A stretch of DNA of 60,690 nucleotides. It comes from an uncultured Gammaproteobacteria bacterium. Lineage in GTDB: Bacteria > Pseudomonadota > Gammaproteobacteria > SZUA-140. The position numbers were made by a program, and so were the translations under genes. The DNA is taken from positions 1 to 60,690 of the forward strand of contig CAYRLE010000001.1 in assembly GCA_964425105.1 (NCBI GenBank), read 5' to 3'. Numbering within the stretch: the first letter of the stretch is position 1; every line of letters begins with the position of its first letter. The notes below the pieces were generated by a model. It searched no databases and was not told where the DNA came from. It saw only the letters and a list, made by a program, of their open reading frames with translations. Positions 1-60,690 of this stretch are shown piece after piece.

Positions 1-1998
<1,998 letters not shown>

Positions 1999-2115
1999 GG
2001 GCTGAAGGCACGCCTTGTCTTCCGGGGTTGCCTCTCTATTTGTCTTCTTCAGGAGGCGGTTCTAAGATAGACAAAAATCCTGTTGTCGCAACGCAGTGGC
2101 CGTAGCCAAGGAGAG

Positions 2116-3192
2116 ATGATGCGCGAAAATAATGATGCCTTTCGGTTCGATCCGGAGACGCTGCATCAGGTTGCCGATCATATCGCCGAGGTGTTCTGGG
2201 TCTGCGAGCCAGGCCACCAGGATCTCATCTATGTCAGTCCTGCCTATGAGCAGATTTGGGGGCGCAGCCTGGAATCGCTGTACGCCGATCCCTGTCAATG
2301 GTTGGAAGCGGTGCACCAGGAGGACCGGCCACGTATCGAGCCGCTCTTCAAACAGCAACGCTGCAATGGCAGTTTCTCCGAGGAATACCGTATCGTGCGC
2401 GCCGATGGCGAGGTGCGCTGGATTAGCGATCATGTCTTCGCCGTGCTGGATGGTAGGGGCATGCCCCACCGGGTGGCCGGGATCGCCGAGGACATTACCG
2501 AACGCAAACTGGTGGAGGAGGAGTTGCTGGCCTCCCGGGGACAATTGCGGGAGTTGGTGCTGCGCCAGCAGTGGGACCGGGAGGTGTTGCGCACCCGCAT
2601 CGCCCGCGAGATCCACGACGAACTGGGGCAGTCGCTGATGGCCCTGAATATGAACGCCTATTGGTTGTTGCATCAACTGCCCGACGAGTCTGGGCAGCTG
2701 AAGGGCAAGATCCAGGAGATGATCGACATCATCGTCGGCACGGTGCGGGCGGTGCAGCGCATCTCCAGCGAACTGCGCCCTAGCATGCTGGATGAACTGG
2801 GGCTGGGTGCCACCCTGCGCTGGTATGTGGAGCAGTTCCAGGAGCGCAGTGGCATCCGTTGCCAGGCCGCCATCGCCATCGACACCGTCGTCATGGATAA
2901 TGACCATGCCACCGCCGTCTACCGCATTCTCCAGGAGGCGCTGACCAATATCTCGCGTCATTCCTATGCCGACGAGGTCACATTGAGGGTGCTCGTCGAA
3001 GACGGTTGCCTGACCATGGCGATTCGTGACAACGGCCGGGGGATCGATCACAATGAGGTCGATATGAGCCGCTCTTTCGGCCTGCTGGGCATGCAGGAGC
3101 GGGCGGGGGCGCTGGGCGGTTCCCTGGAGATCGACAGCAAGCCCGGTGAAGGGACGCAACTCGTCCTGAACATGCCCCTGGACTGCGGCTGA
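2116..3192 (+). CDS. PAS-domain sensor histidine kinase, HisKA_3 (NarX/LiaS-like) type, cytoplasmic
   Basis: PAS-like N-terminus (HIAEVFWVCEPG..YVSPAYEQIWG), a second PAS-like stretch (YRIVRADGEVRWI), the HisKA_3 H-box (IAREIHDELGQSLMAL) and HATPase_c motifs (NISRHS, DNGRGI, GLLGMQERA). ATG at 2116 follows AAGGAGAG; the ORF-track start at 2083 is less likely. No adjacent response regulator. Confidence 0.85.
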   Translation: MMRENNDAFRFDPETLHQVADHIAEVFWVCEPGHQDLIYVSPAYEQIWGRSLESLYADPCQWLEAVHQEDRPRIEPLFKQQRCNGSFSEEYRIVRADGEVRWISDHVFAVLDGRGMPHRVAGIAEDITERKLVEEELLASRGQLRELVLRQQWDREVLRTRIAREIHDELGQSLMALNMNAYWLLHQLPDESGQLKGKIQEMIDIIVGTVRAVQRISSELRPSMLDELGLGATLRWYVEQFQERSGIRCQAAIAIDTVVMDNDHATAVYRILQEALTNISRHSYADEVTLRVLVEDGCLTMAIRDNGRGIDHNEVDMSRSFGLLGMQERAGALGGSLEIDSKPGEGTQLVLNMPLDCG

Positions 3193-3314
3193 TGCCCTGA
3201 CGCCTTTCCCCGCTATTGCCTGCCCTGTTGTGGAGCACCGCCCAACGCACTCCGCAGTGGACGGCGCTTCGGTAAGACTGCCGACATGCTAGAAAGAATA
3301 AGGAGAATAGTGTC

Positions 3315-4391
3315 GTGGCGATAGTCGACTTGCGAGACATGCTGGATCATGCCCGGGGCCATGCGTATGCGCTGGCCGCCTTTGAGGTGACGGATCTGAG
3401 CTTCCTGCACGGCATCCTGGCCGGCGCCGTGGGACAACAGGCACCGGTCATTCTCTCCCTGGGCGCCTCCTGCCAAGACCCGGCGCGCCAGGCGGATCTG
3501 CTGGCCGCCATGGAGTCGGCGGCGCAGCGGGCAGCCGTGCCGGTGGCCATTCATTACGACGGCACTACCAGCATGGAGGCGGCCGTCCATGCCATCAACC
3601 GCGGCTGCAACAGCATCGGACTGGCGCCCTTCCTCGGCCAGGACGCTGCACTCAGCCGCCGTATCGTCGAGATGGCCCATGACTGCGGCATCCCGGTGAC
3701 GGGCAGTGCGGCGGCGGCCGCCGTAGATGGCGCGCAGATCAGCGCCTATCTCCGGGACAGCGGCGTCGATTTCCTGGAACTGGGCCGCCCGGACAGCGAG
3801 GCGTTTTTTCAGCGCCTGCCGCAGGATGCCGCGGTGCCGCTGTGGATCCGCGAGGGCGCAGCGCTGACGGCCGAGCAACGTCGCACCCTGATTGCGCAAG
3901 GTGTGGCGGCCGTGCTGCCGGGCGCCGCCTTGCAGGATGTCGCTGCCCGTTGTCTGGCGGTGGGCCATGAGGGATACGGCCAGTTGGCGGCGGCCGTGGA
4001 CAGCGCCATTGCCGATAGCGTCGGCGCCGCGCTGGCGCAGTGGGGTGCGGCAGGGCAGGCGGCGGCCGCTTTGCAGCACTGCCGGTCCTGGGCGCCGGTG
4101 GAACATCTCATTATTTACAATGTCGCCGGTATCTCGGCGCAGCAGGCCGAGGCCATGATGGCGGAGGGGCGCGAGATCCTGGGGGCGATTCCCGGCGTGC
4201 GCCGGGTGTTCACCGGCAGCGCCGTGCAGGAGGCGGCGGCCTACCGCTATTGCTGGCTGGTGCGTTTCGTCCATCCGCGGGTCATCGACAGCTACCGCAA
4301 TCATCCCGCCCATGTGGCCTTCGCCGACCAGTGCTTCCGGCCCGTGGCGGGAGAGCGTATCAGTATCGACTATCAGGCCTCGCCGGGCTGA
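3315..4391 (+). CDS. Fusion protein: degenerate class II aldolase-like domain + C-terminal Dabb (stress-responsive alpha/beta barrel) domain
   Basis: The N-terminus aligns by eye with class II FBA/KbaY (DLRDMLDHARGHAYALAAFEV..APVILSLG..VPVAIHYDG), but the metal-ligand His positions appear replaced. The last ~100 aa (HLIIYNV..FVHPRVIDSYRNHPAHVAF) look like a Dabb domain. Confidence 0.7.
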   Translation: MAIVDLRDMLDHARGHAYALAAFEVTDLSFLHGILAGAVGQQAPVILSLGASCQDPARQADLLAAMESAAQRAAVPVAIHYDGTTSMEAAVHAINRGCNSIGLAPFLGQDAALSRRIVEMAHDCGIPVTGSAAAAAVDGAQISAYLRDSGVDFLELGRPDSEAFFQRLPQDAAVPLWIREGAALTAEQRRTLIAQGVAAVLPGAALQDVAARCLAVGHEGYGQLAAAVDSAIADSVGAALAQWGAAGQAAAALQHCRSWAPVEHLIIYNVAGISAQQAEAMMAEGREILGAIPGVRRVFTGSAVQEAAAYRYCWLVRFVHPRVIDSYRNHPAHVAFADQCFRPVAGERISIDYQASPG

Positions 4392-4430
4392 AACAAGCCT
4401 GCCTGATGCGGCTTGAATCTGGATACGCCC

Positions 4431-5642
4431 ATGGAAGTCCATACCTTCTTTCTGTATCTGCTGGCCATTCTCCTCAGTGCGCGGATCTTCGCCGAACTGG
4501 CGGTGCGCCTGCAGGCGCCCTCCGTCATCGGCGAACTGTTCGCCGGCGTGGTGCTGGGGCCCAGCCTGCTGGGCTGGATCGAGCCGATGGATGCCCTCAA
4601 ACTGCTGGCGGAGATCGGCATCATCCTGCTGTTGTTCGAGGTCGGACTGGAGACGGACGTCAAACGCCTGGTGAGCAGCGGCATGCGCGCTTTCGTGGTG
4701 GCCATGGCCGGTTTCTTTCTGCCCCTGATACTGGGGTTCGCCCTGGGCTATTGGGCATTCGCGCAGAGCTTGCTGGTGTCCCTTTTCATCGGCGGCACGC
4801 TCACCGCCACCAGTATCGGCATCACCATCCGGGTATTGAGCGATCTCAAACGGCAGCAGTCCGCCGAGGGCCAGGTGGTCCTCGGCGCCGCGGTGCTGGA
4901 CGATGTCATGGGGGTGGTACTGTTGGCCATGCTCTATGAGTTCTCCCTGGTGGGAGATGTGAGCCTGATGAATGCCGGCAAGGTGCTGCTGTTCGTGGGC
5001 GCCTTTTTTGTGATCGCACCGCTGGTGGCCAAGATGATGTCCATGGTCATCAAGCATTTCGACCAGGTCAGCGAGGTGCCGGGGCTGATCCCCACCTCTA
5101 TTGTTTCCCTGGTGCTGTTGTTCGCCTGGCTGGCCCATGCCGCCGGTGCGCCGGAACTGCTGGGCGGTTTTGCCGCCGGCGTGGCCCTGTCGCGGCGCTT
5201 CTTCCTGCCCCTGGGGGTGTCCCTGCACGCCGACGAGGTCTTCGCCCGCCGCATCGAGGAGCAGATGAAGCCCATCGTCAATCTCTTTACGCCGATCTTT
5301 TTCGTGATGGTGGGCTTGTCCCTCAATCTGCGGGAGATCGACTGGGGCTCGCCCTTCATCTGGTGGTTCTCGGTCTCCATGCTGGCGGTGGCGGTGATCG
5401 GCAAACTGGCGGGTGCTTTTCTGATTCGGGAGCCGCCCCTGGCCCGCTGGGCCATCGGCATGGCCATGATTCCACGCGGTGAGGTGGGCTTGATCTTTGC
5501 CGAACTGGGGCGGGTGAGCGGCATCTTCAACAATGAGTTCTATGCCGGGTTGGTCATCGTCATCGCGCTCACCACCCTGGTGCCGCCCTTTGTGATGAAG
5601 TGGTTCTACGGGCGCTACGGGGAGGCGATTGATGCCCGCTGA
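4431..5642 (+). CDS. Cation:proton antiporter (CPA family Na+/H+ or K+/H+ exchanger membrane domain)
   Basis: Polytopic hydrophobic protein with a typical N-terminus (LLAILLSARIFAELAVRLQAPSVIGELFAGVVLGPSLLG) and an LLLFEVGLE motif. ATG at 4431 is preferred over the in-frame TTG at 4413. Confidence 0.85.
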   Translation: MEVHTFFLYLLAILLSARIFAELAVRLQAPSVIGELFAGVVLGPSLLGWIEPMDALKLLAEIGIILLLFEVGLETDVKRLVSSGMRAFVVAMAGFFLPLILGFALGYWAFAQSLLVSLFIGGTLTATSIGITIRVLSDLKRQQSAEGQVVLGAAVLDDVMGVVLLAMLYEFSLVGDVSLMNAGKVLLFVGAFFVIAPLVAKMMSMVIKHFDQVSEVPGLIPTSIVSLVLLFAWLAHAAGAPELLGGFAAGVALSRRFFLPLGVSLHADEVFARRIEEQMKPIVNLFTPIFFVMVGLSLNLREIDWGSPFIWWFSVSMLAVAVIGKLAGAFLIREPPLARWAIGMAMIPRGEVGLIFAELGRVSGIFNNEFYAGLVIVIALTTLVPPFVMKWFYGRYGEAIDAR

Positions 5643-5664
5643 AGAGGTTAAACGGGGAAGGGGG

Positions 5665-6381
5665 TTACAGGTGCAGGCCGCACTCCGTCTTGGGGCAGTT
5701 GTTCCAGCGCCCGCTGCGGTCTTCCCCCGGCACCGTGCAGTGGACGCAACCGATGGATGAATAGCCCTTGAAGACCAGGGGGTGGAAGGGCAGCTTGTGC
5801 TCCTTGATGAAGGAGTCCCGCTCTTCCTTGGTGATGTCGATGAGGGGGTAGAACTTGATGATGCCACCCCGCTCTTCGAAGATGTCCAGACCGGAGCGGT
5901 GGTCCGTCTGCCAGCGCATCAGTCCCGAGGCCCAGACATTGTAGTTCTGCTTGATTTCCTCCAGGGGCTCCACTTTGTTGATGGAGCAGCAGAAGTCGGG
6001 GTCGGATTTCCAGGTCTGGTCCTTGACGGTGAATTCGTGTTTCCAGTCCTCGGCGCGGATGTCCACCACATTGAGGCCGTACAGTTCGGTGAGCTTGTTC
6101 TTGTACTCCAGGGTTTCCGGGAAGTGAAAGCCGGTGTCGATGAAGAAGACCGGCTGGTTGGGATGGATCCTGGAGAACAGATACAGGAAGAAGGCAGAGG
6201 TGGAGGCGAAGGAGGAGGTGAGCATCACCTTTTCAGGCGCGAAATCGTTGTAGAGTTCCCGGATTCGTTCCTCCACCGAGAGATCGCGGTATTTTTCATT
6301 GAGGGCGGCAAGAAATCCCTGGTCTTCAGTGTGGCCTTTCTCTTTGCTGATGGTTTGGGCGTTGTTTAACATATTGGTCAA
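5665..6381 (-). CDS. cysH: Phosphoadenosine/adenosine phosphosulfate reductase (Fe-S type, APS-reductase-like CysH)
   Basis: PAPS_reduct fold motifs (LTSSFASTS, FIDTGFHFPETL), the CC..CxxC cluster (DPDFCCSINK; GCVHCT) and the typical C-terminus RSGRW..KTECGLHL. Confidence 0.9.
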   Translation of the reverse strand: MTNMLNNAQTISKEKGHTEDQGFLAALNEKYRDLSVEERIRELYNDFAPEKVMLTSSFASTSAFFLYLFSRIHPNQPVFFIDTGFHFPETLEYKNKLTELYGLNVVDIRAEDWKHEFTVKDQTWKSDPDFCCSINKVEPLEEIKQNYNVWASGLMRWQTDHRSGLDIFEERGGIIKFYPLIDITKEERDSFIKEHKLPFHPLVFKGYSSIGCVHCTVPGEDRSGRWNNCPKTECGLHL

Positions 6382-6610
6382 ATCCCAGGATTGATGCTGA
6401 ACAGGGTAGATGGACTCGCTTTCAATACATGGCCAAGGTGGCGTCTGGATTGCGTCTGCCGCTTCCCTTCGATAACAGGGTTATTTTAATCGTTATAACA
6501 AAAAATGTAAAACGCTTCTCTTTTATAACTATTGATTATATGTAATGCGTGGACGGCTATAAGCCGCTGCGGTTGTGATCCGGCCTGGGCAGGGTGCCTA
6601 GTGTGGCGCT
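6382..6610 (-). promoter_or_regulatory. Intergenic leader/promoter region upstream of cysH with a locally AT-rich block
   Basis: 229 nt non-coding. The stretch around 6480-6545 (gttattttaatcgttataacaaaaaatgtaaaacgcttctcttttataactattgattatatg) is strikingly AT-rich for this window and repeats TTATAAC. No specific operator was recognised. Confidence 0.3.
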
Positions 6611-7045
6611 TCAGGGGATGGCGAGGGATTTTTCCAGTGTTGACAGCAGGCTGTCGCAGGTGGCGCGCCGCAGGTCGCGGTTGGCGCCGGCATAACCTTC
6701 CAGCAGCAGTTTGCCACTGGCGTCGTAGACACAGCTTTTCTCGCCCTCGGCACTCTCCGGCGTGACGATGAAACGCCCCTCCGAAGGCTTATAGACCGCG
6801 CTGAGGACGCCGCCGATAAAATAACTGTATTCCCCGCTGCTGGATGAAAAGAGTGTGCGGCGATGTGCAGTGAGGGTCTGGATGAGGGTTTGCACCTGCT
6901 CTTCGCTATAGGAGATGTCCAGGGGGCTGGCGATGGAAGAAGTTGGCAGCTGCTGCGCCTGGCGTTCAGGGGGTGCTGTGGTGCATGCCGCGGTGATGCT
7001 CGCCAACAGCATGAGGGTGGCCATAGTCCTTGTGGTGATCTGCAT
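6611..7045 (-). CDS. Small lipoprotein of unknown function
   Basis: ATG at 7045 is preceded by GAGGAGAAG. Signal peptide with lipobox (MATLMLLASITAAC). The longer ORF-track version (to 7480) has an Arg/Pro/Ser-rich, non-protein-like N-terminus and overlaps rlmD. Confidence 0.6.
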   Translation of the reverse strand: MQITTRTMATLMLLASITAACTTAPPERQAQQLPTSSIASPLDISYSEEQVQTLIQTLTAHRRTLFSSSSGEYSYFIGGVLSAVYKPSEGRFIVTPESAEGEKSCVYDASGKLLLEGYAGANRDLRRATCDSLLSTLEKSLAIP

Positions 7046-7151
7046 TGCAATCTTCTCCTCAGCGCATATTGTCTGATCAGAACGGAATGTCCATTTTAAT
7101 CCTCCGGGGTCCGCAGCGAAAGCGGCCTGCAGCCTCTTGTGATAGCATACG

Positions 7152-8513
7152 ATGGCCATGAGCGAGATACAGGAAAAGACGGCGCGCACGAATAGGAAAC
7201 GGCAGCCGCAGGAACTGTTCACCGTGGAGGTGACGGGGCTGGGCGACGACGGGCGGGGCACCGCCCGCCTGGAGGAAAGCCAGGTTTTCATCGACGGGGC
7301 CCTGCCGGGCGAGACGGTGCGTTTCCATTTTCTGCGCAGGCGCAAACGCAGTGCCGGTGGGCGCGTGGTGGAGGTGCTGCGCGCCTCGCCCCAGCGGGTG
7401 TCCCCGCCCTGCGCCCATGGCACGGTGTGCGGCGGTTGCCGCCTGCAACACCTGGAGCCCGGGGCCCAACTCCAACTCAAGGAGCGCGTGCTGCGCGACC
7501 ATCTCCTGTCCTGCGGCGGCCTGGCGCCGCGCCAGTGGCTGGCGCCGCTGTGCGGTCCCGGTCTCCATTACCGACGCCGGGCGCGGCTGGGGGTGCGCTA
7601 TCTTCCCAGCAGGGGGGGTGTGCTGGTGGGTTTCAGGGCGCGCTTCAGCAGCTATATCCTCTCCCTGGACCTGTGCCATGTGCTGGACCGGCGGGTGGCC
7701 GGTCTGCTGCCGGCCCTGCGGCAGCTGCTGGACGGGCTCAGCTGCCGCGAACGCATTCCCCAGATCGAGGTGGCGGCCGGGGACGACGCGGCGGCCCTGG
7801 TATTCCGTCACTTGGTGCCGCTGAGCGAGGAGGACGAGTCCCGCCTGCAGGACTTCGGCCAGGCCCATGATGTCCAGATCTATCTCCAACCCAAGGGGCC
7901 GGACACCATTTGGTGCCTCTACCCGGGGCCCCAGGCGCGCCTCAGCTATCGCCTGCCCGATCACGGGGTGGAGATCGTCTTCCGCCCCACGGATTTCATT
8001 CAGGTCAACGGGGCGGTCAACCGGCTCATGGTGAACCAGGCCCTGGAGCTGTTGCAACCTGCAGCGCAGGACACGGTGCTGGATCTGTTCTGCGGCCTGG
8101 GCAATTTCACGCTGCCCCTGGCGCGCCGCGCCGGGCAGGTGATCGGCCTGGAACTGAACCCGCAGCTGGTGCAGGGCGCCGCCGCCAATGCCCGTCGCAA
8201 TGGCATCGGCAACGCAGCTTTCCATGAGGTGGACCTGCGGGACAGCGAGGCGGGGGCCTTCTGGGAGCGCTACGACCCCGACAAGGTGTTGCTGGATCCC
8301 GCCCGCGACGGGGCCATGGAATTCATCAAGCACATGCCGCGGCAGCGGGGGCCGCGGCGCATGGTCTATATTTCCTGCAATTCCGCGACCCTGGCGCGGG
8401 ATGCCGAGTACCTGGTGAGGGTCCTGGGCTACACCCTGAGCCAGGCGGGCATCGTCGACATGTTTCCCCATACCAATCATGCGGAAGCCATGGCCGTCTT
8501 CGAGCGGAAGTAG
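7152..8513 (+). CDS. rlmD: 23S rRNA (uracil-C5)-methyltransferase RlmD/RumA
   Basis: TRAM-like N-terminus (FTVEVTGLGDDGRGTARL), Fe-S Cys motif (C..CGGCRLQH), SAM motif (VLDLFCGLGNFTLPLA) and the catalytic region (YISCNSATLARD, DMFPHT.H.E). Confidence 0.9.
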   Translation: MAMSEIQEKTARTNRKRQPQELFTVEVTGLGDDGRGTARLEESQVFIDGALPGETVRFHFLRRRKRSAGGRVVEVLRASPQRVSPPCAHGTVCGGCRLQHLEPGAQLQLKERVLRDHLLSCGGLAPRQWLAPLCGPGLHYRRRARLGVRYLPSRGGVLVGFRARFSSYILSLDLCHVLDRRVAGLLPALRQLLDGLSCRERIPQIEVAAGDDAAALVFRHLVPLSEEDESRLQDFGQAHDVQIYLQPKGPDTIWCLYPGPQARLSYRLPDHGVEIVFRPTDFIQVNGAVNRLMVNQALELLQPAAQDTVLDLFCGLGNFTLPLARRAGQVIGLELNPQLVQGAAANARRNGIGNAAFHEVDLRDSEAGAFWERYDPDKVLLDPARDGAMEFIKHMPRQRGPRRMVYISCNSATLARDAEYLVRVLGYTLSQAGIVDMFPHTNHAEAMAVFERK

Positions 8514-9738
8514 GGTCGTGGGATCCGTCCGCGTCCAGTTTCCAAACGCTGCGGGGCAGCAGCTGGCGGCCTTTCTCGACCAGCCGGCCCACTGCGCGCC
8601 GCGCGCCTTTGCGGTTTTCACGCATTGTTTCACCTGCAACAAGAACTACAAGGGCATTCGCAACATCAGCCGCGTCCTGAGCGAGGCCGGTATCGCCGTG
8701 CTGCGTTTCGACTTCACCGGCCTGGGGGAAAGCGAGGGCGACTTCTCCACTACCACTTTCAGCAGCAACATCGAGGATATCGTGGCCGCCGCCCACTGGC
8801 TGGAAACATACCACCAAGCGCCGCAGCTGCTCATCGGCCATTCCCTGGGCGGCACGGCCATGCTGGCGGCGGCGGGGCGCATCCCCGCCAGCCGCGCCGT
8901 GGTGACCATCGCCTCGCCCAGCGAACCCAGGCATGTGGCCGAGCATTTCGCCGACCGCCACCAGGAGATCCGCAGCCGCGGCGAGGCGCTGATTCGTATC
9001 GGTGGCATCGATTACCGCATCACAAAGGATTTTCTCGACGACGTGCAGCAGTACCATATGGCGGAGACCCTGAAAACGCTGGGCCGGGCGCTGCTGATCC
9101 TGCATTCGCCCCGCGACCGCACCGTGGACGTCGCCCACGCCGCGCGGCTCTTCGCCGCGGCACGCCATCCCAAGAGCTTCGTGTCCCTGGACGAGGCCGA
9201 TCATCTCCTGATACGTGAGGCGGATGCGCGTTATGCAGGGAGCGTCATCGCCGCCTGGGCGGAGCATTATCTGGCAGCAGTGGCCTCTACTGAGTCTCTG
9301 GTGACGGAAAGTACGGATGATGTGGAGGTGCTCATCGGCCGCCAACATTACCGCACCCGCATCAATATCCATGGCCATGAACTGACGGCCGACGAACCCC
9401 ACAGGCTGGGCGGTGGTGACTGTGGTCCCAATCCCTATGAACTGCTGGCGGCCTCCCTGGGCGCCTGCACCGCCATCACCCTGCGCATGTACGCCGACCG
9501 CAAGCAATGGCCGCTGGAGGCCGTCCAGATCGCCCTGCGCCATAGCAAAGTGCACGCCGATGATTGCCGGGACTGCGGCCGGCAGCACCAGGCCCTGGAC
9601 CGCATCGAGCGTGACATCCGTCTCCACGGCGAGCTGACGGAGTCACAGCGTCAGCGCCTGCTGGAGATCGCCGACCGCTGTCCACTGCACCGCTCCCTGC
9701 AGGAGCGCATCCTCATCGCAACCCGCCTCCTGGACTGA
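8479..9738 (+). CDS. Bifunctional alpha/beta hydrolase - OsmC family protein
   Basis: The N-terminal half has a hydrolase nucleophile elbow (GHSLGG) and FTHCFTC. The C-terminal ~140 aa are OsmC-like (GPNPYELLAASLGACTAITLRMYA). The start is uncertain: ATG 8479 overlaps the rlmD end, and GTG 8518 is an alternative. Confidence 0.85.
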   Translation: MRKPWPSSSGSRVVGSVRVQFPNAAGQQLAAFLDQPAHCAPRAFAVFTHCFTCNKNYKGIRNISRVLSEAGIAVLRFDFTGLGESEGDFSTTTFSSNIEDIVAAAHWLETYHQAPQLLIGHSLGGTAMLAAAGRIPASRAVVTIASPSEPRHVAEHFADRHQEIRSRGEALIRIGGIDYRITKDFLDDVQQYHMAETLKTLGRALLILHSPRDRTVDVAHAARLFAAARHPKSFVSLDEADHLLIREADARYAGSVIAAWAEHYLAAVASTESLVTESTDDVEVLIGRQHYRTRINIHGHELTADEPHRLGGGDCGPNPYELLAASLGACTAITLRMYADRKQWPLEAVQIALRHSKVHADDCRDCGRQHQALDRIERDIRLHGELTESQRQRLLEIADRCPLHRSLQERILIATRLLD

Positions 9739-9897
9739 ACCATTTCATGCGCGGTCGCCGCCGGGCACTTGCCGGCGCGGCCTTCCCTTGCCTGGCGAAT
9801 GGTAAAGCCCCTGCCGCCAGGGCCGATAGCATTGTCAGGGCGAGTGCTCTGCCCCGGCTGTTGCCGGCCCCCTATGAATCCGGAAGATGCTGTGAAG

Positions 9898-10920
9898 ATG
9901 AGTGAGTTGAGAAGCCTGAGGCATTTGGCTGTGCTGGCGACAGCATTGTTTCTTGGCGCCTGCGGCGGTAGTGGCAAAGAGGGCAGTGGCGCGCCTGCCA
10001 ACAGTGGCGCAGATGCGCCTGCGACACCTCTGGTGGTGAGCATCGGACGCCTGATCTGTGGTGGTCACCTGTCCCTGGCCGTGGTGGAAAAGAAATTTCA
10101 ACATGAACTAGAGGGCTTCAGTCTCAGGACGGTGCAAAACCACAATTGGGACGATGTGGTGGCGGATCTGGAATCGGGCAAGATGGATGGCACTTTCATT
10201 CTCTCGCCACTGGCCATGAAGCTGATCCGCGATGGCCTTGCCGCCCGCATCGTCTTGCTGGCGGATCGCAACGGCAATGGTTTTGTGCTCTCCAACAGTA
10301 TTCCCAGCATCGCTGCCCTGGGCGAACGACAGCGCATCATTGCCGTACCCCATCTTTACTCCCAGCATCATGTGCTGCTGCACCGCGTCCTGCGCCAGCA
10401 TGGTGTGGACGAAAGCAAGGTCAGCGTGGTGGCCATGCCGCCGCGGGACATGATCAACTCACTGCGCAGCGGTGAGATCGACGGCTTCGTGGTGGGCGAG
10501 CCGGAGGGTCATAAATCCATTGAGCTGGGAGTGGGCTGGATGGCGTCCATTTCTCCGCAGATCTGGCGCAATCACATGGATCATGTGCTGCTGGTCAGTG
10601 AGCGCTTCATCGAGGAACATCCACGGCAGCTTCAGAAACTGGTGGCTGCCCTGGTGAAGGGGGGGCGCTTCATCGAGGATCATCCGGAGGAGGCTGCACG
10701 CATGGGCGAGGACTATACCGGCTCCTCCGCCAAGGTGTTTGCACGGGTGTTGAGCGATCCACCGGAGTGGATCGATTACGGCGATATGGTGCCCACGACG
10801 GAGGATGTGCGGCTCATGGCAGAGCAGCTGGTGGAGATGGGATTGTGGCAGGATCTGCCTGCGGATCTGCCACGCTATGTCGATGACCGTTTCGTGAAGC
10901 AGGCAGGCGGGGTATCGTAG
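9898..10920 (+). CDS. Periplasmic substrate-binding lipoprotein, NMT1/SsuA/TauA (NitT/TauT) family, with no cognate permease or ATPase nearby
   Basis: Signal peptide with lipobox (LAVLATALFLGACGG), then an SBP-like fold (GHLSLAVVEKK.., GKMDG, GEIDGFVVGEPEG). The stop TAG (10918-10920) directly abuts the next gene's GTG at 10921. ATG 9898 is chosen; the upstream in-frame codons do not look protein-like. Confidence 0.8.
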   Translation: MSELRSLRHLAVLATALFLGACGGSGKEGSGAPANSGADAPATPLVVSIGRLICGGHLSLAVVEKKFQHELEGFSLRTVQNHNWDDVVADLESGKMDGTFILSPLAMKLIRDGLAARIVLLADRNGNGFVLSNSIPSIAALGERQRIIAVPHLYSQHHVLLHRVLRQHGVDESKVSVVAMPPRDMINSLRSGEIDGFVVGEPEGHKSIELGVGWMASISPQIWRNHMDHVLLVSERFIEEHPRQLQKLVAALVKGGRFIEDHPEEAARMGEDYTGSSAKVFARVLSDPPEWIDYGDMVPTTEDVRLMAEQLVEMGLWQDLPADLPRYVDDRFVKQAGGVS

Positions 10921-13743
10921 GTGTCCATATCCAGGGGTATTTCTCTCAAATCCGCGTGGTACGGTCTGATCATCCTGCTGACACTGCTGCCGGTAGCCGT
11001 GCTGCTGCCCTGGATTGGTCCCAAGGCCTTTGATCTGCTGCAAGAGAAGGCCCTGCTGGCGGAGTCCCAATTCAACGAAAATATCCGTGACCATGTGGAG
11101 GCGGAGATCTCGCGCATGGTGACCATGCTCACCAACAAGACCGATCCTATTGCCTATACCCTGAGCGAGGAAGATTACGACGCCAGCCTGTTGCAGGCAT
11201 TGCTCGGCAAAGTCTTGCAGCGCGAACATTCGGTCTTTGCCCTCATGCTGCTGGATAGCCGTGGGCATGTCATCAGCGGCATGGAGCGCCATGATGATGT
11301 GATAAGCAGTGTCTCGGCCGAGCATCCCCGCTCTCTTGCCGAAGACCGCATCGATAGCCGTTCCGCGGCCCTGGTCATACCCCTGCATGGCCGCACCTAT
11401 ATCGGCTCCACCAATAACCGTCATGGCAGCGCCAGTTTCCATGTCGCCGTGCCGGTGGGGGGGGAGCGGCCCAGCGCCGTGTTGCTGGCGGATATCGATG
11501 CCAAACTGTTCTGGCACGAGGTGGAGGACAAGCTCTCGCGACGCGGCGTGATTACCTACCTGGTGGATCGGCGTGGCAGCCTCCTCAATGTGCCGCCGGG
11601 CGTGGTACAGCACAAGGGTGATCTGCTCACCCATCTGCCCATCGTGCGCGCCCTGCTGGCGGACCAGGAATGGGTCAAGGAAAGGGACTACACCGGTCTC
11701 AATGGAGAGCAGGTCTTTGGCGTCGTCTCCCCCATCGAAATGCTGAACTGGGGCGTGATCAGCGAGGTGCCTACACGCACCATCACCTATCCCATCGCCA
11801 CCATGCTGTCCGTGATCGCATTCATCGTCGTCGCGCTCATGGCGCTGGTGGGCATTGCCGGCCTGTGGCTGGTGAACAAGATGCTGCGACGCATGCTGAA
11901 CCTGTCGCAGGCCTTTCAGGCCATCGCCAATGGCGACTACAACCAGCACCTGTCTTCCTCGCCCTTTGCCGAAGTGGCCGACCTGATCGCCGCCGTGAAC
12001 CGCATGAGCCAGGATCTGCAGCACCGTGAAGATGCCCTGCGTCAGAGCGAACAACGCCTGCAGGCCATTCTCGACAATTCCACCGCAGTGATCTGCATGA
12101 AGGATGTGGAGGGCCGTTATCTGCTGGTCAATCGTTATTTCGAGGAGTTGTTCTCTGTGTCCAAGGATGAGGCCGAAGGGCGCAGCGACCGGGATTTGTT
12201 CCCCCCCCTGATGGCGCAGGCCATACGTGACAACGATCTCCAGGTGATCCGTTCACGTAGCCCCATGGAATTCGAGGAGCAGGTTCAGCTGGGTGATGAA
12301 TCACGCACCTATATCTCGGTGAAATTCCCGCTCACTGAGCGCAATGGTGAGGTCTATGCCGTATGCAGCATCTCCACCGACATCACCCAGCGCATGCGCG
12401 ACGAAGCACGCCTCGAATATCTGGCCTATCACGATGTCCTCACCGGTCTCGCCAACCGCGCCCTGTTTCTGGACCGCCTGGAGCATGCCCTCAACCGCCG
12501 TCATCCCGCCGACCGTATGCTGGCGGTGATCTTCATGGATCTGGACCGCTTCAAGTACATCAATGACACACTGGGGCACGAGATCGGCGATCATCTGCTC
12601 CAGGACCTGGCCCGGCGCCTTGGTGAGTGCCTGCGCAAGAGCGACACCATTGCCCGTTTCGGGGGTGATGAATTCGCCATCCTGTTGGAAGACCTGGAAT
12701 CCAGCGAGGCCATCTCTGTGGTGGCTGAACAATTGCTGGAGATCTTTACCCGGCCCTTCCACCTCCAGGGGCACGAATTCTATATGACCACCAGTATCGG
12801 TATCAGCATTTTTCCCGATGACTGTGATGATGCCGGCTGCCTGCTGAAGAACGCCGATACCGCCATGTACCGCGCCAAGGAGATGGGGCGCAACATCTAT
12901 CAGTACTATTCCGTGGAGATGGGCAACCAGACACTGGAACGCCTGCGCCTGGAGACCGATCTGCGCCATGCCACGGAACAGGACCAGTTTTACATGGTCT
13001 ATCAGCCCCAGATCGATCTGGGCAGCGGGCGCGTCATCGGCGTCGAGGCATTGATCCGCTGGCGTCATCCTGAACTGGGATTGATGAGCCCCCTGAAGTT
13101 CATTCATATTCTGGAAGAGATGGGCATGATCGTGGCAGTGGGTGACTGGGTGCTGGAACAGGCCTGCACACAGGCAGGCATCTGGCAGCGCAACGGTAAT
13201 CCCGGACTGCGCATGGCGGTTAACCTGTCAGGGCGCCAGTTCCACGATCCGCTGCTCCACGAGCGGATCCGCCATATCCTGGCGGAGATCGGTGTGGCGG
13301 CCTCGACCCTGGAGTTGGAAATCACGGAAGGCGTGCTCATGCAGCAAGACCAGGTCACCATGGCCAATCTCAAAGCCCTGCAGCGCATGGGTGTGCGCCT
13401 GTCCATCGACGACTTCGGCACCGGCTACTCTTCCCTGAGTTACCTGAAGCGCTTTCCCATCAGTACCCTCAAGATCGACCGTTCGTTCATCCGCGACCTG
13501 GCCGACGACCCGGAAGACGCGGCCATCGTCAGGGCCATTATCGCCATGGCCCAGAGCCTGAAACTGGAGATCATTGCCGAAGGGGTGGAAACAGAGCAGC
13601 AGCTGGCCTTTCTGAACGCCCAGGGCTGCGACGCAGTACAGGGGTATCTGTTCAGCGCCCCCCTGGCAACGGACGAAGTGGGCAAATACCTGGAATCAGG
13701 TGCCGGTGCTGCGTGTGATGTTATCAGCCAGACTGCCGTCTGA
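10921..13743 (+). CDS. Membrane sensor: periplasmic Cache-like domain - HAMP - PAS - GGDEF - EAL (c-di-GMP cyclase/phosphodiesterase)
   Basis: Two TM segments flank a ~280-aa periplasmic region. HAMP (AFQAIANGDYNQHL), PAS (ILDNSTAVICMKDVEGRYLLVN), GGDEF (RFGGDEFAIL) and EAL (EALIRW..; DDFGTGYSSLSYL; QGYLFS). Confidence 0.9.
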   Translation: MSISRGISLKSAWYGLIILLTLLPVAVLLPWIGPKAFDLLQEKALLAESQFNENIRDHVEAEISRMVTMLTNKTDPIAYTLSEEDYDASLLQALLGKVLQREHSVFALMLLDSRGHVISGMERHDDVISSVSAEHPRSLAEDRIDSRSAALVIPLHGRTYIGSTNNRHGSASFHVAVPVGGERPSAVLLADIDAKLFWHEVEDKLSRRGVITYLVDRRGSLLNVPPGVVQHKGDLLTHLPIVRALLADQEWVKERDYTGLNGEQVFGVVSPIEMLNWGVISEVPTRTITYPIATMLSVIAFIVVALMALVGIAGLWLVNKMLRRMLNLSQAFQAIANGDYNQHLSSSPFAEVADLIAAVNRMSQDLQHREDALRQSEQRLQAILDNSTAVICMKDVEGRYLLVNRYFEELFSVSKDEAEGRSDRDLFPPLMAQAIRDNDLQVIRSRSPMEFEEQVQLGDESRTYISVKFPLTERNGEVYAVCSISTDITQRMRDEARLEYLAYHDVLTGLANRALFLDRLEHALNRRHPADRMLAVIFMDLDRFKYINDTLGHEIGDHLLQDLARRLGECLRKSDTIARFGGDEFAILLEDLESSEAISVVAEQLLEIFTRPFHLQGHEFYMTTSIGISIFPDDCDDAGCLLKNADTAMYRAKEMGRNIYQYYSVEMGNQTLERLRLETDLRHATEQDQFYMVYQPQIDLGSGRVIGVEALIRWRHPELGLMSPLKFIHILEEMGMIVAVGDWVLEQACTQAGIWQRNGNPGLRMAVNLSGRQFHDPLLHERIRHILAEIGVAASTLELEITEGVLMQQDQVTMANLKALQRMGVRLSIDDFGTGYSSLSYLKRFPISTLKIDRSFIRDLADDPEDAAIVRAIIAMAQSLKLEIIAEGVETEQQLAFLNAQGCDAVQGYLFSAPLATDEVGKYLESGAGAACDVISQTAV

Positions 13744-13939
13744 GGCCGGTAACTGGCGCTCGCCTAGAGCGGTCGTCAGAAGCCTTCCCTTTTGGCAAAG
13801 AGGTGGCTCAAAAGGCAGGCGGTTGTCATCATGCGGCTAAAAATTCACTAAGGATGTTGAGCAAGAATCCCCTTGAGGCTGGCGCATTGTTTGCATCATT
13901 ACCGGACAGAGGAGGTGGTGGCTCAATTTTGCCAACGCC

Positions 13940-14860
13940 ATGACCGCTGCCTATAAGCATGGGAGATGCCTCGCTGTGAAAATCAGGATCTTACTCCTGC
14001 TCAGCTGTCTTAGCATGACCCTGGCGCCACTTGTGGCGGCAGAGAAGCAGGAGAGTTTTGGCCGGGAAATCGGCCCGCTGCTCGAGGCGGCGGAGGAGGG
14101 GTCGGCGGACGCCGCCTATTTGCTTGCCAGTTTCTATTTTCATAAAGGCGATGCAAGCGAGGACTACCGTCAGGCCGTGCACTGGTGTGAGCGGGCTGCC
14201 CAGACGGGCCATGCCAGGGCACAGTACCTGCTGGCCTTTCTCTACGAGGCGGGGCTGGGGGTCAGTCAGGATCGCGATCGGGCGCTGTATTGGTACCGGC
14301 AGGCCGCCGAGCAGGGCGACGCCGGCGCCCAGTATCTGCTGGGTCGCCATTTCAGCGCTGCGGAAGAGAGTGCCCGACACCATGAGATGGCCGCCTACTG
14401 GCTGGGACAGGCGGCGGCGCAAGGCGTGGCGGCGGCGCAGTACGAACTCGCCTGGCTCTATCAGCATGGCCGGGGCGTGGTGCGTGACGAAGAGACAGCA
14501 GCCGGCTGGCTGGCCGAGGCCGCTGCCCAGGGGTTGCTCCCGGCCCAGCTGGAACTGGGCGTACGCTGCCTGGAGGGGCGGGGTGTGCCGCAGGACGATT
14601 ACCAGGCCATGGAATGGTTCTTCAAGGCCGCAGCCCAGGGCAGCAGAGAGGCCCAGTACAATCTCGGCATGATGTATGCCTATGGCATCGGTGTATTGCG
14701 CAACGAACGACGCGCAGCCCGCTGGCTGCGCAAGGCGGCACGCGCCGGGCATCCCCAGGCGCGCCACCAACTCGAGGTGCTGTGGCGCAGTATGGCAATG
14801 CACAAGCAGAACAGGCCACTGCCCGATATGCGCCATATCCGACGCAATCTCAACGGCTGA
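13940..14860 (+). CDS. Sel1-repeat (SLR/TPR-like) secreted protein
   Basis: At least six Sel1-type units (A..WY.KAAEQGDA.AQY.LG). Has an N-terminal signal peptide. GTG 13976, behind GGGAGA, is an alternative start. Confidence 0.85.
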   Translation: MTAAYKHGRCLAVKIRILLLLSCLSMTLAPLVAAEKQESFGREIGPLLEAAEEGSADAAYLLASFYFHKGDASEDYRQAVHWCERAAQTGHARAQYLLAFLYEAGLGVSQDRDRALYWYRQAAEQGDAGAQYLLGRHFSAAEESARHHEMAAYWLGQAAAQGVAAAQYELAWLYQHGRGVVRDEETAAGWLAEAAAQGLLPAQLELGVRCLEGRGVPQDDYQAMEWFFKAAAQGSREAQYNLGMMYAYGIGVLRNERRAARWLRKAARAGHPQARHQLEVLWRSMAMHKQNRPLPDMRHIRRNLNG

Positions 14861-14926
14861 GCTGTTGGCTTGGCAGCGACGGGAAGGCTGCTAAGGAAGG
14901 GTGTTTCTGACCATTGGAGGCTTCTA

Positions 14927-15808
14927 ATGTCTGAACAGGAACAGGCGGGGGGCAGCGCACACAGTCCTGTCCCGGTGCTCATCCTCGGGGCAGGACGCGG
15001 CGGCAGCGCCATGCTCGAGTTGCTGAGCGGCGAGCAGGCGGTGCGGGTAGTGGGCATTCTGGACTCGGTTGCAGATGCGCCCGGCATGATCATGGCCAGG
15101 GAGCAGGGGATTCCGGTTTTTTGTGATCTCCATGAAGCGGTGGAGCAGAGTGCGCCTGCCATGGTGTTCAATCTCACCCATGATGAGTCCCTGGGCGCCA
15201 GGGCCGCCTCCCTGCTGGGGCGGGAGGCCGTCATCGGGGGGCTGCAGGCGCACCTCTTCTGGAACATGGTCACTGGTCTCAAGCAGGCCCGCGACTGTTT
15301 GCGCCACGAAGCCACTCATGATGCGCTGACCGGCATACTCAATCGGCGTGGCATCATCGAACGCGCTGCAAGCGACCTGAAAGAGGCGCAGCGCTATGGC
15401 TTCTCCTTTACCGTGGCGATACTCGATATCGATCACTTCAAGCGTATCAATGATCAATTCGGGCATGATTGCGGGGATGCCGTCCTGCAACAAATGGCAA
15501 AGACATTGCAACGTGGTATGCGTCTCCACGATTCTTTGGGGCGCTGGGGCGGAGAAGAGTTTCTGGTGCTGCTGCCCCATACCGGTGGAAAAGATGCGGT
15601 GGCGGCAGCGCGCCACTGGTTGGCCAGCCTGCAGGCTGCGGCAATAGAATGCAGGGGGCAGAGGATCCCCCTCGCTTTTTCGGCTGGTGTGGCCTCCCTG
15701 TGCGAAGTGGAGGAAGCATCGCTGGATGCGCTGCAGGCGCTGGCGGACCAGCGCCTCTATCAGGCCAAGGAGGCAGGGCGCGCCCGGGTGGTCGGCCCGC
15801 AGGATTGA
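14927..15808 (+). CDS. Diguanylate cyclase (GGDEF) with an N-terminal Rossmann-like (GxGxxG) domain
   Basis: ATG 14927 follows GGAGG. N-terminus VLILGAGRGGSAMLELL..VRVVGILD. The C-terminal GGDEF domain has RWGGEEFLVLL and an RxxD-like I-site context. Confidence 0.85.
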   Translation: MSEQEQAGGSAHSPVPVLILGAGRGGSAMLELLSGEQAVRVVGILDSVADAPGMIMAREQGIPVFCDLHEAVEQSAPAMVFNLTHDESLGARAASLLGREAVIGGLQAHLFWNMVTGLKQARDCLRHEATHDALTGILNRRGIIERAASDLKEAQRYGFSFTVAILDIDHFKRINDQFGHDCGDAVLQQMAKTLQRGMRLHDSLGRWGGEEFLVLLPHTGGKDAVAAARHWLASLQAAAIECRGQRIPLAFSAGVASLCEVEEASLDALQALADQRLYQAKEAGRARVVGPQD

Positions 15809-16139
15809 CCGTCCACCTGGAACTTTCGTCTGCTTTTGCCGCCACATGGGGTGGCCGGTCGGCCGCTGCCCATTATGTCTCTGTATCACAAGCCCATGGA
15901 ACTTTCCTTCCGGCTTGCAGTCACATTCGATAGCCAGTATTCGCTACTGGTTTGCTCTGTCAAGGCGGGTGAGGATGACAAGGACCTAAACGGACTTAGG
16001 CGCCTTGGCGGGGTATTCACCCTTCCTGTTTCGCCGCATCCTTCCCCTTTAAGAGTGCCTTAAGAAATATCTGAGAAAATACAAGGCAGTCTCGAAGTAT
16101 CGAGTTGTCTTTTCTCATTGAAAGGGGTGGAACACGGAT

Positions 16140-16403
16140 ATGTTGGTTTTGACGCGGCGCACAGGTGAATCCATACACATTTACCCTTCCGACAAGATCC
16201 GGCCCGATATGACGGTGGCCGAGTTATTCCGGGACGGCCCCTTTGAGATCCATATCCGTAAGATCAACCCCGGCCAGGTGCGCATCAGTATCAAGGCCCC
16301 TCATGAGTTGACCATTCTGCGCAATGAGTTGGAGAGAAATCCTGCCAGCGAACAGGGCGTGAAGGTCGAAGAAGAAGACAGCCGGGCCAGCGCCACTCCC
16401 TGA
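16140..16403 (+). CDS. CsrA/RsmA-family RNA-binding protein of the RsmN/RsmF type (insertion between beta2 and beta3)
   Basis: Has the MLVLTRRTGESIHI signature and a C-terminal QVRISIKAPHELTILRNEL. A ~20-aa insert (SDKIRPDMTVAELFRDGPF) sits where canonical CsrA has a tight turn. Confidence 0.75.
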   Translation: MLVLTRRTGESIHIYPSDKIRPDMTVAELFRDGPFEIHIRKINPGQVRISIKAPHELTILRNELERNPASEQGVKVEEEDSRASATP

Positions 16404-16830
16404 GCAGATCGTTCCAATCGGGCATAGCGCCCGCAGTCACGTCTCCTGTCCCTGCCGGTTCTGTGCCGGGCACTTTCTCTGTTTTGCCTCCTCAACGGAT
16501 CTGCGTCATGCCGGCGCTGGCCGGAATTCCGTAACACATTGAATCACTGGCCGGATTCCGGTCTGCGTCAGGCTATGCTGGGCATGATGTATTGATCGAA
16601 GAATCCTTGTTCAGAGGATCCTTGTATGGTTTAGCGCTTATCTTTGTAATACGATGATTGCCTGTGCGCTAAAGCGCCTTGCACTCTGCCGGCTAAAGTG
16701 GAGCATGGCGCCATGACGGCGGTGAGCGGATGTTTCGCCATGGCTGCTTGCAGAGGGCAGGATATTCAGCCGGGATTCATCGCCCGGGACTATCATCAGG
16801 CGGACGGCATGTGCCGTGAGGGAGATGACA

Positions 16831-17403
16831 ATGCAGAGGGGATGGCGGAATTCCATGGCAGTGCTGGGGCTGGGGGGGCTGCTCCTGCTGGGGGCTTGTG
16901 CCGGCAAGACCCGGGTCGAGAGCGACCTCCATGTCAAGGGGGCGCCGGACTGGGTAAACGAAGGCACCAGTGTCCTCAAGGATCGCAAGGGGCGCCTGTT
17001 TCACGGCGTGGGCTCGGCGCCTCCCATGGGGGACCGTTCCCTGCAGCTGGAGACGGCAGACAACCGGGCGCGGGCCGAACTGGCGCGCGCCCTGGCGTCC
17101 TATCTGGAAGTGGTTTCCAGCGACTATGCCGCGGCCAGCGGCAGCGGCGAGGAGGCCGGCCTGGCGCGCAGCGTCTCGCGCCAGATCGATACCCTCACCC
17201 GCATCAACCTCACCGGCAGCCGCATCATCGGGCGCTGGCGCGATAAAACGAGCGATGTGATCTATTCCCTGGCAGAGCTGGACATGAAACAGGTGAAGGA
17301 GACCCTGCGCCGTATCGAGGACATGGATCCCGGCTTCCGCGCCTATATCGAGCGCCAGGGCGGCAATATTTTCGACAGCATGGCCGAAGGAGGCAGACCA
17401 TGA
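16831..17403 (+). CDS. LPP20-family lipoprotein
   Basis: Lipobox LLLLGACAG, then APDWV..G..H..G and ..A.NRARAELAR as in LPP20/FlgP-like proteins. ATG 16831 follows GAGGGAG. The end overlaps the next gene by 4 nt (ATGA). Confidence 0.75.
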   Translation: MQRGWRNSMAVLGLGGLLLLGACAGKTRVESDLHVKGAPDWVNEGTSVLKDRKGRLFHGVGSAPPMGDRSLQLETADNRARAELARALASYLEVVSSDYAAASGSGEEAGLARSVSRQIDTLTRINLTGSRIIGRWRDKTSDVIYSLAELDMKQVKETLRRIEDMDPGFRAYIERQGGNIFDSMAEGGRP

Positions 17404-17999
17404 CACAAGCACGGGGCATGTTTTCCATTTTTCTGATGCTGGCGCTGCTGGCGGGCTGCGCCACCCGCGTGGAGCGCATCGATAGCGACGAAGTCAGGGA
17501 TCTCAGCGGCCGCTGGAACGATACCGATTCGCGCCTGGTCTCGGAGGAGATGATCGCCGACCTGCTGTCCCGGCCCTGGGTGGGGGAGTTCCGCGGTCGC
17601 GAGGGCAAGGCGCCTGCCGTGATCGTCGGTGAAGTGCTCAATCTCAGTCACGAGCATATCAATGTTCAGACCTTCGTCAATGACATGGAGCGGGCCCTGA
17701 TCAATTCCGGCCAGGTGATCTTCGTGGCCTCGAGCCAGGAACGCCAGGAAGTGCGCGAGGAGCGTCAGGACCAGGATATCCATGCCCGCGAGGATACCCG
17801 CAAGCCCATGGGCCGTGAACTGGGCGCCGACTTCATGCTCAAGGGTAGCATCAATACGATCTTCGACACCGAAGGCAAGCGCCAGGTGCGCTATTACCAG
17901 GTGGATCTCACCCTCATCAGCCTGGCGGACAACCGCAAGGTATGGCTGGGCCAGAAGAAGATCAAGAAATTCGTGACCAAGGCCATCCTGCGCCCCTGA
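17400..17999 (+). CDS. lpoB: LpoB-family (COG3417) lipoprotein, penicillin-binding-protein-activator-like
   Basis: Lipobox LALLAGCAT. Conserved core (SGRWNDTDSRLVSEEMI.., AVIVGEVLNLSHEHINVQTF, GADFMLKGSI, YYQVDLTLISLADNRKVW). Confidence 0.7.
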   Translation: MTQARGMFSIFLMLALLAGCATRVERIDSDEVRDLSGRWNDTDSRLVSEEMIADLLSRPWVGEFRGREGKAPAVIVGEVLNLSHEHINVQTFVNDMERALINSGQVIFVASSQERQEVREERQDQDIHAREDTRKPMGRELGADFMLKGSINTIFDTEGKRQVRYYQVDLTLISLADNRKVWLGQKKIKKFVTKAILRP

Positions 18000-18019
18000 G
18001 GCAGCGCATAGAGGGCGCA

Positions 18020-19342
18020 GTGTGGCACGCTGGTCATGCTTGGCAGAAGGGCCCCTGCAGCTATGTGTTGCAGGCGCTGACGGGCACCCTGCTGGCGGGT
18101 CTGCTGACGGCCTGCGCCAGCTATGGCGACTGGGCGCGGCAGCTGGAATATGAACTGGCGGCAGGGGACTATCAGGGCGCCCTCGCGGTGCTGGAGGAGC
18201 AGGGCCGACGGCCGCGGGATGCGCTGCTCTATCTGCTGAACCGGGCCCTGCTGTTGCGTATGGACGGTGACTTCGCGGCGAGCAACACCGCCTTCGAGGA
18301 GGCCAAGGTGCTGATGGAAAAATTCTCCGCCGTGAGCGTCAGCGAGCAGGCCGGCGCCCTGACCGTCAACGATCTGCAGCGCAGCTACAGCGGCGAGGCG
18401 TATGAGCGGGTGCTGGTCCCTCTCTTTGCCGCCCTCAACTACCTGGAACTGGGCCAGCCCCGCGAGGCGCGGGTGGAGATCCTGCAACTGGATGTGCTGT
18501 TGGGCCAGCTGGAGACGGAGTCCCTGGCGGCGGGCGCATTCGCCCGCTATTTCAGCGGCATGGTGTTCGAGGCCCTGGGCGAGGTGGACCAGGCGCTGAT
18601 TGCCTATCGCAAGGCCTACCAAGCCTACCGCGAATATCCAGCCGCCGCCCTGGCACTGCCCGAGCAACTCAAGGCCGACCTGCTGCGCCTCAGCGCACGC
18701 CTGGGACTGAAGCAGGAGTTGGCACGCTACCGCAGGGAGTTTGCCATGACGGCACCTGCTGCGGAGGACGGGACAGTGGGGGAGGTCGTTTTCATCCTTT
18801 TCAGCGGCCTGGCGCCGCTGAAACGAGAAACCCGCGTCAACGCCTTCACCGAGAGCGGGGAGTTGGTGAGCATCGCCATGCCCTATTACGAAGGCCGCCT
18901 GCCCTATGTGCGCAAGGGGGTGCTCCAGGCCGGCGGGGCGCGGGCCGAGAGCGAGGCGGTGGAGGATATCAATACCCTGGCCGTGGAGACACTGCAGCGC
19001 CAGGCGCCCCTGATTCTGGCCCGCGCTGTGGCGCGGGCGGTCCTCAAGCACGAGGCGGTGGAAAAGGCCGGCGAGGAAAACGAAGGCCTGGGTTTTCTAG
19101 TCAATGTGGCGGGCGTGGTGAGCGAGCGCGCCGATACCCGCAGCTGGTCGATTTTGCCCAGCCGCATCTATGTGGCGCGCCTGGCGCTGGCGCCCGGCGC
19201 CTATGCGTTGCAGCTGCGCCTGATAAATGCCCAGGGGGAACTGGCGGGTACGCGCCGCTTCGACATCAGGCTCAAGGCCGGGGAGAAGCGCTTCCTCAGC
19301 CTGCACTGGATCGACAGCCATGACCAGGGGGTATCCCATTGA
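18020..19342 (+). CDS. TPR-like lipoprotein of unknown function (COG3014-like partner of LPP20/LpoB clusters)
   Basis: Signal peptide with lipobox (LTGTLLAGLLTAC). Helical-repeat N-terminal half and a beta-rich C-terminal half. The start is uncertain (GTG 18020, GTG 18065 or TTG 18068). The ORF-track start at 17942 overlaps lpoB and is rejected. Confidence 0.65.
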   Translation: MWHAGHAWQKGPCSYVLQALTGTLLAGLLTACASYGDWARQLEYELAAGDYQGALAVLEEQGRRPRDALLYLLNRALLLRMDGDFAASNTAFEEAKVLMEKFSAVSVSEQAGALTVNDLQRSYSGEAYERVLVPLFAALNYLELGQPREARVEILQLDVLLGQLETESLAAGAFARYFSGMVFEALGEVDQALIAYRKAYQAYREYPAAALALPEQLKADLLRLSARLGLKQELARYRREFAMTAPAAEDGTVGEVVFILFSGLAPLKRETRVNAFTESGELVSIAMPYYEGRLPYVRKGVLQAGGARAESEAVEDINTLAVETLQRQAPLILARAVARAVLKHEAVEKAGEENEGLGFLVNVAGVVSERADTRSWSILPSRIYVARLALAPGAYALQLRLINAQGELAGTRRFDIRLKAGEKRFLSLHWIDSHDQGVSH

Positions 19343-20358
19343 AACATCTTTCTTGTCTCGCTGTGCTTATTCTGTTGCTGGCGGCCTGCAGCACCACGGG
19401 CCGCCAGGCTGAGGTCCCCGGCTGGGTCAATGGCGCGGCAGCGGCCTATCCCCTGGAACGCTATCTGCTGGGGCGGGGCAGTGGCCCCACCCTGGCGCTG
19501 GCCCAGGATCGCGCCCGCGCAGATCTGGCCAAGGGGCTGCGGGTGGCCATCGAGGCCCGCAGCAGCGAGCGCCAGCAGTATCGCGCGGGCGAGGAGGGTG
19601 TCAGCAGCGAACTGGCCATCGAGCGCCAGTTCAGCGCACGCACCAGCGAGGTGATCCAGGGCATGGAGATCGCCGGCATCTGGCAGGAGCCGACGGGGGG
19701 GCGCTACCATGCCCTGGCAGTATTGGAGCGCACTGCCGCGGCACGGCGCCTGCGCACGGAAATCGGCGAACTGGACCGCCAGACGGCGGCCCGCATCGAG
19801 ACTGCGCGGCGCAGCGGCGACCCCTTGTCTGCCATCGCCGCAGCGGCCGAGGCGGTCCGCACTCAGGAAGCGCGCCATGCCCTGCAGCAACTCCTGCAGG
19901 TGTTGGAGCCCGCTGGCGGCGGCCTGGCGCCGCGCTGGTCCCTGGCGCGCTTGAGTGCCGACCGCGATGCCCTGCTGGCAAGATTGAAAATCGCCGTTGC
20001 CGTCCCGCCTACCGATCCCGGCCTCGCCGCCTTGCTGGAGAGCGCCCTGGCAGAGGCGGGCGTGCAGGTGGCGCAGGGCAATGCCGGTGATTATCTGCTG
20101 GCGGGGTCTTTGGACCTGCAGCCGCCCCAGCCTCGGGACGGCTGGTTCTGGGTGCGCGGCAGGCTGTCCATCCTGTTGCAGCAGGCGGATGGCCGGGGAC
20201 GCGGCAGCCACTTTTGGGAACTGAAGGTCGCCGGCCTGACCGCCGAGGTCGCACGTGGCCGCGCCCGCGACGAGGCGGCCCGCATGCTTCGGGAGGAACT
20301 GCTGCAAGCATTGCTGGGCTTTGCCGACAATCCTCGAGCGGGGGGTATCTTGCCCTGA
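19339..20358 (+). CDS. Lipoprotein with an N-terminal LPP20-like domain and a long Ala/Arg-rich extension
   Basis: Lipobox LLLAACST, then PGWVNG..YP..YLLGRGSG.TLALAQDRARADLAK, resembling the LPP20 fold motif. Overlaps the previous gene by 4 nt. Confidence 0.65.
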   Translation: MKHLSCLAVLILLLAACSTTGRQAEVPGWVNGAAAAYPLERYLLGRGSGPTLALAQDRARADLAKGLRVAIEARSSERQQYRAGEEGVSSELAIERQFSARTSEVIQGMEIAGIWQEPTGGRYHALAVLERTAAARRLRTEIGELDRQTAARIETARRSGDPLSAIAAAAEAVRTQEARHALQQLLQVLEPAGGGLAPRWSLARLSADRDALLARLKIAVAVPPTDPGLAALLESALAEAGVQVAQGNAGDYLLAGSLDLQPPQPRDGWFWVRGRLSILLQQADGRGRGSHFWELKVAGLTAEVARGRARDEAARMLREELLQALLGFADNPRAGGILP

Positions 20359-20379
20359 CAGCTAAAACAGGCTAGTGTC

Positions 20380-21267
20380 ATGCCGCTGATAAAAAAGAAT
20401 TTCAAATTGAAAGCCGCGATCCTTCTCAAATCATCGTTGCCCGTCCTGCTGCTTCTGCTGGTAGGCTGCGCCAACATTCCGGCAAACTACCTGGCCTCCA
20501 GCGTGGCGGACGGTATCCGCAATCAGCAGGATATCGACACTGCCGGGGTCGGTATTCCCTCCTATCTGCTGATGATCGACGGTCTGCTGGTGAAGAGCCC
20601 CCGGCAGAGCGGTCTGCTCATGGCCGGCGCCCGCCTCTACAGCACCTATGCCACACTCTTTGTCAAGGAAGAGAAGCGCGCCATTCTGCTCAGTGACCGC
20701 GCCCTGGAATATGCCCGCCGCGCAGTGTGCATCGAGGAGCCGCGTTTCTGTGCCAAGGAGGCCCGTGCCTATCCCCGTTTTCTGGAACTGGTCCGCGGCA
20801 TCAGCGACCGTGATCATCTCCCCTTCCTGTATACCTATGCCACCACCTGGGCTGCCTGGATCCAGGTCAACAGCAGCCGCTGGAGTTCCCTGGCGGATGT
20901 ACCCAAGGTGCAGGCCCTGCTGGAGGCCGTGGTGGAGTTGGACGAAGACTATGACCATGGCCAGGCCCATGTCTATCTGGGGGTCATCAATGCCCAGCTG
21001 CCACCTTCCATGGGCGGGCACCCGGATGTGGCGCGGGCCCATTTCGAACGCGCCATCGAACTGACCAATGGCCATAATCTCATCGCCAAGGTGGAATATG
21101 CGCGCACCTATGCCCGGCTGCTGTTCGACCGCGAACTCCACGACCGCTTGCTGAAGGAGGTGCTGGCGGCGAATCCGCGGATCAACGGCCTGACCCTGAG
21201 CAATGTCATCGCCCAGAAGCAGGCCCGTATCTTGCTTGCAGAATCAGAGGAATATTTCGAGGAATAG
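20380..21267 (+). CDS. TatT-family TPR lipoprotein (TRAP-transporter accessory component)
   Basis: Lipobox LLLVGCAN. About 290 aa, all-helical, with YL.MIDGLL, LYS.YA..F and GGHP..AR.HFERAI resembling T. pallidum TatT-type proteins. Lies immediately upstream of a DctP-type SBP. Confidence 0.7.
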   Translation: MPLIKKNFKLKAAILLKSSLPVLLLLLVGCANIPANYLASSVADGIRNQQDIDTAGVGIPSYLLMIDGLLVKSPRQSGLLMAGARLYSTYATLFVKEEKRAILLSDRALEYARRAVCIEEPRFCAKEARAYPRFLELVRGISDRDHLPFLYTYATTWAAWIQVNSSRWSSLADVPKVQALLEAVVELDEDYDHGQAHVYLGVINAQLPPSMGGHPDVARAHFERAIELTNGHNLIAKVEYARTYARLLFDRELHDRLLKEVLAANPRINGLTLSNVIAQKQARILLAESEEYFEE

Positions 21268-21269
21268 AT

Positions 21270-22253
21270 ATGGCAAGGATCGTAGTGACATGTTTGCTGG
21301 CCTTGTGCGTCTTTCAGGTCCAGGCCCTGACGCTCAAGATCGCCACCATCTCTCCCGACGGCACCACCTGGATGAAAGAACTGCGCAAGGGGGCGGCCCT
21401 CATCAAGGAACGCACCGAGGGGCGGGTCAAGCTGCGCTTCTATCCCGGCGGCGTGATGGGCAGCGACAAGAACGTGCTGCGCAAGATCCGCATCGGCCAG
21501 TTGCACGGCGGGGCCATGACCGGCGGCGGCCTGGAGCAGATCTATTTCGACTCCCAGATCTACAGCCTGCCCTTTGCCTTCCGCTCTTTCGAGGAAGTGG
21601 ACTATGTGCGGGCGCGCATGGACGACATGATCCTGCATGGCCTCTATGAACACGGTTATGTGGGCTTCGGTCTGGCGGAGGGGGGCTTTGCCTATCTGAT
21701 GTCCAACGCCCCCATTCGCCGCAATGGAGATCTGCAGGGCCACAAGGTGTGGGTGCCGGAGGGTGATACCATGAGCCAGCTGGTGTTCAAGGCAGCGGGC
21801 ATCTCCCCGGTGCCGTTGCCCTTGCCCGATGTGCTCACCGGCCTGCAGACCGGCCTCATCGACACTGTAGCCACGTCCCCCATCGGCGCCATCGCCCTGC
21901 AGTGGCATACGCGGGTGAAATATGTCACCGACACGCCCCTCATGTATCTCTACGGTGTGCTCATCGTGCAGCGCAAGGTCTTCGAGCGCCTGCGTCCCGC
22001 CGACCAGACCGTGGTGAAGTCCGTGTTGGAAGACGTGTTCCGCCGCCTCAACCGTATCAACCGTGAAGAGAACCGCCAGGCGCGCCAGGCCCTCATGGAC
22101 CAGGGCATCGAATTCGTGCAGCCGCCGGCAGAGGAACAGGCGCGCTGGTACCGCTTGGTGGCCCAGGCAGTCATCAACAAACACTTGTTTTCCCCCGGTA
22201 TACTGGAAACTTTCCAGGCTCATCTGGATGCCTTCCGCGCCCAACACCCCTGA
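21270..22253 (+). CDS. TRAP transporter substrate-binding protein (DctP family; TatP(T)-like)
   Basis: Signal peptide, then LKIATISPDGTTWMKELRKG...LRFYPGGVMG, typical of the DctP family. Confidence 0.9.
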   Translation: MARIVVTCLLALCVFQVQALTLKIATISPDGTTWMKELRKGAALIKERTEGRVKLRFYPGGVMGSDKNVLRKIRIGQLHGGAMTGGGLEQIYFDSQIYSLPFAFRSFEEVDYVRARMDDMILHGLYEHGYVGFGLAEGGFAYLMSNAPIRRNGDLQGHKVWVPEGDTMSQLVFKAAGISPVPLPLPDVLTGLQTGLIDTVATSPIGAIALQWHTRVKYVTDTPLMYLYGVLIVQRKVFERLRPADQTVVKSVLEDVFRRLNRINREENRQARQALMDQGIEFVQPPAEEQARWYRLVAQAVINKHLFSPGILETFQAHLDAFRAQHP

Positions 22254-22755
22254 CCATCGCTGGCTGACCCGTTTCGGGCGCTTCACCGGCTGGCTGGAGG
22301 ATGCCCTGCTGGTATTCATGCTGGCGGTCATGATTCTGGTGGCCACGGCGCAGATCGTGCTGCGCAATTTTCTGGACATCGGGCTGATGTGGGGCGACCC
22401 CCTGTTGCGGGCCCTGGTGCTGTGGGTGGGACTGCTGGGGGCCATCGTCGCCAGCCGTACCGAAAATCATATCACCATCGACATTCTGTCCCGTTATCTG
22501 GCACCGCGCTGGCGGGCTGTGTCGCGCCTGGTCACTGATCTGTTTACCGTGTTTGTCTGTGCGCTGGTGAGTTATTACAGCGCCAGCTTGGTGCAGATGG
22601 ATCACGAGGCGGGCGTCGAGGCCTTCAGCGGCGTGCCTGCGTGGCTGGTGGAGTTGATCATTCCCGTGGGCTTCGCCATCATGGCGCTGCGCTACCTGGG
22701 CGGCTTTTTCCGCAGCGCGCGCCTGGTGCTGAAGGGGAGGGACGGGGCGACATGA
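22228..22755 (+). CDS. TRAP transporter small permease (DctQ family)
   Basis: Four hydrophobic helices; LEDALLVFMLAVMILVATAQIVLRNF is the DctQ hallmark. ATG 22228 overlaps the SBP gene end. The stop overlaps the dctM start (ATGA at 22752-22755). Confidence 0.8.
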   Translation: MPSAPNTPDHRWLTRFGRFTGWLEDALLVFMLAVMILVATAQIVLRNFLDIGLMWGDPLLRALVLWVGLLGAIVASRTENHITIDILSRYLAPRWRAVSRLVTDLFTVFVCALVSYYSASLVQMDHEAGVEAFSGVPAWLVELIIPVGFAIMALRYLGGFFRSARLVLKGRDGAT

Positions 22756-24023
22756 CCATCGCCCTGCTGCTGGTGCTCCTGGCCCTGCTGGGGGCGCCGC
22801 TCTTTGCCATCATCCTGGCTTCGGCGCTGCTGGGTTTCTACCATGCCGATATCGAGTTGTCGGTAGTGGCCATCGAGTTCTATCGCCTGGCGGAGATGCC
22901 GGTGCTGCTGGCCATCCCCCTGTTCACCTTCGCTGGCTATCTGCTGAGTGAGAGCCAGGCGCCGCGGCGCCTGGTGCGGCTGACCCAGGCCCTGCTGGGC
23001 TGGATGCCGGGCGGCCTGGCCATCGTGGCGCTGACCGCCTGCGCCTTTTTCACCGCCTTCACCGGTGCCTCCGGCGTCACCATCGTGGCTCTGGGTGCGC
23101 TGCTCTATCCCGCCCTGCAGCAGGCAGGCTTCAAGGAGAATTTCAACCTCGGCCTGATCACCACCTCCGGCAGTCTGGGGGTGTTGTTCGCACCGTCCCT
23201 GCCCCTGATCCTCTATGCAGTGATCGCCCAGCAACTCACCGTGGGCACACCGGTGTCGGTGGACGACATGTTCCTGGCCGGCATCGTGCCGGGTTTTCTG
23301 ATGCTGGTGGCGCTCTCGGGATGGAGCCTGTGGGTCAATCGCGGTCAGACCCTGAGGCCTTTCAGTGCCAGCGAGGCCTGGTCCGCCCTGCGCGAGGCCA
23401 AGTGGGAACTGCCCTTGCCAGTGCTGGTACTGGGGGGGATCTATAGCGGTTATTTTGCGGTCTCCGAGGCGGCCGCGGTAACCGCGTTGTATGTGATGAT
23501 CGTGGAGGTAGTGATCTACCGCGAAGTGGCGGTGCGCCAGCTGCCGGGGGTGATGCGCGAGTCCATGGTGCTGGTGGGCGCTATCTTGGTGATTCTCGGT
23601 GCCTCCCTGGCCTCCACCAATTATCTCATCGACGCCGAGGTGCCCAACCGTCTGTTCGATGCCGTCAAGGCCCATATCAGTGATCCGCTCACCTTTCTGA
23701 TCCTGCTCAATATCTTCCTGCTGATCCTGGGCACCATGCTGGATATCTTCTCCGCCCTGGTGATCATGGTGCCCCTGCTGCTCCCCATCGCCATCGGTTA
23801 TGGCATCGACCCGGTACATCTGGGCATCATCTTCCTGGCCAACATGCAGATCGGCTATTTCACGCCGCCGGTGGGCATGAACCTGTTCATTGCCAGTTAC
23901 CGCTTCAAAAAGCCGGTGATGCAACTCTATCGCGCCACCCTGCCGTTTTTCTTCATACTCCTGCTGACGGTGCTCATCATCACCTACTGGCCTTCCTTGT
24001 CCCTCAGCCTCATCGGCCGCTGA
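22752..24023 (+). CDS. TRAP transporter large permease (DctM family)
   Basis: About 420-aa polytopic protein (MTIALLLVLLALLGAPLF.., IPLFTFAGYLL, GIIFLANMQIGYFTPPVGMNLF). Confidence 0.9.
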   Translation: MTIALLLVLLALLGAPLFAIILASALLGFYHADIELSVVAIEFYRLAEMPVLLAIPLFTFAGYLLSESQAPRRLVRLTQALLGWMPGGLAIVALTACAFFTAFTGASGVTIVALGALLYPALQQAGFKENFNLGLITTSGSLGVLFAPSLPLILYAVIAQQLTVGTPVSVDDMFLAGIVPGFLMLVALSGWSLWVNRGQTLRPFSASEAWSALREAKWELPLPVLVLGGIYSGYFAVSEAAAVTALYVMIVEVVIYREVAVRQLPGVMRESMVLVGAILVILGASLASTNYLIDAEVPNRLFDAVKAHISDPLTFLILLNIFLLILGTMLDIFSALVIMVPLLLPIAIGYGIDPVHLGIIFLANMQIGYFTPPVGMNLFIASYRFKKPVMQLYRATLPFFFILLLTVLIITYWPSLSLSLIGR

Positions 24024-24170
24024 CCAGCCTGTCACCCTGGGGGCTTGTTTCTCCCACCATCGATAGGATAACTCCTATAAGGAAAATCCTTATGAAATTG
24101 ACGCATCGAGCGATAGTACTTAAACAGGCTTTTGGAGCCACGGGGCCACATCCTGCGGGCAGACTTCTCG

Positions 24171-27100
24171 ATGACCTTAAATACAACTCGCAACCGACTG
24201 ATCCTGCTTGCATTCATTGCCTCGGCCACGTTGGCCGTTGTTGCCTGGCAGGTGCAGAGAATCACGGCCGACAATCAGCGCCGCCAACAGGGTGAAATGC
24301 TCTCCACGGTGCTGGAGACCAGTCACCAGGCCGTGAATTCCTGGAGCCGCGCCCACCTCGCCACTGCTGTCATCTGGGCCAATTCACCGGAGATCATCAA
24401 GTTTGCCAGCAAGTTGCTGGCCCTGCCGGGGACGCAGCGGGATCTTGTCCACTCTCCGCTGCAGGCGCAAGTACGCGAATGGTTGCAGCCGTTGATCGAT
24501 GCCATGGGTTACCAGGGGTATTTCATCATCGGCCCGGACAATTTGAATCTCAGTTCCACCCGTGATGAAAACATCGGCGTCAGCAATCTGCTGACGGAGC
24601 AGGAAGGGGTGTTGGCGAGAATGTGGGCGGGGCAGCCGGCGCTCAGCCTGCCCTGGCGTTCAGACGTGCCGCTGCCGGATGAGCAGGGCAATTTGCAGGA
24701 GGGCTTGCCTTCCATGTTTGCCGGCGCACCGATCCATGACGACGACGGCCGTGTCATTGCCATTCTCACCTTCCGCATCGATCCGGGCGCTGATTTCACC
24801 AAAATCCTGCAGCAGGGCCGCCTGGGTATGACGGGTGAGACCTATGCCTTCAACCGCCATGGCCTGTTGATCAGTGAAAGCCGTTTTGACGAGCAATTGC
24901 GCCAGAGCGGCTTGCTGGCGCCAGGCGAGGCCGGCATTCTCAATCTGACCCTGCGCAATCCCGGCATCAAGATCCTGGGGAGGGCACCCTCTGGACTGGG
25001 AACAGCGTCCAGGCCCGCGGCTGCCCCATTGGTGGATGACATCGCCAGGGACCTGGACGGTTATCTCAATTACCGCGGGGTGCCGGTGATCGGCGCCTGG
25101 CTGTGGGATGATGGCCTGGGGTTTGGCATCGCCACCGAAGTGGAAATGGCCGAGGCGTATCAGCCACTGGTATTCAATCGCTATGCCATCAGCGGCATGG
25201 CCCTGTTTTCCATTCTGCTGTTGTGCAGCCTGACATGGGTCTTCATTCGTTCCCGCGAGCGGCTGGCCGGCAACGAGGCCCGTCTCAGGGAGGCGCAGCA
25301 TATCGGCCGGATGGGCAACTGGTCCTGGGATGTGGGCAGCGGTGCCATTCACTGGTCGGATGAAATCTATCGCATTTTCGGGCGCAGCCCGGAAACCTTC
25401 AGGCCGACTTATGAGCGCTTCATCGCCATGCTCCATCCCGATGACGTGGCGCGAGTGAGTGCTGCGGAGCAGGCGGCATTCAGCAGTGGGCGCAAGCACA
25501 GCATCGACTACCGGGTGCTGCTTCCCGACGGCAGTATTCAGTGGGTGCATGAGGAAGCCGTGGCCGATTTCGATAAGCGGGGAAGGGTGCTGCGCCTCAG
25601 CGGGACAGTACAGGATATTACGGAACGCAGGAAGGCCGAGCAGGCCTTGCGGGAAAGCGAGATGCGTTTCAAGGCGGTGCTCGACAATTCACCCACCATG
25701 ATCTATGTCAAGGACCTCCAGGGACGCTACCTGTTCGTCAACAAGACTTTCAGCGAACTGTTCGGTATCGGCTCAGCGGCGGCCAAGGGGCGGCGCGATC
25801 ATGAAATCCTGCCTGCTGCGGTGGCGGATATATTGGTAGCCGATGATCGCAAGGTCTATGAGTCGCAGGCCCCGCTGGAGATGGAGGAAAGAATCCCAGT
25901 GGGAAACGATCAGCGCACCTATATTGCCACCAAGTTCTGTCTCCGCAATGAGCAGGGTGAGCCCTACGCCGTCGGCAGCATCGCTACCGACATCACGCAC
26001 CGCATGCGTATGGAAGAGGAGCGCGCACAGCTGCAACGGCAGCTGCAACAGGCTCAGAAGATGGAGACGATCGGCCAGCTGACGGGCGGCATCGCGCATG
26101 ATTTCAACAATATGCTGGCCTGCATCCTGGGTTATACCACCCTGGCCTACAACAATTGCGTCCCTGACAGGGAAGGCAAGCTGGCGCACTACCTGCAGGA
26201 GGTGCGCAAGGCAGGAGAGCGGGGACGTGATCTGATCAAGCAGTTGCTGGATTTCAGCCGCACGGGCGACAGCACGTGCGGGCAGCTATCGCTGGCTGCG
26301 GTGGTGACAGAGAGTCTGAAGATGCTGCATGCCGTCATGCCGGCAGGCGTAAGAATCGATTGCAGCACTCCTGACGATCTGCCCTCCGTGTTCGCCGATC
26401 CCGTGCAGTTGCATCAGGCGCTGGTCAATCTCTGCATCAATGCCCGTGATGCCATGGAGGACAAGGGGGTGCTCAAGATCAGCGCGCAGCGCATGAGAGT
26501 CAGCGGGGTCTGCTGCGCCTCCTGCCATGAGATGGTGGCGGGTGATTTCGTGGTGCTTGCCGTAAAGGACAATGGCAGTGGCATGCAACCGGAGCAGCTG
26601 GAAAAGATCTTTGATCCTTTCTATACCACCAAGGAGGTCGGCAAGGGAACCGGCATGGGCTTGTCGGTGGTCCACGGCATCATGCATGCTTATGGCGGCC
26701 ATGTCCTGTTGTCTTCAGCAGCCGGCCATGGTACGGAATTCCGCCTCTTGTTTCCGCTCCAGGGCGGGGTGCATGCTTTGGAAATTGATCAGCAGGGAAA
26801 GCCGCCGCTTACCGAATGCTCTCTCGACGGCCATGTCATGGTGGTGGATGACGAGGTATCCATTGGCAGGTTTCTCAAGGAGTTGCTGGTGGACCGTGGT
26901 TGCCAGGTCAGCGTTTTTCATGACCCCGGCGCGGCATTGGCCGCATTCGAGGCCGACCCCGATGCCATCGATTTGCTGATCACGGATCAGGCCATGCCCG
27001 GCATGACGGGCATGGAACTCGCCACCAGGTTTCTTGACAAACGGCCCCATCTGCCGGTCATCCTGTGCAGCGGATTCGGCAAGGATGTCGATGAGCATTC

Positions 27101-27203
27101 GGCCCGGGACAAGGGTATTGGCGAGTTTTTCTATAAGCCCATTGACATCGGAAGGTTGCTCACGCTACTGCCCCGCCTGTTGCGGGGGCCGGCGCGGCAG
27201 TAG
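24171..27203 (+). CDS. Hybrid sensor histidine kinase: periplasmic Cache-like domain - 2x PAS - HisKA - HATPase_c - receiver
   Basis: TM1 (LILLAFIASATLAVVAW), a ~330-aa periplasmic part and TM2 (ISGMALFSILLLCSLTWVFI). PAS domains (GNWSWDV..IHWSDE; LDNSPTMIYVKDLQGRYLFVN). H-box (GGIAHDFNNML), N/G boxes (NARDAM, DNGSGM, GKGTGMGL) and REC (VMVVDDE..DLLITDQAMPGMTG). Confidence 0.9.
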   Translation: MTLNTTRNRLILLAFIASATLAVVAWQVQRITADNQRRQQGEMLSTVLETSHQAVNSWSRAHLATAVIWANSPEIIKFASKLLALPGTQRDLVHSPLQAQVREWLQPLIDAMGYQGYFIIGPDNLNLSSTRDENIGVSNLLTEQEGVLARMWAGQPALSLPWRSDVPLPDEQGNLQEGLPSMFAGAPIHDDDGRVIAILTFRIDPGADFTKILQQGRLGMTGETYAFNRHGLLISESRFDEQLRQSGLLAPGEAGILNLTLRNPGIKILGRAPSGLGTASRPAAAPLVDDIARDLDGYLNYRGVPVIGAWLWDDGLGFGIATEVEMAEAYQPLVFNRYAISGMALFSILLLCSLTWVFIRSRERLAGNEARLREAQHIGRMGNWSWDVGSGAIHWSDEIYRIFGRSPETFRPTYERFIAMLHPDDVARVSAAEQAAFSSGRKHSIDYRVLLPDGSIQWVHEEAVADFDKRGRVLRLSGTVQDITERRKAEQALRESEMRFKAVLDNSPTMIYVKDLQGRYLFVNKTFSELFGIGSAAAKGRRDHEILPAAVADILVADDRKVYESQAPLEMEERIPVGNDQRTYIATKFCLRNEQGEPYAVGSIATDITHRMRMEEERAQLQRQLQQAQKMETIGQLTGGIAHDFNNMLACILGYTTLAYNNCVPDREGKLAHYLQEVRKAGERGRDLIKQLLDFSRTGDSTCGQLSLAAVVTESLKMLHAVMPAGVRIDCSTPDDLPSVFADPVQLHQALVNLCINARDAMEDKGVLKISAQRMRVSGVCCASCHEMVAGDFVVLAVKDNGSGMQPEQLEKIFDPFYTTKEVGKGTGMGLSVVHGIMHAYGGHVLLSSAAGHGTEFRLLFPLQGGVHALEIDQQGKPPLTECSLDGHVMVVDDEVSIGRFLKELLVDRGCQVSVFHDPGAALAAFEADPDAIDLLITDQAMPGMTGMELATRFLDKRPHLPVILCSGFGKDVDEHSARDKGIGEFFYKPIDIGRLLTLLPRLLRGPARQ

Positions 27204-27227
27204 CGTTTCTGGTGCAGGATGGAGCAA

Positions 27228-27617
27228 TCAGGGGATCTGGATGCCGCCGCCTGGCCCCACCGGGCCGCCGGCACCACCTGCCTCGGGAACTACGATGCGT
27301 GAGGAGGCCTCGCGGCGCATTTCCTCCAGTTCCTTCATGGTTTCCTCCACCGCCTTTTCCGCGGCACCGGCAAATTTCTCGGCGGCCTCGCCGAGGCTGG
27401 CGGCCTCGATCTCGAAAGTGATGGGCAGTGTGCCCAGGGCAGTGAGGATCTGGGTGTTGCCTACATAGAGCACTGCGCGCCGCTCGTCGTCTGCGCCGTC
27501 CGGCGTCACCGGTGTCAGGCGTCGCAGCGTGCCGCTGCGACGGTCGGTGAACACCTCTTCGCGATAGAGGTCGTTGGGGTCCATCCGCAGGCTGTCTGCG
27601 ATATCGGGTTTGTCCAT
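27228..27617 (-). CDS. Hypothetical cytoplasmic protein with a Gly/Pro-rich tail
   Basis: Clean 129-aa ORF with protein-like composition, convergent with the kinase gene. No family recognised. Confidence 0.55.
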   Translation of the reverse strand: MDKPDIADSLRMDPNDLYREEVFTDRRSGTLRRLTPVTPDGADDERRAVLYVGNTQILTALGTLPITFEIEAASLGEAAEKFAGAAEKAVEETMKELEEMRREASSRIVVPEAGGAGGPVGPGGGIQIP

Positions 27618-27758
27618 GGGCCGTTACTCCTGGCTGTGTTGTGTGCTGTGAAGGGGGAATAGGGTAGCAGAATCGGGCCTTATGGTGCACGCTGTCCTCA
27701 CTGCAGGGCGCTGAGGCTGCTAGAATGGGCAGATACAGCCGCACAGGAGAGATGCCAG

Positions 27759-28439
27759 ATGAGCCAAGCGGAGGAAAAGCCACAGGCAGCGGGTGGGCAG
27801 CAGTGGCTGACGGCCATGCTCGGGCCGCAGTCCCTGGAGGATGCCGGCTGGCGCCTGATGGCACAGGATGCGCGCCTGATCACTGCGCAGAAGGGCGCAC
27901 GGCTGTTCCAGGCCGGTGATCCCTGTCGCGAATTTGTGATGGTGCTGGACGGCAGCATTCGGGTGCAATACCTGGATGAAGAGGGCAATGAGATTGTGAT
28001 CTACCGGGTGCAGGGAGGGGAGACCTGTATTCTGACCACCTCCTGCCTCCTCGGCCAGACCGCCTATCCGGCGGAGGGCATCGTGGAAGAGCCGCTGCAG
28101 GCGGCCCTGGTGCCGCTGGCCACTTTCCGGCGCGCCCTGGCTTCGGAGGCGGTGCGCAACTTCGTCTTTGCCGCCATGGGCCGTCGACTGGCGGATCTGA
28201 TGAGGCGTATCGACGAACTCGCCTTTCGGCGCCTGGACCGGCGCCTGGCCCAATATCTGTTACGCCAGGGCTGTGTGGTAGAGGCAACCCATCAGGAAAT
28301 CGCCGTGGAACTGGGTTCTGCCCGCGAGGTGGTGAGCCGTCTGCTCAAGGACTTCGAGCGCAAGGGTTGGCTGGTGCTGGGGCGGGGGCGCATCGAGATC
28401 TGTCAGTCAGCGGCGCTGGCCAGGCTGGCGTGTGACTAA
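27759..28439 (+). CDS. Crp/Fnr-family transcriptional regulator
   Basis: cNMP-binding beta-roll (LFQAGDPCREFVMVLDGSIRV..EIVIYRVQGGETC) and a C-terminal HTH (THQEIAVELGSAREVVSRLLKDFERKGWL). No N-terminal Fnr Cys cluster. Confidence 0.85.
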   Translation: MSQAEEKPQAAGGQQWLTAMLGPQSLEDAGWRLMAQDARLITAQKGARLFQAGDPCREFVMVLDGSIRVQYLDEEGNEIVIYRVQGGETCILTTSCLLGQTAYPAEGIVEEPLQAALVPLATFRRALASEAVRNFVFAAMGRRLADLMRRIDELAFRRLDRRLAQYLLRQGCVVEATHQEIAVELGSAREVVSRLLKDFERKGWLVLGRGRIEICQSAALARLACD

Positions 28440-28514
28440 GTCACAGAGGACTGTCATGTACTGTCTTATCTTCAGTGGGTAAGATGAACTGTCGCATTGA
28501 CAAAGGAGGAAGTC

Positions 28515-28700
28515 ATGCAAGCGAATGTTGGCAAAGTGGACAAGACCCTGCGTATCGTCATCGGCCTGGTGCTCATCAGCCTAGTGTTCGTCGGACCCCA
28601 GACCCCCTGGGGATGGATCGGCGTCATCCCCCTGGCCACTGCGCTCATCGGCTGGTGTCCCCTGTACAAGATCATCGGGGTCAATACCTGTAAGAAATAG
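28515..28700 (+). CDS. DUF2892 (YgaP-like) small membrane protein
   Basis: ATG 28515 follows AAGGAGG. Has N.G..D...R...G..L and GW.G..PL.T...G.CPLY, characteristic of DUF2892. Confidence 0.75.
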   Translation: MQANVGKVDKTLRIVIGLVLISLVFVGPQTPWGWIGVIPLATALIGWCPLYKIIGVNTCKK

Positions 28701-28720
28701 GGAGGAAAGATACAAGGGAA

Positions 28721-28750
28721 AAGATACAAGTCGCTTGCAACTTGTATCTT
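28721..28750. terminator. Perfect 11-bp hairpin between convergent genes (candidate bidirectional terminator)
   Basis: AAGATACAAGT-cgcttgca-ACTTGTATCTT. On the minus strand it is followed by a T-rich run (tcttttcccttgtatctttcc). AAGATACAAG also occurs as a direct repeat at 28707-28716. Confidence 0.5.
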
Positions 28751-28851
28751 CTGCCCAATGAAGGCCCCCTGGGATTCTGGTCATCGAGGTCAACCGTGCC
28801 TCGGTTGTCTGGTCAGGATGCTGCAGGTGGAGGGGCGTCGCTGATCCCAGG

Positions 28852-29898
28852 TCAGTGGTTGAGATTATTCCATAAGCCTTCACAAGCGCCTTTGCTCAGC
28901 ATGGCGAGCCGTGGCCGCGGTATCTCAGCCCCCGACGGCAAGGCGGCCTGCCGATCCCCCAGCCAAGTGGCGATATCCCTGATCACCTGCGCCCCCTCGA
29001 GGTCCCGGGTCAGCATGTGATAACCCTGGGGATAGAGCGCGAAGCGCCAGCGGCCGTCTGCCGGCAGCGCAGTGAGCATGCGGCAGGTGGGTGTCTTGGG
29101 AATGATCTGATCATGCATGCCGTAGAGGATCAGGGACGCTGTTTTGAGGCGCGGCGCGGCGGCCAGGGCCTGATCCATGAGGTTGCTCAGGCCGTAGAGG
29201 GTATCGATGCGGCTGGCGCGGATCACCAGCGGGTCCTGCCACAGCCGCTGCAGCATGGCCTCATTGTCGGAGGCGCGGATCTTCAGGCCTTGGCCGCTGA
29301 GGGTCTTTGCCGGCATGATGTGCACACCCAGCCACAGGGCCAGGCGTTGCAGTACCGGCATGGTGTCCCGTGCCCATACCGCGGGGGCGATGAGCACTGT
29401 GCCGGCCACGGGGGGCGCATCGGCTTGGCCCAGCAGCACCATGGCCACAGCACCGCCCATGCTCTCCCCCATGAGATAGAGCGGCCGGCCCGGATATGCG
29501 CGGCGCAGCAGGCGCACCATGGCGCGGGCATCCGCCACCAGGCGCCCCGTACCCGGCCACAGCCCGTGTCCCGCGGTGGCGCCGAAACCGCGCTGGTCAT
29601 AGGCATAAGTCACCACCCCGCGGTCTGCCAGGGCCTCGGCCACCCCGCTGAAGGCATTGTGGTAATCGTTGAAGCCGTGCAGCGCCAGCACCACTGCCTT
29701 GACAGCGCCTGGGGGGCGCCACTGTGTTACCGGCAGGTAGTAGCCGTCGCTCATCAGGGCATGGTCTTCATAGAGGGTGGGACTGACGGGATCTGCAGAG
29801 GCTGTCTGAAAATGGGGCGTGGCACAGGCGGCGGGCAGCAGGAGGATGGCCAGCAGAAGAAGAAAGCGGCTCACCTGATGATTCACGGCATGGTACAT
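28852..29898 (-). CDS. Alpha/beta hydrolase lipoprotein (lysophospholipase/monoglyceride-lipase-like)
   Basis: Lipobox LLLPAACAT; HGFNDY; nucleophile elbow GESMGG; C-terminal YPQGYHML. ATG 29898 is chosen over the ORF-track 29970. Confidence 0.85.
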   Translation of the reverse strand: MYHAVNHQVSRFLLLLAILLLPAACATPHFQTASADPVSPTLYEDHALMSDGYYLPVTQWRPPGAVKAVVLALHGFNDYHNAFSGVAEALADRGVVTYAYDQRGFGATAGHGLWPGTGRLVADARAMVRLLRRAYPGRPLYLMGESMGGAVAMVLLGQADAPPVAGTVLIAPAVWARDTMPVLQRLALWLGVHIMPAKTLSGQGLKIRASDNEAMLQRLWQDPLVIRASRIDTLYGLSNLMDQALAAAPRLKTASLILYGMHDQIIPKTPTCRMLTALPADGRWRFALYPQGYHMLTRDLEGAQVIRDIATWLGDRQAALPSGAEIPRPRLAMLSKGACEGLWNNLNH

Positions 29899-29975
29899 TG
29901 CTGATCTCTGACTTGCGTTGGTTCTGAAATAGTATAATGCCGCATTGCATCGAAGCGGGGCTGCCCCCAATATTA

Positions 29976-30000
29976 GTAGTGTGGGCGCCGCTCACCAAGA
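29976..30000. repeat. REP-like 25-nt element (GTAG + imperfect palindrome), copy 1
   Basis: GTAGTGTGGGCGCCGCTCACCAAGA. 23 of 25 nt are identical to 60589-60613. Both copies are intergenic. Confidence 0.6.
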
Positions 30001-30086
30001 CGCCGGGCATTGGCCCAGGATCTCGTGGGTGCATCCCATCCTACCATTCAGGCATTCAAACAAATGAATAAGCAAACGCAATTCCC

Positions 30087-31970
30087 ATGTCCATTCTGAC
30101 CCTGCGCGGTATCAACGTGAGTTTCGGTGCTGCGCCGGTCTTGGAGCATGTCGATTTGCGCATCGAGGCCGGCGAGCGCGTGTGCCTGGTGGGGCGCAAC
30201 GGCGAAGGCAAATCCACCCTGCTGAAGCTGATCGCCGGTGAACTGATGGCCGACGAGGGCCTCCTGGAACAACGCCAGGGCTTGCGCGTCGCCGCCCTGG
30301 CCCAGCAGTTGCCGGGAGATTTCCCAGGCTCGGTCTATGAACTGGTGGCCACAGGGGTGGGGGAGGTGGGCGACCTGCTGGCCCGCTATCATCAACTCAG
30401 CCAGCAGTTGGGCCAGGGCGACACGGAGCAGCTGGCGGAACTGGAGCGGATTCAGCATGCCCTGGAGAGCCGGGACGGCTGGCGCGTGGGGCAGCGGGTG
30501 GAAACGGTGCTGTCACGCCTGCAGCTGCCTGGGGACGCGGTGTTCCGGCAATTGTCCGGCGGCCTGCAGCGGCGCGTGATGTTGGCGCGGGCGCTGGTGG
30601 GTGAACCCGATCTGCTGTTGCTGGACGAGCCCACCAACCATCTGGACATCGAGGCTATCCGCTGGCTGGAGGACTTCCTGCTGGGTTTTCAGGGGACCCT
30701 GCTGTTCATCACCCACGACCGGGTGCTGTTGCAGAAGCTGGCCACCCGTATCGTTGAACTGGACCGCGGCCGGCTCTACAACTGGCCCGGCGATTATCAG
30801 ACCTATCTGCGCCGCAAGCAGGCGGCCCTGGATGCGGAGAACGCGGAACAGGCCCTGCAGGACAAGAAACTGGCCCGCGAGGAACAGTGGATCCGCCAGG
30901 GCATCAAGGCGCGCCGCACCCGCAACGAAGGACGGGTGCGGGCCCTGCAAAAGCTGCGCGAGCAGCGCCGCGCGCGGCGCGTCCAGCCGGGCAAGGTGCA
31001 GTTGCGCCACAACGAGGTGGAGCGTTCGGGGCGCATGGTGGTGGAGGCCCTGGGGGTGAGCCACAGTTATGGCGACCGCCCCCTGATCCGCGATTTCTCC
31101 ACCCTCATCCTGCGCGGCGACAAAGTGGGTGTCATTGGCCCCAATGGCGTGGGCAAAAGCACCCTGCTGCAGCTGCTGCTGGGACAACTCACCCCGCAAC
31201 AGGGCGAGATCCGTCTGGGCACCCGCCTGGAAATCGCCTATTTCGATCAACGGCGCTCACAGCTCAATGAGGAGAAATCCATCGTCGACAATGTTGCCGA
31301 CGGCAGCGAGGAGGTGACGGTCAATGGACGTCCGCGCCATGTGATCAGCTATCTGCAGGACTTTCTGTTTGCCCCGGCACGCTTGCGCACGCCGGTAAAG
31401 GCGCTCTCGGGTGGCGAGCGCAACCGCCTGCTGCTGGCCCGATTGTTTGCGCGTCCGGCCAATCTGCTGGTGATGGATGAACCCACCAATGACCTGGATC
31501 TGGAGACTCTGGAGTTGCTGGAGTCGCTGCTGGTGGACTTTCCCGGCACCCTGTTGCTGGTCAGTCATGACCGCGCCTTCATCGACAACGTGGTTACCAG
31601 CACCCTGGTGTTCGAGGGGGAAGGGCGCATCGCTGAATACGTCGGAGGCTATGCAGACTGGCTGCGCCAGCGCCCTGCAGCGACACTGGCACAGCCGGGC
31701 AAGCAGCCTCCGCCCCGGCCGCAGGCTATGGAGACGCGGCGCAATCGCCTGAGCTACAAGGAACAGCGCGAGTTGGATACCCTGCCGCAGCGCATCGAGA
31801 CCCTGGAGGCGGAGCAACAGGCCTTATTGGATACCATGGCCATGGCCGATTATTACCGCCGTGACAGCGAGACCATCGCCGCTGACAAGAGCCGCCTTGC
31901 CAACCTGGAGCAAGAACTGGCGGCGGTCTACCGGCAGTGGGAGGAGCTGGAGGCGCGCCGGGCGGGCTGA
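30087..31970 (+). CDS. uup: ABC-F family ATPase (Uup-like, two ABC domains plus a C-terminal coiled coil)
   Basis: Two Walker A motifs (GRNGEGKST; GPNGVGKST), two signature motifs (LSGGLQRR; LSGGERNR), a linker and a C-terminal coiled coil (LPQRIETLEAEQQAL). No TM domain. Confidence 0.85.
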   Translation: MSILTLRGINVSFGAAPVLEHVDLRIEAGERVCLVGRNGEGKSTLLKLIAGELMADEGLLEQRQGLRVAALAQQLPGDFPGSVYELVATGVGEVGDLLARYHQLSQQLGQGDTEQLAELERIQHALESRDGWRVGQRVETVLSRLQLPGDAVFRQLSGGLQRRVMLARALVGEPDLLLLDEPTNHLDIEAIRWLEDFLLGFQGTLLFITHDRVLLQKLATRIVELDRGRLYNWPGDYQTYLRRKQAALDAENAEQALQDKKLAREEQWIRQGIKARRTRNEGRVRALQKLREQRRARRVQPGKVQLRHNEVERSGRMVVEALGVSHSYGDRPLIRDFSTLILRGDKVGVIGPNGVGKSTLLQLLLGQLTPQQGEIRLGTRLEIAYFDQRRSQLNEEKSIVDNVADGSEEVTVNGRPRHVISYLQDFLFAPARLRTPVKALSGGERNRLLLARLFARPANLLVMDEPTNDLDLETLELLESLLVDFPGTLLLVSHDRAFIDNVVTSTLVFEGEGRIAEYVGGYADWLRQRPAATLAQPGKQPPPRPQAMETRRNRLSYKEQRELDTLPQRIETLEAEQQALLDTMAMADYYRRDSETIAADKSRLANLEQELAAVYRQWEELEARRAG

Positions 31971-32037
31971 GGTCTTTCTGAGATCTTTTTCCATGTAGGG
32001 TGGGTTAGGCCTACCAGTTCGTGGTTTGCCTTGGCGG

Positions 32038-33273
32038 TTATTGGTGGGCAGTGCCCTGGTGACGCCGCAGGTGTTCCAGCAGCGGCAGCGAAGGATAGCC
32101 ATCAACAGGCAGCCCCGCAGTCTTCTGATAGGCGCGCACCGCCGCCCTGGTGCGGCTGCCGGGGATACCGTCCGCAGCGCCGGTATCGAAACCCAGTTCA
32201 TTGAGGCGCCGCTGTAACTCCAGGGCCAGCTCCCGGGTCAGACGGCGGTTGTCCGCCTGGCGTCCATTATGCAGGGGCGGCAGACCGACGAGGCGGTCGG
32301 CAAGGTGACCCACTGCAATGGCGTAGTTGATGGAGCGGTTCCATTTCAGGATTACCTCGAAGTTGTCATAGACCAGAAAGGCGGGGCCGGCATGGCCCTG
32401 GGGTAGCACGATGGCTCCCCTCAGGTCGGCGGGGGGCAGGGGGGCGCCATCTGCCCGCCGCACTCCCAGCCTGCTCCAGGCGGCGAGCGGTTTCTTGATG
32501 TCGAGACGGGCCAGTTGCCAGTCGAAGCGGGCTGGCAGGCGTACCTCCCGTCCCCAGCGCTCGCCGTGCTTCCAGCCCATTTGCTGTAGATAATGGCCGC
32601 CTGAGGCAAACACGTCCTCGATGTCGTGCCACACGTCTTTTTTGCCATCGCCGTCGCCATCCACGGCGTAGCGCAGAAAAGTGGAGGGCAGAAACTGAAG
32701 CTGACCGATGGCGCCGGCCCAGGAGCCTTGCATGGCCGCGGGTGTGACGTGGCCCTGGTCGATAATGCGCAAGGCGTCGAGGGCCTCGCTGCGGAAAAAG
32801 TGGCTGCGGCGTAGGTCATAGGCCAGGGTGATCAGCGCTGGCACAGTGGGGAAGCTGCCCAGGTAGCTGCCATAATTGGTTTCCAGTCCCCAGAATGCCA
32901 CGAGGTAGCGGGGCGGGATGCCATAGCGCCGCTCCACATCGGCAAGCAGTGCTCGGTGGCGATGCAACAGGCGCCGCCCCTCTTGGATGCGGCGGGCTGT
33001 GACGCGCTTGTCCAGATAGTTCCAGAAGGTCTCGGTGAATTCCGGCTGGCGCCGGTCCAGTTCGATGACCCGCGGCAGTGGCCTGACACCGCGCAGCGCG
33101 CTGTCCAGGGTGTCGGCCGAGATGCCATGGGTTGCAGCTTCGTGGCGCAGATCCTGCAGCCACTGCTGGAAATCCTCCGCAGCTGCGGTGTTGCTGATCC
33201 CCGCCAAGATCAGCAGCAAGGCCAAGGCGAACTTGGCAGAAAAATGACGCTGGCTGATGCTGAAAGGGGACAT
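32038..33273 (-). CDS. Lytic murein transglycosylase (MltB/Slt35-like) with a C-terminal peptidoglycan-binding domain
   Basis: Signal peptide; YGIPPRYLVAFWGLETNYG, GSWAGAIGQLQFLPSTF, DGDGDGKKD; C-terminal PG_binding_1-like (LQRRLNELGFDTGAADGIPGSRTRAAVRAYQ). ATG at 33273. Confidence 0.9.
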   Translation of the reverse strand: MSPFSISQRHFSAKFALALLLILAGISNTAAAEDFQQWLQDLRHEAATHGISADTLDSALRGVRPLPRVIELDRRQPEFTETFWNYLDKRVTARRIQEGRRLLHRHRALLADVERRYGIPPRYLVAFWGLETNYGSYLGSFPTVPALITLAYDLRRSHFFRSEALDALRIIDQGHVTPAAMQGSWAGAIGQLQFLPSTFLRYAVDGDGDGKKDVWHDIEDVFASGGHYLQQMGWKHGERWGREVRLPARFDWQLARLDIKKPLAAWSRLGVRRADGAPLPPADLRGAIVLPQGHAGPAFLVYDNFEVILKWNRSINYAIAVGHLADRLVGLPPLHNGRQADNRRLTRELALELQRRLNELGFDTGAADGIPGSRTRAAVRAYQKTAGLPVDGYPSLPLLEHLRRHQGTAHQ

Positions 33274-33544
33274 GCCTGGGATGTAAACTCCTGTTGACTG
33301 CATGACGAGGATACAATTGTGGCGCGCCCAGGGGAAGTGCCGCGTAGACGTCGCTGGCGTGAATAAAACCACTCTTGCAAGGGCTCCGCTTGCCCTGGTT
33401 TTCTTTCCGGGATTGGGTTATGATTCCCGGCGAATGCATGCTATTGATTGTGACCCTTTTCGGTAATACCTCTCGTATCCACCAGAAAATCGCCCATCTA
33501 GCAATGCACTCATTTTCCATCAACATTCTCTAGAGGTTATTTTC

Positions 33545-33751
33545 ATGGCAACAGGTATTGTCAAATGGTTCAATGAAACCAAGGGTTACGGGTTTATTAC
33601 TCCGCAGGACGGTGGCAAGGACGTCTTCGTTCACCACAGTTCCATCGTTGGTAGCGGTTTCAAGACACTGCAGGAAGGCCAGGTGGTAAACTTCGAGATT
33701 GAGACGGCTCCCAAGGGGCCGCAGGCGGTGCAGGTTACGCCAGAGAGCTGA
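33545..33751 (+). CDS. Cold-shock protein (CspA family)
   Basis: [27 protein letters not shown]; RNP1/RNP2 motifs present. Preceded by a ~170-nt non-coding leader (33374-33544), as is usual for csp genes. Confidence 0.95.
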
Positions 33752-33771
33752 TCTGCTCTGTAGGCCTGAGC

Positions 33772-33801
33772 AAAAACCCCGCAAGCCCTTGCGGGGTTTT
33801 T
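33772..33801 (+). terminator. Rho-independent terminator after the csp gene
   Basis: AAAAA-CCCCGCAA-gccc-TTGCGGGG-TTTTT. 8-bp GC-rich stem, 4-nt loop and a T5 tail. The A5 on the 5' side makes it potentially bidirectional. Confidence 0.85.
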
Positions 33802-33859
33802 GCTTTCTGCCGGCCCGGCAGTCGCCGGGCCATAGCAATGTTATAGCGAGGATCTATTT

Positions 33860-34129
33860 TTGAAGAAAATGTATGTAGGTAATCTGCCTCCTGAGGCATC
33901 GGAGGCGTCGGTGACGGAGCTGTTCGCCCAATTCGGTACAGTGCGTTCCATCAAGTTGGCCAAGGATGTCTTTACCGGCAAGTGCCGTGGTTTTGCCTTC
34001 GTGGAAATGGAAGGCCACGAGGCCCGCGAAGCAATTGCCGGCCTCGACGGTAAACAGTGGAGCGGCCGTCCTATGAAGGTGCGCTTTGATGAACCGCGCG
34101 GCAACAAGTCGCGCCGCCGCCGTCACTGA
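33860..34129 (+). CDS. RRM-type RNA-binding protein
   Basis: MYVGNL (RNP2) and RGFAFVEM (RNP1), with a basic C-terminal tail. ATG 33869 is an alternative start. Confidence 0.9.
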   Translation: MKKMYVGNLPPEASEASVTELFAQFGTVRSIKLAKDVFTGKCRGFAFVEMEGHEAREAIAGLDGKQWSGRPMKVRFDEPRGNKSRRRRH

Positions 34130-34170
34130 TCTTTCTGTCTAGACTAAAGACTGGGGGTCATTTTTCACCC

Positions 34171-34431
34171 ATGTCAGATAACTGGTATGTCTATGTTGTC
34201 AGATGTGCAGACGGTACACTTTATACAGGCATCGCCAAGGACGTCGGGCAGCGTATCACGGAGCACAATGGTGCAGGGCGCCGCGGTGCGAAGTGCTTGC
34301 GCGGTAGAAGACCGGTGCGGCTGGTCTATCAGGAGTCTTTCCCCAGCCGTTCCACCGCTATGAAACGGGAATACCAGATCAAACAGTTTGACCGGGAACT
34401 GAAGGAGCGGCTGGTGGCGGCCACGCCATGA
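34171..34431 (+). CDS. GIY-YIG nuclease-family small protein (UPF0213-like)
   Basis: WYVYVVRCADGTLYTGIAKDV..R...HN and a C-terminal A...E..IK match the GIY-YIG core. Confidence 0.85.
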   Translation: MSDNWYVYVVRCADGTLYTGIAKDVGQRITEHNGAGRRGAKCLRGRRPVRLVYQESFPSRSTAMKREYQIKQFDRELKERLVAATP

Positions 34432-34536
34432 CAGTGGCCACCCCCTGTTGTTATCCTGACGCCCGATGCAATCGATTGGGGGATGATTTTCCTTTCCCTG
34501 CCTTATGTCTGAGTATGCGCATGAAACCAATCTGCC

Positions 34537-34722
34537 ATGGGTGACGTCATTCAGTTCAGGCGGCCGGGTGCCGCCGAAAAGAACAAGGGCAAGACCTTGT
34601 GCCGTAGCGGTTTTCACAAATGGAAGATCGTCCAGGAAAAGCAGTTCGATGTACGCCAGGGGAGGTTGGTCACCATCGAACGCTGCCGCCGTTGCGGCAA
34701 GGAGCGCGTCAGAGTGCTGTAA
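34537..34722 (+). CDS. Small basic hypothetical protein with a possible zinc-ribbon (C-x4-H ... C-x2-C)
   Basis: 61-aa ORF with protein-like composition (LCRSGFHKW...CRRCGKER). It lies in an otherwise unassigned gap. No family assigned. Confidence 0.4.
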   Translation: MGDVIQFRRPGAAEKNKGKTLCRSGFHKWKIVQEKQFDVRQGRLVTIERCRRCGKERVRVL

Positions 34723-34759
34723 GTCGCCGCGCTGTCCTGTCATGCGGGAGAAAAAGCAT

Positions 34760-35539
34760 ATGAAGAAAAACGCTCAGGGACTGCTGGGCCTGACGCTGTG
34801 CCTGTCGATCCTTGCCAGTGGGCCGGCTGCCGCGAATGAGGCGGATAAGGCTCTGTTCGCCAATATCGGCTATGTGAGTGATTACGTCTTTCGCGGTGTG
34901 GAACAGGCCAATTCCTCCGGCTCCGCAGGTCTCGATGCCTATTATGAGTTTCTCTACGCCGGCACCTACGTCATCGATGTGGGTACCGGCTTGGAGTACG
35001 ACCTGTATGGCGGGCTCAACGGGGAATGGTCCGGCTTTGCTCTGGATCTCAACTACACCACCTACAACTATACGCGGGACAATCCGCGCTTTTTCGATGA
35101 TGGCACCCCGGACGCGGCATCTTTTTTTGACGACACTTCCCGCGAGGTGAATCTGACCCTCGGTTATGGACCCCTGAGCGCCACCTATACCCGCGGCATC
35201 TATGACAACTTCCAGGGCAAGATTCCCGGCAATGAGGAGCAGGACTACAGCGCGACTATCGTGCGCGGCAACTATCGCGGTTTCTCTGCCACCTATGGCG
35301 TCTATGGCAAGGATTTCGACGGCAGTTGGTGGGAGTTCGGCTACAGCGCCGAGGTGGGTGGCTTCGATGCCGGCATCAATCTGGTGGCCTCCAACAACAG
35401 GCTGGACGATGAGGAATACATCGTCTTCTCCCTGCGCCGGGTCTTCGATGTGCTGGATGCCTTGCGCGGCGGGGATCAGGAGGAAGAACAGGACGACGAA
35501 GCGGATTTTCTGGTCAATCCTCCTTTGCTGCTGGACTGA
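34760..35539 (+). CDS. Putative outer-membrane beta-barrel protein (TIGR02001/TorF-like porin family)
   Basis: Signal peptide (LGLTLCLSILASGPAAA), then ANIGYVSDYVFRGVEQ, Y.E..Y.G and alternating beta-strand pattern. After the canonical terminal strand (IVFSLRRVF) comes an unusual acidic tail. The ORF-track 5' extension to 34505 is rejected. Confidence 0.7.
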   Translation: MKKNAQGLLGLTLCLSILASGPAAANEADKALFANIGYVSDYVFRGVEQANSSGSAGLDAYYEFLYAGTYVIDVGTGLEYDLYGGLNGEWSGFALDLNYTTYNYTRDNPRFFDDGTPDAASFFDDTSREVNLTLGYGPLSATYTRGIYDNFQGKIPGNEEQDYSATIVRGNYRGFSATYGVYGKDFDGSWWEFGYSAEVGGFDAGINLVASNNRLDDEEYIVFSLRRVFDVLDALRGGDQEEEQDDEADFLVNPPLLLD

Positions 35540-35831
35540 GGCGCAACTCCTCGATATCGAAACGCAAGATCCGGGGGCGTGCCGGGTCGCCCCATAGCAG
35601 GCGCTGGCGCTTGTCCACCAGCGGCCAGCGCCGCGCGCCACCCATCTCGGGGCGCCAGAACTCCTCCACCAGCCAGCCGTTGTCGCCTCTCTTGAAGGCC
35701 GCCGGAATGCGCCGCTCCAGCAGGGCACGGACCATGGCCCGCTCCGGGTTTTCCGCTGCCACAGTGGTGCTACGCACCACCTGGGGATGGTCATAGTGGG
35801 CGATGACGCGGTATCTCTTCATGGGCTGCAT
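35514..35831 (-). CDS. Hypothetical protein
   Basis: About 105-aa ORF (MQPMKRYRVIAHYDHPQVV..) with plausible composition. It overlaps the convergent porin gene tail by 26 nt, so one of the two ends may be wrong. Confidence 0.4.
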   Translation of the reverse strand: MQPMKRYRVIAHYDHPQVVRSTTVAAENPERAMVRALLERRIPAAFKRGDNGWLVEEFWRPEMGGARRWPLVDKRQRLLWGDPARPRILRFDIEELRLSPAAKED

Positions 35832-35963
35832 TATTGGGCTCGTTGTGGTCCATTCCATATACCAGCTTAACACCACCTCGTGTCTGGATGCTTAACAGAA
35901 ATTTAAGATATCCCGTCTATAGTTGAGTGGTGTTCCATCATCCTCTCTTCAAGGAGTTGACGA

Positions 35964-36728
35964 ATGAGGCGATTGACTCGTAAAGATAGCGCTCTTTCGG
36001 GGTGCCCTTTTGCTGGCGAGAAGCTTGCTGCCTGGCTGGGAGACGCCGCTTCCCACAGTTTGCCCAGTGACGCGCGGCTTGCTATATATGAGGCTGGGGA
36101 TCCCGGCAGGGACAGGATAGAACGCTATATCGCAGAAATGTTCGCCAGAAATTATTCTGCCCGTCTACGGCACTTCAAGCCCCGCCTGTTGGCCATGTTC
36201 TCAGAGGCAAACGAAATCCTTGCTGCACTGGGCCTGAGAAATGCCGCTACAGAGCGCCTGTTCCTGGAAATTTACCTGGACACCCCCGTGGAACGCCGCA
36301 TGGCAACCCTCTGTGGCCGGCCGGTTGCGCGGCAGGGGATCGTGGAAGTCGGCAACCTGGCATCCCGGCATCCCGGCCGCGCCCGCTGTTTGTTCCAGGC
36401 GCTGACCATTCATCTTTACCGTAGTGGGGCTGAATGGGCCCTGTTCACCATGGCGCCTTTTTTGCGCAACATATTCAGGAAGCTGGGGATCCGCTTGTTG
36501 CACGTGGGGCCCGCCGACAAGGCGCGGCTGGGCAAGGCCGCCACCGATTGGGGCAGCTATTATGATGGCCATCCTCAAGTCATGGCGGTCAATGTGGAAC
36601 AGGCCTTCCTGGCTGTCATGGCCTATTACGAAGATGGCGAGGCGACCGCTCTGCAGGGGCCGCGCCTTACAGCCGTTGACGACAGTGTGGTGACCATGGG
36701 TCGTCAACTCCCTCCACAAAGCTCATAG
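35964..36728 (+). CDS. Thermostable-hemolysin family protein (PF12261-like, GNAT/LuxI-like fold)
   Basis: RIERYIAEMFARNYSARLRHFKPRLLA, IVEVGNLAS and LF.AL...L...G..W..FT...LRN.F.KLG resemble the Vibrio delta-VPH family. Confidence 0.7.
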   Translation: MRRLTRKDSALSGCPFAGEKLAAWLGDAASHSLPSDARLAIYEAGDPGRDRIERYIAEMFARNYSARLRHFKPRLLAMFSEANEILAALGLRNAATERLFLEIYLDTPVERRMATLCGRPVARQGIVEVGNLASRHPGRARCLFQALTIHLYRSGAEWALFTMAPFLRNIFRKLGIRLLHVGPADKARLGKAATDWGSYYDGHPQVMAVNVEQAFLAVMAYYEDGEATALQGPRLTAVDDSVVTMGRQLPPQSS

Positions 36729-36753
36729 CGACGCCGCGACGTCCCATCCCACG

Positions 36754-38268
36754 GTGAGGTCCATACTCCAGGCCCTGGAAATCCATGCCCGCCTGCATCC
36801 AGAGCAAGCGGCCGTGGAGGGCGCGGGTATCCGCTTGAGCTACCGGCAGCTGCATCAGGAGGTCGAGGCGATGGCAGGGCGGCTTGCCGGCAGTCCCCAC
36901 CGCATACTGGGGCTGTTGGCCGACAATGGCCCTGCCTGGCTGGTAATGGATCTGGCGGCTGCCCGTGCCGGGGTGGCGCTGGTGCCGCTGCCGGGATTCT
37001 TCTCCGCAGGCCAACTCGCCCATGTCATTCGCGATGCCGGCATCCGTGCCGTATACACGGATCATGAGCAGCGTCTTGCCGGCATGGCGGTGCAGCGCCG
37101 CCAGGCACTGCAGATCTGCGGCAGCCGTTGGCAACAAGTGGATCTGGCCACTCCTGCGGCCGCCGCACTGCCACCCGCCACCGTCAAGCTGACCTACACT
37201 TCCGGCACCACAGGGACCCCCAAGGGGGTCTGTCTGGGTGCGGAGTCACTGGCCATGGTGGCCGAATCGCTGCGCGCCTGTACTGCCATTGCCGCCGCTG
37301 ATCGTCACCTCTGCCTGTTGCCGCTGGCCACGCTGCTGGAAAACGTTGCCGGCGTCTACGTGCCCTTGCTGGCCGGCGCCTGCATCTGTGTGCCGCCTCT
37401 GGCCGAGGTGGGGATGGAAGGGGCCGCGGGGCTGGATGTGGAGCGGCTGTTGGTGGCCTTCCATCGATACCGCGCCAGTCGTGCGATTCTCCTGCCGCAC
37501 ATGCTCCAACTCCTGGTGGAGGCCTTGCGGCAGGGGGCGTCGCCACCGTCCACCCTGCGCTTTCTAGCGGTCGGTGGCGCACCGCTCGCCGCCAGCCTTT
37601 TGGGAGAGGCGGAACATTTGGGCCTGCCCGTCTATGAGGGCTATGGGCTCTCGGAGTGCGCCTCAGTGGTGGCGGTCAATCATCCCGCTGCCTGCCGGGC
37701 GGGATCGGTGGGCAGGCCGCTGCCCCATGTGCGGCTGGATTTCGCCGGCGATGGTGAAATCCTGGTGAGTGGCGCCTGCTTCCTGGGCTATTTGGGCGAC
37801 ACGGGCAGGGGGGATGGCAGCGGCCCTTTGCACACCGGGGATCTGGGATATCTCGACGCACAGGGTTATCTCCACATTACCGGACGCAAGAAGCATATCT
37901 TCATCACATCCTTGGGCCGCAATGTGGCCCCTGAATGGGTGGAGCGGGAACTGGTGCTGCACGCCGCCATCCGTCAGGCCGCCGTGTTCGGCGAAGGCTG
38001 TCCATGGTGTGTGGCGGTGGTGGTCAGGGCGCGGGACTGCGACGACCGGCAGGTGGCGGCAGCCATTGCCGCCGCCAACCGGACATTGCCCGACTATGCC
38101 CGGATAGGGGGCTGGGTGGCGGCGGTGGAGCCTTTTCTGCCAGCCAATGGCCAGTTGACCGCGACGGGGCGTTTGCGGCGCTCTGTCATCAGGGAAATCT
38201 ATGAACCGGCTCTGTCATTGCTGTACGGCAATGGACGAGAGCCATCTTACAAGGAGGATCAGGCATGA
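36754..38268 (+). CDS. AMP-dependent synthetase/ligase (acyl-activating enzyme)
   Basis: A3 motif TYTSGTTGTPKGV, GYGLSE, TGDLGYLDAQGYLHITGRKK. GTG start at 36754, 25 nt after the previous stop. Confidence 0.9.
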   Translation: MRSILQALEIHARLHPEQAAVEGAGIRLSYRQLHQEVEAMAGRLAGSPHRILGLLADNGPAWLVMDLAAARAGVALVPLPGFFSAGQLAHVIRDAGIRAVYTDHEQRLAGMAVQRRQALQICGSRWQQVDLATPAAAALPPATVKLTYTSGTTGTPKGVCLGAESLAMVAESLRACTAIAAADRHLCLLPLATLLENVAGVYVPLLAGACICVPPLAEVGMEGAAGLDVERLLVAFHRYRASRAILLPHMLQLLVEALRQGASPPSTLRFLAVGGAPLAASLLGEAEHLGLPVYEGYGLSECASVVAVNHPAACRAGSVGRPLPHVRLDFAGDGEILVSGACFLGYLGDTGRGDGSGPLHTGDLGYLDAQGYLHITGRKKHIFITSLGRNVAPEWVERELVLHAAIRQAAVFGEGCPWCVAVVVRARDCDDRQVAAAIAAANRTLPDYARIGGWVAAVEPFLPANGQLTATGRLRRSVIREIYEPALSLLYGNGREPSYKEDQA

Positions 38269-38951
38269 GTTTCTATCAAAATCTGCAAGAGGCGACGGCG
38301 GCGGAACGCGCCACCCTGCTGTCCTTGCCCTTCATCCAAGCAGGCGCCGCCGGCGAACTGTCCCTGCACAGCTATGTGGCCTTTCTCGGTCAGGCCTATC
38401 ATCATGTGAAGCACACCGTCCCTTTGTTGATGGCCTGTGGCGCGGCCCTCCCGTCCCGCCTGGAATGGCTGCGCAGTGCGGTGGCGGAATACATCGATGA
38501 AGAACTGGGACACGAGGAATGGATCCTCAACGATCTACGCAACTGCGGCGCCGATGCCGAGGCGCTGCGTGAGTCGCAGCCCCTGCTGGCCACGGAATTG
38601 ATGGTGGCCTACGCCTACGACACCATTCAGCGCCGCAATCCGGTCGCCTTCTTCGGCATGGTGCAGGTGCTGGAGGGCACCAGCATCCAGGTGGCGACCC
38701 GGGCTGCCGAGGCCTTGCAGGCCAGTCTCGGGCTGCAAGGCGCGGCCTTCAGCTATCTGAAATCTCACGGCTCCCTGGATATCAGTCATGTGGAGTTCTT
38801 CGAAAAGCTCATGAACCGTATCGACGATCCTCAGGATCAGGCGGATATCATTCACTGTGCGCAGGTCATGTACCGCCTCTACGGCGATATCTTCCGCTCG
38901 CTGCCATTGCAACTGCAGCACGAGGAGGTGGGCAATGCAGCTGCAGGATAG
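38265..38951 (+). CDS. Heme-oxygenase-like / iron-containing redox enzyme family protein (often annotated TenA family; putative diiron HDO)
   Basis: All-helical ~228 aa with ExxH (EELGHEEW), LEGTS and DxxH (HGSLDISHVEFF) motifs. ATGA overlap with the ligase gene. Confidence 0.65.
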   Translation: MSFYQNLQEATAAERATLLSLPFIQAGAAGELSLHSYVAFLGQAYHHVKHTVPLLMACGAALPSRLEWLRSAVAEYIDEELGHEEWILNDLRNCGADAEALRESQPLLATELMVAYAYDTIQRRNPVAFFGMVQVLEGTSIQVATRAAEALQASLGLQGAAFSYLKSHGSLDISHVEFFEKLMNRIDDPQDQADIIHCAQVMYRLYGDIFRSLPLQLQHEEVGNAAAG

Positions 38952-39768
38952 CCGTATCATCCTCACCGGCGCCTCCAGCGGCATCGGCCGCGCCCTGGCC
39001 CGGCGCCTGGCGGATGGCGGTGCCCGCCTGTTGCTGATCGGACGCCGACAGGAGGCGCTCAACGAAGTTCGTACGGCACTCGGCGACGGTCACCACACCC
39101 TGGCGGCGGATATCAGCACAGCACAGGGACGCCGTGAGGCGGTGGATGCCTGCCATGCCGTGCTGGGCGGAGTCGACGTACTGATCAACAATGCCGGCAT
39201 TTCCAGCTATGCCCTGTTCGACAGGGAGGATCCGGTGCTCAGCGAGCGCATCATCCAGACCAATCTGATGGCACCTATAGCGCTGACCAGGCAGGTGCTG
39301 CCCACCCTGCTGGCACAGGGGCGGGGGCAGATCGTCAACATCGGTTCCGTCTTCGGTGGCATCGGCTTTGCCTGCTTTGCCAGCTATTCCGCCAGCAAGT
39401 TCGGCCTGCGCGGTTTCTCCGAGGCCCTGCGCCGCGAACTAGAAGGCAGCGGTGTCGGGGTGACCTATGTTGCGCCGCGCGCCACCAGGACGGCCATCAA
39501 CAGCCCCACCGTCTACCGGATGATGGCTGCGTTGAAGATGAATCTCGATACCCCGGAGCAGGTGGCGATGCAGATCACCGCGGCGCTGACGGCACAGCGC
39601 AAAGAACGCTGCCTGGGGTGGCCGGAGAAGTTCTTCGTGCGCGTCAATGCCTTGTGGCCGCGCCTGGTGGACAAGGCCCTGCGCGGCCAGACCCGCGAGA
39701 TGAAGAGGATTTTGCAGGAATCCCCGGCAGGGGAAGACGGCAACGACTCCCAGGTTCGGACGCCCTAG
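38935..39768 (+). CDS. Short-chain dehydrogenase/reductase (SDR)
   Basis: TGASSGIGRALA, NNAG, S..YSASK catalytic motif. ATG 38935 follows GAGGAGG and overlaps the previous gene by 17 nt. Confidence 0.9.
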   Translation: MQLQDSRIILTGASSGIGRALARRLADGGARLLLIGRRQEALNEVRTALGDGHHTLAADISTAQGRREAVDACHAVLGGVDVLINNAGISSYALFDREDPVLSERIIQTNLMAPIALTRQVLPTLLAQGRGQIVNIGSVFGGIGFACFASYSASKFGLRGFSEALRRELEGSGVGVTYVAPRATRTAINSPTVYRMMAALKMNLDTPEQVAMQITAALTAQRKERCLGWPEKFFVRVNALWPRLVDKALRGQTREMKRILQESPAGEDGNDSQVRTP

Positions 39769-40721
39769 CCTGGAAAGAAGTCGATGGGATAGGTGACGCG
39801 GGTGACGGCCACCTCCATGGCGCCGAAGTCGAACATCTTGATGCGCGCCACCAGGCGCCGCTCAAGCTTCGGGTTGTCCAGTTCACTGCTAATGATTTCG
39901 CAGGCGCTGACCTTGCCCTCGGGGCTGATGGTCAATTGCAACACCACCTTGCCCTGCAGGGTGGAGTCGCGGCGCAGGGCGCGGTTGTAGAGGGCGTAGA
40001 GCTTGCCCTTGTTGCGGTCGAACACCAGCTGGATGTCCTCGTCGCTGCGCCGCGGCAGGCCGGCTGCCCCGCTGCGTCCGCTGGTGGGTCGCTGCTCGAT
40101 CTGCGCCAGCTTGCTCTGCACCCGTGACGTCTGATGGCTGCCCACCAGGCGGGTCTTGCCGGTGTCGCGGCTCAGCCGGGCCGTGTCGATGCCGCCGCTG
40201 GTCTGCGTGGCGCGCCGGGTGATGACGGCGCGCTGCACCTTGGGCGCCTTGCCAGCGGTGGATTTCCTCAGGGTCTGTTTGCGCACGCTGGCGATGGCGC
40301 TGTTTTTGCGCAGTGCCGCCAGTTCGCTGCTAAAGGCCAGCAGTCCGGAGCGCGCGGCCTTCTCGCGTGCCGCCGGGCGTGGCTTGGATGCCGGCTTGGG
40401 GGCGGGCTTTTGCGCCTTGGGAGGCTGCTTCTTGGCTGCTGTCTTCTTCTCCACAGGCTTGGGTTGCGGTCTGGGTTCCGGCTTGACCACGGGCATGGGT
40501 GGTGGTGGCGCTTTGTGCGCCATGAGCAGGCGGGCATAGCGTGGCGGCACGGCCGGCGCCAGGTCCTGCAGGGTCTGCGGGACGGGGAGCAGGGGCATCA
40601 CCACGGAGAACAGCAGGGCCAGGGCGGTGACCGCCGCCAGGATGCGCCGGAAACGCTGCTGGTCCTGCGGCGAGGCCGACCAGGGCAAGTCAGCGGCGTG
40701 ATAGAAGACTGTCGCCGTCAT
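39765..40721 (-). CDS. TonB-like energy transducer (AgmX/GltG-like C-terminal domain suspected)
   Basis: N-terminal anchor (ILAAVTALALLFSVVMPLL), a Pro/Lys-rich spacer (PPPPMPVVKPEPRPQPKPVEKK..KPAPKPASKPRP) and a C-terminal TonB_C-like domain (GKVVLQLTISPEGKVSACEIISS..VTYPIDFFP). ATGA overlap with the upstream exbD. Confidence 0.8.
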   Translation of the reverse strand: MTATVFYHAADLPWSASPQDQQRFRRILAAVTALALLFSVVMPLLPVPQTLQDLAPAVPPRYARLLMAHKAPPPPMPVVKPEPRPQPKPVEKKTAAKKQPPKAQKPAPKPASKPRPAAREKAARSGLLAFSSELAALRKNSAIASVRKQTLRKSTAGKAPKVQRAVITRRATQTSGGIDTARLSRDTGKTRLVGSHQTSRVQSKLAQIEQRPTSGRSGAAGLPRRSDEDIQLVFDRNKGKLYALYNRALRRDSTLQGKVVLQLTISPEGKVSACEIISSELDNPKLERRLVARIKMFDFGAMEVAVTRVTYPIDFFPG

Positions 40722-41215
40722 GCCTCTTCTCCGCCTTTCTGCATCACCGCCAACGAGACCTTGCCGTAGCGGGCCAGAGTACAGCTGACCATGACCTTCT
40801 TCAGCAGGCGGTAGGGGATCTCGCGGTCGCCCATGATAGTGACCTCGGGGCCGGCGCCGTCACGGTTCCGCAGGCGGCGGGCGGCCTGTTGTTCCAGTGC
40901 ATCCTGCAGGGCTTTGATGGCCGGGCCGCGCTCCGCCAGGGCCGCGGACACGCTGGCCACCTTGCGGCCCTGCACCAGGATATCCTTGTCGGTGACCAGG
41001 ACCACCACGGTTTCGCGGGGCTTCTCCTCGGCAATGGACTGGGGCAGCTCGATGGTCTTGGCGCTGGGCAATACCTCGACGTCGGAGGAATTCACCAGCA
41101 GGAAGAACACCAGGATGGTGAAGATGTCCATCAGTGACACCAGGTTGAGCGGTGCCGCGCGGCGGTTGCGTTTGTGGTGGCGCGCCATGCGCTGGGCGCG
41201 GCGGGATTTTTCCAT
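40718..41215 (-). CDS. exbD: ExbD/TolR-family protein (second of two paralogs)
   Basis: APLNLVSLMDIFTILVFFLL TM segment and a periplasmic domain. The start ATG sits 5 nt after AGGAGG, which overlaps the upstream TAA stop. Confidence 0.85.
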   Translation of the reverse strand: MEKSRRAQRMARHHKRNRRAAPLNLVSLMDIFTILVFFLLVNSSDVEVLPSAKTIELPQSIAEEKPRETVVVLVTDKDILVQGRKVASVSAALAERGPAIKALQDALEQQAARRLRNRDGAGPEVTIMGDREIPYRLLKKVMVSCTLARYGKVSLAVMQKGGEEA

Positions 41216-41225
41216 GTCCGCCTCC

Positions 41226-41735
41226 TTAGCGTCTGGCTTGTTTGATGGCGGCCGGCGGGGCGTCGCCGATGGAGATATCCGGGAACAGTTCGATCTTGAG
41301 GTGCCGCCCGCCCTGTTCCAGCACGGCCACGCGCACCGTGTCCATGACCTGCACCAGTGCGTCGTAGGGGATCTCGGGTTCCAGGAGCAGGGTGATGTCG
41401 GTCTTCTCCGGGTGTTGCGCCTTGATCTGCTGGAGCAGCGCAGAGACCCTGTCCAGGTCGTAGCCGCCATCCTTTTTTGCCACCACCACGGCGCCGCCGC
41501 CCTGTTGCGCCACCTCGATGGCGTCGCGGCGCAGAATCACTTCCAGGTGCAGGACCGGTTTCTGCGGCGCCGCACCTGCGGCGTCAGCGGGCAGGTTGAG
41601 TTCCAGGATGGCGATGCGCGAGAACACCGCGGTGATGAGCAGGAAGGGCACCAGGATCACCATCAGGTTCATGAAGGCGGTGATGTTCATCTCCGCCGGT
41701 TCCTGGAGGCGGCTGCTGCGCCAGCGGCGGTTCAT
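41226..41735 (-). CDS. exbD: ExbD/TolR-family protein (first of two paralogs)
   Basis: MNITAFMNLMVILVPFLLI TM segment and a periplasmic domain (ITLLLEPEIPYDALVQVMDTV). ATGA overlap with exbB. Confidence 0.85.
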   Translation of the reverse strand: MNRRWRSSRLQEPAEMNITAFMNLMVILVPFLLITAVFSRIAILELNLPADAAGAAPQKPVLHLEVILRRDAIEVAQQGGGAVVVAKKDGGYDLDRVSALLQQIKAQHPEKTDITLLLEPEIPYDALVQVMDTVRVAVLEQGGRHLKIELFPDISIGDAPPAAIKQARR

Positions 41736-42376
41736 CGCGCCGCTTCCGCCCGCTCGGTGACCATGTTGAGGAACTTCACCGAGGCCATCTCCAGGCTGTC
41801 CACCAGTTCCACGGTCTTGGTCTGGAGCACGGTGTGCATGAGCAGCAGGGGAATGGCCACGATGAGGCCGAAGGCGGTGGTGTTCATGGCCACCGAGATG
41901 CTGGCGGAGAGCATGTCGGCCTTCTCTGCGGGGTTGGCCGCCGACACTGCGGTGAAGGCCTGGATCAGGCCGATGATGGTGCCCAGCAGGCCCAGCAGGG
42001 TGGCGATGTTGGCGAAGGTGGCCAGGTAGTGGGTGCGTTTCTCCAGTTGGGGGATGACCTCCATCAGGCCCTCCTCCATGGCGGTGCCGATGTCGTCGCG
42101 GCGCCGCGCCGTGGTGGTGCGGCTCAGGCCGTAGTGGAGCACTTTGCCGATGGCCGTGCTGGACTTGGCCAGCAGGCTCCCGGCCCGCTTGAAGTCACCC
42201 TGGCGTAACAGCGGCTGCAGTGAACTCCACAGCTTGCGGTTGGTGGTGCGCGACAGGGTCAGGTAGACATAGCGTTCCACGGCGATGGCCACGCCCAGGG
42301 CGAGCACCAGCACGATGGGATACATGAACAGTCCGCCGGTCTGGAAGAACTGCACGATGGCGTTGTAGGCGTCCAT
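41732..42376 (-). CDS. exbB: MotA/TolQ/ExbB proton-channel protein
   Basis: Three TM helices, with the conserved C-terminal half (LATFANIATLLGLLGTIIGLIQAF...AMNTTAFGLIVAIP). AAGGAG RBS; starts 3 nt after the upstream stop. Confidence 0.9.
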   Translation of the reverse strand: MDAYNAIVQFFQTGGLFMYPIVLVLALGVAIAVERYVYLTLSRTTNRKLWSSLQPLLRQGDFKRAGSLLAKSSTAIGKVLHYGLSRTTTARRRDDIGTAMEEGLMEVIPQLEKRTHYLATFANIATLLGLLGTIIGLIQAFTAVSAANPAEKADMLSASISVAMNTTAFGLIVAIPLLLMHTVLQTKTVELVDSLEMASVKFLNMVTERAEAAR

Positions 42377-42379
42377 AAT

Positions 42380-42673
42380 TCACTCCTTGCTTGTTTGGCT
42401 GTGGGTTTCACGGTTGAAGGCATTGAAATAGTCCAGCTGGCGGCGCAGAACCTCGCGGTCCACGGGCTCCAGGGCCTGGTCGTAGAGGGTGCTGAAGGGG
42501 CGCACCACCATCTGGCCGGGCTCGGCTTGTTTCCAGGGCACGATGTAGAGCACCTTGGGCAGTTCGCGGTTGCCGATGATGGTGGTGCCTTCCATCTCGA
42601 TGGCATCTCCCGCCAGGGCGGCGCCTGCCAGCAGGGCGCTGCAGAGCAGCAGCGGCGCAGTGAGCAGCTTCAT
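42380..42673 (-). CDS. Small secreted protein (~97 aa) of unknown function, coupled to exbB
   Basis: Signal peptide MKLLTAPLLLCSALLAGAALA. Has an ELPKVLYIVPWK motif. ATGA overlap with the upstream TPR gene. Confidence 0.55.
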   Translation of the reverse strand: MKLLTAPLLLCSALLAGAALAGDAIEMEGTTIIGNRELPKVLYIVPWKQAEPGQMVVRPFSTLYDQALEPVDREVLRRQLDYFNAFNRETHSQTSKE

Positions 42674-43302
42674 GGCTGATTCTCCTCGTTGCGGGCTAGG
42701 GCCTGCAGGCGCTGGCGCAGGTCCACGATCCACAGCTGGATGGTACGCTCTTCCTTCCCGCTGAGTGCCTGGTAGCGCTGATAGTGTTGCAGGGCCAGTG
42801 CAGGCTGCTGCAGATAGAGATCGTAGAGGATGCCCACATTGAGATGGGCGTTGGCGTAGTCCGGGTCCGCCGCCAGGGCCTGTTCATAGGCGCGTCGCGC
42901 TGCCTGGAAGTCTCCACTCTGGCGTTGCAGGATGCCTATCTGGTTGTGGGCGGCGGCCAGCTTGGGGTTGAGGCGCGCGGCCGCCTGCAAGGACGAGAGC
43001 GCCGCAGCGCGTCGTTCCGTGCGTGCATAGATCAGTCCCAGGTTGAAGCGTGGGCCTGCCAGGTCGGGGCGGGCCTGGATCACTGCCTGCAGCGGGGCCT
43101 CGGCGGCGGCGTAATCGCCTGCGGCCATGGCGTCCAGGGCCTGGCGGTATTGCTGCGCCAGGGGAGGCGCCAGGGGCGCCGGCGCGGTGGCCTGCTCCTG
43201 TTCCAGGGGCAGGGTGCTGCAGGCCGTCAGCATCATGATCAGCAGGGCGCTGAAGACAGCCAGGGACGCATGGTGGAAAAACGCAGCGCCGTAATCCACC
43301 AA
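42670..43302 (-). CDS. TPR-repeat lipoprotein
   Basis: Lipobox IMMLTACS and three or four TPR units (RFNLGLIYAR.., AHNQIGILQRQSGDF.AR.AYEQAL..DP.YANAHLNVGILY). TTG 43302 or GTG 43299 after GAGGAA is preferred; the ORF-track ATG 43362 would overlap the upstream gene. Confidence 0.75.
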   Translation of the reverse strand: MVDYGAAFFHHASLAVFSALLIMMLTACSTLPLEQEQATAPAPLAPPLAQQYRQALDAMAAGDYAAAEAPLQAVIQARPDLAGPRFNLGLIYARTERRAAALSSLQAAARLNPKLAAAHNQIGILQRQSGDFQAARRAYEQALAADPDYANAHLNVGILYDLYLQQPALALQHYQRYQALSGKEERTIQLWIVDLRQRLQALARNEENQP

Positions 43303-43315
43303 TAAAATCCGTTCC

Positions 43316-46114
43316 TCAGTGAATGGCTTCGACAAGATCCTCGCTCCTTTCCGTCTTGGCATAGCGCACCGGCAGCAGTTCCGCCAGCTGCCGGAAGCTG
43401 GCCTTCACCCAGCGATCGTAGATGCCCTCGGCGGCGTGCCTGCTGTTGACCTCGTGCAGGGCGATGGCCTCCTCTTCGAAGGGGTAGGCCTGTTCCTCCA
43501 GCAGGATGTCGTACTGCTCCAGTTCCTCTTCCGAGAGGCCCTTGGGTCGCTGGGATTCCAGCAGGGCGCGGCTGAAATCGTGGTAGATCTCGGCGATGTC
43601 GAAGGTAGCGGCGGTGGCGACTTCGGCGATGCCGTAGTCAGCCGCCTGCTGGTAGGCCGCCAGCGCCTTTTCCATGCGCTGTTTCTTGGTCTTGAGGGAT
43701 TTCTCCAGCGGCGCCTTCAGGGCCACCTTGCGGAACGCCGCCAGTGCCGGCCGCGCCAGCACCAGGGCCGCCTGGGCGGCCAGTGAACGGCTGCGCTCGC
43801 TGCGCGCAGCACCCGCCGTACGGTCGGCCTCCATGATGCTGCGCAGCCAGTAGTGATAACGGCGCGTGTTGCCCACCGCGAGGTTGAGTTCCGCCAGGCG
43901 CTGACGGGCCTCCAGGGCCATGGCGAAGGGCTGGGGGAAGTCTTTCAGATAGCGCTTGTAGGCCGCCGCGGCCTTGCTCGTCTTGTCGGCCTTGGCATAC
44001 ATTTCCGCGGCGCGCCACAGGGCCTCGCGGCGCAGGGCAGGCTCGCCGCCGCCAGTGCCGATGCGTTCGAATTCCTGCGCCGCCGCCTCTGTACGGCCGC
44101 TCTCCAGGTAGGCGGTGGCCAGTTTGATGGGGATCTCCGCCTGCAGCGGGTGGCCGGGATGCTGCTTGCGGAAGGCCTCCAGCACTCGGATGGCCTGAGG
44201 CCATTGCTGCAGGGTGATGAAGGCGGCGGCGGCATCGTATTCGGCGGTGGCGCGGATGGCGGAGCCGGGGGCGGCCTCGGCGACTTGCAGGAAGAGCTCG
44301 GCGGCGCCCGCCAGGTCGCCGGCGGCGCGCAGGGCCTCGCCCTGTTTGTAGATACTGGAGGCCAGGCGCTCCACGATGGCTGCCCGTTTGTCGTCGCTGC
44401 GCGCCATGAGGGCCAGGGCCCGGCGGTAGGCCGTCTCCGCCGCCGGGAAGTCCTGGCGGTCGAAGGCGCTGTGGCCCAGCACCAGCCAGGCGGACAGGCG
44501 CAGGGGTGCAGCAGGGGCGGGCTGCATGGCCAGCAGGCGCTGCGCCACCACGGTGGCGGCTTCCTCTTCTCCCAGGGTGAAATAGTCCTGGGCCGCCTTG
44601 GCCAGGGCGGGCGCCGCCTCGGGGTGAGAGGGATAACGGTCAGCGAAGCGCAGGCTGCTGGCCAGGGCGCGGCGCTGCCAGCGGGTTTTCTCGGCATCCT
44701 TCAAGAGAGCGGCCCGTTTCTCGTAGGCGACGAGGGCGGCATGGGCCGCCTTGGCGCCCCGCGGATGGAGGGCATAGTCATAGGCGGTCTGTTCATAGGC
44801 CAGGGCCGCCTCGAGGTAGCGGTGATCCTCGAACAGGGCCTCGGCCAACAGGTAGTGGAGTTCCGGCGCATCTTGCGCAGTGGGAAAATAGGCCAGGTAA
44901 CGACGATACCAGTGCACGGCCTGTTCGTAGTCGGCATCCGTGGGGTTGTGCTGGGCGCGGGCATGGAAATGGCGCGCCAGTTCGGCGATGGTGGTTCTCA
45001 GATAGGCCACGGTGTCGGGTAGTTCCGCTCTTGCATGCTGTTGCCAGAAGGCCTGGTCCAGGCCGTATTGTTCAGCGAGGGCGATCTTGCTCTCCAGCAC
45101 CTGCGAGGGAAAGCCGCCATTCCGGTAGGCCGCGGTGGCGCGCATGAGAAAGGCCGGCGCCAGGCGCTCCATGGGGTTGCGGCGGGCATAGCCCTGGAAG
45201 GCGAGAGCGGCATCGTGAAAGCGTTCCTTGTCCAGGTACAACTCACCCAGGCTGGCGTAGACGCGGTCTTCGTAGCCGCTGCCGGGATGGGCCGCGAAAT
45301 AACTGTCGACACTGGCGGTGCCATCCAGATAGGAGAAGGCCAGGCTGACCACGCGCAGGGTGTCGTCCACCAGTTCCTGCTCTGCCCGGCTCAGTACCGC
45401 AGGCGGCTCGCTGTCCTTGGGGGTGGGTGCCAGCCTGCTGTCGAGGATAGAGAAGAAGGCCTCCAGGGCATTGCCGTAGGCCTCCTGCTTGAACAGGGCC
45501 CAGCCATATTTGTAAAGGGCCTGTTGATAAAAGGGGGTTTGCTCACCGAAGGCCAGCACGGCCTCGTAGGCGCGCCCGGCCAGCAGGTAGTCGCGGCGCA
45601 GAAAGAGCATCTCGGCGCGCCGGAAGTGGGCCTCGGCCACATAGGGGGAATCCGGATATTCCTCCACCAGGCGCTGCAGCGTATCGAGGGCCTCCTCCAT
45701 GCGCCCGCTGTCGTCATAGGCGCGGGCCAGCTGATAGAGCACGCGGTCGTTGCCGGCCTGCCGCGGATAAGTGGCCAGCAGGTCCCGGTAGAGGCGGATG
45801 GCAGCCTCGGGGTCGGCGTCTTCTTCGTGTTGGGCAGCGGTTTGGCTGGCCTCGTCCGCAACGCCTATTTCCAACTGCAGGTCGGCGAGGCGGCGCATGG
45901 CTTCCACCTCCAGGGGCGCGCCCGGGTGGGTAGCGAGAAATTCCCGGTAGCGCTGCAGGGCCTGCAGGCGGCTGCTTTCTATGGCACTGTCGGTCTCGAT
46001 CACGATGTTGCGTTGCTCCAGGTCTTTCAGGGTCTGCACTTGCTGGCGCTGCAGGGGCAGGCAGGCACTGAGCAGCAGGGCCATGCCAGGCAGCAGCCAG
46101 GTCTTGCTCCTCAT
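43316..46114 (-). CDS. Large (932 aa) periplasmic TPR-repeat lipoprotein (GltD/NfsD-like scaffold suspected)
   Basis: Lipobox LLLSACLP. TPR-like helical repeats run through essentially the whole length. ATGA overlap with the upstream gene. Confidence 0.8.
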   Translation of the reverse strand: MRSKTWLLPGMALLLSACLPLQRQQVQTLKDLEQRNIVIETDSAIESSRLQALQRYREFLATHPGAPLEVEAMRRLADLQLEIGVADEASQTAAQHEEDADPEAAIRLYRDLLATYPRQAGNDRVLYQLARAYDDSGRMEEALDTLQRLVEEYPDSPYVAEAHFRRAEMLFLRRDYLLAGRAYEAVLAFGEQTPFYQQALYKYGWALFKQEAYGNALEAFFSILDSRLAPTPKDSEPPAVLSRAEQELVDDTLRVVSLAFSYLDGTASVDSYFAAHPGSGYEDRVYASLGELYLDKERFHDAALAFQGYARRNPMERLAPAFLMRATAAYRNGGFPSQVLESKIALAEQYGLDQAFWQQHARAELPDTVAYLRTTIAELARHFHARAQHNPTDADYEQAVHWYRRYLAYFPTAQDAPELHYLLAEALFEDHRYLEAALAYEQTAYDYALHPRGAKAAHAALVAYEKRAALLKDAEKTRWQRRALASSLRFADRYPSHPEAAPALAKAAQDYFTLGEEEAATVVAQRLLAMQPAPAAPLRLSAWLVLGHSAFDRQDFPAAETAYRRALALMARSDDKRAAIVERLASSIYKQGEALRAAGDLAGAAELFLQVAEAAPGSAIRATAEYDAAAAFITLQQWPQAIRVLEAFRKQHPGHPLQAEIPIKLATAYLESGRTEAAAQEFERIGTGGGEPALRREALWRAAEMYAKADKTSKAAAAYKRYLKDFPQPFAMALEARQRLAELNLAVGNTRRYHYWLRSIMEADRTAGAARSERSRSLAAQAALVLARPALAAFRKVALKAPLEKSLKTKKQRMEKALAAYQQAADYGIAEVATAATFDIAEIYHDFSRALLESQRPKGLSEEELEQYDILLEEQAYPFEEEAIALHEVNSRHAAEGIYDRWVKASFRQLAELLPVRYAKTERSEDLVEAIH

Positions 46115-47997
46115 GGCTGCGCCACCTTCTTGTCCGCCGCCAGGTCGTAGATGCGTGCCAGGCCGAAGCGGGCCTGGACTTCATAGGCCCGCAGGCGTTC
46201 CTCGCGCTGGGCCAGGGTGCGCAGTACCAGAGTGCGCAGGTAGGCCTCGTGGTGTTCCTTGGCGGCGGTGACGCGCGCCTGCAGGTCTCCGAGGCGCGCC
46301 TGCAGCGTGGCGATACGCTGGTCGTAACCGGCGAAACCGCGCGGCGCCTGTTGCTTGGCCGCGGCCAGGCTGCGGCGTTGCTTGCCAGCTTCATCCAGGG
46401 CCGAATCCAGCGCCCTGAGGTGCTTGCGCAGCGTCCACAGCCGGGCCTTGTAGTCCTGGGCCAGGCGCCAGCGGTAGACACCTTGCAGCAGGCGCAGTTT
46501 TTCCCGCTGGGGGTTTAGGGCATCCTCTTCCCCGTGGCGCTGTAGCAGGGTGGCGGCCTTCTCCAGTCTGGCCTGGAGGCGCAGTTCCTTTGCCGTGGCC
46601 AGCGCCGTGGCATCTTCCCTGGCGGTGATGTCCCGCAGCTGGGCGGCATAAGCGTCGCGTTGGCGGCGCACCGCCGCCGGGTCCAGGCGCCGATAGCCGG
46701 CCTCGATGCGCGGTAGGCGCTGTTCATAGCCCAGGCGGCGCAGGGCCAGCATGTCCTGGAAGGCCGCGGTGTTGCGCTGCCAGCGTTCCAGGTCGCGCGC
46801 CAGGAAGCGCAGTTCGCGGTAATTGCGCAGCACGGCCTGAAATTCATTGCCCGCCAGCAGGCGCAGCAATTCGCTGTTTTGGGCCTCCGCCGGGGGATTG
46901 CGCAGCTGCCACAGCCAGCCGCGGCTCTTGTCCTCGTCCTTGCTCAGCAGCAGTTCGGCAATGCCCTGGTCACGAACCTCCTTGCCGAGGGCTCGGACGT
47001 GCTGCCGTTCCGCCACCAGGGCATCGACGGCCTGCTGGTAGCGCTGCGCTGCCTGGCCATAGACGCCGGCTTCCACGAGGGCATAGGGTATCGCGAGCAG
47101 GGCTTCCTGGACTGCAGGTTCCGTCACACTTCGCCCACTCAGTTCCTCCCAGGGCACCAGTGCCCGCGACAGTCTGCCAGCGGCGAATTCGGCCCAGCCC
47201 AGGCCCAGCAGGGCGGGAGCGGCGGACAGGCCCTGGAGACGGACCTGCTGCAGGCGCTGCGCGGCGTCTGCGGCCTGCCGGTCACGCAGATGGATATAGC
47301 CCAGGGCGAGATTGGCCTTGTCGCGCAGGGCCAGCAGTTCCTCGTCCTGTGTCTGCAGGGCGCCGACCTCGGCCAGTAGATCCAACCCTTCCGCGCGCTG
47401 TCCGTCGCGCACCAGGGCGACGCCCAGGTTGAAGCGGGCATAGGCAGCCCACAGGTGGGAGCGGGTGGGGGCGGCCAGCAGGCGCGCGGCACTTGTGTAG
47501 TCCCCCAGGTCCATCAACACCCGGCTGCGCAGCAGGCGGGCCTCGTCGCGCAGTTCCACGGGCAGCGCCTGCTCATGCACCTTGTCCAGGGCGGCGGCGG
47601 CCTTGTCGGCATAAGCGTTTCGCTGCCAGATCCTGGCCAGGTGGAACCATGCCTGATTGCGCAGCGCTGGGTCGTCATTTTGGTCCAGTAGCCGGGTGAA
47701 GACCCGTTCGGCCTGGTCATGGAGGCCATAGGAGAGCAGCAGGCCGCCTTCCAGCAATTCTGCCTCTACGCGGTGGTGAGGCAGCTGCCCGCGCTGCAGG
47801 GCAGCCTGGAGGCGAGTAATGGCGCTGAAATAGTCTTCCTGGTAAAAGTCGAACAGCACTTCTCCATAGGCCAGATCGCGCACCGCCTGGGGGTGGGGCG
47901 CGGCAGCGGCCTGCGGACCCAGCAGGGCCAGCATGAACAGCAGCAGGGAGAGATGCCGGTGGAGGCCCATGGCTCTGGGAGTAAGTTTCAGTCCCAT
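46111..47997 (-). CDS. Secreted TPR + coiled-coil protein (628 aa)
   Basis: Signal peptide (LSLLLFMLALLGPQAAA), an N-terminal TPR-like half and a C-terminal Arg/Leu/Ala-rich coiled coil. The start is ATG 47997 or ATG 47970. Confidence 0.7.
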   Translation of the reverse strand: MGLKLTPRAMGLHRHLSLLLFMLALLGPQAAAAPHPQAVRDLAYGEVLFDFYQEDYFSAITRLQAALQRGQLPHHRVEAELLEGGLLLSYGLHDQAERVFTRLLDQNDDPALRNQAWFHLARIWQRNAYADKAAAALDKVHEQALPVELRDEARLLRSRVLMDLGDYTSAARLLAAPTRSHLWAAYARFNLGVALVRDGQRAEGLDLLAEVGALQTQDEELLALRDKANLALGYIHLRDRQAADAAQRLQQVRLQGLSAAPALLGLGWAEFAAGRLSRALVPWEELSGRSVTEPAVQEALLAIPYALVEAGVYGQAAQRYQQAVDALVAERQHVRALGKEVRDQGIAELLLSKDEDKSRGWLWQLRNPPAEAQNSELLRLLAGNEFQAVLRNYRELRFLARDLERWQRNTAAFQDMLALRRLGYEQRLPRIEAGYRRLDPAAVRRQRDAYAAQLRDITAREDATALATAKELRLQARLEKAATLLQRHGEEDALNPQREKLRLLQGVYRWRLAQDYKARLWTLRKHLRALDSALDEAGKQRRSLAAAKQQAPRGFAGYDQRIATLQARLGDLQARVTAAKEHHEAYLRTLVLRTLAQREERLRAYEVQARFGLARIYDLAADKKVAQP

Positions 47998-48536
47998 TCC
48001 TTGACGATGAATTCGGGCTGCTGCCTGCTCTCCACGTCAACGATCTTCAGTTCCAGGTATTTGGGGCCCAGTTGTTTCTCGAAGGTGAGGGTCGCACCGC
48101 GGCGGTATTCCCGGCCCTCGGGGCCCAGCCCCGTGAAGAAGGCCACCAGTTCATGCTCACCAGCGCGCAGGTTGCCGAAGTAGATGCGCTGCACGCCGCC
48201 GCGGCGCAGGGCCTCCAGTTCACGACGGGTATAGAGATAATTGCTCACCACCTTGTCGTCGATTTTCACCTGCACGGCATCCAGCTTGAAGAATTCGCCG
48301 GTATCCAGGGACAGGAACACCGCCACCTGGGTGTTGGTGGGAAAGAGCAGTTCCTCCTCGAGGACGAACAACTCGCGGTTGATCTCCAGGATGTCTTTCT
48401 TGAGCGCCTGCACCTCGTCGTCCAGACTGTGGAAGTCCGCCGGCGCGGTGCTGTTTTCTGCTTGGGCCACGACGGAAAAGACACTGCCCAGAAGGAGCAG
48501 TGCCACAAGAGGGTAGAGCTTGATGCTGCGTTTCAT
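47988..48536 (-). CDS. Secreted protein (~182 aa): N-terminal short coiled coil + beta-rich domain, unknown function
   Basis: Signal peptide MKRSIKLYPLVALLLLGSVFSVVAQA, then DDEVQALKKDILEINRELFVLEEELLFP. First gene downstream of heptamer hairpin H1. Confidence 0.6.
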   Translation of the reverse strand: MKRSIKLYPLVALLLLGSVFSVVAQAENSTAPADFHSLDDEVQALKKDILEINRELFVLEEELLFPTNTQVAVFLSLDTGEFFKLDAVQVKIDDKVVSNYLYTRRELEALRRGGVQRIYFGNLRAGEHELVAFFTGLGPEGREYRRGATLTFEKQLGPKYLELKIVDVESRQQPEFIVKEWD

Positions 48537-48615
48537 GATGGGCCTCGCGGGCTGGTGGCGCATTTCGTGTTATAGAGTTTTTCGGCTGAATGATACTTTG
48601 GCTTGATTGAAAATC

Positions 48616-48692
48616 CGTGAGGGGTGAGGCGAAAAGTCCATTGGGGTCTATCAGTTTCCCGTAGGATTTCCCCTCACCCCTCACCCCTCACG
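48616..48692. repeat. Heptamer-built hairpin H1 (GTGAGGG x2 ... CCCTCAC x3)
   Basis: Left arm cGTGAGGGGTGAGGcgaaaagtcc; right arm ggatttcCCCTCACCCCTCACCCCTCACg. It ends 2 nt before the stop codon (48695-48697) of the DUF1501-like gene. Confidence 0.85.
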
Positions 48693-48694
48693 AA

Positions 48695-50293
48695 TCATAT
48701 CGTCCCACTGACAATGGGGTCGAAGGCAGTGAGGCTGTCCATGAGCGTGGCATTGCCCAGGCCGTGGCCGGGGAACAGGAGGGGGAAGTTGCCCTGTTCG
48801 CCGTGCAGGGCCAGGTAGTTGAGGATCACGGTCTCCACCAGCAGGTTGACGTTGTTGGCCGCCGGGCTGGAGGCGGTCTCCACCGAACCGTCGGAGCGAA
48901 AGTAGCCCAGTTGCTGGTGCTGCTCCGGCGCCAGGCTGTCGCCGCTGAACAACTGGGGACGGCCGCCGGGATGATAGACGAGGAAGAAGGCGGCGGCGGT
49001 GGAGGAGTTGTCGCCGGTCCACACGCCCTTGCCGCGGCCTTCCGAGGAATTGTCCACGGCTCCGTTGCTGGCCACGGAGCCGTCGCTGAACACGTAGAGC
49101 ATCAGCGGCACACCCACCCGCGCGGCGTATTCCAGGCAGGCGCCCATGCAGCGTCCGGCGCGCAGGTCGCGGATCTCGCCCACGGCTCGGTCGCCGGTAT
49201 GGTAGTCATAGCCGCCCATGGTGATGGTGCCGGCGCCGGCGAAGCCGTTGACGACCATTTTCATCACCGAGGCGGTCTTGCGGAACTCGCCATCGCTATC
49301 GAACTCCGCCTGGCTGAAGATGCCCGTAGGACCGACGATGTCGGGGTCCAGGGCGGGGTTGAGGGTGGAGGGGTCGCCGAAGCGGTCGGCGATGTCGGCG
49401 GCCTTGACGTAGCCGCAGCGCACCAGGTCCTTGATCACGGCATCCGCCGAGACCTTGGTGTCGACCTGCCCCAGCTTCATGTCGCTGATGCGTTCGATGG
49501 ATTCCATCACCGCCACAGCATCGGCCTGGTCCAGGACACCGATGAGTTGCCCGGTGTCCACCAGGCCGGTAACGTCCGAAGGGCGGTCCACCTTGGTGGG
49601 GCGCGCCGCCGCGTCCATCATGGTGGCCGGCGCCAGGGAGTTGCCGCCGGAGTCGGAGCTGCGTGAGCCGATGAGGCTCAGCAGGCTGCCGTCGGCGCCG
49701 GCGCGGTAGATGCCGTACATGGGGTTGTGGGGGTTGTTGCCGGTATCGTTGTCGGAGCGTGCCGGAATCACCGCGCCGTTGATATTGGCGCTGCGCCCGC
49801 CAGCCTTCTCCAGGATGCCACGCAGAAAGGCGCTGTCGGCGTGAAAGGACAGGCCCATATCGCTGTTGATGAAGTCGTTGAGGCCCGTCTGTGGATTGGT
49901 CAGGGGCGGGATCATGTCGCCCGGCAGGCCCTGTTTTCTGTAGCCGGCGCTGGTGAGGAAATCCAGCTGGCCGCCCTGCTTGCCCACCAGGACGTTGGAG
50001 CCGGCGATGTTGGCGCCGCCCGCCAGGTCGAAGCAGATGAAGGGGATCTTGCCCGCCCCCTGGGTGGCGATGCCGCAGCCGGTCTTCAGCGCCTCCAGAT
50101 CCGATGACAGGGCGGCATAGGCGGCGCGCGGGTTGGCAAACAGGCTGAGCACCGTGGGGGCGGTCACCAGGCCGAGGCCGGTGAGAAAGCCCTGGGCGAT
50201 GAACTCGCGGCGCGTCATGGGCCGCCGGTGATCGGGGTGGCGGAGGGGCTCGTCGGGTGACAGGAATTTGCGTCGTTTGGCCATGGTGGTCAT
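48695..50293 (-). CDS. Tat-signal periplasmic protein, DUF1501-like (sulfatase/phosphatase-fold family of unknown function)
   Basis: Twin-arginine motif (MTRREFIAQGFLTGLGLV), FICFDLAGGANIAG (compare the DUF1501 GG.D..N motif) and GGYDYHTGDR (compare GGWDTH). Confidence 0.7.
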   Translation of the reverse strand: MTTMAKRRKFLSPDEPLRHPDHRRPMTRREFIAQGFLTGLGLVTAPTVLSLFANPRAAYAALSSDLEALKTGCGIATQGAGKIPFICFDLAGGANIAGSNVLVGKQGGQLDFLTSAGYRKQGLPGDMIPPLTNPQTGLNDFINSDMGLSFHADSAFLRGILEKAGGRSANINGAVIPARSDNDTGNNPHNPMYGIYRAGADGSLLSLIGSRSSDSGGNSLAPATMMDAAARPTKVDRPSDVTGLVDTGQLIGVLDQADAVAVMESIERISDMKLGQVDTKVSADAVIKDLVRCGYVKAADIADRFGDPSTLNPALDPDIVGPTGIFSQAEFDSDGEFRKTASVMKMVVNGFAGAGTITMGGYDYHTGDRAVGEIRDLRAGRCMGACLEYAARVGVPLMLYVFSDGSVASNGAVDNSSEGRGKGVWTGDNSSTAAAFFLVYHPGGRPQLFSGDSLAPEQHQQLGYFRSDGSVETASSPAANNVNLLVETVILNYLALHGEQGNFPLLFPGHGLGNATLMDSLTAFDPIVSGTI

Positions 50294-50365
50294 ACCTCGC
50301 CCGTTGGTTCGTTATCGTTTGTCTTAGTATGTGTGGGTGCATGTGTTGCTGTATCCTCGTGGGAG

Positions 50366-50496
50366 GTAATGAGTGATGCGTGATGAGTAATGAGAGGAAG
50401 AACTGCTTTCCCGCCATGCCATCTGTCCTGTCCCTTCTCATCACCCATCACTCATCACCCATCACTCATTACCCATCACTCATTACTCACGTCACT
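50366..50496. repeat. Heptamer-built hairpin H2 (GT[A/G]ATGA x4 ... T[C/T]AC[C/T]CA x7)
   Basis: Left arm 50366-50393: gtaatga gtgatgc gtgatga gtaatga. Right arm 50441-50489: tcaccca tcactca tcaccca tcactca ttaccca tcactca ttactca. The right arm runs into the stop codon (50492-50494) of the LamG gene. Confidence 0.85.
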
Positions 50497-52984
50497 GCAG
50501 CAGCAACACCGCGCTGCCCAGCACCGCCGCGCAACTGGCCTTGACCACTTCTGTGGTGCGCGCCGTGGTGGCGCAGGTGGGTGTGGGGCCGGTGGCGCAG
50601 GCCGTGAGGCGGTCCATGAGATTGTTCAGTTCATTCTTCACGCTCAGCGCATCGGGCTGGGTGGCGACATTGTTGCCCAGACTCCGGCTCAGCAGGGGAT
50701 CGATAATCGAGTCGCGCTTGGCCACTGTGTCGAAGGCGGTGTCGGCCGCGGCCGTGAAATCGAAGCCGGAGAAATAGCTGGCCGCGGGCTGTTGGCCCTT
50801 GCCGTCCACCAGGGCACTGCAGTATTCGATGGCCAGTTGGGAGACCGCCATCTGGTGGGCGGAGAGGAAGCCTTCGATGTTCTCCACCGTGGGCAGCTGT
50901 TGCTTGACGGTGGTGAAGACGACCTGCACGTCGCCCTGGCTGGGGCTGACATCGGTGACCGCTGCCATGGTGGCGTGGATCTCCTCGAAAGTGCGCAGGC
51001 CGATGTCGGGCACGGGCGCGGCATCCGGCGGGGGAGGGGGCGTCAGGGGCGCCGGCTCGGTGATCACGTTGCTGTTGTCGCCCAGGGTCTCGAAGGTGAG
51101 GAAGAACTCGTCGGCCTCCGGTCCCTTCTCCAGGGCGATCACGGTGCCGAGGCGCGACAAGAGCTGGCCCTTGGCGCTGTCGTAGGCGCTGCCCCCCAGG
51201 GTGAGGTCCAGGTTGCGGTAGGCCTGGCCCACCACGGCCTCCTTGCCGTTGATGCCAATGCGCATGGCGCGCAGGGGGATGTTGGCGGGGCTGGCCTGGG
51301 GGTCGAGGCTGATGAAGGTGGGCTGGTTGAAGAGATAGCTGTAGTTGTCGAACTGGCTGACCTCGAAGAGGATGTAGCTCTGGGGCACGCCGATGAGGTC
51401 GCTGACGCCGAACAGCAGGAAGAACTTCTCGCCCACGCCGACTTTGAAATTCTGCAGGATCTGCTCAGGTGTCAGGGCGCGGTTGTGAATGGCCACCAGG
51501 CGCAGCTTGCCCTGCCACAGGCGGTCGCCGGAGACCTCGTTGCCCAGCACGAAGGCGAAACTGTCGTCCCAGTCGCTGAGGTTGCCGCCGGCGACATTGT
51601 CCAGGTCGCCGGTGAACTGGCCGTTGACATAGATGCGCCGTCCGTTGGCCGGGTCGTAGGTGACCACCACATGCTGTTGGGTGGCCTGCAGCACTTCGGC
51701 GGCATCGGCGGTGGACAGGGCCGGCTCGCCGTTGCCGTCGGTGGTGCTGGAACGGTGCAGAAAGTCGTAGTTGTAGAGGGTCTGGCCCAGAGTGAAGTTG
51801 CGCGCCTGGGTGCCGGCGGAATAGCTGATGATACGCGCCGGGCCTTCCTGGGTGACATTGGCGGGCACCACCCAGGCCTCGATGGAGTATTCGCCGGTGG
51901 CGGTGATGAGGTCGTGGAGTTTCTTGCTGGCCGTGGTGCTGCCCTGGGCCTTGCCATCGATGATCTCGATGCCCCAGCCGCCGACCCAGTTGACGTTGCC
52001 GCTTAAGCTCAGGTGCAGGCCGGGTTCCACGCCGCTGGTGTCGTAGGCGGTGGTGCCCTGGCCGGTCTTGAATTCGTAGAGGGCGATGACATTGTCTTCC
52101 ACGCGGCTGCCGCCGCTGGCAATGATGCCGTCGGTCAGGCGCAGCGCCTTGCTGATCACCAGTTGGGGGGCCACCTGGGTCAGAGGCACCGTGGCAGCGA
52201 AGGCCTGGATGGCGGCCTCCATGTCGTTGGCGTCGTTCTGGCAGTCGCTGCTCCAGCAGTTGTGGAATTCATTGCGCAGGCGTACCACGAGGCGCGAATT
52301 GGCGGGATTGTCCAGGTCCATCTTGGCCTTGGCGGCCTCGTAGGCGGCGTCCACGTCGCTGCCCGCGAAGAAGGGCGCCTGGGGGGTGGCCGAGGATTCG
52401 CTGTGGCAGCCAGCGCAGTTGGCCGTGAGCAGAGGATGGACGGTGGTGGCGAAGTCGCTTGAGGCGGCAGGGAAGCTCTTGCTGGCGCCGGGATCCTTGT
52501 CCACCGGCGCCTTGAGTTCGATCTGGCGCCCGCCGCCGGCGCCCACGCCGCTGGCCCAGGCCTCGATATAGGCGGTGATCACCGCGCCGCAGGCGCTGTC
52601 GGCGGCCAGCCAGCAGTTGTGGCCGCCCGCCACCTTGCTCACCAGGCGCGAGTCGGCGGGCGAGTCCAGGTTCACCAGGGGATTGACGGCGCCATAGGCG
52701 AGATTGATATCGTCGCTGCGCACGAAGGCCGGCGAGGCGGGACCGTCCTGGCCATGGCAGGCGCCGCAGCGGTTGCCGGCGCTGAGATTGTCCCAGATAT
52801 TGAGTTTGAAGTTCTGCACGTCGCTGGTGGCGGGTGCCGGGCCACTATAGCTCACGCCTTGGGTATTGCTGTCGCGGGAGGGCAGGGGCTCGGTGGTGGC
52901 GCCGCCGCCACAGCCCGCCAGGATCAGGGCTGCGGCCAGCAGCATCAGACGTGCGCTCAGGGCAAAACGGGATCGGTTCATCAT
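50492..52984 (-). CDS. Secreted lipoprotein with two tandem CxxCH modules + LamG/concanavalin-like domain + long C-terminal region
   Basis: Lipobox LILAGCGG; CGACH and CAGCH; LamG-like core (ALYEF..G..AYD.SG..LHL.L.G.V.W....G..I..G.........GEYSIEAWV.P......ARIISYS....RNFTLGQ...LWQGKLRLVAIHNRALT). The ATG at 52984 overlaps the upstream stop (TGATG). Confidence 0.8.
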   Translation of the reverse strand: MMNRSRFALSARLMLLAAALILAGCGGGATTEPLPSRDSNTQGVSYSGPAPATSDVQNFKLNIWDNLSAGNRCGACHGQDGPASPAFVRSDDINLAYGAVNPLVNLDSPADSRLVSKVAGGHNCWLAADSACGAVITAYIEAWASGVGAGGGRQIELKAPVDKDPGASKSFPAASSDFATTVHPLLTANCAGCHSESSATPQAPFFAGSDVDAAYEAAKAKMDLDNPANSRLVVRLRNEFHNCWSSDCQNDANDMEAAIQAFAATVPLTQVAPQLVISKALRLTDGIIASGGSRVEDNVIALYEFKTGQGTTAYDTSGVEPGLHLSLSGNVNWVGGWGIEIIDGKAQGSTTASKKLHDLITATGEYSIEAWVVPANVTQEGPARIISYSAGTQARNFTLGQTLYNYDFLHRSSTTDGNGEPALSTADAAEVLQATQQHVVVTYDPANGRRIYVNGQFTGDLDNVAGGNLSDWDDSFAFVLGNEVSGDRLWQGKLRLVAIHNRALTPEQILQNFKVGVGEKFFLLFGVSDLIGVPQSYILFEVSQFDNYSYLFNQPTFISLDPQASPANIPLRAMRIGINGKEAVVGQAYRNLDLTLGGSAYDSAKGQLLSRLGTVIALEKGPEADEFFLTFETLGDNSNVITEPAPLTPPPPPDAAPVPDIGLRTFEEIHATMAAVTDVSPSQGDVQVVFTTVKQQLPTVENIEGFLSAHQMAVSQLAIEYCSALVDGKGQQPAASYFSGFDFTAAADTAFDTVAKRDSIIDPLLSRSLGNNVATQPDALSVKNELNNLMDRLTACATGPTPTCATTARTTEVVKASCAAVLGSAVLLLQ

Positions 52985-54162
52985 CAATCACCCATGCAGT
53001 AGACGGCGGCCTCGGCGAAGACCTGTTTCAGATTGTAGTTGCTGGCCTTGAAGGATGCGGTGATGGCTGCGATCTTGCTGCGGTCCGCACTGTTGCCTGG
53101 CTCGCGGAAGCACACGGCCTTGAAGACCTTCTTTACCTGGCAGCTGGCGAAGGCCGCGCTGTTCTCCAACTCCATGCCCATGCTCTTGGCGCCCTGGCCG
53201 CTGCCGGTCAGGGCACTGTCCCAGCCCAGCAGGGCATTGGGGCCGCTGCGCCAATAGTTGTCCCAGCGGTCGTCGGGGGTGATGTAGCCGTATTTGAAGT
53301 TGTCGGCGTTGATCAGGTATTTGGGCTGCACTGCGCCGGGGGTGTAGACGAGGCGCCCGGCGTCCTCGTCGTAGTCGTAGTAGGCATAGGCCTGGGTCAG
53401 CGGGTCCATGCCGCTGTGGCAGCCCACGCAGCTGTTGAGAAAGATGCGGCTGTCACCGCCGGGGCTGCGCGAGACGTCCTGGCGTATGCGGTCCGAGGGC
53501 CGGGTGTTGTCCTTGATCTGTTCCAGGTCGGTGCACAAATGGTTGAGCAGGGTGAAGCGGAACATGGCGCGGTTGGTGCCATCGATGAAAAAGGCCTTGG
53601 CGGCGGCGCGGGTGGTCATGACGCCCGCAGTGGCCGCGGCGGGGAGTCCGGTGAGCGCCGACTGGCTGCTGGGCACCAGCATGGCCTTGAGGTCGATGCC
53701 CTGGTTTTCCAGGGCCGCGTAGTGGTCGTTGTTGTCCACGGCATAGGGGGGCAGGCCCAGGGCCGGGTCGCCCACGTAGAGCAGATCAGCGGAGAGCAGG
53801 GTGTTGAAGGGCACGTTGTCGCGGACCATGCCGATCACTGTGGCGGTATAGTCGTTGAGAGGCGCGAAGACGGTCTGTTCCTCATTGGTCCAGGGGGTGA
53901 CGAAATTCTTCAGCGTGACGTTATAGAAGGCGCTGTTCTCCATGGCCGTGAAGGCGGCGTCCTCGGGACGGCCGGCGGCGATGTCCGCGGCCATGGCATC
54001 CAGTACCGCCGCGCTAGGCGGCACGCCGGCAAGGCGGTCGTGGAGACGCTTGGCCTGTTCGCGGTTGCCGGACCAGGCCGGGGAGGCAGCCAGTATCAGC
54101 AGCAAGGCGCTCAGGAAATAAAGCGTCAGGGCCGGCTGTTTGCTTGGTGTCGATGAATTCAT
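52984..54162 (-). CDS. Secreted CxxCH protein, DUF1588/PSD-family-like (Planctomycete-type cytochrome-associated domain)
   Basis: Signal peptide (LTLYFLSALLLILAASPAWS); FIDGTNRAMFRF.LLNHL.C; FLNSCVGCHSGMDPL. ATG at 54162 is chosen; the ORF-track extension to 54399 is not protein-like. Confidence 0.65.
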   Translation of the reverse strand: MNSSTPSKQPALTLYFLSALLLILAASPAWSGNREQAKRLHDRLAGVPPSAAVLDAMAADIAAGRPEDAAFTAMENSAFYNVTLKNFVTPWTNEEQTVFAPLNDYTATVIGMVRDNVPFNTLLSADLLYVGDPALGLPPYAVDNNDHYAALENQGIDLKAMLVPSSQSALTGLPAAATAGVMTTRAAAKAFFIDGTNRAMFRFTLLNHLCTDLEQIKDNTRPSDRIRQDVSRSPGGDSRIFLNSCVGCHSGMDPLTQAYAYYDYDEDAGRLVYTPGAVQPKYLINADNFKYGYITPDDRWDNYWRSGPNALLGWDSALTGSGQGAKSMGMELENSAAFASCQVKKVFKAVCFREPGNSADRSKIAAITASFKASNYNLKQVFAEAAVYCMGD

Positions 54163-54531
54163 GTGTCGTAGTGCTCTATGTTGGGTCCACGTGCGCCATG
54201 GGTTTCCCTGTGTTCTTGTAACGGCCGCTGCGCTTTTCACGCAAGACCGAGGAGTTCCTGCATTATGCAGGAAGCCGGGGAAGTTTTTGTGATTGGCTGC
54301 GCAGTTTGCCCCGTCGCCGCTGGCGGATAATGCAAACAGTGATGCCGTTCTCTCCAGCCAAGCAATCCCCCGGCCGCTGTCATAGAATGGCAGCGGCATG
54401 GCGGCTGGCGCTTATGGAGAAAATCACGCCTCCTCAACGTTAAACAAGCCGAAGTTAGAGATAATCTTGTTTTATTTTGTCTCTATTGCTCATTTGAATT
54501 CTAAGACGGAGATGCCAGCGGATTGGTTGCA
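54163..54531. promoter_or_regulatory. Divergent control region between the minus-strand operon and the beta-propeller gene
   Basis: About 370 nt non-coding between divergently oriented genes. Includes an AT-rich block (54440-54510: gttagagataatcttgttttattttgtctctattgctcatttgaattc). No operator identified. Confidence 0.4.
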
Positions 54532-57120
54532 ATGACGAAGAAATCCGACAGGATACCTGCGGCAATGGCCGTGATTTTGTCGTTTACTGTTTTACTGCTG
54601 GCTGCCTGTGGCGGGGGCGAGGGTGTGGACCCGGTGGTGGAGAATTTCGGCATCGCCTACGTGGTGCGCCCCTTGCCCGAGGATGGCAACAGCGACAGCC
54701 GCGAGTTGTTGGACTTCAAGGCCGGTGGCGATCTCTATTACCGCGACCTGGCCTCGCCGGGAGCCCGTGCGCGCAATATCACCGCAGACGTGACCGGCGG
54801 CCAGGGCGACGTGCGCGACGTGAGCGTCTCCTATGACGGCAGCAGGCTGTTGTTCGCCCTGCGTCTGCCTTCGATCGAGGGCGCCGATCCTGAGGACCAG
54901 CCCACGTGGAACATCTGGGAATACGATATCAGCGAAGACCGCCTGCGGCGCATCATCGCCTCCGATATCACCGCCGAGGCGGGCCAGGACCGCTCCCCCC
55001 AATACCTGCCCGACGGGCGCATCGTCTTCAGTTCCACGCGCCAGCGCCAGGCCAAGGCCACCCTGCTGGACGAAGGCAAGCCCCAGTTCGCGGCCCTGGA
55101 CGAGCGGCGCCGGGAGCCGGCCTTCGTGCTCCATGTGATGGAGGCCGATGGCAGCGATATCCGCCAATTGTCCTTCAATCAGAGCCATGACCTGGACCCG
55201 GTGGTGCTGGCCAGTGGTGAGATTCTCTTCAGCCGTTGGGACAACATGGGAGGGCGCAACCAAGCGAGCCTCTACAAGATCCGGCCCGACGGCACCGGCC
55301 TGGAAGTGGTCTACGGCGCCCACAGCCATGCCGGCGACAGCGGACAGTTGCAGTTCCTGCGTCCCCGGGAAATGCCCGATGGCCGCCTGCTGGCCCTGCT
55401 CAAACCTTTTCGCAGCCCCTATGGCGGCGCCGACCTGATCACCATCGATATTGCCAATTTTGTCGATAATGACCAGCCTGCCGCCGACGGGTCAGCGGGC
55501 GACAGCGCCCAACAGCCGGCCACTATCCTGAAGGTAAGCACCGGCAGCGGCCCATCGGCCGGCGGCCGCTTCAGTGCCGCCTTTCCCCTCTGGGACGGTA
55601 CCGTCCGCGCCTTGGTGAGTTGGACGCCCTGCCGCCTGCAGGCGGTGGATGGCCGCATCCTGCCCTGCACACCGGCACGTCTGGCCGAGCCCGATGTCCA
55701 GGAGGCCCCCCCGCTCTATGGCCTCTATCTCTACAATATGGATGACGACACCCAGGTGCCGCTGCTGGTGCCCCGCGAGGGCGTGATTTACACCGATGTG
55801 GTGGCTGCTCAGCAGCGCCGCCTGCCCGCCATCCTGGCCGATCGCAGCCTGGATGCCGATCTGGCGGAGGAGGGTGCGGGGGTGCTCGACATCCGCAGCG
55901 TCTATGATTTCGACGGTGTCTTCAATGGCCTGGGCGCGGCGGCTGCCGATATCGCCGAACTGGCGGACCCGGCGCGCACCCCGGCCGATGGGCGTCCCGC
56001 GCGCTTTCTGCGGGTGGTGAAGGCGGTGGCCATTCCCGACCGCAATCTGGTGCGGCTGCGGGGCACGGCCTTCGGGCGCAGCAGCCGCCAGCTGATGCGG
56101 GAGATCGTCGCCTACGCACCCATCGAGCCCGACGGCTCGGTGAAGATCAAGGTGCCCGCCAACGTGCCGCTGGCCATCAGCGTCCTGGACAAGGATGGCC
56201 GGCGCATCAGCAACCGCCACCAGAACTGGATCCAGCTGCGCCCTGGCGAGACCGTCACCTGCAACGGCTGCCACGACCACAACAGCGGTATTCCCCACGG
56301 CACCCCGCGGGGACCCGCGGCCCTCAACAGCGGCGCCGCCACCACGGGCCTGCCCTTTCCCAACACCGACCCCGCCCTGTTCGCCGACATGGGTGAGACC
56401 ATGGCCGAGACCCGCACCCGGCTGGATGCCGCGGCGCTGACGCCCAGCGTCGACCTGGTCTATGAGGATGTCTGGACGGATGAGACGGCAGCGGGGCGGG
56501 GCAAAGACACGCCTTTCGCCTACCGCTACGGCGACCTGGCCACCCCGGCGCCGGCGCCGTCCGCCTGCCAGACGGCCTGGAGCCCGGCCTGCCGCATCGT
56601 GATCCATTACGAGACCCACATCCACCCACTGTGGGGCCGGGACCGCGGCGCCGATACCTGCACCCTGTGCCATGGCAGCCGCGACGCCATGGACAATCTG
56701 CAGGTGCCGGCAGCGCAACTAGACCTCAGTGACGGCGCCTCCAGCGACCAGCCCGCTCATTTCACCTCTTATCGGGAACTACTGTTCAACGACAATGAGC
56801 AGGAGATCGTCATGGGCGCCCTGCAGGACCGCCTGGTGCAGGCCACCGACGGCAACGGCAATCCCTTGTTCGAGACCGACGAGAACGGCGATCTCATCCT
56901 CGATGCCGCAGACAATCCCATTCCAGTGATGGTGACCGTCACCGTGCGCCCGGTGATGTCCACGGCTGGCGCTTTAGCCAGCAGCCGTTTCTTCGAGCTC
57001 TTCGCTCCCGGCGCCAGCCATGCCGGGCGCCTGGAGCCGGCGGAATTGCGCCTCATCGCCGAGTGGCTGGACATCGGAGCCCAGTACTACAATGACCCCT
57101 TTGCCGTGCCGCCGCCTTGA
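54532..57120 (+). CDS. Lipoprotein: TolB/PD40-like beta-propeller + C-terminal region with two CxxCH motifs (hydrazine-synthase-alpha 'middle domain'-like architecture)
   Basis: Lipobox LLLAACGG. PD40-like repeats (VSYDGSRLLFA; PQYLPDGRIVFSS; ILFSRWDN; YKIRPDGTGLEVV). CNGCH and CTLCH lie in the last ~280 aa. Confidence 0.75.
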   Translation: MTKKSDRIPAAMAVILSFTVLLLAACGGGEGVDPVVENFGIAYVVRPLPEDGNSDSRELLDFKAGGDLYYRDLASPGARARNITADVTGGQGDVRDVSVSYDGSRLLFALRLPSIEGADPEDQPTWNIWEYDISEDRLRRIIASDITAEAGQDRSPQYLPDGRIVFSSTRQRQAKATLLDEGKPQFAALDERRREPAFVLHVMEADGSDIRQLSFNQSHDLDPVVLASGEILFSRWDNMGGRNQASLYKIRPDGTGLEVVYGAHSHAGDSGQLQFLRPREMPDGRLLALLKPFRSPYGGADLITIDIANFVDNDQPAADGSAGDSAQQPATILKVSTGSGPSAGGRFSAAFPLWDGTVRALVSWTPCRLQAVDGRILPCTPARLAEPDVQEAPPLYGLYLYNMDDDTQVPLLVPREGVIYTDVVAAQQRRLPAILADRSLDADLAEEGAGVLDIRSVYDFDGVFNGLGAAAADIAELADPARTPADGRPARFLRVVKAVAIPDRNLVRLRGTAFGRSSRQLMREIVAYAPIEPDGSVKIKVPANVPLAISVLDKDGRRISNRHQNWIQLRPGETVTCNGCHDHNSGIPHGTPRGPAALNSGAATTGLPFPNTDPALFADMGETMAETRTRLDAAALTPSVDLVYEDVWTDETAAGRGKDTPFAYRYGDLATPAPAPSACQTAWSPACRIVIHYETHIHPLWGRDRGADTCTLCHGSRDAMDNLQVPAAQLDLSDGASSDQPAHFTSYRELLFNDNEQEIVMGALQDRLVQATDGNGNPLFETDENGDLILDAADNPIPVMVTVTVRPVMSTAGALASSRFFELFAPGASHAGRLEPAELRLIAEWLDIGAQYYNDPFAVPPP

Positions 57121-57217
57121 GATGGGAAGATCATCAATGCATTGGGATGCCGGAGGTTTCCTTAAAGAAATGGCCCCACCCGCCGTATATGCCTGAAAGC
57201 GGAGTGGCCCCGAGGAC

Positions 57218-57955
57218 ATGCAAATCCCTGCCTTGTTATTGATGATGGCATTGTGCCTGGCGACGAACGCCTTGGCTGCCAAGCCAGCAGTGGAAGCGGA
57301 AGTGGCGGACCCCTATCTGGAACTGCACACCGGGCCGGGCGCGGCCTATCCGGTTTTCTATGTGGTGGAGCGAGGCAGCAAGGTGCGCATCCTCAAGCGC
57401 CGCACTGGCTGGTTCAAGGTGCGCAGCGCCAAGGGCAAGGAGGGCTGGGCCGCGCGCAGCGACATGGAGCAGACACTGCTGGCCGCCGGCGTCCCCTTGC
57501 GCATCGCGGAGCCGGGGCGTGGCGAATTCAGCGCCCGGCGCTGGGAGATGGGAGTCCTGGGCGGCGATTTCGAAGGAGCCGACTCCATCACCCTGTATGG
57601 CGGCTATGCCTTCAATGCCAATTTGTCGGCGGAGTTATCAGTGGCACAGATACTGGGAGATTTTTCGGACAGCATCCTGGCGAATGTCAATGTGCTGGTC
57701 CAGCCCTTCCCCCGCTGGCGGGCCTCGCCCTTTTTCACCCTGGGCACGGGGGTCATCGACACCAATGCCCGCAAGACCGTGGTGGAGGCCCAGGACAGCA
57801 CGGACCAGGTCAGTCACGTGGGGGCAGGCCTGCGGGCCTATCTGGGGCGGCGCTTCATCTTCCGCGCCGAATACAGGAATTACGTGATCTTCACCAGTAG
57901 AGACGACAACAAGGAAATCGACGAATGGCGCGCTGGCTTCGCATTCTTTTTCTGA
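57218..57955 (+). CDS. Outer-membrane protein: N-terminal bacterial SH3 domain + C-terminal beta-barrel
   Basis: Signal peptide; SH3b-like (LELHTGPGAAYPVFYVVERGSKVRILKRRTGWFKVRSAKGKEGWA). Alternating-strand C-terminal half ending ..WRAGFAFFF (aromatic OMP terminus). Confidence 0.7.
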   Translation: MQIPALLLMMALCLATNALAAKPAVEAEVADPYLELHTGPGAAYPVFYVVERGSKVRILKRRTGWFKVRSAKGKEGWAARSDMEQTLLAAGVPLRIAEPGRGEFSARRWEMGVLGGDFEGADSITLYGGYAFNANLSAELSVAQILGDFSDSILANVNVLVQPFPRWRASPFFTLGTGVIDTNARKTVVEAQDSTDQVSHVGAGLRAYLGRRFIFRAEYRNYVIFTSRDDNKEIDEWRAGFAFFF

Positions 57956-58581
57956 AACGCTTTGCCGCTGAATTTGGGGCGGGGCTGGCGTTATTGCTGT
58001 TGGTGGCGCCGGCACTGGCCGGGCAGGAGCAAGTCATCGAACCGCAGTTGGAGCGCCGCGACATCAACGTGCCGAAGATCGACAGCGAGAATTTCGAGAT
58101 CGGCCTCTTCGGCGGCGTCATGAGCGTGGAGGACTTCGGCACCAGCCCGGTCTATGGCGCGCGCGCGGCCTATCACGTCACCACGGGCTTGTTCGTGGAG
58201 GCCGCCTACGGGCGCACCGACACCGATGAGACCAGCTACGAGAAACTCAGCGGGGGCGCCAAACTGCTCACCGACAGCGAGCGCCAGTTGAGTTATTACA
58301 ACTTCTCTTTGGGTTACAATCTGCTGCCGGGAGAGACCTTCCTCACCCGCAGGCTCGCCTTCACTTCCGATTTCTATGTCATCGCAGGTATCGGCAGCAC
58401 CGACTTCGCCGGCGATCAGCGCTTTACCGTCAACTACGGCGCCGGCTACCGGCTGCTGGCCACGGACTGGCTGGCGGTCCATGTGGATGTCCGCGACCAC
58501 TTGTTCGATTCGGACCTGCTGGGTGAGACCAAGACTACGCACAATATTGAGATCAGTGGCGGACTGACGGTCTTTTTTTGA
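57925..58581 (+). CDS. Outer-membrane beta-barrel domain protein
   Basis: Signal peptide (LALLLLVAPALA), beta-strand periodicity and the terminal ..EISGGLTVFF. Overlaps the previous gene by 31 nt. Confidence 0.7.
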   Translation: MARWLRILFLKRFAAEFGAGLALLLLVAPALAGQEQVIEPQLERRDINVPKIDSENFEIGLFGGVMSVEDFGTSPVYGARAAYHVTTGLFVEAAYGRTDTDETSYEKLSGGAKLLTDSERQLSYYNFSLGYNLLPGETFLTRRLAFTSDFYVIAGIGSTDFAGDQRFTVNYGAGYRLLATDWLAVHVDVRDHLFDSDLLGETKTTHNIEISGGLTVFF

Positions 58582-58665
58582 GTGATGAATAATGGGTGAT
58601 GAGTAATGAGTGATGAATGAAGATCTTCCTATTATCCATCACTCATCACCCATTACCCATTACTG
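58581..58665. repeat. Heptamer-built hairpin H3 ([A/G]GT[G/A]ATG x5-6 ... AT[C/T]AC[C/T]C x5)
   Basis: Left arm: agtgatg aataatg ggtgatg agtaatg agtgatg aatgaag. Loop: atcttcct. Right arm: attatcc atcactc atcaccc attaccc attactg. Begins at the stop codon of the OM barrel gene. Confidence 0.85.
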
Positions 58666-58680
58666 CGCGAGTATCAACAG

Positions 58681-59202
58681 ATGAGGTGTCACATGAATTT
58701 ACGAATGAACAAACTGGCAGGCTATATCCTGCTCCTTGTGGCCATGCTGCTGCTGGCAGGCGCTGCCGTAGCCAAGGAGGTCTCGGGCCCGGCCCCTGAC
58801 TTCACCCTCAAGAGCCGCGGCGGCGAGAACCTCAAGCTCAGCGAATTCCGCGGTGAGGTGGTGATGATCAACTTCTGGGCCTCCTGGTGCGGTCCCTGCC
58901 GCAAGGAGATGCCCCTCCTGGATCAGCTCTACCAGCGCTATCATCCCCTGGGCTTCACCATTCTCGGTGTCAACGTGGAAGAGGATTCGGAAGAGGCATT
59001 GCGCCTGTTGAAGGAAATCCCCGTGACCTTCCCCATTCTCTTCGATCGCGACAACAAGGTTTCGGAGACCTATGAACTGGTGGCCATGCCCACCACGGTG
59101 ATGGTGGACCGCGACGGCAACATGCGTTTCGTCCACCTCGGCTATGTCCCCGGCTACGAACGGGAATACGAAGCCCAGATCAAGGCCCTGATCCGGGAGT
59201 GA
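58681..59202 (+). CDS. TlpA/ResA-family periplasmic thiol:disulfide oxidoreductase
   Basis: Signal anchor, thioredoxin fold and the active site WASWCGPCRKEMP. ATG 58693 is an alternative start. Confidence 0.85.
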   Translation: MRCHMNLRMNKLAGYILLLVAMLLLAGAAVAKEVSGPAPDFTLKSRGGENLKLSEFRGEVVMINFWASWCGPCRKEMPLLDQLYQRYHPLGFTILGVNVEEDSEEALRLLKEIPVTFPILFDRDNKVSETYELVAMPTTVMVDRDGNMRFVHLGYVPGYEREYEAQIKALIRE

Positions 59203-59420
59203 GCATGCGCCCCGTATTCCTGCTTGTGATGTTGCTGCTACTGGGAGGCTGCGGAATCAAGCCCTGGGTGAAACCCTACGAGCGTCACCGGCTGGCGGAC
59301 CCCATCATGAGTTTCAGCCGCGATCCGGTGTCCACGGCCTATAGCAACCACGTCTACGAGGCCCGCGAAGGGGCGCGCGGCGCAGAAGGCAGCCAGGGTG
59401 GGGGTTGTGGCTGCAATTAG
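59199..59420 (+). CDS. DUF4266 lipoprotein
   Basis: Lipobox LLLLGGCG and the family-typical C-terminus GGGCGCN. ATGA-type overlap with tlpA. Confidence 0.75.
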   Translation: MSMRPVFLLVMLLLLGGCGIKPWVKPYERHRLADPIMSFSRDPVSTAYSNHVYEAREGARGAEGSQGGGCGCN

Positions 59421-60552
59421 GGGCAGACACCTGCTGGCGGGCCTGCTGGCGGCCCAGGGGTTGCTGGTGCCCCTGCTAGCGGCCGTGCTCCCCGAGGACC
59501 GCGCCGACGCCCTCTATCATTCTTATGATGGCGGCGGGGTGGAGGTCAACGGTCCGTCCATTTTGCTGCGCAAGCAAGTGGGCAAGTACAGTTCCTTTTC
59601 CGCCAACTACTATGTCGATTCCATCACCAGCGCCTCCATCGACGTGGTGACCGCCGCCAGTCCTTACGAGGAGCAGCGGGTGGAGAAGAGCATCGGCGGC
59701 GATTTCCTGTTCGACAAGACCATCATGAGCCTGGGTTTCACCAGCAGCGAGGAAAACGACTTCGATGCCAAGTCCGCCGCCTTCAGCATCAGCCAGGACC
59801 TGTTCGGCGACCTCACCACCGTCACCCTGGGCTATGTGCGCGGCTGGGACAAGATCGGCAAGCGCGGCGACCCGGCCTTCTCGGAAGACGCCGACAGCCA
59901 GCGCTACCGCATCGGCATCAGCCAGATCTTCACCAAGAACCTGATCGTGGCCCTGAACTTCGAGACGGTCACCGACGAGGGCTTCCTCAACAACCCGTAC
60001 CGCTCGGTGCGCTTCCGAGACCCTGGCAGCGCCCTGGGTTACAGCTTCGAGCCCGAGGTCTATCCCCGCACCCGCACCAGCAACGCCATCGCCCTGCGCA
60101 GCCGCTACTATCTGCCCTACCGCGCATCGCTGCTGGGGGAATACCGCTACTACAACGACAGCTGGGGCATCGGCGCCCACAACATCGGCCTGGGTTACAC
60201 CCACGCCTGGCGCGAGCACTGGCTGTTCGACCTCAAGTACCGCTACTACACCCAGGGCCACGCCGACTTCTACAGCGACCTCTTTCCCTACAGCCAAGCC
60301 CAGAACTTCCTGGCCCGCGACAAGGAGTTGAGCCGCTTCAGCAGCCACACGCTGGGCTTCGCCCTGAGCTATGAAGTCAGCCCCAAGGACTGGAGTTTCA
60401 TCGATCGCGGCAGCGTGAATCTTTCGTATGACCGCATCTTTTTCGACTACGACGACTTCCGCGACCTCACCAGTGGCGGCAGCGCCGGGCAGGAGTCACT
60501 CTACAGTTTCAATGCCGACGTGCTGCAGCTGTATATTTCCCTTTGGTATTAG
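59398..60552 (+). CDS. DUF3570 protein (predicted outer-membrane beta-barrel)
   Basis: N-terminal ..DRADALYHSYDGGGVEVNGPS.., Y/F-rich alternating strands and the terminal ..LQLYISLWY. The DUF4266-DUF3570 pairing is typical. Confidence 0.75.
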   Translation: MGVVAAIRGRHLLAGLLAAQGLLVPLLAAVLPEDRADALYHSYDGGGVEVNGPSILLRKQVGKYSSFSANYYVDSITSASIDVVTAASPYEEQRVEKSIGGDFLFDKTIMSLGFTSSEENDFDAKSAAFSISQDLFGDLTTVTLGYVRGWDKIGKRGDPAFSEDADSQRYRIGISQIFTKNLIVALNFETVTDEGFLNNPYRSVRFRDPGSALGYSFEPEVYPRTRTSNAIALRSRYYLPYRASLLGEYRYYNDSWGIGAHNIGLGYTHAWREHWLFDLKYRYYTQGHADFYSDLFPYSQAQNFLARDKELSRFSSHTLGFALSYEVSPKDWSFIDRGSVNLSYDRIFFDYDDFRDLTSGGSAGQESLYSFNADVLQLYISLWY

Positions 60553-60588
60553 GCAGCAAGCATTGTATGACGGGGATCAAATACCTCC

Positions 60589-60613
60589 GTAGAGTGGGCG
60601 CCGCCCACCAAGA
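60589..60613. repeat. REP-like 25-nt element (GTAG + palindrome), copy 2
   Basis: GTAGAGTGGGCGCCGCCCACCAAGA. GTGGGCG/CGCCCAC is a perfect 7-bp inverted repeat. 23 of 25 nt are identical to 29976-30000. Confidence 0.6.
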
Positions 60614-60623
60614 GCTTGTTTAT

Positions 60624-60690
60624 CGTGAGGAGTAAGGTATGAGGGGTGAGGCACGGAATCAGCTCACGATCACCCCTCACCCCTCACCCC
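60624..60690. repeat. Heptamer-built hairpin H4 (NNT[G/A]AGG x4 ... TCACCCC x3, cut by window edge)
   Basis: Left arm: cgtgagg agtaagg tatgagg ggtgagg. Right arm: ctcacga tcacccc tcacccc tcacccc. Same arm order as H1-H3. Confidence 0.8.

What the first reader, a model, noticed from the sequence alone, without database searches (positions are those of the whole stretch)
39765..60690. A ~21-kb all-envelope supercluster: PMF motor + TPR scaffold + CxxCH/DUF1501 exported module + paired OM barrels + thiol-redox trio
Seen in the sequence:
- From 54162 down to 39765, twelve minus-strand genes form one array with overlapping or near-abutting stop/start codons.
- From 54532 to 60552, six plus-strand genes diverge from the same ~370-nt control region.
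- Every product carries a signal peptide, lipobox, Tat signal, TM anchor or OMP-type C-terminal aromatic residue.
- The usual customers of a TonB-ExbBD set are absent from the window: there is no TonB-dependent receptor, siderophore gene or ABC importer.

Inference: these genes encode one trans-envelope apparatus of unknown function. It would comprise an inner-membrane proton-channel motor, a periplasm-spanning TPR scaffold, redox or heme-type exported proteins, and OM barrels.

I do not recognise this combination as a characterised system. This is the best candidate in the window for something undescribed.
Basis: partly seen in the sequence, partly recalled or inferred. Interest (0 to 1): 0.85.

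Follow-up and report, generated by a model that had tools for sequence, protein, structure and literature searches.

The report
Glt-type envelope motor plus haem module
The 21-kb region joins a known but functionally unsolved envelope motor (the gammaproteobacterial "core complex" ancestral to Myxococcus gliding) to a conserved nine-gene set of exported haem proteins, a Tat-exported enzyme, two outer-membrane barrels and a thiol/flavin redox trio, which supplies candidate partners for a motor whose role is still unknown.

Summary
There are 12 minus-strand and 6 plus-strand genes, and every product has an export or membrane signal.

**Block A (39765-47997)** is not undescribed. Gene for gene it matches the Agl/Glt "core complex" of Luciano et al. 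2011: a TonB-like GltG, two ExbD-like proteins, an ExbB-like protein, an extra small gene, and three TPR proteins. Its function is still unknown. A very conserved 191-aa periplasmic protein (p191) always abuts it in the sampled loci.

**Block B (48695-60552)** is a separate nine-gene unit:
- a Tat-exported protein, probably of the alkaline-phosphatase superfamily, with two CxxCH proteins
- a lipoprotein resembling hydrazine synthase alpha, with two outer-membrane barrels
- TlpA, DUF4266 and DUF3570

**Linkage.** In 65 of 70 informative loci from many gammaproteobacterial lineages, B elements lie next to p191 and the core, in three gene orders. B also occurs intact without the core in four Alteromonadales genomes, and the core occurs without B in five loci.

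**Best reading.** This is a modular association in which the proton-driven motor probably acts on the outer-membrane end of the redox module. That coupling is inferred, not shown. I rate it a new variant of a known kind, of moderately high interest.

The parts
39765..40721 (-). GltG-type TonB-like energy transducer, 318 aa: N-terminal TM anchor, Pro/Lys-rich linker, C-terminal AgmX/PglI-type domain
   Evidence: NCBIfam NF033768 scores 68.1 bits against a cut-off of 40, with partial GltJ/GltG matches. Pfam TonB_C scores 21.2, below its 24.6 cut-off. It sits in the same position as MXAN_4867 homologues in Luciano Table S3. Present in 49 of 52 loci.
40718..41212 (-). ExbD/TolR-like stator subunit in the AglS position, 164 aa
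   Evidence: Pfam ExbD, 62.8 bits. The TM Asp is invariant in 44 of 44 homologues.
41226..41735 (-). ExbD/TolR-like stator subunit in the AglQ position, 169 aa
   Evidence: Pfam ExbD, 59.3 bits. The TM Asp position is Asn here and in 23 of 48 homologues.
41732..42376 (-). MotA/TolQ/ExbB proton-channel subunit in the AglR position, 214 aa
   Evidence: Pfam MotA_ExbB, 99 bits. TolQ and ExbB equivalog scores fall far below their cut-offs.
42380..42673 (-). s97, a small secreted protein. It corresponds to the 'additional gene' of the gammaproteobacterial core that has no Myxococcus homologue.
   Evidence: No Pfam or NCBIfam match. It lies between aglR and gltE, like the locus tags skipped in Luciano Table S3. 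Present in 52 of 52 loci.
42670..43362 (-). TPR lipoprotein, 230 aa, in the GltE position
   Evidence: TPR families. Weak GltE/Tgl/NlpI matches below cut-off. Size and order match MXAN_4869 homologues of 190-225 aa.
43316..46114 (-). Large TPR lipoprotein, 932 aa, in the GltD position
   Evidence: Multiple TPR, YbgF and BamD-like repeats. Matches the size and order of MXAN_4870 homologues (964 aa in Teredinibacter). Present in 52 of 52 loci.
46111..47997 (-). TPR protein, 628 aa, in the GltC position
   Evidence: TPR_16. Matches MXAN_2541 homologues (640 aa). Adjacent to p191 in all 80 loci.
47988..48563 (-). p191, a secreted protein with a long helix and a beta-sandwich domain. It is very conserved and always sits next to the GltC-like gene in the sampled loci.
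   Evidence: More than 7,887 homologues; the 120 listed are 58-91% identical over the aligned part and belong to no family. AF2 model pLDDT 82.9. No specific PDB fold match. At least 578 species in GTDB representatives.
48695..50293 (-). Tat532, a Tat-exported and extremely conserved protein, probably a metal enzyme of the alkaline-phosphatase superfamily
   Evidence: - 75-77% identical in Alteromonadales and in the Riftia symbiont.
- No Pfam or PDB sequence match, even with profiles.
- Conserved motifs: an invariant DYH, a GG pair and an [ST]DG motif, plus Asp-containing motifs that are nearly invariant.
- Every Foldseek hit is in the alkaline-phosphatase superfamily, but the hits are weak and the model is poor.
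50492..52987 (-). LamG831, a lipoprotein with two CxxCH motifs, conserved Cys pairs and a LamG (Laminin_G_3) domain
   Evidence: Pfam Laminin_G_3, 81.5 bits. Both CxxCH motifs and the lipobox Cys are invariant in 35 of 35 homologues.
52984..54162 (-). c392, a secreted protein with one CxxCH motif
   Evidence: CxxCH is invariant in 34 of 34 homologues. The DUF1585 match is weak only (E 0.0095). It overlaps the LamG831 start by 4 nt.
54163..54522 (.). Divergent intergenic region. It holds a conserved block with the inverted repeat GCATTAT...ATAATGC at 54260-54333, possibly back-to-back -10 elements or an operator.
   Evidence: The pattern is unique in the window, with 0 matches in 100 shuffles. 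The block is partly conserved in L004, L014 and L020. The promoter scan found no strong sigma-70 site here.
54523..57120 (+). HZS865, a lipoprotein with hydrazine-synthase-alpha-like architecture: a likely beta-propeller region (inferred), the HZS_alpha middle domain and two CxxCH motifs. The start is probably 54532 or 54565.
   Evidence: Pfam HZS_alpha, 57.9 bits. Three colinear segments align to 5c2v_A. Both CxxCH motifs are invariant in 43 of 43 homologues. JGI calls the start at 54565.
57218..57955 (+). SH3-OMP: a periplasmic SH3 domain followed by a small outer-membrane beta-barrel
   Evidence: Pfam SH3_3 at 45.2 bits and OMP_b-brl at 35.5 bits. The TIGR04565 match is weak, 30 bits against a cut-off of 60.
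57925..58581 (+). OMP218, a small outer-membrane beta-barrel of the TIGR04565 'OMP_myx_plus' family
   Evidence: TIGR04565 scores 173.5 bits against a cut-off of 60. Its start overlaps the end of the SH3-OMP gene by 31 nt.
58681..59202 (+). TlpA/ResA-type periplasmic thiol-disulfide oxidoreductase
   Evidence: Pfam Redoxin at 101.9 bits; ResA and TlpA NCBIfam matches. A TlpA-like gene lies upstream of p191 in 47 of 54 loci.
59205..59420 (+). DUF4266, a small lipoprotein ending in GGGCGCN (a CXC motif)
   Evidence: Pfam DUF4266 on the JGI gene call. The C-terminus is conserved in 7 of 7 homologues.
59398..60552 (+). DUF3570 protein, with a C-terminal aromatic residue. The family is a known ApbE flavinylation substrate.
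   Evidence: Pfam DUF3570, 129.5 bits. The motif region reads TSAS/TAAS instead of [S/T]GA[S/T]. There is no ApbE in the window or the next 8 kb.

Best explanation
The region consists of two conserved, separable envelope modules that are usually kept side by side.

**Block A (39765-48563).** This is the gammaproteobacterial Agl/Glt-type 'core complex'. It comprises:
- an inner-membrane proton channel (one ExbB/AglR-like and two ExbD/AglQS-like subunits)
- a GltG-type TonB-like transducer that spans the periplasm
- three TPR proteins (GltE-, GltD- and GltC-like) that would form a periplasmic and outer-membrane-proximal scaffold
- two small conserved periplasmic proteins, s97 and p191

**Block B (48695-60552).** This is a nine-gene exported redox/enzyme unit:
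- B1: a Tat-exported, probably alkaline-phosphatase-superfamily enzyme with two CxxCH proteins, one of them a LamG lipoprotein
- B2: a di-CxxCH lipoprotein resembling hydrazine synthase alpha, with a pair of small outer-membrane barrels, one carrying a periplasmic SH3 domain and the other of the TIGR04565 type
- B3: TlpA, DUF4266 and DUF3570, the thiol/flavin electron-relay trio

**Proposed working (inferred).**
1. The motor converts proton flow into movement of the TonB-like protein.
2. Guided by the TPR scaffold, the TonB-like protein engages the barrel pair. This mirrors the proposed engagement of the GltA/B/H/K outer-membrane platform and its lipoprotein CglB by AglRQS-GltG/J in Myxococcus.
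3. That engagement positions, exposes or gates the haem lipoproteins and the Tat enzyme at the outer membrane.
4. TlpA, DUF4266 and DUF3570 supply reducing equivalents to the many CxxCH and Cys-pair sites or to the enzyme.

**Shown:** the family assignments, the gene order and the conserved linkage. **Inferred:** the physical coupling of A to B, haem attachment, and the catalytic chemistry.
For: **Identity of block A.**
- ExbB and ExbD domains.
- AgmX/PglI C-terminal domain above cut-off.
- Gene order and protein sizes match Tgr7_0536-0543, TERTU_374x and CJA_331x in Luciano Table S3, including the skipped extra gene.
- Order is invariant in 49-52 of 52 loci.

**Block B is a unit.**
- It has the same nine genes in the same order in four Alteromonadales genomes with unrelated flanks.
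- Five CxxCH motifs, the lipobox Cys residues and both Tat arginines are invariant or nearly so in 34-43 homologues.
- HZS865 is colinear with HZS-alpha.
- Tat532 has conserved Asp/His-containing motifs (invariant DYH, GG and [ST]DG), and all its Foldseek hits fall in the alkaline-phosphatase superfamily.
- The DUF3570/DUF4266/thioredoxin(/ApbE) module is known from PMC8238504, and ApbE lies next to p191 in 14 loci.

**A-B coupling.**
- B elements are adjacent to p191 and the core in 65 of 70 informative loci, in three different arrangements. The lineages include Steroidobacteraceae, Acidiferrobacterales, Chromatiales, Thiohalomonadales, Cellvibrionales and Halieaceae.
- The only outer-membrane barrels in the cluster are in B, and one belongs to TIGR04565 'OMP_myx_plus'.
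- The core proteins contain almost no Cys. The TlpA that almost always sits beside them therefore probably serves B-type proteins.
Against: - B is complete without an adjacent core in four Alteromonadales genomes. The core lacks B within 10 kb in five loci. In three loci the motor genes are not next to the TPR genes.
- Gaps of 131, 198 and 360 nt allow separate transcription.
- The 80 loci are the nearest relatives of this p191, so the linkage frequency may not hold across all of the at least 578 species.
- No interaction, haem or activity data exist.
- Homology of the two barrels to Myxococcus GltA/GltB was not tested. Luciano et al. reported GltA/B as restricted to Myxococcales and Bdellovibrionales.
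- The Tat532 model is poor (pLDDT 43.6).
Confidence: 0.55

Rival explanations
1. Adjacent but functionally independent systems. The Glt-type core does a general envelope job, such as Tol-like maintenance or polymer transport. Block B is a self-sufficient periplasmic and outer-membrane redox enzyme system. Their adjacency reflects shared ancestry or co-regulation of envelope genes, not physical coupling.
For: - Each block exists alone.
- The B1 trio exists alone in a distant lineage.
- Intergenic gaps of 131-360 nt separate the blocks.
- The literature treats the core as a standalone machinery (PMC3858216).
Against: - Adjacency is kept through three distinct rearrangements in several orders.
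- The core itself encodes no outer-membrane barrel and almost no Cys, yet it is nearly always flanked by TlpA and by the barrel pair.
Confidence: 0.25
2. One reading: all 18 genes encode one obligate, previously undescribed trans-envelope apparatus.
For: All products are exported or membrane proteins. The sub-blocks are linked in 65 of 70 loci.
Against: - The motor plus TPR half was described in 2011.
- The blocks are separable in nature.
- ApbE is variably present, and the position of the B3 trio shifts between arrangements.
Confidence: 0.12
3. An ordinary TonB-ExbB-ExbD nutrient-uptake energiser whose TonB-dependent receptors lie elsewhere, with the TPR genes and block B as bystanders.
For: - TIGR01352 tonB_Cterm scores 30.9 bits against a cut-off of 27.1.
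- In Alteromonas sp. M12 a TonB-dependent receptor gene follows block B, and in Aliiglaciecola a TPR+TonB_C gene does.
Against: - ExbB, ExbD, TolQ and TolR equivalog scores are far below their cut-offs.
- The C-terminal domain scores best as the AgmX/PglI type.
- The products scanned in the window (one search lists the ORFs; scan 23 of the 28 upstream of 39765) and the gene calls for the 8 kb beyond it show no receptor.
- The nine-gene order with three TPR proteins is invariant and matches the Glt core.
Confidence: 0.05

Closest known systems
Agl-Glt / Agl-Nfs machinery of Myxococcus xanthus and its seven-gene 'core complex' in Gammaproteobacteria (Luciano et al. 2011, PMC3169522; Wartel et al. 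2013, PMC3858216)
   Same: - It has the same gene set and order: a GltG-like TonB-type protein, two TolR/ExbD-like proteins, a TolQ/ExbB-like protein, an extra small gene, and TPR proteins of about 200, 950 and 640 aa.
- The published examples, like this window, come from gammaproteobacteria with no reported gliding, and the function is unknown.
   Different: - Here, and in most related loci, the core is flanked by p191, a TlpA-like gene, a small-barrel pair and haem/Tat proteins. The papers I could read mention none of these.
- There is no cytoplasmic FHA or GYF/ZnR domain on the TonB-like protein, and no GltF/H/I/J/K or CglB.
TonB-ExbB-ExbD and Tol-Pal systems
   Same: An inner-membrane proton-channel stator with a Pro-rich periplasm-spanning transducer that has a TonB_C-like domain.
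   Different: - Two different ExbD paralogues are present, one with Asn at the TM Asp site.
- No TonB-dependent receptor, TolA, TolB or Pal was found among the products scanned in the window.
- Equivalog models score far below their cut-offs.
ApbE / DUF3570 / DUF4266 / thioredoxin-like extracytosolic electron-transfer module (Meheust et al. 2021, PMC8238504)
   Same: DUF3570, DUF4266 with a C-terminal CXC motif, and a thioredoxin-fold protein lie side by side.
   Different: - ApbE is absent from this window and the next 8 kb.
- The motif region reads TSAS/TAAS rather than [S/T]GA[S/T].
- The trio is embedded in a larger conserved nine-gene block.
Hydrazine synthase alpha subunit (PDB 5c2v) and the 'HZS_alpha domain-containing' proteins of non-anammox bacteria
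   Same: The HZS_alpha middle domain scores above the Pfam cut-off. The match is colinear along the chain, and there are two CxxCH sites.
   Different: - It is a lipoprotein.
- There is no beta/gamma subunit partner, and the host is not an anammox organism.
- No homologue outside anammox bacteria has an experimentally confirmed function (PMC12758564).
Planctomycete-type pairs of a Tat-exported DUF1501/DUF1552 protein with a CxxCH 'PSCyt/PSD' protein (recalled from memory, not tested)
   Same: A Tat-exported, probably alkaline-phosphatase-superfamily protein is encoded next to large secreted CxxCH proteins, one with a LamG domain. c392 has a weak DUF1585 match.
   Different: - The DUF1501 and DUF1552 HMMs do not match Tat532 or its distant relatives.
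- The sequence family is distinct, with 1,511 clusters at 50% identity.

Membership tests
Agl/Glt core complex (Luciano 2011) | One TolQ/ExbB-like gene (AglR) and two TolR/ExbD-like genes (AglQ, AglS) encoded together | tested here: met
   MotA_ExbB at 99 bits and two ExbD matches at 62.8 and 59.3 bits. The genes overlap or abut.
Agl/Glt core complex (Luciano 2011) | A GltG-type TonB-like bitopic protein with the AgmX/PglI C-terminal domain | tested here: met
   NF033768 scores 68.1 bits against a cut-off of 40. The GltG and GltJ equivalogs match only over the C-terminal part, as expected for a shorter protein.
Agl/Glt core complex (Luciano 2011) | Three TPR proteins homologous to GltE, GltD and GltC, in one locus with the motor | tested here: inconclusive
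   The TPR content, sizes (230, 932, 628 aa) and order match the listed gammaproteobacterial homologues. I made no direct comparison with the Myxococcus sequences. The GltE model matches only at 42.8 bits against a cut-off of 225.
Agl/Glt core complex (Luciano 2011) | An additional small gene, absent from Myxococcales, between aglR and gltE | tested here: met
   s97 at 42380-42673 is present in 52 of 52 loci.
GltA/GltB-type outer-membrane barrels | Homology to Myxococcus GltA/GltB/NfsA/NfsB | not tested
   OMP218 meets TIGR04565 'OMP_myx_plus' at 173.5 bits against a cut-off of 60. I could not obtain the Myxococcus sequences. That TIGR04565 contains GltA/B is only my inference from its name.
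Canonical TonB-ExbBD uptake system | ExbB, ExbD and TonB equivalog-level similarity, plus a cognate TonB-dependent receptor | tested here: not met
   ExbB scores 38 against 206, ExbD 24.8 against 153, and TonB at most 26 against at least 265. The products scanned in the window and the gene calls for the 8 kb beyond it show no Plug or TonB_dep_Rec protein.
Tol-Pal | TolQ and TolR equivalogs with TolA, TolB, Pal and CpoB | tested here: not met
   TolQ scores 62 against 221 and TolR at most 28.5 against 127. TolB scores 16 against 343 on HZS865.
   There is no match for the window protein, for 24 close homologues, or for 34 relatives that are 29-58% identical, up to E = 1-10. Only weak fold-level support exists for the wider alkaline-phosphatase superfamily.
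ApbE-DUF3570 flavinylation module (Meheust 2021) | DUF3570, DUF4266 and a thioredoxin-like gene together | tested here: met
ApbE-DUF3570 flavinylation module (Meheust 2021) | A cognate ApbE gene and [S/T]GA[S/T] flavinylation motifs | tested here: not met
   There is no ApbE in the 60.7-kb window or the 8 kb beyond it. The motif region reads TSAS/TAAS. Related loci do carry ApbE next to p191 (14 of 54), and they show the same S-for-G variant.
Hydrazine synthase | An alpha subunit together with beta/gamma subunits, in an anammox context | tested here: not met
   Only the alpha-like architecture is present. No neighbouring gene resembles the beta/gamma subunits.
c-type cytochrome (for HZS865, LamG831, c392) | Covalent haem at CxxCH | not testable with these tools
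   All five CxxCH motifs are invariant in C, C and H while the middle residues vary. Haem staining or mass spectrometry is needed.

The most novel reading that the evidence does not exclude
The Glt-type core motor of Gammaproteobacteria is the dedicated energiser of a widespread, undescribed outer-membrane redox machine. It would use proton-motive force, through the TonB-like protein, the TPR scaffold and the small barrel pair, to expose or operate haem lipoproteins and an alkaline-phosphatase-superfamily enzyme at the cell surface. That would give the ancestral function from which Myxococcus gliding and spore-coat assembly evolved.
Probability: 0.25. Interest if true: 0.85.

Novelty: new variant of a known kind. 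Interest (0 to 1): 0.6.

Why it matters
The function of the gammaproteobacterial Agl/Glt 'core complex' has been open since 2011, and the field describes it as a standalone machine with unknown cargo.

This window and 65 related loci show that the core usually sits beside a fixed set of exported proteins. These include the only outer-membrane barrels in the neighbourhood, three proteins with conserved CxxCH motifs, a Tat-exported enzyme that is about 75% identical across orders, and a thiol/flavin relay.

That converts a question with no handle into specific experiments in culturable bacteria:
- Relatives of Cellvibrio and Halieaceae carry both blocks.
- Alteromonas and Paraglaciecola carry block B without an adjacent core.

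It also flags two large unannotated families that current annotation misnames 'AraC family' and 'GspF':
- p191, found in at least 578 species
- Tat532, with 1,511 clusters at 50% identity

Tried and rejected
- **DUF1501 identity of Tat532.** Rejected by HMM on the protein, its close homologues and its distant homologues. Profile searches against PDB sequences also found nothing.
- **AF2 model of Tat532.** An alignment of 25 sequences gave pLDDT 43.6. The Foldseek result is therefore only a hint, although all 50 listed top hits fall in one superfamily.
- **p191 fold.** The model is good, but only generic beta-sandwich matches appeared, none at E below 1e-3.
- **c392 and LamG831 against PDB sequences.** Nothing meaningful.
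- **Tol-Pal or classic TonB system.** Equivalog scores are far below their cut-offs.
- **Metagenome scan with the divergent Tat alignment.** I sampled distant relatives through contig look-ups instead.
- **RNA elements.** No Rfam family and no tRNA in the window.
- **Promoter scan.** No convincing sigma-70 site in the divergent region.
- **Alternative cargo in core-only loci.** Their upstream genes are unrelated housekeeping genes: TamAB, AcrB, kinases.
- **Literature searches.** Nothing for TIGR04565, for DUF1501+DUF1553, or for any paper linking the core to these neighbours.

Full report
**1. Observation**

The window is a 63% GC metagenomic contig, and a JGI contig carries the same genes. 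ORF listing and translation confirm 12 minus-strand genes from 54162 down to 39765 and six plus-strand genes up to 60552. The six include a 71-aa ORF at 59205-59420.

The nine genes from 39765 to 48563 overlap or abut, with gaps of -47 to +13 nt. Gaps of 131, 198 and 360 nt follow p191, Tat532 and c392. The minus-strand array is therefore probably more than one transcription unit.

Every product has a signal peptide, lipobox, Tat motif, TM anchor or OMP-type C-terminus. The lipobox cysteines and the Tat arginine pair are conserved in homologues.

Among the 28 ORFs called upstream of 39765, the 23 products I scanned are ligA, sensor kinases, a GGDEF-EAL protein, a TRAP transporter, an ABC-F ATPase, a lytic transglycosylase and a haemolysin/acyl-ligase cluster, plus six proteins with no Pfam match. 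They include no TonB-dependent receptor, siderophore gene or ABC importer. Five shorter ORFs were not scanned. The gene calls for the 8 kb beyond the window end show none either.

**2. The motor and TPR half is a known gene cluster**

- Pfam finds one MotA/ExbB and two ExbD proteins, plus TPR repeats in three proteins.
- NCBIfam places the C-terminus of the TonB-like protein in NF033768, the AgmX/PglI C-terminal domain. It scores 68.1 bits against a cut-off of 40, with partial GltG and GltJ matches.
- The ExbB, ExbD, TolQ, TolR and TonB equivalogs all score far below their cut-offs.

Luciano et al. 2011 (PMC3169522) described a 'core complex' clustered in gamma- and betaproteobacteria, Geobacter and Fibrobacter. 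[quoted passage not shown]

Their Table S3 lists the order for Thioalkalivibrio, Teredinibacter and Cellvibrio:
1. a TonB-like protein
2. AglS
3. AglQ
4. AglR
5. a skipped locus tag
6. a TPR protein of about 190-225 aa
7. a TPR protein of about 964 aa
8. a TPR protein of about 640 aa

That is exactly the arrangement in window 39765-47997, with s97 as the skipped gene. Later papers still call this core a standalone machinery of unknown function and cargo.

**3. p191**

The 191-aa gene that follows the GltC-like gene has no family assignment. It nevertheless has more than 7,887 homologues; the 120 listed are 58-91% identical over the aligned part. NCBI often names it 'AraC family transcriptional regulator'.

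A confident model (pLDDT 82.9) shows a signal peptide, a long helix and a beta-sandwich, with no specific structural match.

**4. Comparative genomics**

A scan of one genome per species with the p191 alignment matched at least 578 species. I kept the best 80 loci, each with 10-kb flanks. All are gammaproteobacterial MAGs or genomes, from Steroidobacteraceae, Acidiferrobacterales, Chromatiales, Ectothiorhodospiraceae, Thiohalomonadales, Cellvibrionales, Halieaceae and others.

tblastn with all window proteins shows the core order is invariant:
- TPR genes and s97 in 52 of 52 loci with enough downstream sequence
- motor and TonB-like genes in 49 of 52

Upstream of p191, among 54 loci with at least 9 kb of sequence:

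| Gene | Loci with it |
|---|---|
| HZS865-like | 49 |
| LamG831-like and c392-like | 43 |
| Tat532-like | 37 |
| TlpA-like | 47 |
| ApbE | 14 |

ApbE was identified by Pfam at 273.8 bits.

Three arrangements occur among 70 informative loci:

| Arrangement | Loci |
|---|---|
| Window-like divergent layout | 11 |
| Same layout, with a TlpA gene between Tat532 and p191 | 37 |
| Co-directional HZS-OMP-OMP-TlpA-DUF4266-DUF3570-(ApbE)-p191 | 17 |
| No block B genes within 10 kb | 5 |

In the five loci without B, the neighbours are unrelated: TamAB, AcrB and kinases. Linkage that survives rearrangement across several orders argues for a functional connection. The caveat is that these are the 80 nearest relatives of this p191.

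**5. Block B is an autonomous unit**

Tat532 homologues that are 75-77% identical occur in Alteromonas sp. M12, Aliiglaciecola lipolytica, Paraglaciecola and Neptunicella. In all four, the nine genes appear exactly as in the window: DUF3570, DUF4266, TlpA, OMP, SH3-OMP and HZS on one strand, diverging from c392, LamG and Tat.

In those genomes the next genes differ, and none is p191 or a Glt core gene. They are:
- a TonB-dependent receptor (Alteromonas sp. M12)
- a TPR+TonB_C protein (Aliiglaciecola)
- a PBP-family gene and an AraC-type regulator gene (Paraglaciecola)
- a 490-aa protein with no family match, then DUF4198, ApbE-DUF2271 and a TonB-dependent receptor further on (Neptunicella)

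The Riftia symbiont has LamG-Tat532-p191-GltC, like the window.

A distant Tat532 relative (35-39% identity) sits in a four-gene operon. The operon encodes a c392-like CxxCH protein and two lipoproteins that correspond to the C- and N-terminal parts of LamG831. No HZS, OMP, TlpA or motor gene is nearby.

The hierarchy is therefore:
- B1 (c392, LamG and Tat) as a minimal unit
- B (B1 with B2 and B3) as a nine-gene unit
- A plus B as the common but not obligatory super-arrangement

**6. What the B proteins are**

- **HZS865.** It carries the HZS_alpha middle domain (57.9 bits) and aligns colinearly in three segments with hydrazine synthase alpha, 5c2v_A. No homologue outside anammox bacteria has a known function.
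- **CxxCH motifs.** The five motifs in HZS865, LamG831 and c392 are invariant in C, C and H across 34-43 homologues, while the middle residues vary. Several further Cys pairs are also invariant. This fits real haem sites and disulfides.
- **Tat532.** It matches no Pfam model or PDB sequence, even with profiles or through relatives at about 30% identity. Its family has 1,511 clusters at 50% identity.
  - Conserved motifs are an invariant DYH (as GG[YFC]DYH in most members), a GG pair in D..GG and an [ST]DG motif, plus [FIV]D..GG and S..D[TS]..N, whose Asp residues are nearly invariant.
  - The AF2 model is poor (pLDDT 43.6).
  - All 50 listed top Foldseek hits are nonetheless alkaline-phosphatase-superfamily enzymes, at weak scores: E at least 0.028 and TM about 0.15.
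  - I read it as a probable metal enzyme of that superfamily. This is the superfamily I recall DUF1501 belonging to, but Tat532 is not a DUF1501 member.
- **OMP218** meets TIGR04565 'OMP_myx_plus' at 173.5 bits against a cut-off of 60. **SH3-OMP** combines an SH3 domain with a small barrel.
- **TlpA, DUF4266 and DUF3570** are the module that Meheust et al. 2021 tie to ApbE flavinylation and DsbD-fed extracytosolic electron transfer. Here ApbE is missing locally, and the motif region reads TSAS/TAAS.

**7. Mechanism**

*Established from family knowledge.* ExbB/ExbD-type stators convert proton flow into conformational work on a TonB-like partner. In Myxococcus, AglR binds GltG, and the Agl motor is proposed to connect to an outer-membrane complex that contains the CglB adhesin.

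*Inferred here.* The core proteins contain no outer-membrane barrel and almost no cysteine. Yet they are nearly always flanked by a TlpA-type reductase and by the barrel pair with its haem lipoproteins. I therefore propose that the barrel pair is the outer-membrane docking site of the motor and TPR scaffold. The motor would position, expose or gate the B lipoproteins and enzyme, while the thiol/flavin trio feeds reducing equivalents to them.

I put about 0.55 on the composite description, with a real A-B functional link. I put about 0.25 on the specific surface-exposure or energisation mechanism.

The main rival, at 0.25, is independent systems kept adjacent. It is supported by the fact that each block exists alone.

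**8. Verdict**

The system is a new variant of a known kind. The core is a described cluster of unknown function. Its regular association with p191 and the nine-gene haem, Tat, OMP and thiol module appears unreported in the literature I could search.

Interest is 0.6. The association is widespread and very conserved, and it makes a 15-year-old open question experimentally approachable. Nothing here shows function.

Noticed in passing
window 41226-41735 (-) versus 40718-41212 (-): The two ExbD-like paralogues differ at the TM protonatable position. The AglS-position subunit keeps Asp in 44 of 44 homologues. The AglQ-position subunit has Asn in the window and in 23 of 48 homologues, and Asp in the rest. 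This suggests a stator with only one proton-carrying subunit type in about half the lineages.
   Followed up: partly
window 59398-60552 (+); loci L013, L025, L043, L044 and others: This DUF3570 subfamily has [ST][SG]A[ST] (mostly SSAS or TSAS) where the published flavinylation motif is [S/T]GA[S/T]. The variant also occurs in loci that have ApbE next door. The window itself has no ApbE in 60.7 kb or in the 8 kb beyond.
   Followed up: partly
window 54260-54333: An inverted repeat GCATTAT-N60-ATAATGC lies inside a block of the divergent intergenic region, and the block is partly conserved in L004, L014 and L020. It is unique in the window, with 0 matches in 100 shuffles. It could be back-to-back -10 elements or an operator.
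   Followed up: partly
window 47988-48563 and 48695-50293: Public annotation names p191 homologues 'AraC family transcriptional regulator' and Tat532 homologues 'general secretion pathway protein GspF'. Both are secreted proteins with no such domains, so these look like propagated misannotations.
   Followed up: yes
L020, L033, L041: In three related loci the TPR genes and s97 are present, but the ExbB, ExbD and TonB-like genes are not found downstream. The motor can therefore be unlinked from its scaffold.
   Followed up: no
L001 12824-14911 (about 0.3-2.3 kb beyond the window end): Two adjacent FGE-sulfatase (formylglycine-generating-enzyme family) genes follow DUF3570. After them come a Spond_N protein, a two-component system, a PLD-type protein and UbiB. 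This is possibly relevant if Tat532 is sulfatase-like, but these genes are not conserved in other loci.
   Followed up: no
window 3213-5867 (-), 14924-15889 (-), 17942-19342 (+), 21108-22445 (-), 34505-35539 (+): Five sizeable ORFs, including one of 884 aa, have no Pfam match at E <= 1e-5. The ORF at 17942-19342 sits beside an LPP20-lipoprotein gene at 19339-20358.
   Followed up: no
window 35964-39768 (+): A co-directional cluster encodes a thermostable-haemolysin-family protein, an AMP-binding ligase, a haem-oxygenase-like (Haem_oxygenas_2) protein and a short-chain dehydrogenase. It converges on the end of the TonB-like gene and marks the left boundary of the envelope cluster.
   Followed up: no
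L091 15752-19755 (Neptunicella): An ApbE-DUF2271 fusion, a DUF4198 protein and a TonB-dependent receptor lie a few kb downstream of block B. This is a second flavinylation-type system near B in that genome.
   Followed up: no

Follow-up and report, generated by a model that had tools for sequence, protein, structure and literature searches.

A conserved nine-gene operon of an uncultured gammaproteobacterium that probably encodes a standalone Agl/Glt-type core complex

The region between positions 39765 and 48536 of the window (the whole 60,690-nt stretch of DNA analyzed here, from an uncultured gammaproteobacterium) combines a motor of the ExbB/ExbD type with a series of TPR proteins. This combination raises the question of whether the locus encodes a TonB system for nutrient uptake or, as a first-pass annotation of the sequence had proposed, a core complex of the Agl/Glt type. 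Nine minus-strand genes, all co-directional, were read as ORFs across the region (Table 1). Pfam searches detected MotA_ExbB, ExbD in two proteins, TonB_C (weakly), and TPR repeats across the operon. Together with the translations, these matches bear out the annotated inventory of one ExbB-type protein, two ExbD-type proteins, and a TonB-like protein with a Pro/Lys spacer. The genes that had been listed upstream of them (those for the 97-aa protein, a TPR lipoprotein, and the 932-aa, 628-aa, and 182-aa proteins) are also in place, and all nine ORFs are present.

Table 1. Coordinates of the operon genes and the leader (positions in the window).
Feature	Position	Strand	Basis or remark
p182, secreted	47988..48536	-	First gene of operon; ORF and start choice
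p628, secreted TPR protein, GltC-like	46111..47997	-	Position and size
p932, TPR lipoprotein, GltD-like	43316..46114	-	LSAC lipobox; position and size
p210 (~210 aa), small TPR lipoprotein, GltE-like	42670..43302	-	LTAC lipobox; position and size
p97, small secreted protein	42380..42673	-	gltF position
AglR-like MotA/TolQ/ExbB channel subunit, 214 aa	41732..42376	-	PF01618
First TolR/ExbD-like protein, 169 aa, AglQ position	41226..41735	-	PF02472
Second TolR/ExbD-like protein, 165 aa, AglS position	40718..41215	-	PF02472; ATG 41215 after AAGGAGG
GltG-like TonB-type transducer, 318 aa	39765..40721	-	NF033768
Leader between upstream gene and p182	48564..48694	-	REP-like inverted repeat, arms GTGAGGGGTGAGG

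Direct reading of the sequence confirmed the four reported ATGA overlaps (40718-21, 41732-35, 42670-73, and 46111-14) as well as the gaps of 3-13 nt with ribosome-binding sites in the stop codons. The remaining intergenic gaps measure 3, 10, and 13 nt, and AAGGAG, GGAGG, or GAGGAA is fused to the preceding stop codon. The 10-nt overlap claimed between p182 and p628 (47988-47997) holds only with ATG 47997 as the start of p628, and this start is uncertain because AAGGA abuts the ATG with a spacing of 0; ATG 47970 is an alternative. The p182 start at ATG 48536 has a GAGG 6 nt upstream, and a longer 191-aa form from 48563 lacks a ribosome-binding site. The leader would form the operon boundary. 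One promoter-like match lies at 48723-48694, just upstream of the leader and mostly within the end of the upstream gene. An Rfam scan of positions 39000-50600 gave no match.

Luciano et al. (PLoS Genet 7:e1002268, 2011; PMC3169522), whose work the first-pass annotation had cited correctly, described a single-locus core consisting of gltC, gltD, gltE, aglR, aglQ, aglS, gltG, and one small gene. They found it in Gamma- and Betaproteobacteria and in Geobacter, with carriers including Marinobacter, Hahella, Cellvibrio, Thioalkalivibrio, Methylibium, and others (loci Maqu_1595-1602, Tgr7_0536-0543, Mpe_A1224 and following genes, and CJA_3313-3319). The M. xanthus members of the core-protein clades are MXAN_6862, 6861, 6860, 4867, 4870, 4869, and 2541. 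In each of the published cores, the locus-tag numbering jumps over one tag from the gltE-like gene to the aglR-like gene, and the additional small gene of the core has no homolog in Myxococcales (PMC3169522). The published sizes are 550-692, 922-1016, 162-263, the skipped tag, 205-272, 168-188, 162-185, and 321-535 aa (PMC3169522 Table S3), and those of the window in the same order are 628, 932, ~210, 97, 214, 169, 165, and 318 aa. The window thus shares with the published core the gene order, the strand, the size classes, the single locus, and a small gene without a name that separates the gltE-like gene from the aglR-like one. Both also have a GltG-type transducer of ~320 aa that lacks a cytoplasmic FHA extension. 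They differ in the organism, which is uncultured here, and in the ninth member p182 that we count, as against 7+1 genes in the paper.

The order of the nine genes is colinear, on one strand, in all of the 80 closest related loci, which are gamma- and betaproteobacterial; therefore, the arrangement is not a product of chance. Of the 54 loci whose flanks are long enough, 50 carry the full nine-gene set. Among the 80 loci, p628 is present in 77, p210 in 75, and p97 in 74, and in 70 the GltC-like gene has p182 immediately upstream of it. The median identity of p182 (63%) is the highest of the nine genes, that of p628 being 39%. Relatives of p932 are encoded in at least 581 candidate stretches from species-representative genomes, and the protein has more than 3000 full-length homologs; a tblastn search of plasmids with p932 gave no match. 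Among the matches listed, the nearest genome is a Chromatiaceae MAG with 52% identity, and the nearest protein, 92% identical, comes from a MAG named 'Gammaproteobacteria bacterium'. The loci examined include those of cultured Aquabacterium and Peristeroidobacter and that of a Methylibium MAG (L041), whose gene sizes and synteny agree with the published ones of M. petroleiphilum PM1, a member of the published core clade (PMC3169522). Families conserved in the 10-kb flanks of the 80 loci are redoxin, ApbE, DUF3570, PEP carboxylase, Kef, and LamG/cytochrome-like proteins. In the window, two OMP beta-barrel genes lie at 57218-58581, on the other strand and outside the operon.

The AglR-like protein matches PF01618 at 99 bits and has about three hydrophobic transmembrane-like segments. 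Against curated models, it scores 62 bits for TolQ (cut-off 221) and 38 bits for ExbB (cut-offs 206 and 135), and against PDB sequences, 36 bits for TolQ and 32 bits for ExbB. The HMM of its family gives E. coli TolQ 46 bits and ExbB 37 bits. The two ExbD-like proteins reach at most 25 bits with the ExbD models (cut-offs 123-216) and at most 28 bits with TolR (cut-off 127). They represent distinct families, with 230-280 bits for self and ~55 bits for cross comparisons, and are nearer to each other than either is to the ExbD or TolR of E. coli (14-37 bits); both family HMMs score E. coli ExbD above TolR. In the second ExbD-like protein, the transmembrane Asp30 is invariant (D in 70/70 sequences). 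The first has Asn23 at the canonical position of this Asp, and its relatives are divided between Asn (38/70) and Asp (32/70). Judged by these scores, the motor is neither a canonical ExbBD nor a canonical TolQR.

The C-terminal domain of the transducer (residues 226-315) matches the AgmX/PglI model NF033768 at 68.1 bits, with a cut-off of 40. The GltJ model (E 6.8e-12, residues 19-315) and the GltG model (E 9.3e-11, residues 228-313), both in partial alignments, fit the C-terminus better than the TonB models. Among the latter, TIGR01352 (tonB_Cterm) gives 30.9 bits against a cut-off of 27.1, Pfam TonB_C only 21 bits, and the TonB equivalogs at most 26 bits (cut-offs 265-448). The conservation profile indicates a conserved cytoplasmic LPW motif and one transmembrane helix at ~24-49, in which no His is conserved as it is in TonB and TolA. 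The Pro/Lys spacer occupies approximately residues 70-125, and a conserved SGGI...SR segment precedes the C-terminal domain. The HMM of the transducer family did not detect E. coli TolA, and a PDB sequence search with the transducer returned only low-complexity histone-tail matches.

Taken together, we interpret the operon as a standalone Agl/Glt-type core complex, that is, a Tol/Ton-like envelope-spanning machine driven by the proton motive force, with a probability of roughly 0.82. The matching gene order and sizes, the AgmX/PglI domain, and the non-canonical motor support this reading, as the first-pass annotation had it. The interpretation is supported and is not new, as core complexes of this kind have been published and the locus is a further example. 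Points against it are the generic TPR character of the GltE match, the Tol-Pal YbgF match of p932, the lack of GltA/B/H from the operon, and the missing His in the transducer helix.

Position and size support p628, p932, and p210 as GltC-, GltD-, and GltE-like proteins, respectively; PMC3169522 is the source for the homology of the TPR proteins to those of Myxococcus and for the assignment of the motor to a clade. The N-terminal half of p628 has weak TPR_16 and YbgF-type matches, and its long, Arg/Leu/Gln-rich C-terminal half is presumably helical. In p932, a BamD-like N-terminal module is followed by several CpoB/YbgF-like TPR modules. The NCBIfam GltE model gives p210 42.8 bits (cut-off 225), a score comparable to those of NlpI, Tgl, and PilW. 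The NCBIfam models of GltC, GltD, and GltF were not matched by p932, p628, p97, or p182 at E values up to 10, and none of 24 p932 relatives matched any of the three.

The composition of p932 leads to the better of the rival readings, in which the operon is a Tol-Pal-like paralog whose Tol-type motor and transducer, with CpoB/YbgF- and BamD-like lipoproteins, tether or remodel the outer membrane and peptidoglycan in a non-transport role. Division or envelope stress would be examples of such a role. p932 passes the tol_pal_ybgF model with 114 bits (cut-off 90), which fits a Tol-like reading equally well, and the YbgF, BamD, and CpoB models match 24 of the 24 p932 family members tested. The names given by NCBI to its homologs include 'tol-pal system YbgF family protein', and the slight preference of the ExbB-like family for TolQ points in the same direction. 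However, no TolB or Pal families were found in the operon or in the conserved flanks of the 80 loci, the motor proteins stay far under the cut-offs of the TolQ and TolR models, and the operon has two different TolR-like genes instead of one. The AgmX/PglI type of the transducer domain and the failure of its family HMM to find TolA also speak against this reading, which we regard as improbable. It is not fully separate from the main explanation, since Agl motors are themselves Tol-like.

An ordinary accessory TonB-ExbB-ExbD uptake system of the TonB2/Ttp type, with receptors encoded elsewhere and the TPR proteins as accessories, is very improbable. It would account for the MotA_ExbB, ExbD, and weak TonB_C matches, the TIGR01352 score just over its cut-off, and the preference of the ExbD-like HMMs for E. 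coli ExbD over TolR. However, the families conserved in the 10-kb flanks of the 80 loci include no TonB-dependent receptor, as judged by their size and identification. With the ExbB and ExbD equivalog models, the scores amount to only a small part of the cut-offs, the TonB His is missing from the transducer helix, and two ExbD paralogs and ~1770 aa of TPR proteins form one translationally coupled unit. The locus also lacks a TtpB/TtpC-type gene and matches the published Agl/Glt core (PMC3169522). The below-cut-off ExbB, ExbD, and TonB scores and the lack of a receptor among the conserved flank families support the earlier distinction from a nutrient-uptake TonB system. The TonB2/Ttp and Bat-operon readings were rejected because Pfam and NCBIfam searches found no genes of the TtpB/TtpC or BatA-D type.

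Two small secreted proteins accompany the Agl/Glt-type core. Behind its signal peptide, p182 has a single long helix at residues 38-64 and then a beta-sandwich at 70-181; its AF2 model has a pLDDT of 81 overall and above 90 in the sandwich. It belongs to no Pfam or NCBIfam family, and none of its at least 7906 homologs carries a Pfam domain. A Foldseek search of the PDB with this model returned just generic Ig-like sandwiches (TM ≤0.37, E ≥1.6e-3), none of them significant. On the evidence of its conserved gene neighborhood, p182 is a ninth conserved member of the unit and an addition to the published parts list.

The alignment of p97 contains the invariant string G-N-R-E-L-P-K-V-L-Y-I-V-P-W, then P-V-D-R-E-V, and then a C-terminal helix. 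Essentially none of its 892 homologs among the matches listed has a Pfam domain. The AF2 model has no globular fold and a low-confidence pLDDT of 64, with a helix at 73-95; within that confidence, it resembles the published description of GltF. We infer that p97 is the 'additional gene' of the published core, encoded at the skipped locus tag. The first-pass annotation had seen a small GltF here, a designation that lacks sequence support. As gltF is limited to Myxococcales and Bdellovibrionales (PMC3169522), p97 can at most be regarded as a counterpart of GltF in position and architecture. Features in favor of p97 as GltF are its position after gltE, its largely disordered chain, and a strand-like motif with the C-terminal helix ~25 residues further on. 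A tentative extension, which we think rather unlikely to be correct, is that the ancestral core was a nine-protein machine and not 7+1, with p97 as a diverged GltF and p182 as the missing outer-membrane-proximal or cargo-binding end. If p97 is the counterpart of GltF, then GltF would be no myxobacterial invention, and the role of p182 would have been replaced later in Myxococcus by GltA/B/H/K.

The genes present, their order, their domain families, and their conservation are observed; on this basis, a working model can be proposed in which the stoichiometry, contacts, and cargo are inferred. An inner-membrane stator would be built from the AglR-like channel protein together with both TolR-like proteins, which differ from each other, possibly with a 5:2 stoichiometry by analogy with TolQR and ExbBD; of the TolR-like subunits, only the second retains the protonatable Asp here. 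The stator may act on the GltG-like protein through its one transmembrane helix, and the Pro/Lys spacer of this protein would cross the periplasm. An AlphaFold model of the Myxococcus periplasmic complex has GltG-GltD, GltE-GltD, and GltF-GltC/GltG contacts (PMC11761067). After this model, the C-terminal domain of the transducer and the conserved segment before it may dock on the GltD-like p932, to which the GltE-like p210 and the GltC-like p628 would also attach. p97 could serve as a GltF-like connector through its strand motif and C-terminal helix, and p182 as a further conserved periplasmic subunit. The machine is predicted to do mechanical work on a target in the envelope, for instance a cargo or polymer associated with the outer membrane, and not to open TonB-dependent receptors.

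Our literature search found no report of a function for the Agl/Glt core outside gliding bacteria, and a search by the locus tags of the published core genes found no paper. The window shows that the core is common and rigidly ordered, as seen in the number of candidate stretches and in the order kept at every related locus, and adds p97 and p182 to its parts list. Because the carriers include cultured bacteria (Aquabacterium sp. A7-Y and Peristeroidobacter agariperforans, besides the Cellvibrio and Marinobacter strains already published), the function of the core is testable there. If the nine-protein reading holds, the operon, together with the Asp/Asn asymmetry of its TolR-like subunits, would offer a minimal, widespread system for dissecting the force transduction of gliding motors.

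Compared with known systems, the machine shares its motor superfamily and a weakly detected TonB-fold C-terminal domain with TonB-ExbB-ExbD, including the Vibrio TonB2/Ttp systems. With Tol-Pal (TolQRA-TolB-Pal-CpoB), it has in common the proton-driven stator superfamily, a periplasm-spanning transducer, and CpoB/YbgF-type TPR modules, whereas Tol-Pal has a single CpoB of 263 aa in place of the ~1770 aa of TPR proteins encoded here. The Agl-Glt and Agl-Nfs machines of Myxococcus likewise use one TolQ-like and two TolR-like proteins, a TonB-like protein with an AgmX/PglI domain, large, medium, and small TPR proteins, and a small unstructured protein after gltE. The operon lacks the GltA/B/H beta-barrels, which are the outer-membrane partners of Myxococcus GltC, as well as GltK, CglB, GltI, GltJ, AglZ, and the MglA-coupled cytoplasmic parts. 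The authors who described the core do not expect it to suffice for gliding (PMC3169522). The transducer of Myxococcus has ~650 aa, whereas that of the window has 318 aa, and the Myxococcus genes are split over the G1, G2, and M1 clusters, whereas those of the window are all in one operon.

The operon consists of nine genes arranged head to tail on the minus strand, from position 48536 down to 39765, and their domain assignments are backed by Pfam. The four ATGA overlaps reported in the first-pass annotation are present exactly as claimed, as are the gaps of 3, 10, and 13 nt, where the stop codon and the ribosome-binding site are fused. The 10-nt overlap between p182 and p628 (proteins are named by their length in amino acids) holds given the ATG at 47997, but this start is uncertain and is the sole soft point of the layout because an AAGGA element abuts it. 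Overlapping ATGA starts recur in related loci (the best genome-scan matches to p932 relatives), at 35 of 73 p628-to-p932 junctions and at 42 of 69 ExbD1-to-ExbD2 junctions. A convergent plus-strand set of four genes ends with a stop that overlaps the stop region of the TonB-like gene by 4 nt. Beside the operon in 80 related loci, its dehydrogenase gene was found once and the other three genes were not found.

Features of the operon and its surroundings in the window
Feature	Position	Strand	Description
p182	47988-48536	-	secreted, 182 aa
p628	46111-47997	-	TPR and Arg/Leu/Gln-rich C-terminal half
p932	43316-46114	-	TPR lipoprotein, LSAC lipobox
p210	42670-43302	-	TPR lipoprotein, LTAC lipobox
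p97	42380-42673	-	secreted, 97 aa
ExbB-like	41732-42376	-	MotA/TolQ/ExbB, 214 aa
ExbD1	41226-41735	-	ExbD/TolR, 169 aa
ExbD2	40718-41215	-	ExbD/TolR, 165 aa
TonB-like	39765-40721	-	318 aa, one transmembrane helix, Pro/Lys spacer
Convergent set	35964-39768	+	thermostable-hemolysin-family protein (PF12261), AMP-dependent ligase, haem-oxygenase-like iron redox enzyme (PF14518), short-chain dehydrogenase
Upstream block	48695-50293	-	532-aa Tat-signal protein, no Pfam or NCBIfam family
Upstream block	50492-52987	-	831-aa lipoprotein, LamG domain, two CxxCH motifs
Upstream block	52984-54399	-	471-aa protein, no family
865-aa protein	54523-57120	+	hydrazine-synthase-alpha middle domain; weak sub-threshold PD40 repeat match
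Two small outer-membrane beta-barrel proteins	57218-58581	+	one with SH3 domain
Redoxin	58681-59202	+	TlpA/ResA-like periplasmic thiol-disulfide oxidoreductase
DUF3570 protein	59398-60552	+	
REP-like repeat	48617-48691		intergenic, between upstream gene and p182
REP-like repeat	60639-60687		intergenic, after DUF3570 gene

The genome scan, which used an alignment of p932 relatives as the query and one genome per species, matched at least 600 stretches, at least 581 of which encode a p932 relative. The best 80 loci belong to Chromatiaceae, Acidiferrobacterales, Steroidobacteraceae, Woeseiaceae, and Burkholderiales. All 80 keep the operon genes colinear and on a single strand, and the full nine-gene set occurs in 50 of the 54 loci having enough sequence; this gene content and its conservation were observed directly. 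The Burkholderiales loci include Methylibium, the betaproteobacterial genus of the 2011 study (PMC3169522), and the gene sizes in a Methylibium MAG agree with those listed for M. petroleiphilum PM1. In the closest genome among the matches listed (L001, a Chromatiaceae MAG, 13500-20445), p182, p628, p932, p210, and p97 accompany the upstream block of 831-aa and 532-aa proteins, and ribonucleotide reductase genes stand in place of the motor and transducer genes. The scaffold and motor halves can therefore separate.

p182 is part of the nine-gene unit. In 70 of the 80 loci it precedes the GltC-like gene (p628), and of the nine proteins it shows the strongest conservation: its median identity is 63%, that of the ExbB-like protein 59%. 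At least 7906 homologs were found, and the protein belongs to no Pfam family. In its AF2 model (pLDDT 81), a long helix leads into a beta-sandwich; the model has no significant relative among solved structures. Some NCBI MAG records designate homologs (P0132, P0148, P0165, and P0202) as "AraC family transcriptional regulator". Because this name conflicts with the signal peptide and the predicted beta-sandwich, it is probably a propagated misannotation.

The most likely working of the system, by analogy, is that a proton-driven stator, composed of an AglR-like pentamer and a mixed TolR-like pair, would act on the GltG-like transducer (TonB-like). The C-terminal part of the transducer would dock on the GltD-like scaffold (p932), along with the GltE-like (p210) and GltC-like proteins, p97, and p182, and the assembly would supply mechanical work to an envelope target. 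The stoichiometry, contacts, and cargo in this scheme are inferred from Tol/Ton structures and the Myxococcus model. NCBIfam models do not tie the three TPR proteins to GltC, GltD, or GltE: p210 scores 42.8 bits on the GltE model, no better than on NlpI, Tgl, or PilW, and neither p628 nor p932 nor any of 24 p932 relatives was hit by a GltC or GltD model. The N-terminal lipoprotein module of p932 is BamD-like and is accompanied by several CpoB/YbgF-type modules; the protein exceeds the YbgF model cut-off. The main rival, a Tol-Pal-like role in envelope maintenance, overlaps the proposed mechanism and is favoured by these CpoB-like modules and by nothing else.

Judged by sequence, the motor proteins are not canonical TolQR/ExbBD. 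On NCBIfam models, the ExbB-like protein scores 62 bits for TolQ (cut-off 221) and 38 bits for ExbB (cut-off 206), and the ExbD-type proteins score at most 28 bits for TolR and ExbD (cut-offs 123-216). The ExbB-like protein matches PDB TolQ and ExbB equally weakly, in its C-terminal half only. With family HMMs built from 70 relatives, the ExbB-like family gave 46 bits with E. coli TolQ and 37 bits with ExbB. The ExbD1 and ExbD2 families gave approximately 55 bits with each other and 14-37 bits with E. coli ExbD or TolR, and so are closer to each other than to either. The membrane Asp30 of ExbD2 is invariant (70/70), whereas the canonical Asp position of ExbD1 is Asn in 38 and Asp in 32 of 70 relatives (Asn23 in the window). 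The two TolR-like subunits are thus asymmetric, and in roughly half of the family protons may be carried by just one stator subunit.

The conserved flank families of the 80 loci are a TlpA-like redoxin, ApbE, DUF3570, PEP carboxylase, a Kef antiporter, and a three-protein block, with no TonB-dependent receptor among them. A TonB system energising receptors is therefore unlikely, in line with the first-pass view that the motor is not of the nutrient-uptake type, given scores far below the cut-offs and these flanks. Spread over several families, 21-24 of the 80 loci carry the 532/831/471-aa block upstream of the operon. In approximately 35 related loci, the redoxin gene directly precedes p182 on the same strand as the operon, and ApbE is often close by; the window instead has this gene 10 kb away, on the opposite strand. 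REP-like inverted repeats with GTGAGGGGTGAGG arms (five matches compared with 0.14 expected) occur at two sites. Between these sites lies a 12-kb segment with a gene order unlike that of related loci, so an inversion or rearrangement between the repeats is possible.

NCBIfam model NF033768, which describes the AgmX/PglI C-terminal domain, has a cut-off of 40 bits, and the C-terminus of the TonB-like protein exceeds it at 68.1 bits; its Pfam TonB_C score is only 21 bits. The myxobacterial GltJ model aligns to residues 19-315, from the transmembrane helix to the end (E 6.8e-12), and the GltG model to residues 228-313. Conserved LPW and SGGI...SR segments precede the helix and the C-terminal domain, respectively. 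TonB and TolA bind their motors via a helix His (PMC12204202); in contrast, the conservation profile of the relatives shows no conserved His in the helix of this transducer.

The ELPKVLYIVPW motif of p97 is invariant; the AF2 model of the protein contains a C-terminal helix and no globular fold. Its gene directly follows the gltE-like gene, as gltF follows gltE in the M. xanthus G1 cluster. In a published model, GltF is mostly unstructured; residues 94-111 form a strand that pairs with the C-terminal domain of GltG, and the C-terminal helix 133-147 occupies a GltC groove (PMC11761067). p97 may thus resemble GltF, in position and architecture only.

Luciano et al. 2011 described a core complex of gltC, gltD, gltE, aglR, aglQ, aglS, and gltG, with one additional gene lacking Myxococcales homologs, as a single locus in Geobacter and in every carrier outside the Deltaproteobacteria (PMC3169522); the first-pass account of this study was accurate. 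Its Table S3 lists GltC-like proteins of 550-692 aa, GltD-like of 922-1016, GltE-like of 162-263, AglR-like of 205-272, AglQ-like of 168-188, AglS-like of 162-185, and GltG-like of 321-535 aa, and skips one locus tag between the GltE-like and AglR-like entries. The proteins in the window (628, 932, ~210, 97, 214, 169, 165, and 318 aa) follow the core-complex order on one strand. This order, the sizes, and the AgmX/PglI domain support the proposed Agl/Glt-type core; PMC3169522 and synteny are the basis for assigning the motor to its clade and for the proposed homology between the TPR proteins and those of Myxococcus. The observation is thus confirmed and its interpretation supported: the operon belongs to an already published kind of system, to which our additions are incremental, and which Wartel et al. 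2013 described as standalone machinery in many gammaproteobacteria, possibly "a basal transport machinery" (PMC3858216).

Follow-up and report, generated by a model that had tools for sequence, protein, structure and literature searches.

Convergent (inverted) pairs of GGGAATC heptamer SSRs have been described in Xanthomonas campestris and X. axonopodis, where their function is unexplained (Rehm et al. 2015, PMC4692102). Like these pairs, the four hairpins H1–H4 analyzed here are built of tandem 7-nt units in facing arrays on opposite strands, with the G-rich strand first; ~90% of the Xanthomonas pairs are intergenic, lying close behind the upstream ORF and rarely between divergent genes, and their unit number also varies among close relatives (PMC4692102). 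Different from the GGGAATC pairs, H1–H4 have GGGGTGA and GTGATGA/GTAATGA units, and half of them cannot form a G-quadruplex, the structure on which PMC4692102 focused. A previous sequence-only reading had set a match to a catalogued repeat family of known function against its own proposal; the architecture is catalogued, as these Xanthomonas pairs (PMC4692102), but a known function is not.

The intervening sequences (IVS) of 23S rRNA are a second close system. The Coxiella burnetii IVS contains an S23p ORF and a 28-bp terminal inverted-repeat stem cut by RNase III; such cutting is likewise reported for Salmonella, Leptospira and Alphaproteobacteria (PMC4990558). The likeness to H1–H4 lies in a selfish insertion with terminal inverted repeats and a long transcript stem (PMC4990558), and in the protein family (S23p/PF05635), which is the same in gene-bearing relatives of H1–H4. 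Compared to the IVS, H1–H4 have no ORF, their arms are tandem heptamers, RNase III cleavage is only putative, and they are located in mRNA operon junctions rather than in helix 25 or 45 of 23S rRNA.

REP, BIME and REPIN sequences of Enterobacteria and Pseudomonas are also multi-copy extragenic palindromes, often directly behind operon stop codons, and their stem-loops in mRNA influence decay and translation termination. However, REPs are 20–40 nt in size, have a conserved sequence including GTAG and are mobilised by RAYT transposases, whereas H1–H4 consist only of repeat units, with no conserved core and no RAYT seen. The exclusion of CRISPRs, coding repeats and classical REP/BIME by the sequence-only reading was upheld. 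The STRR repeats of heterocystous cyanobacteria and the TAACTGA repeats of marine Beggiatoaceae share with H1–H4 the intergenic tandem heptamers, stops in all frames in the 'forward' orientation, a patchy phylogeny and an unassigned function; unlike H1–H4, they are mostly single direct arrays, not hairpins, and the TAACTGA sets point toward start codons and are inverted in only 1 of 170 cases (PMC4679880). Like MITEs, H1–H4 are short, non-coding, multi-copy elements with inverted ends that resemble gene-less derivatives of a gene-bearing element; different from MITEs, the copies have no common internal sequence, no target-site duplication was seen, and no transposase is known for the full-length PF05635 form.

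The four hairpins and their flanking genes

The window, the whole stretch of 60,690 nucleotides analyzed, contains the hairpins at the positions first proposed for them, and each consists of a 7-base repeat run followed by the complementary run. H1 has a purine-rich arm of GTGAGGG and GTGAGG (1.9 GTGAGGG units; 48617–48629), a 40-nt loop of unique sequence with a small inner stem (48630–48669) and a pyrimidine-rich arm of three CCCCTCA units plus one C (3.1 units; 48670–48691). On the sense (minus) strand, the latter reads (GTGAGGG)x3, with stops in all three frames, and the former is the C-rich trailing arm. The leading arm starts 3 nt past the TGA stop (48695–48697) of a 532-aa Tat-signal gene (48695–50293, minus strand), which is bracketed by H2 and H1; a 191-aa gene (47988–48563, minus strand) is located 53 nt beyond the hairpin. 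H2 contains ~4.7 purine-rich units on the plus strand (GTAATGA/GTGATGC/GTGATGA; 50365–50397), a 40-nt loop of unique sequence (50398–50437) and ~8 pyrimidine-rich YCATYAC units (TCATCAC/CCATCAC/TCATTAC; 50438–50495), which show a 14-nt secondary period. The long arm forms the leading purine arm on the sense (minus) strand, and begins 1 nt past the conserved TGA stop (50492–50494) of the upstream LamG-domain gene (50492–52987, minus strand), whose orthologs retain the final codons and the native stop (ctgctgcaaTGA versus ctgctgcagTGA).

On the plus strand, H3 has a leading purine arm of six units (TGAGTGA, TGAATAA, TGGGTGA, TGAGTAA, TGAGTGA and TGAATGA; 58579–58621), a ~10-nt loop (58622–58631) and a trailing pyrimidine arm of 4.7 units (TTATCCA, TCACTCA, TCACCCA, TTACCCA and TTACT; 58632–58664). 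The first TGA of its leading arm is the stop codon of an OMP beta-barrel gene (57925–58581, plus strand). Downstream of H3 is a redoxin/TlpA-like gene (58693–59202, plus strand), whose product is on record as called from ATG 58693; this ATG, 28 nt past the end of the trailing arm and with GAGG 5 nt upstream, is the probable start. H1–H3, which begin 0–3 nt past native stop codons, all lie within conserved co-directional operons.

The leading purine arm of H4 (60625–60651, plus strand) contains ~4 degenerate units (GTGAGGA, GTAAGGT, ATGAGGG and GTGAGG) and starts 72 nt past the TAG stop of a DUF3570 gene (59398–60552, plus strand); it is followed by an 18-nt loop (60652–60669) and a (TCACCCC)n trailing arm (60670–60690, plus strand) that is cut by the window end. 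On the 100%-identical contig L521, the complete C-arm is (TCACCCC)x5 (11978–12012), ending at window-equivalent 60704, and a convergent FGE-sulfatase gene ends 43 nt beyond it; the H4 site is between convergent genes, and the sequence does not stop there. H4 is also flanked by a separate REP-like pair of the GTAG type.

Arms of 2–4 units facing arms of 3–7 had been noted earlier; the short-then-long order does not apply to H3 (6 versus 4.7). Both arms of each hairpin are of the same unit type, though two types coexist, and the loops show no mutual relationship and no gene remnant. In the window, TCAYYMM x2 with 1 mismatch has 38 matches compared to 2.6 expected, and all but five single ones fall within H1–H4; for a unit-agnostic period-7 detector, the four C-arms are the only matches in all 60.7 kb. 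Both scans agree with the earlier statement that positions 1–48,600 hold no copies, and the ~20 intergenic gaps of at least 60 nt in the first 48.6 kb are all without such a hairpin. The 18.5 kb that follow the window were likewise free of heptamer hairpins.

Compared to shuffled controls, RNA folds of H1–H4 have z-scores of -3.0 to -7.5 on both strands; the complete H4 folds at -45.1 and -54.6 kcal/mol (z -7.4 and -6.5). Several slipped pairing registers are available (I1, I2 and I5 for H2; I3, I4 and I16 for H3), and the sequence-only reading was right in viewing the hairpins as a family of structured repeats in which registers easily slip. A role of such strong stems as terminators or attenuators, either intrinsic or Rho-related, in which case the G-rich arm would mask a rut site formed by the C-rich arm, is very unlikely. 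The trailing arms are C-rich, G-free and contain many YC dimers, the G-first order would hide a rut tract once made and could explain the polarity, and H4 lies between convergent genes. However, the terminator role once suggested for the hairpins did not hold up: no T-run or U-tract follows any of them, the 15 terminator-like sites in the region all fall outside the hairpins, and H1–H3 are inside conserved operons; moreover, C-first hairpins are missing even where genes converge and termination would be of use. Intrinsic terminators were ruled out, as there is no U-tract and the terminator scan called none.

A G-quadruplex or i-motif element of DNA or RNA, as proposed for the G-rich heptamers of Xanthomonas and Nostoc, is even harder to credit. 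GGGAATC oligonucleotides do form G-quadruplexes (Rehm et al., PMC4692102), and there are five GGGG tracts on the H4 minus strand and three in H1, but the H2/H3 units (GTGATGA/GTAATGA) have no G-tracts and the complementary arm competes through duplex formation. Many families in our survey are A/T-rich, and the architecture is kept in families unable to form G-quadruplexes.

Polarity and position across the class

The survey covered 415 loci (~3.5 Mb) from many phyla and phage contigs, fetched by heptamer patterns. Among 126 inverted heptamer pairs, 118 are G-first, 5 are C-first and 3 have no skew (p = 4e-29); G-first pairs outnumber C-first ones by 56:1 in the first set, and control loci seeded independently gave 43:1. 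It had been noted that H1–H4 have the same arm order on the plus strand whatever the gene direction; the observation is correct, but it is no regularity in itself, since a purine-first hairpin reads purine-first on both strands. The real regularity is the near-total absence of the opposite order. In the first set, 32 pairs are between co-directional genes, 8 between convergent and 4 between divergent genes; the leading arm begins a median 3.5 nt past the upstream stop (within 15 nt in 28 of 32), and a median of 19.5 nt separates the end of the trailing arm from the next start. Many unrelated unit sequences share the same architecture. H1–H4 are not a private family of four; they belong to a class found across phyla with fixed polarity and position.

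Could the hairpins be a mutational by-product, with heptanucleotide microsatellites born in situ by slippage, inverted copies made via template switching, and neither a partner protein nor a function? They would then persist where least harmful, behind stop codons and not in promoters, and tolerance in short operon spacers can explain the position rules. Summaries in PMC4679880 and PMC4692102 name heptamers as the most over-represented of the long SSR classes of prokaryotes. Families of permuted or mirror-image units occur about as often as that of the window (91, 89 and 43 stretches versus 106), the arms differ in unit number and composition, the H2 long arm with its secondary period included, and fold stability has no strand bias. 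We nevertheless regard this origin as doubtful: the 118:5 polarity is not expected from independent arrays, partnerless arrays have an orientation bias of only 41:24, and the arms of each window hairpin always share a unit type.

Gain in this lineage and gene-bearing relatives

No period-7 array was found in 80 orthologous loci (577 kb). In these loci, the 532-aa gene is located 9–33 nt after the LamG gene, compared to 198 nt at the H2 junction, and -4 to 75 nt before the next same-strand gene, compared to 131 nt at the H1 junction. Because the orthologous operons lack arrays and have much shorter junctions, H1 and H2 are, judged from these comparisons, lineage-specific gains; no array seed was seen in the hairpin-free 9–33 nt junctions, which also argues against slippage in situ. 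In one 87%-identical relative, H3 is present at the same site, with an interval 14 nt shorter. In the source metagenome X1, at least 87 contigs have matches to H2 at 90% identity or higher, with a summed depth of ~2690 versus a baseline of 34; several contigs at the genome's own depth (~34–38) carry the same arms around other loops, and assemblies break at H2 and H4. In the explanation favored here, the elements exist in this lineage in many copies, whose arms lengthen or shorten in 7-nt steps.

REPs within ~15 nt of a stop codon act on translation termination. The hairpin onset (0–3 nt past the stop in H1–H3; class median as above) would fit a host-selected, cassette-independent element of this type, whose stem keeps 3' exonucleases away from the upstream cistron and/or delays termination by the last ribosome, and so adjusts the expression of the operon's genes relative to one another. 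REPs form structures in mRNA that RNase R and PNPase degrade (PMC12320835), they are cited as regulators of translation termination (Liang, Rudd and Deutscher 2015, cited in PMC6815119), and the Xanthomonas repeats are transcribed (PMC4692102). However, Rehm et al. found no regulatory role (PMC4692102), H4 is 72 nt from its stop, and the hairpins are not needed for operon function, since they are absent from all 80 orthologous operons. Sense and antisense folds do not differ in stability (11:9), and swapped arms of the same type pair as well as native ones; there is thus no sign of selection on a particular RNA. With no element-specific compensatory covariation and no sense-strand advantage, such a host-selected role is improbable.

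A few members of the class, ~4–5 of ~130 surveyed elements, carry a PF05635 gene. In L092 this gene (E 5e-25) lies exactly between G-first arms of GTAATGA units, in L205 between GGGTGAT/GAGTGAT arms (the H2/H3 unit), in L173 between GGGGTGA/CCCCTCA arms (the H1/H4 unit) and in L148 between G-first heptamer arms. When searched from the protein side, 3 of 3 PF05635 contexts had G-first heptamer arms, between co-directional housekeeping genes. PMC4692102 drew no link between arrays and genes, whereas here a PF05635 gene between accB and accC of Xanthomonas campestris has GGGAATC-type arms on both sides. That one gene family is bracketed by the same arms in several phyla also speaks against a mere by-product. 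Most other ORFs inside wide G-first arms had no Pfam match, and no PF05635-like ORF was found in the window and the next 18.5 kb (~79 kb of this genome).

These gene-bearing copies make PF05635 a concrete candidate for the dedicated nucleic-acid-binding protein suggested earlier. The arrays themselves might act as regulatory or architectural binding sites and not as hairpins; a dedicated protein, either the PF05635 pentamer or a different factor, would then recognise the 7-nt units in DNA or RNA. Periodic units with conserved cores, the physical linkage elsewhere to a single small protein family and the binding partner postulated for heptamer repeats in Nostoc and Beggiatoaceae are in line with this, but no such protein gene is near H1–H4, and unrelated units in the same architecture are hard to square with sequence-specific recognition by one fold unless the proteins co-vary with the arms. 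We give such binding-site arrays only a slim chance.

We consider it about an even chance that H1–H4 belong, as members without a gene, to a widespread class of palindromic insertion elements with a PF05635-bearing full form, and that they are tolerated behind stop codons and likely cut by RNase III. The arms of H1–H4 could alternatively have been born in situ, without descent from a cassette, and the clustering of all four copies within 12 kb is not predicted by the cassette explanation. The low share of gene-bearing elements, the enclosed ORFs with no Pfam match, the equal folding of both strands and the pairing of swapped arms also count against it.

Proposed fate of the hairpins in operon mRNA

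In the insertion-element explanation, the class would be defined by two tandem heptanucleotide arms, of which the G/purine-rich one always comes first, whichever strand is read, and the full-length form would carry between them a small four-helix-bundle PF05635 gene ('23S rRNA intervening-sequence protein', S23p, Avd-like). In this lineage, the elements would have been gained at operon junctions directly behind stop codons. There, the leading arm from either side stops all three frames (7 of 8 arm-strands of H1–H4) and the trailing arm is without stops (8 of 8); no host ORF is lengthened, and the space for the ribosome-binding site of the next gene stays free. In this reading, the hairpins are tolerated because the leading arm brings translation to a stop in every frame.

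The study's metatranscriptome runs contained none of this sequence. Transcribed within the operon mRNA, the arms would pair into a stem of ~13–35 bp. By analogy with the 23S IVS stems, this stem is probably an RNase III substrate, and the insert would be cut at the RNA level; the message would be split, and the upstream cistron would keep a stub of the stem at its 3' end. Of the roles named by the sequence-only reading, that of an mRNA-processing/stability element would, by this analogy, be the most plausible for H1–H4.

Structure and genomic setting of the four hairpins

The four hairpins, H1 (~48617-48691), H2 (50365-50495), H3 (58579-58664) and H4 (60625-60704), have one architecture as read from the sequence: a purine-rich run of 7-nt units (the G-arm), a short unique spacer and a complementary pyrimidine-rich run (the C-arm). 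The arms are 1.9-8.3 units in length with a period of 7, and the loops, 10-40 nt in size, are mutually unrelated. Two unit types are present, GGGGTGA/TCACCCC in H1 and H4 and GTGATGA or GTAATGA/TCATCAC or TCATTAC in H2 and H3. The window is part of a longer contig, and H4 is interrupted at the window end; its complete trailing arm (the second arm on the sense strand) was read as (TCACCCC)x5 from L521, a JGI contig that is 100% identical to the window and extends past H4. The complete H4 folds with -45.1 and -54.6 kcal/mol.

That heptamer-armed hairpins exist at these four sites, as the sequence-only reading proposed, was confirmed by three analyses. A degenerate two-unit pattern has 38 matches in the window, compared to 2.6 expected, nearly all of them within H1-H4; a unit-agnostic period-7 detector returned the four C-arms and nothing else in the 60.7 kb; and all four elements fold with z-scores of -3.0 to -7.5 against dinucleotide shuffles on both strands. 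The arms are also included in the TRF output, and several slipped pairing registers were found. The same reading noted that the arm order is constant whatever the direction of the flanking genes. The order itself holds, as the G-rich strand comes first on either strand in 4/4 elements; its independence of gene direction is automatic, because the reverse complement of a purine-first hairpin is again purine-first. The informative regularity is the absence of the opposite, C-first order.

H1 and H2 are located on either side of the gene for a 532-aa Tat-signal protein in a minus-strand operon. H3 lies on the plus strand between genes for an OMP beta-barrel protein and a redoxin; H4 is situated between a DUF3570 gene and a convergent FGE-sulfatase gene. 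The junctions of H1-H3 are co-directional, and on the sense strand their leading arms start 3 nt (H1) and 1 nt (H2) behind the stop codon or at the stop codon itself (H3). All four copies are clustered: no further copy was detected in the first 48.6 kb, despite ~20 gaps of at least 60 nt, or in the 18.5 kb past H4. A compositional island was rejected, as the last 12 kb have a GC content similar to that of the rest of the window.

We compared 80 orthologous loci of the 532-aa gene (67-78% protein identity, 577 kb in total), in which no period-7 array was found. In the orthologs, the junction upstream of the gene measures 9-33 nt and the downstream one, in loci where the next gene is on the same strand, -4 to 75 nt; the corresponding junctions of the window are 198 and 131 nt. 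The end of the upstream gene, including its last codons and stop, is conserved (ctgctgcaaTGA vs ctgctgcagTGA); therefore, the element was gained downstream of a gene whose end stayed intact. The 532-aa protein itself (48695-50293, minus strand; neighbours at 43316-54399) has no Pfam match, yet at least 563 metagenome stretches encode it with 67-78% identity. Its gene is always preceded by one for a ~830-aa LamG-domain protein, the two belonging to a conserved, uncharacterised envelope operon.

Copies of the elements were also followed in metagenomes. In the source run (X1), the baseline depth of the genome is ~34-38; over the long arm of H2 it rises to ~2690, a summed depth that includes other organisms. 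The 141-nt H2 element is matched at 90% or more by 87 contigs of X1, several of which are at the genome's own depth and have the same arms with other loops; both H2 and H4 are breakpoints of Logan contigs. The directly read part of the genome (~79 kb) holds four copies, and the X1 data point to many more in this organism. At the same sites, H1-H3 are present in relatives from two other metagenomes with ~87-90% identity; in one relative, the interval at H3 lacks 14 nt, equal to two units, which suggests unit-number variation between relatives. In one X1 contig at the depth of this genome (37.3), the end of a TCACCCC-type arm is joined directly to the start of a GTAATGAG-type arm (window 48692 to 50366), the shorter side being 21 letters. 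It is probably another locus with abutting hairpins of both unit types and not a deletion of the 532-aa gene. In two other runs, X2 and X3, one of them a hydrothermal-vent metagenome, GTGATGA/TCATCAC arrays are very abundant over window 58580-58667, with summed depths of up to ~150 and ~2400; organisms with such units are thus common there.

Comparison with known repeats and class-wide rules

Several known kinds of element were considered. No Rfam model matched at its gathering score, the best hits being sub-threshold plant miRNA precursor models (32 bits vs 96), and a literature search by unit sequence gave incidental primer matches only. The sequence-only reading listed a terminator among the possible roles. 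An intrinsic terminator is contradicted by the sequences after the trailing arms (gaatcat, tgcagca, tgcgcga and aataagc), none of which is a U-tract, and the terminator scan placed no site at H1-H4. A run of 7-8 T (58572-58579) is located directly upstream of the H3 leading arm and ends in the stop TGA; on the minus strand it is an A-run after the hairpin, so that neither orientation gives a terminator. A MITE would have a common core, and here the loops are unrelated, the other X1 copies have other loops, and neither a target-site duplication nor a flanking direct repeat is present. Shine-Dalgarno or anti-Shine-Dalgarno mimicry was examined by pairing the units with the 3' tail of the 16S rRNA: their advantage over shuffled units of equal composition is only 0.3-0.7 kcal/mol, and the observed mean was attained in 88 and 89 of 2000 resamples (~0.044); because composition explains most of the pairing, we dropped this reading. 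A general G-quadruplex element was ruled out as well: the minus strand of H4, with five GGGG tracts, is the only one that qualifies, H1 has three tracts, and H2 and H3 have none.

Classical REP, BIME or REPIN elements were rejected because H1-H4 share only repeat units, of two types, and no common 20-40-nt palindrome with a GTAG head. No RAYT (IS200/IS605-like) gene was found among the window genes scanned. REP-like 16-mers of GTAG type (GTAGRGTGGGCRCCGC) do occur at H4: one on the plus strand at 60589-60604 and one on the minus strand past the window end, at 12034-12049 of L521 (window-equivalent 60726-60741), form an inverted pair, the outer ends of a larger palindrome centred on H4. The H4 stem runs ~30 nt past the heptamer arms, and the 150-nt fold has -67.7 kcal/mol and a z-score of -6.0. 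The region looks like a REPIN-like doublet enclosing a heptamer hairpin; the 16-mers, a third copy of which is at window 29976-29991, are an element separate from it.

The closest known kind is the convergent heptamer repeat pair of Xanthomonas. Like H1-H4, these pairs have tandem 7-nt arrays of at least two units per arm, the arrays are on opposite strands with the G-rich one first, and they occupy intergenic sites that closely follow the preceding ORF and avoid the promoter regions of divergent genes. Rehm et al. reported ~70 convergent pairs of GGGAATC repeats per genome, whose function 'remains to be elucidated' (PMC4692102). The G-quadruplex-capable unit, with four or more G-tracts, is a feature of the sub-family of that paper and not of the architecture.

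A scan for three TYACYCM units gave more than 100 stretches in viral contigs; in genome contigs, where counts are lower bounds, the matches listed include Cyanobacteria, Planctomycetota, Acidobacteriota, Beta- and Gammaproteobacteria, Bacteroidota and others. Mirror-image and permuted control units gave 91, 89 and 43 stretches, compared to 106 for TYACYCM. The controls being about as frequent, the idea that the TYACYCM family is special was rejected, and the phenomenon is therefore a general heptamer one that is not tied to the window's unit family.

Inverted period-7 pairs up to 120 nt apart were collected from 415 fetched loci (~3.5 Mb), with genes called by a crude ORF caller. The G-arm precedes in 118 pairs and the C-arm in 5, with 3 unskewed (p = 4e-29); the G-first rule also holds in unit families unrelated to the search seeds (27:2 and 43:1). 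Co-directional, convergent and divergent gene contexts number 32, 8 and 4 in the first sample and 30, 6 and 0 in the second. Between co-directional genes, the median distance is 3.5 nt from the upstream stop to the leading arm and 19.5 nt from the end of the trailing arm to the next start. These rules of polarity and position agree with those described for the Xanthomonas GGGAATC repeats (PMC4692102).

Three further regularities were sought and rejected. The arm beside the stop codon is not the longer one (13 vs 18), and the arms are equal in length on average; strand selection at the RNA level, judged by G·U versus A·C mismatches, left no signal, neither strand folding better (sense:antisense 11:9, mixed in H1-H4); and element-specific co-evolution of the arms fails, since swapped arms of the same type pair as well as native ones.

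Some individual loci of the survey are unusual. L079, a 6.5-kb phage-like contig, has two long hairpins (1137-1265 and 1727-1890) whose arms are mosaics of three or four unit types; within one hairpin, the arms differ in unit composition (folds of -51.5 kcal/mol sense vs -72.0 antisense), so arms evolve partly independently. On another phage-like contig (L400, 6350-6512), a leading arm of (AGAGGTT)n is separated by a loop of only 3 nt from a 140-nt trailing arm of CTAACCC/CTAACCG units, the complement of which, GGGTTAG, is telomere-like. L028 (4360-4420) contains a partnerless (GTAAGGA/GTGAGGA)n array, that is, tandem perfect Shine-Dalgarno words TAAGGAG, which ends 5 nt before an ATG; it is like the TAACTGA arrays of Beggiatoaceae, which point at start codons.

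PF05635 genes between heptamer arms

Among the wide G-first array pairs, one (L092) encloses a gene of PF05635, the S23p or "23S rRNA intervening-sequence" family of four-helix-bundle proteins. It consists of (AGTAATG/AGTTATG)n, the PF05635 gene (E 5e-25) and (CTCATTA)x8; its arms are of the GTAATGA unit type. We ran a local PF05635 profile on loci that had been fetched by heptamer pattern only, and each PF05635-like ORF it found lies between G-first arms: GGGTGAT/GAGTGAT in L205, the unit of H2 and H3; GGGGTGA/CCCCTCA in L173, the unit of H1 and H4; and GGAGTGA in L148. Searching from the protein side, 3/3 PF05635 homologs are located between co-directional housekeeping genes with heptamer arms abutting, one of them between gyrB and a cytidylyltransferase gene; the neighbours are co-directional in the contexts L496, L511 and L525.

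L525 (400-900; Xanthomonas campestris, GCA_035012225.1) was reached through PDB entry 2gsc and XCC0516-like proteins. Here, the PF05635 gene is inserted between accB and accC, with GGGAATC GGGAGTG GAGAATC GGGAATC upstream and CCATTCC CCATTCT CGACTCC CTATTCC downstream. Because GGGAATC-type arms surround this gene, the published repeat and the S23p/IVS-protein gene form one architecture; a statement joining the two was not found in the literature searched.

In L092 (5815-6249), the first in-frame ATG is inside the purine arm and gives 144 aa, whereas a start at 5869 gives 126 aa, probably the correct length; database cluster P0001 is also 144 aa, and heptamer arms may cause systematic start-codon errors. 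The L525 product is annotated with 109 aa, compared to 128 residues in the solved XCC0516 protein, and this annotation probably starts too late.

In unit type, polarity and wedged position from stop to start, H1-H4 match the gene-bearing copies, which make up ~4-5 of the ~130 sampled elements. No PF05635 ORF lies between their arms, where the loops are 10-40 nt, and no PF05635-like ORF was found in the ~79 kb of this genome (window plus 18.5 kb beyond); therefore, H1-H4 can only be gene-less relatives. Other small ORFs within wide G-first arms (L031, L088, L354, L374, L428, L400, L341 and L138) match neither Pfam nor the PF05635 profile.

Possible mode of action and meaning

The elements fill the stretch from the stop codon to the next ribosome-binding site. 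The leading arm has stops in all three frames in 7/8 arm-strands of H1-H4, and trailing arms are free of stops; a ribosome that enters from either side thus terminates immediately, and host proteins are not lengthened. Co-transcribed with the operon, the hairpins would fold into ~13-35-bp stems. In the Coxiella IVS, an S23p ORF is enclosed by terminal inverted repeats, which pair into a 28-bp stem, and RNase III cuts inside this stem to excise the IVS; excision by RNase III likewise occurs in Salmonella, Leptospira and Alphaproteobacteria (PMC4990558). Terminal inverted arms forming a long stem are present in H1-H4 too, and by this precedent the stems are probably RNase III substrates. The operon mRNA would then likely be cleaved at the insert, with a stem stub shielding the 3' end of the upstream cistron; in a related way, the hairpins might influence mRNA decay or the terminating ribosome as REPs do. 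The metatranscriptome runs of the study contain none of the sequence.

Three candidate reasons can be given for the G-first order: placement of the stop codons, avoidance of an exposed C-rich Rho-loading tract, and extension of the 3' ends of a break by repeats before the ends are rejoined. The last is also a possible route for a bolder reading, which we consider improbable: that there is a new class of transposase-less mobile element, with heptamer-armed hairpins as its non-autonomous form and a sole gene that encodes the PF05635 protein, an Avd-like, pentameric four-helix bundle that would recognise or template the 7-nt units and, with host enzymes, create or copy the G-first arms. Repeat addition and rejoining would account for a G-first order on either strand, for the generic nature of the arms and for a loop of unique filler sequence. 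If true, the mobile-element reading would unite cyanobacterial STRR-like arrays, the Xanthomonas GGGAATC repeats, the 23S rRNA IVS and the hairpins of the window.

In practical terms, heptamer arrays break short-read assemblies, and gene callers extend ORF starts into the arms, as in L092. Inverted heptamer arrays (STRR; Xanthomonas GGGAATC) have been on record for decades without explanation, and the PF05635 four-helix-bundle proteins, with thousands of database matches, are one of the large unexplained families of small proteins. To this known but unexplained kind, H1-H4 add new units and a new lineage, a GC-rich mat bacterium with two unit types. The questions they raise are whether RNase III cuts such stems in mRNAs, whether the PF05635 protein binds its own arms, and how new copies originate. 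The case helped to show that PF05635 genes from several phyla, and also from Xanthomonas itself, are enclosed by the same arms in the same order and position behind a stop codon, that the arm order is nearly invariant (118:5), and that operons with otherwise tight junctions gained the elements recently.
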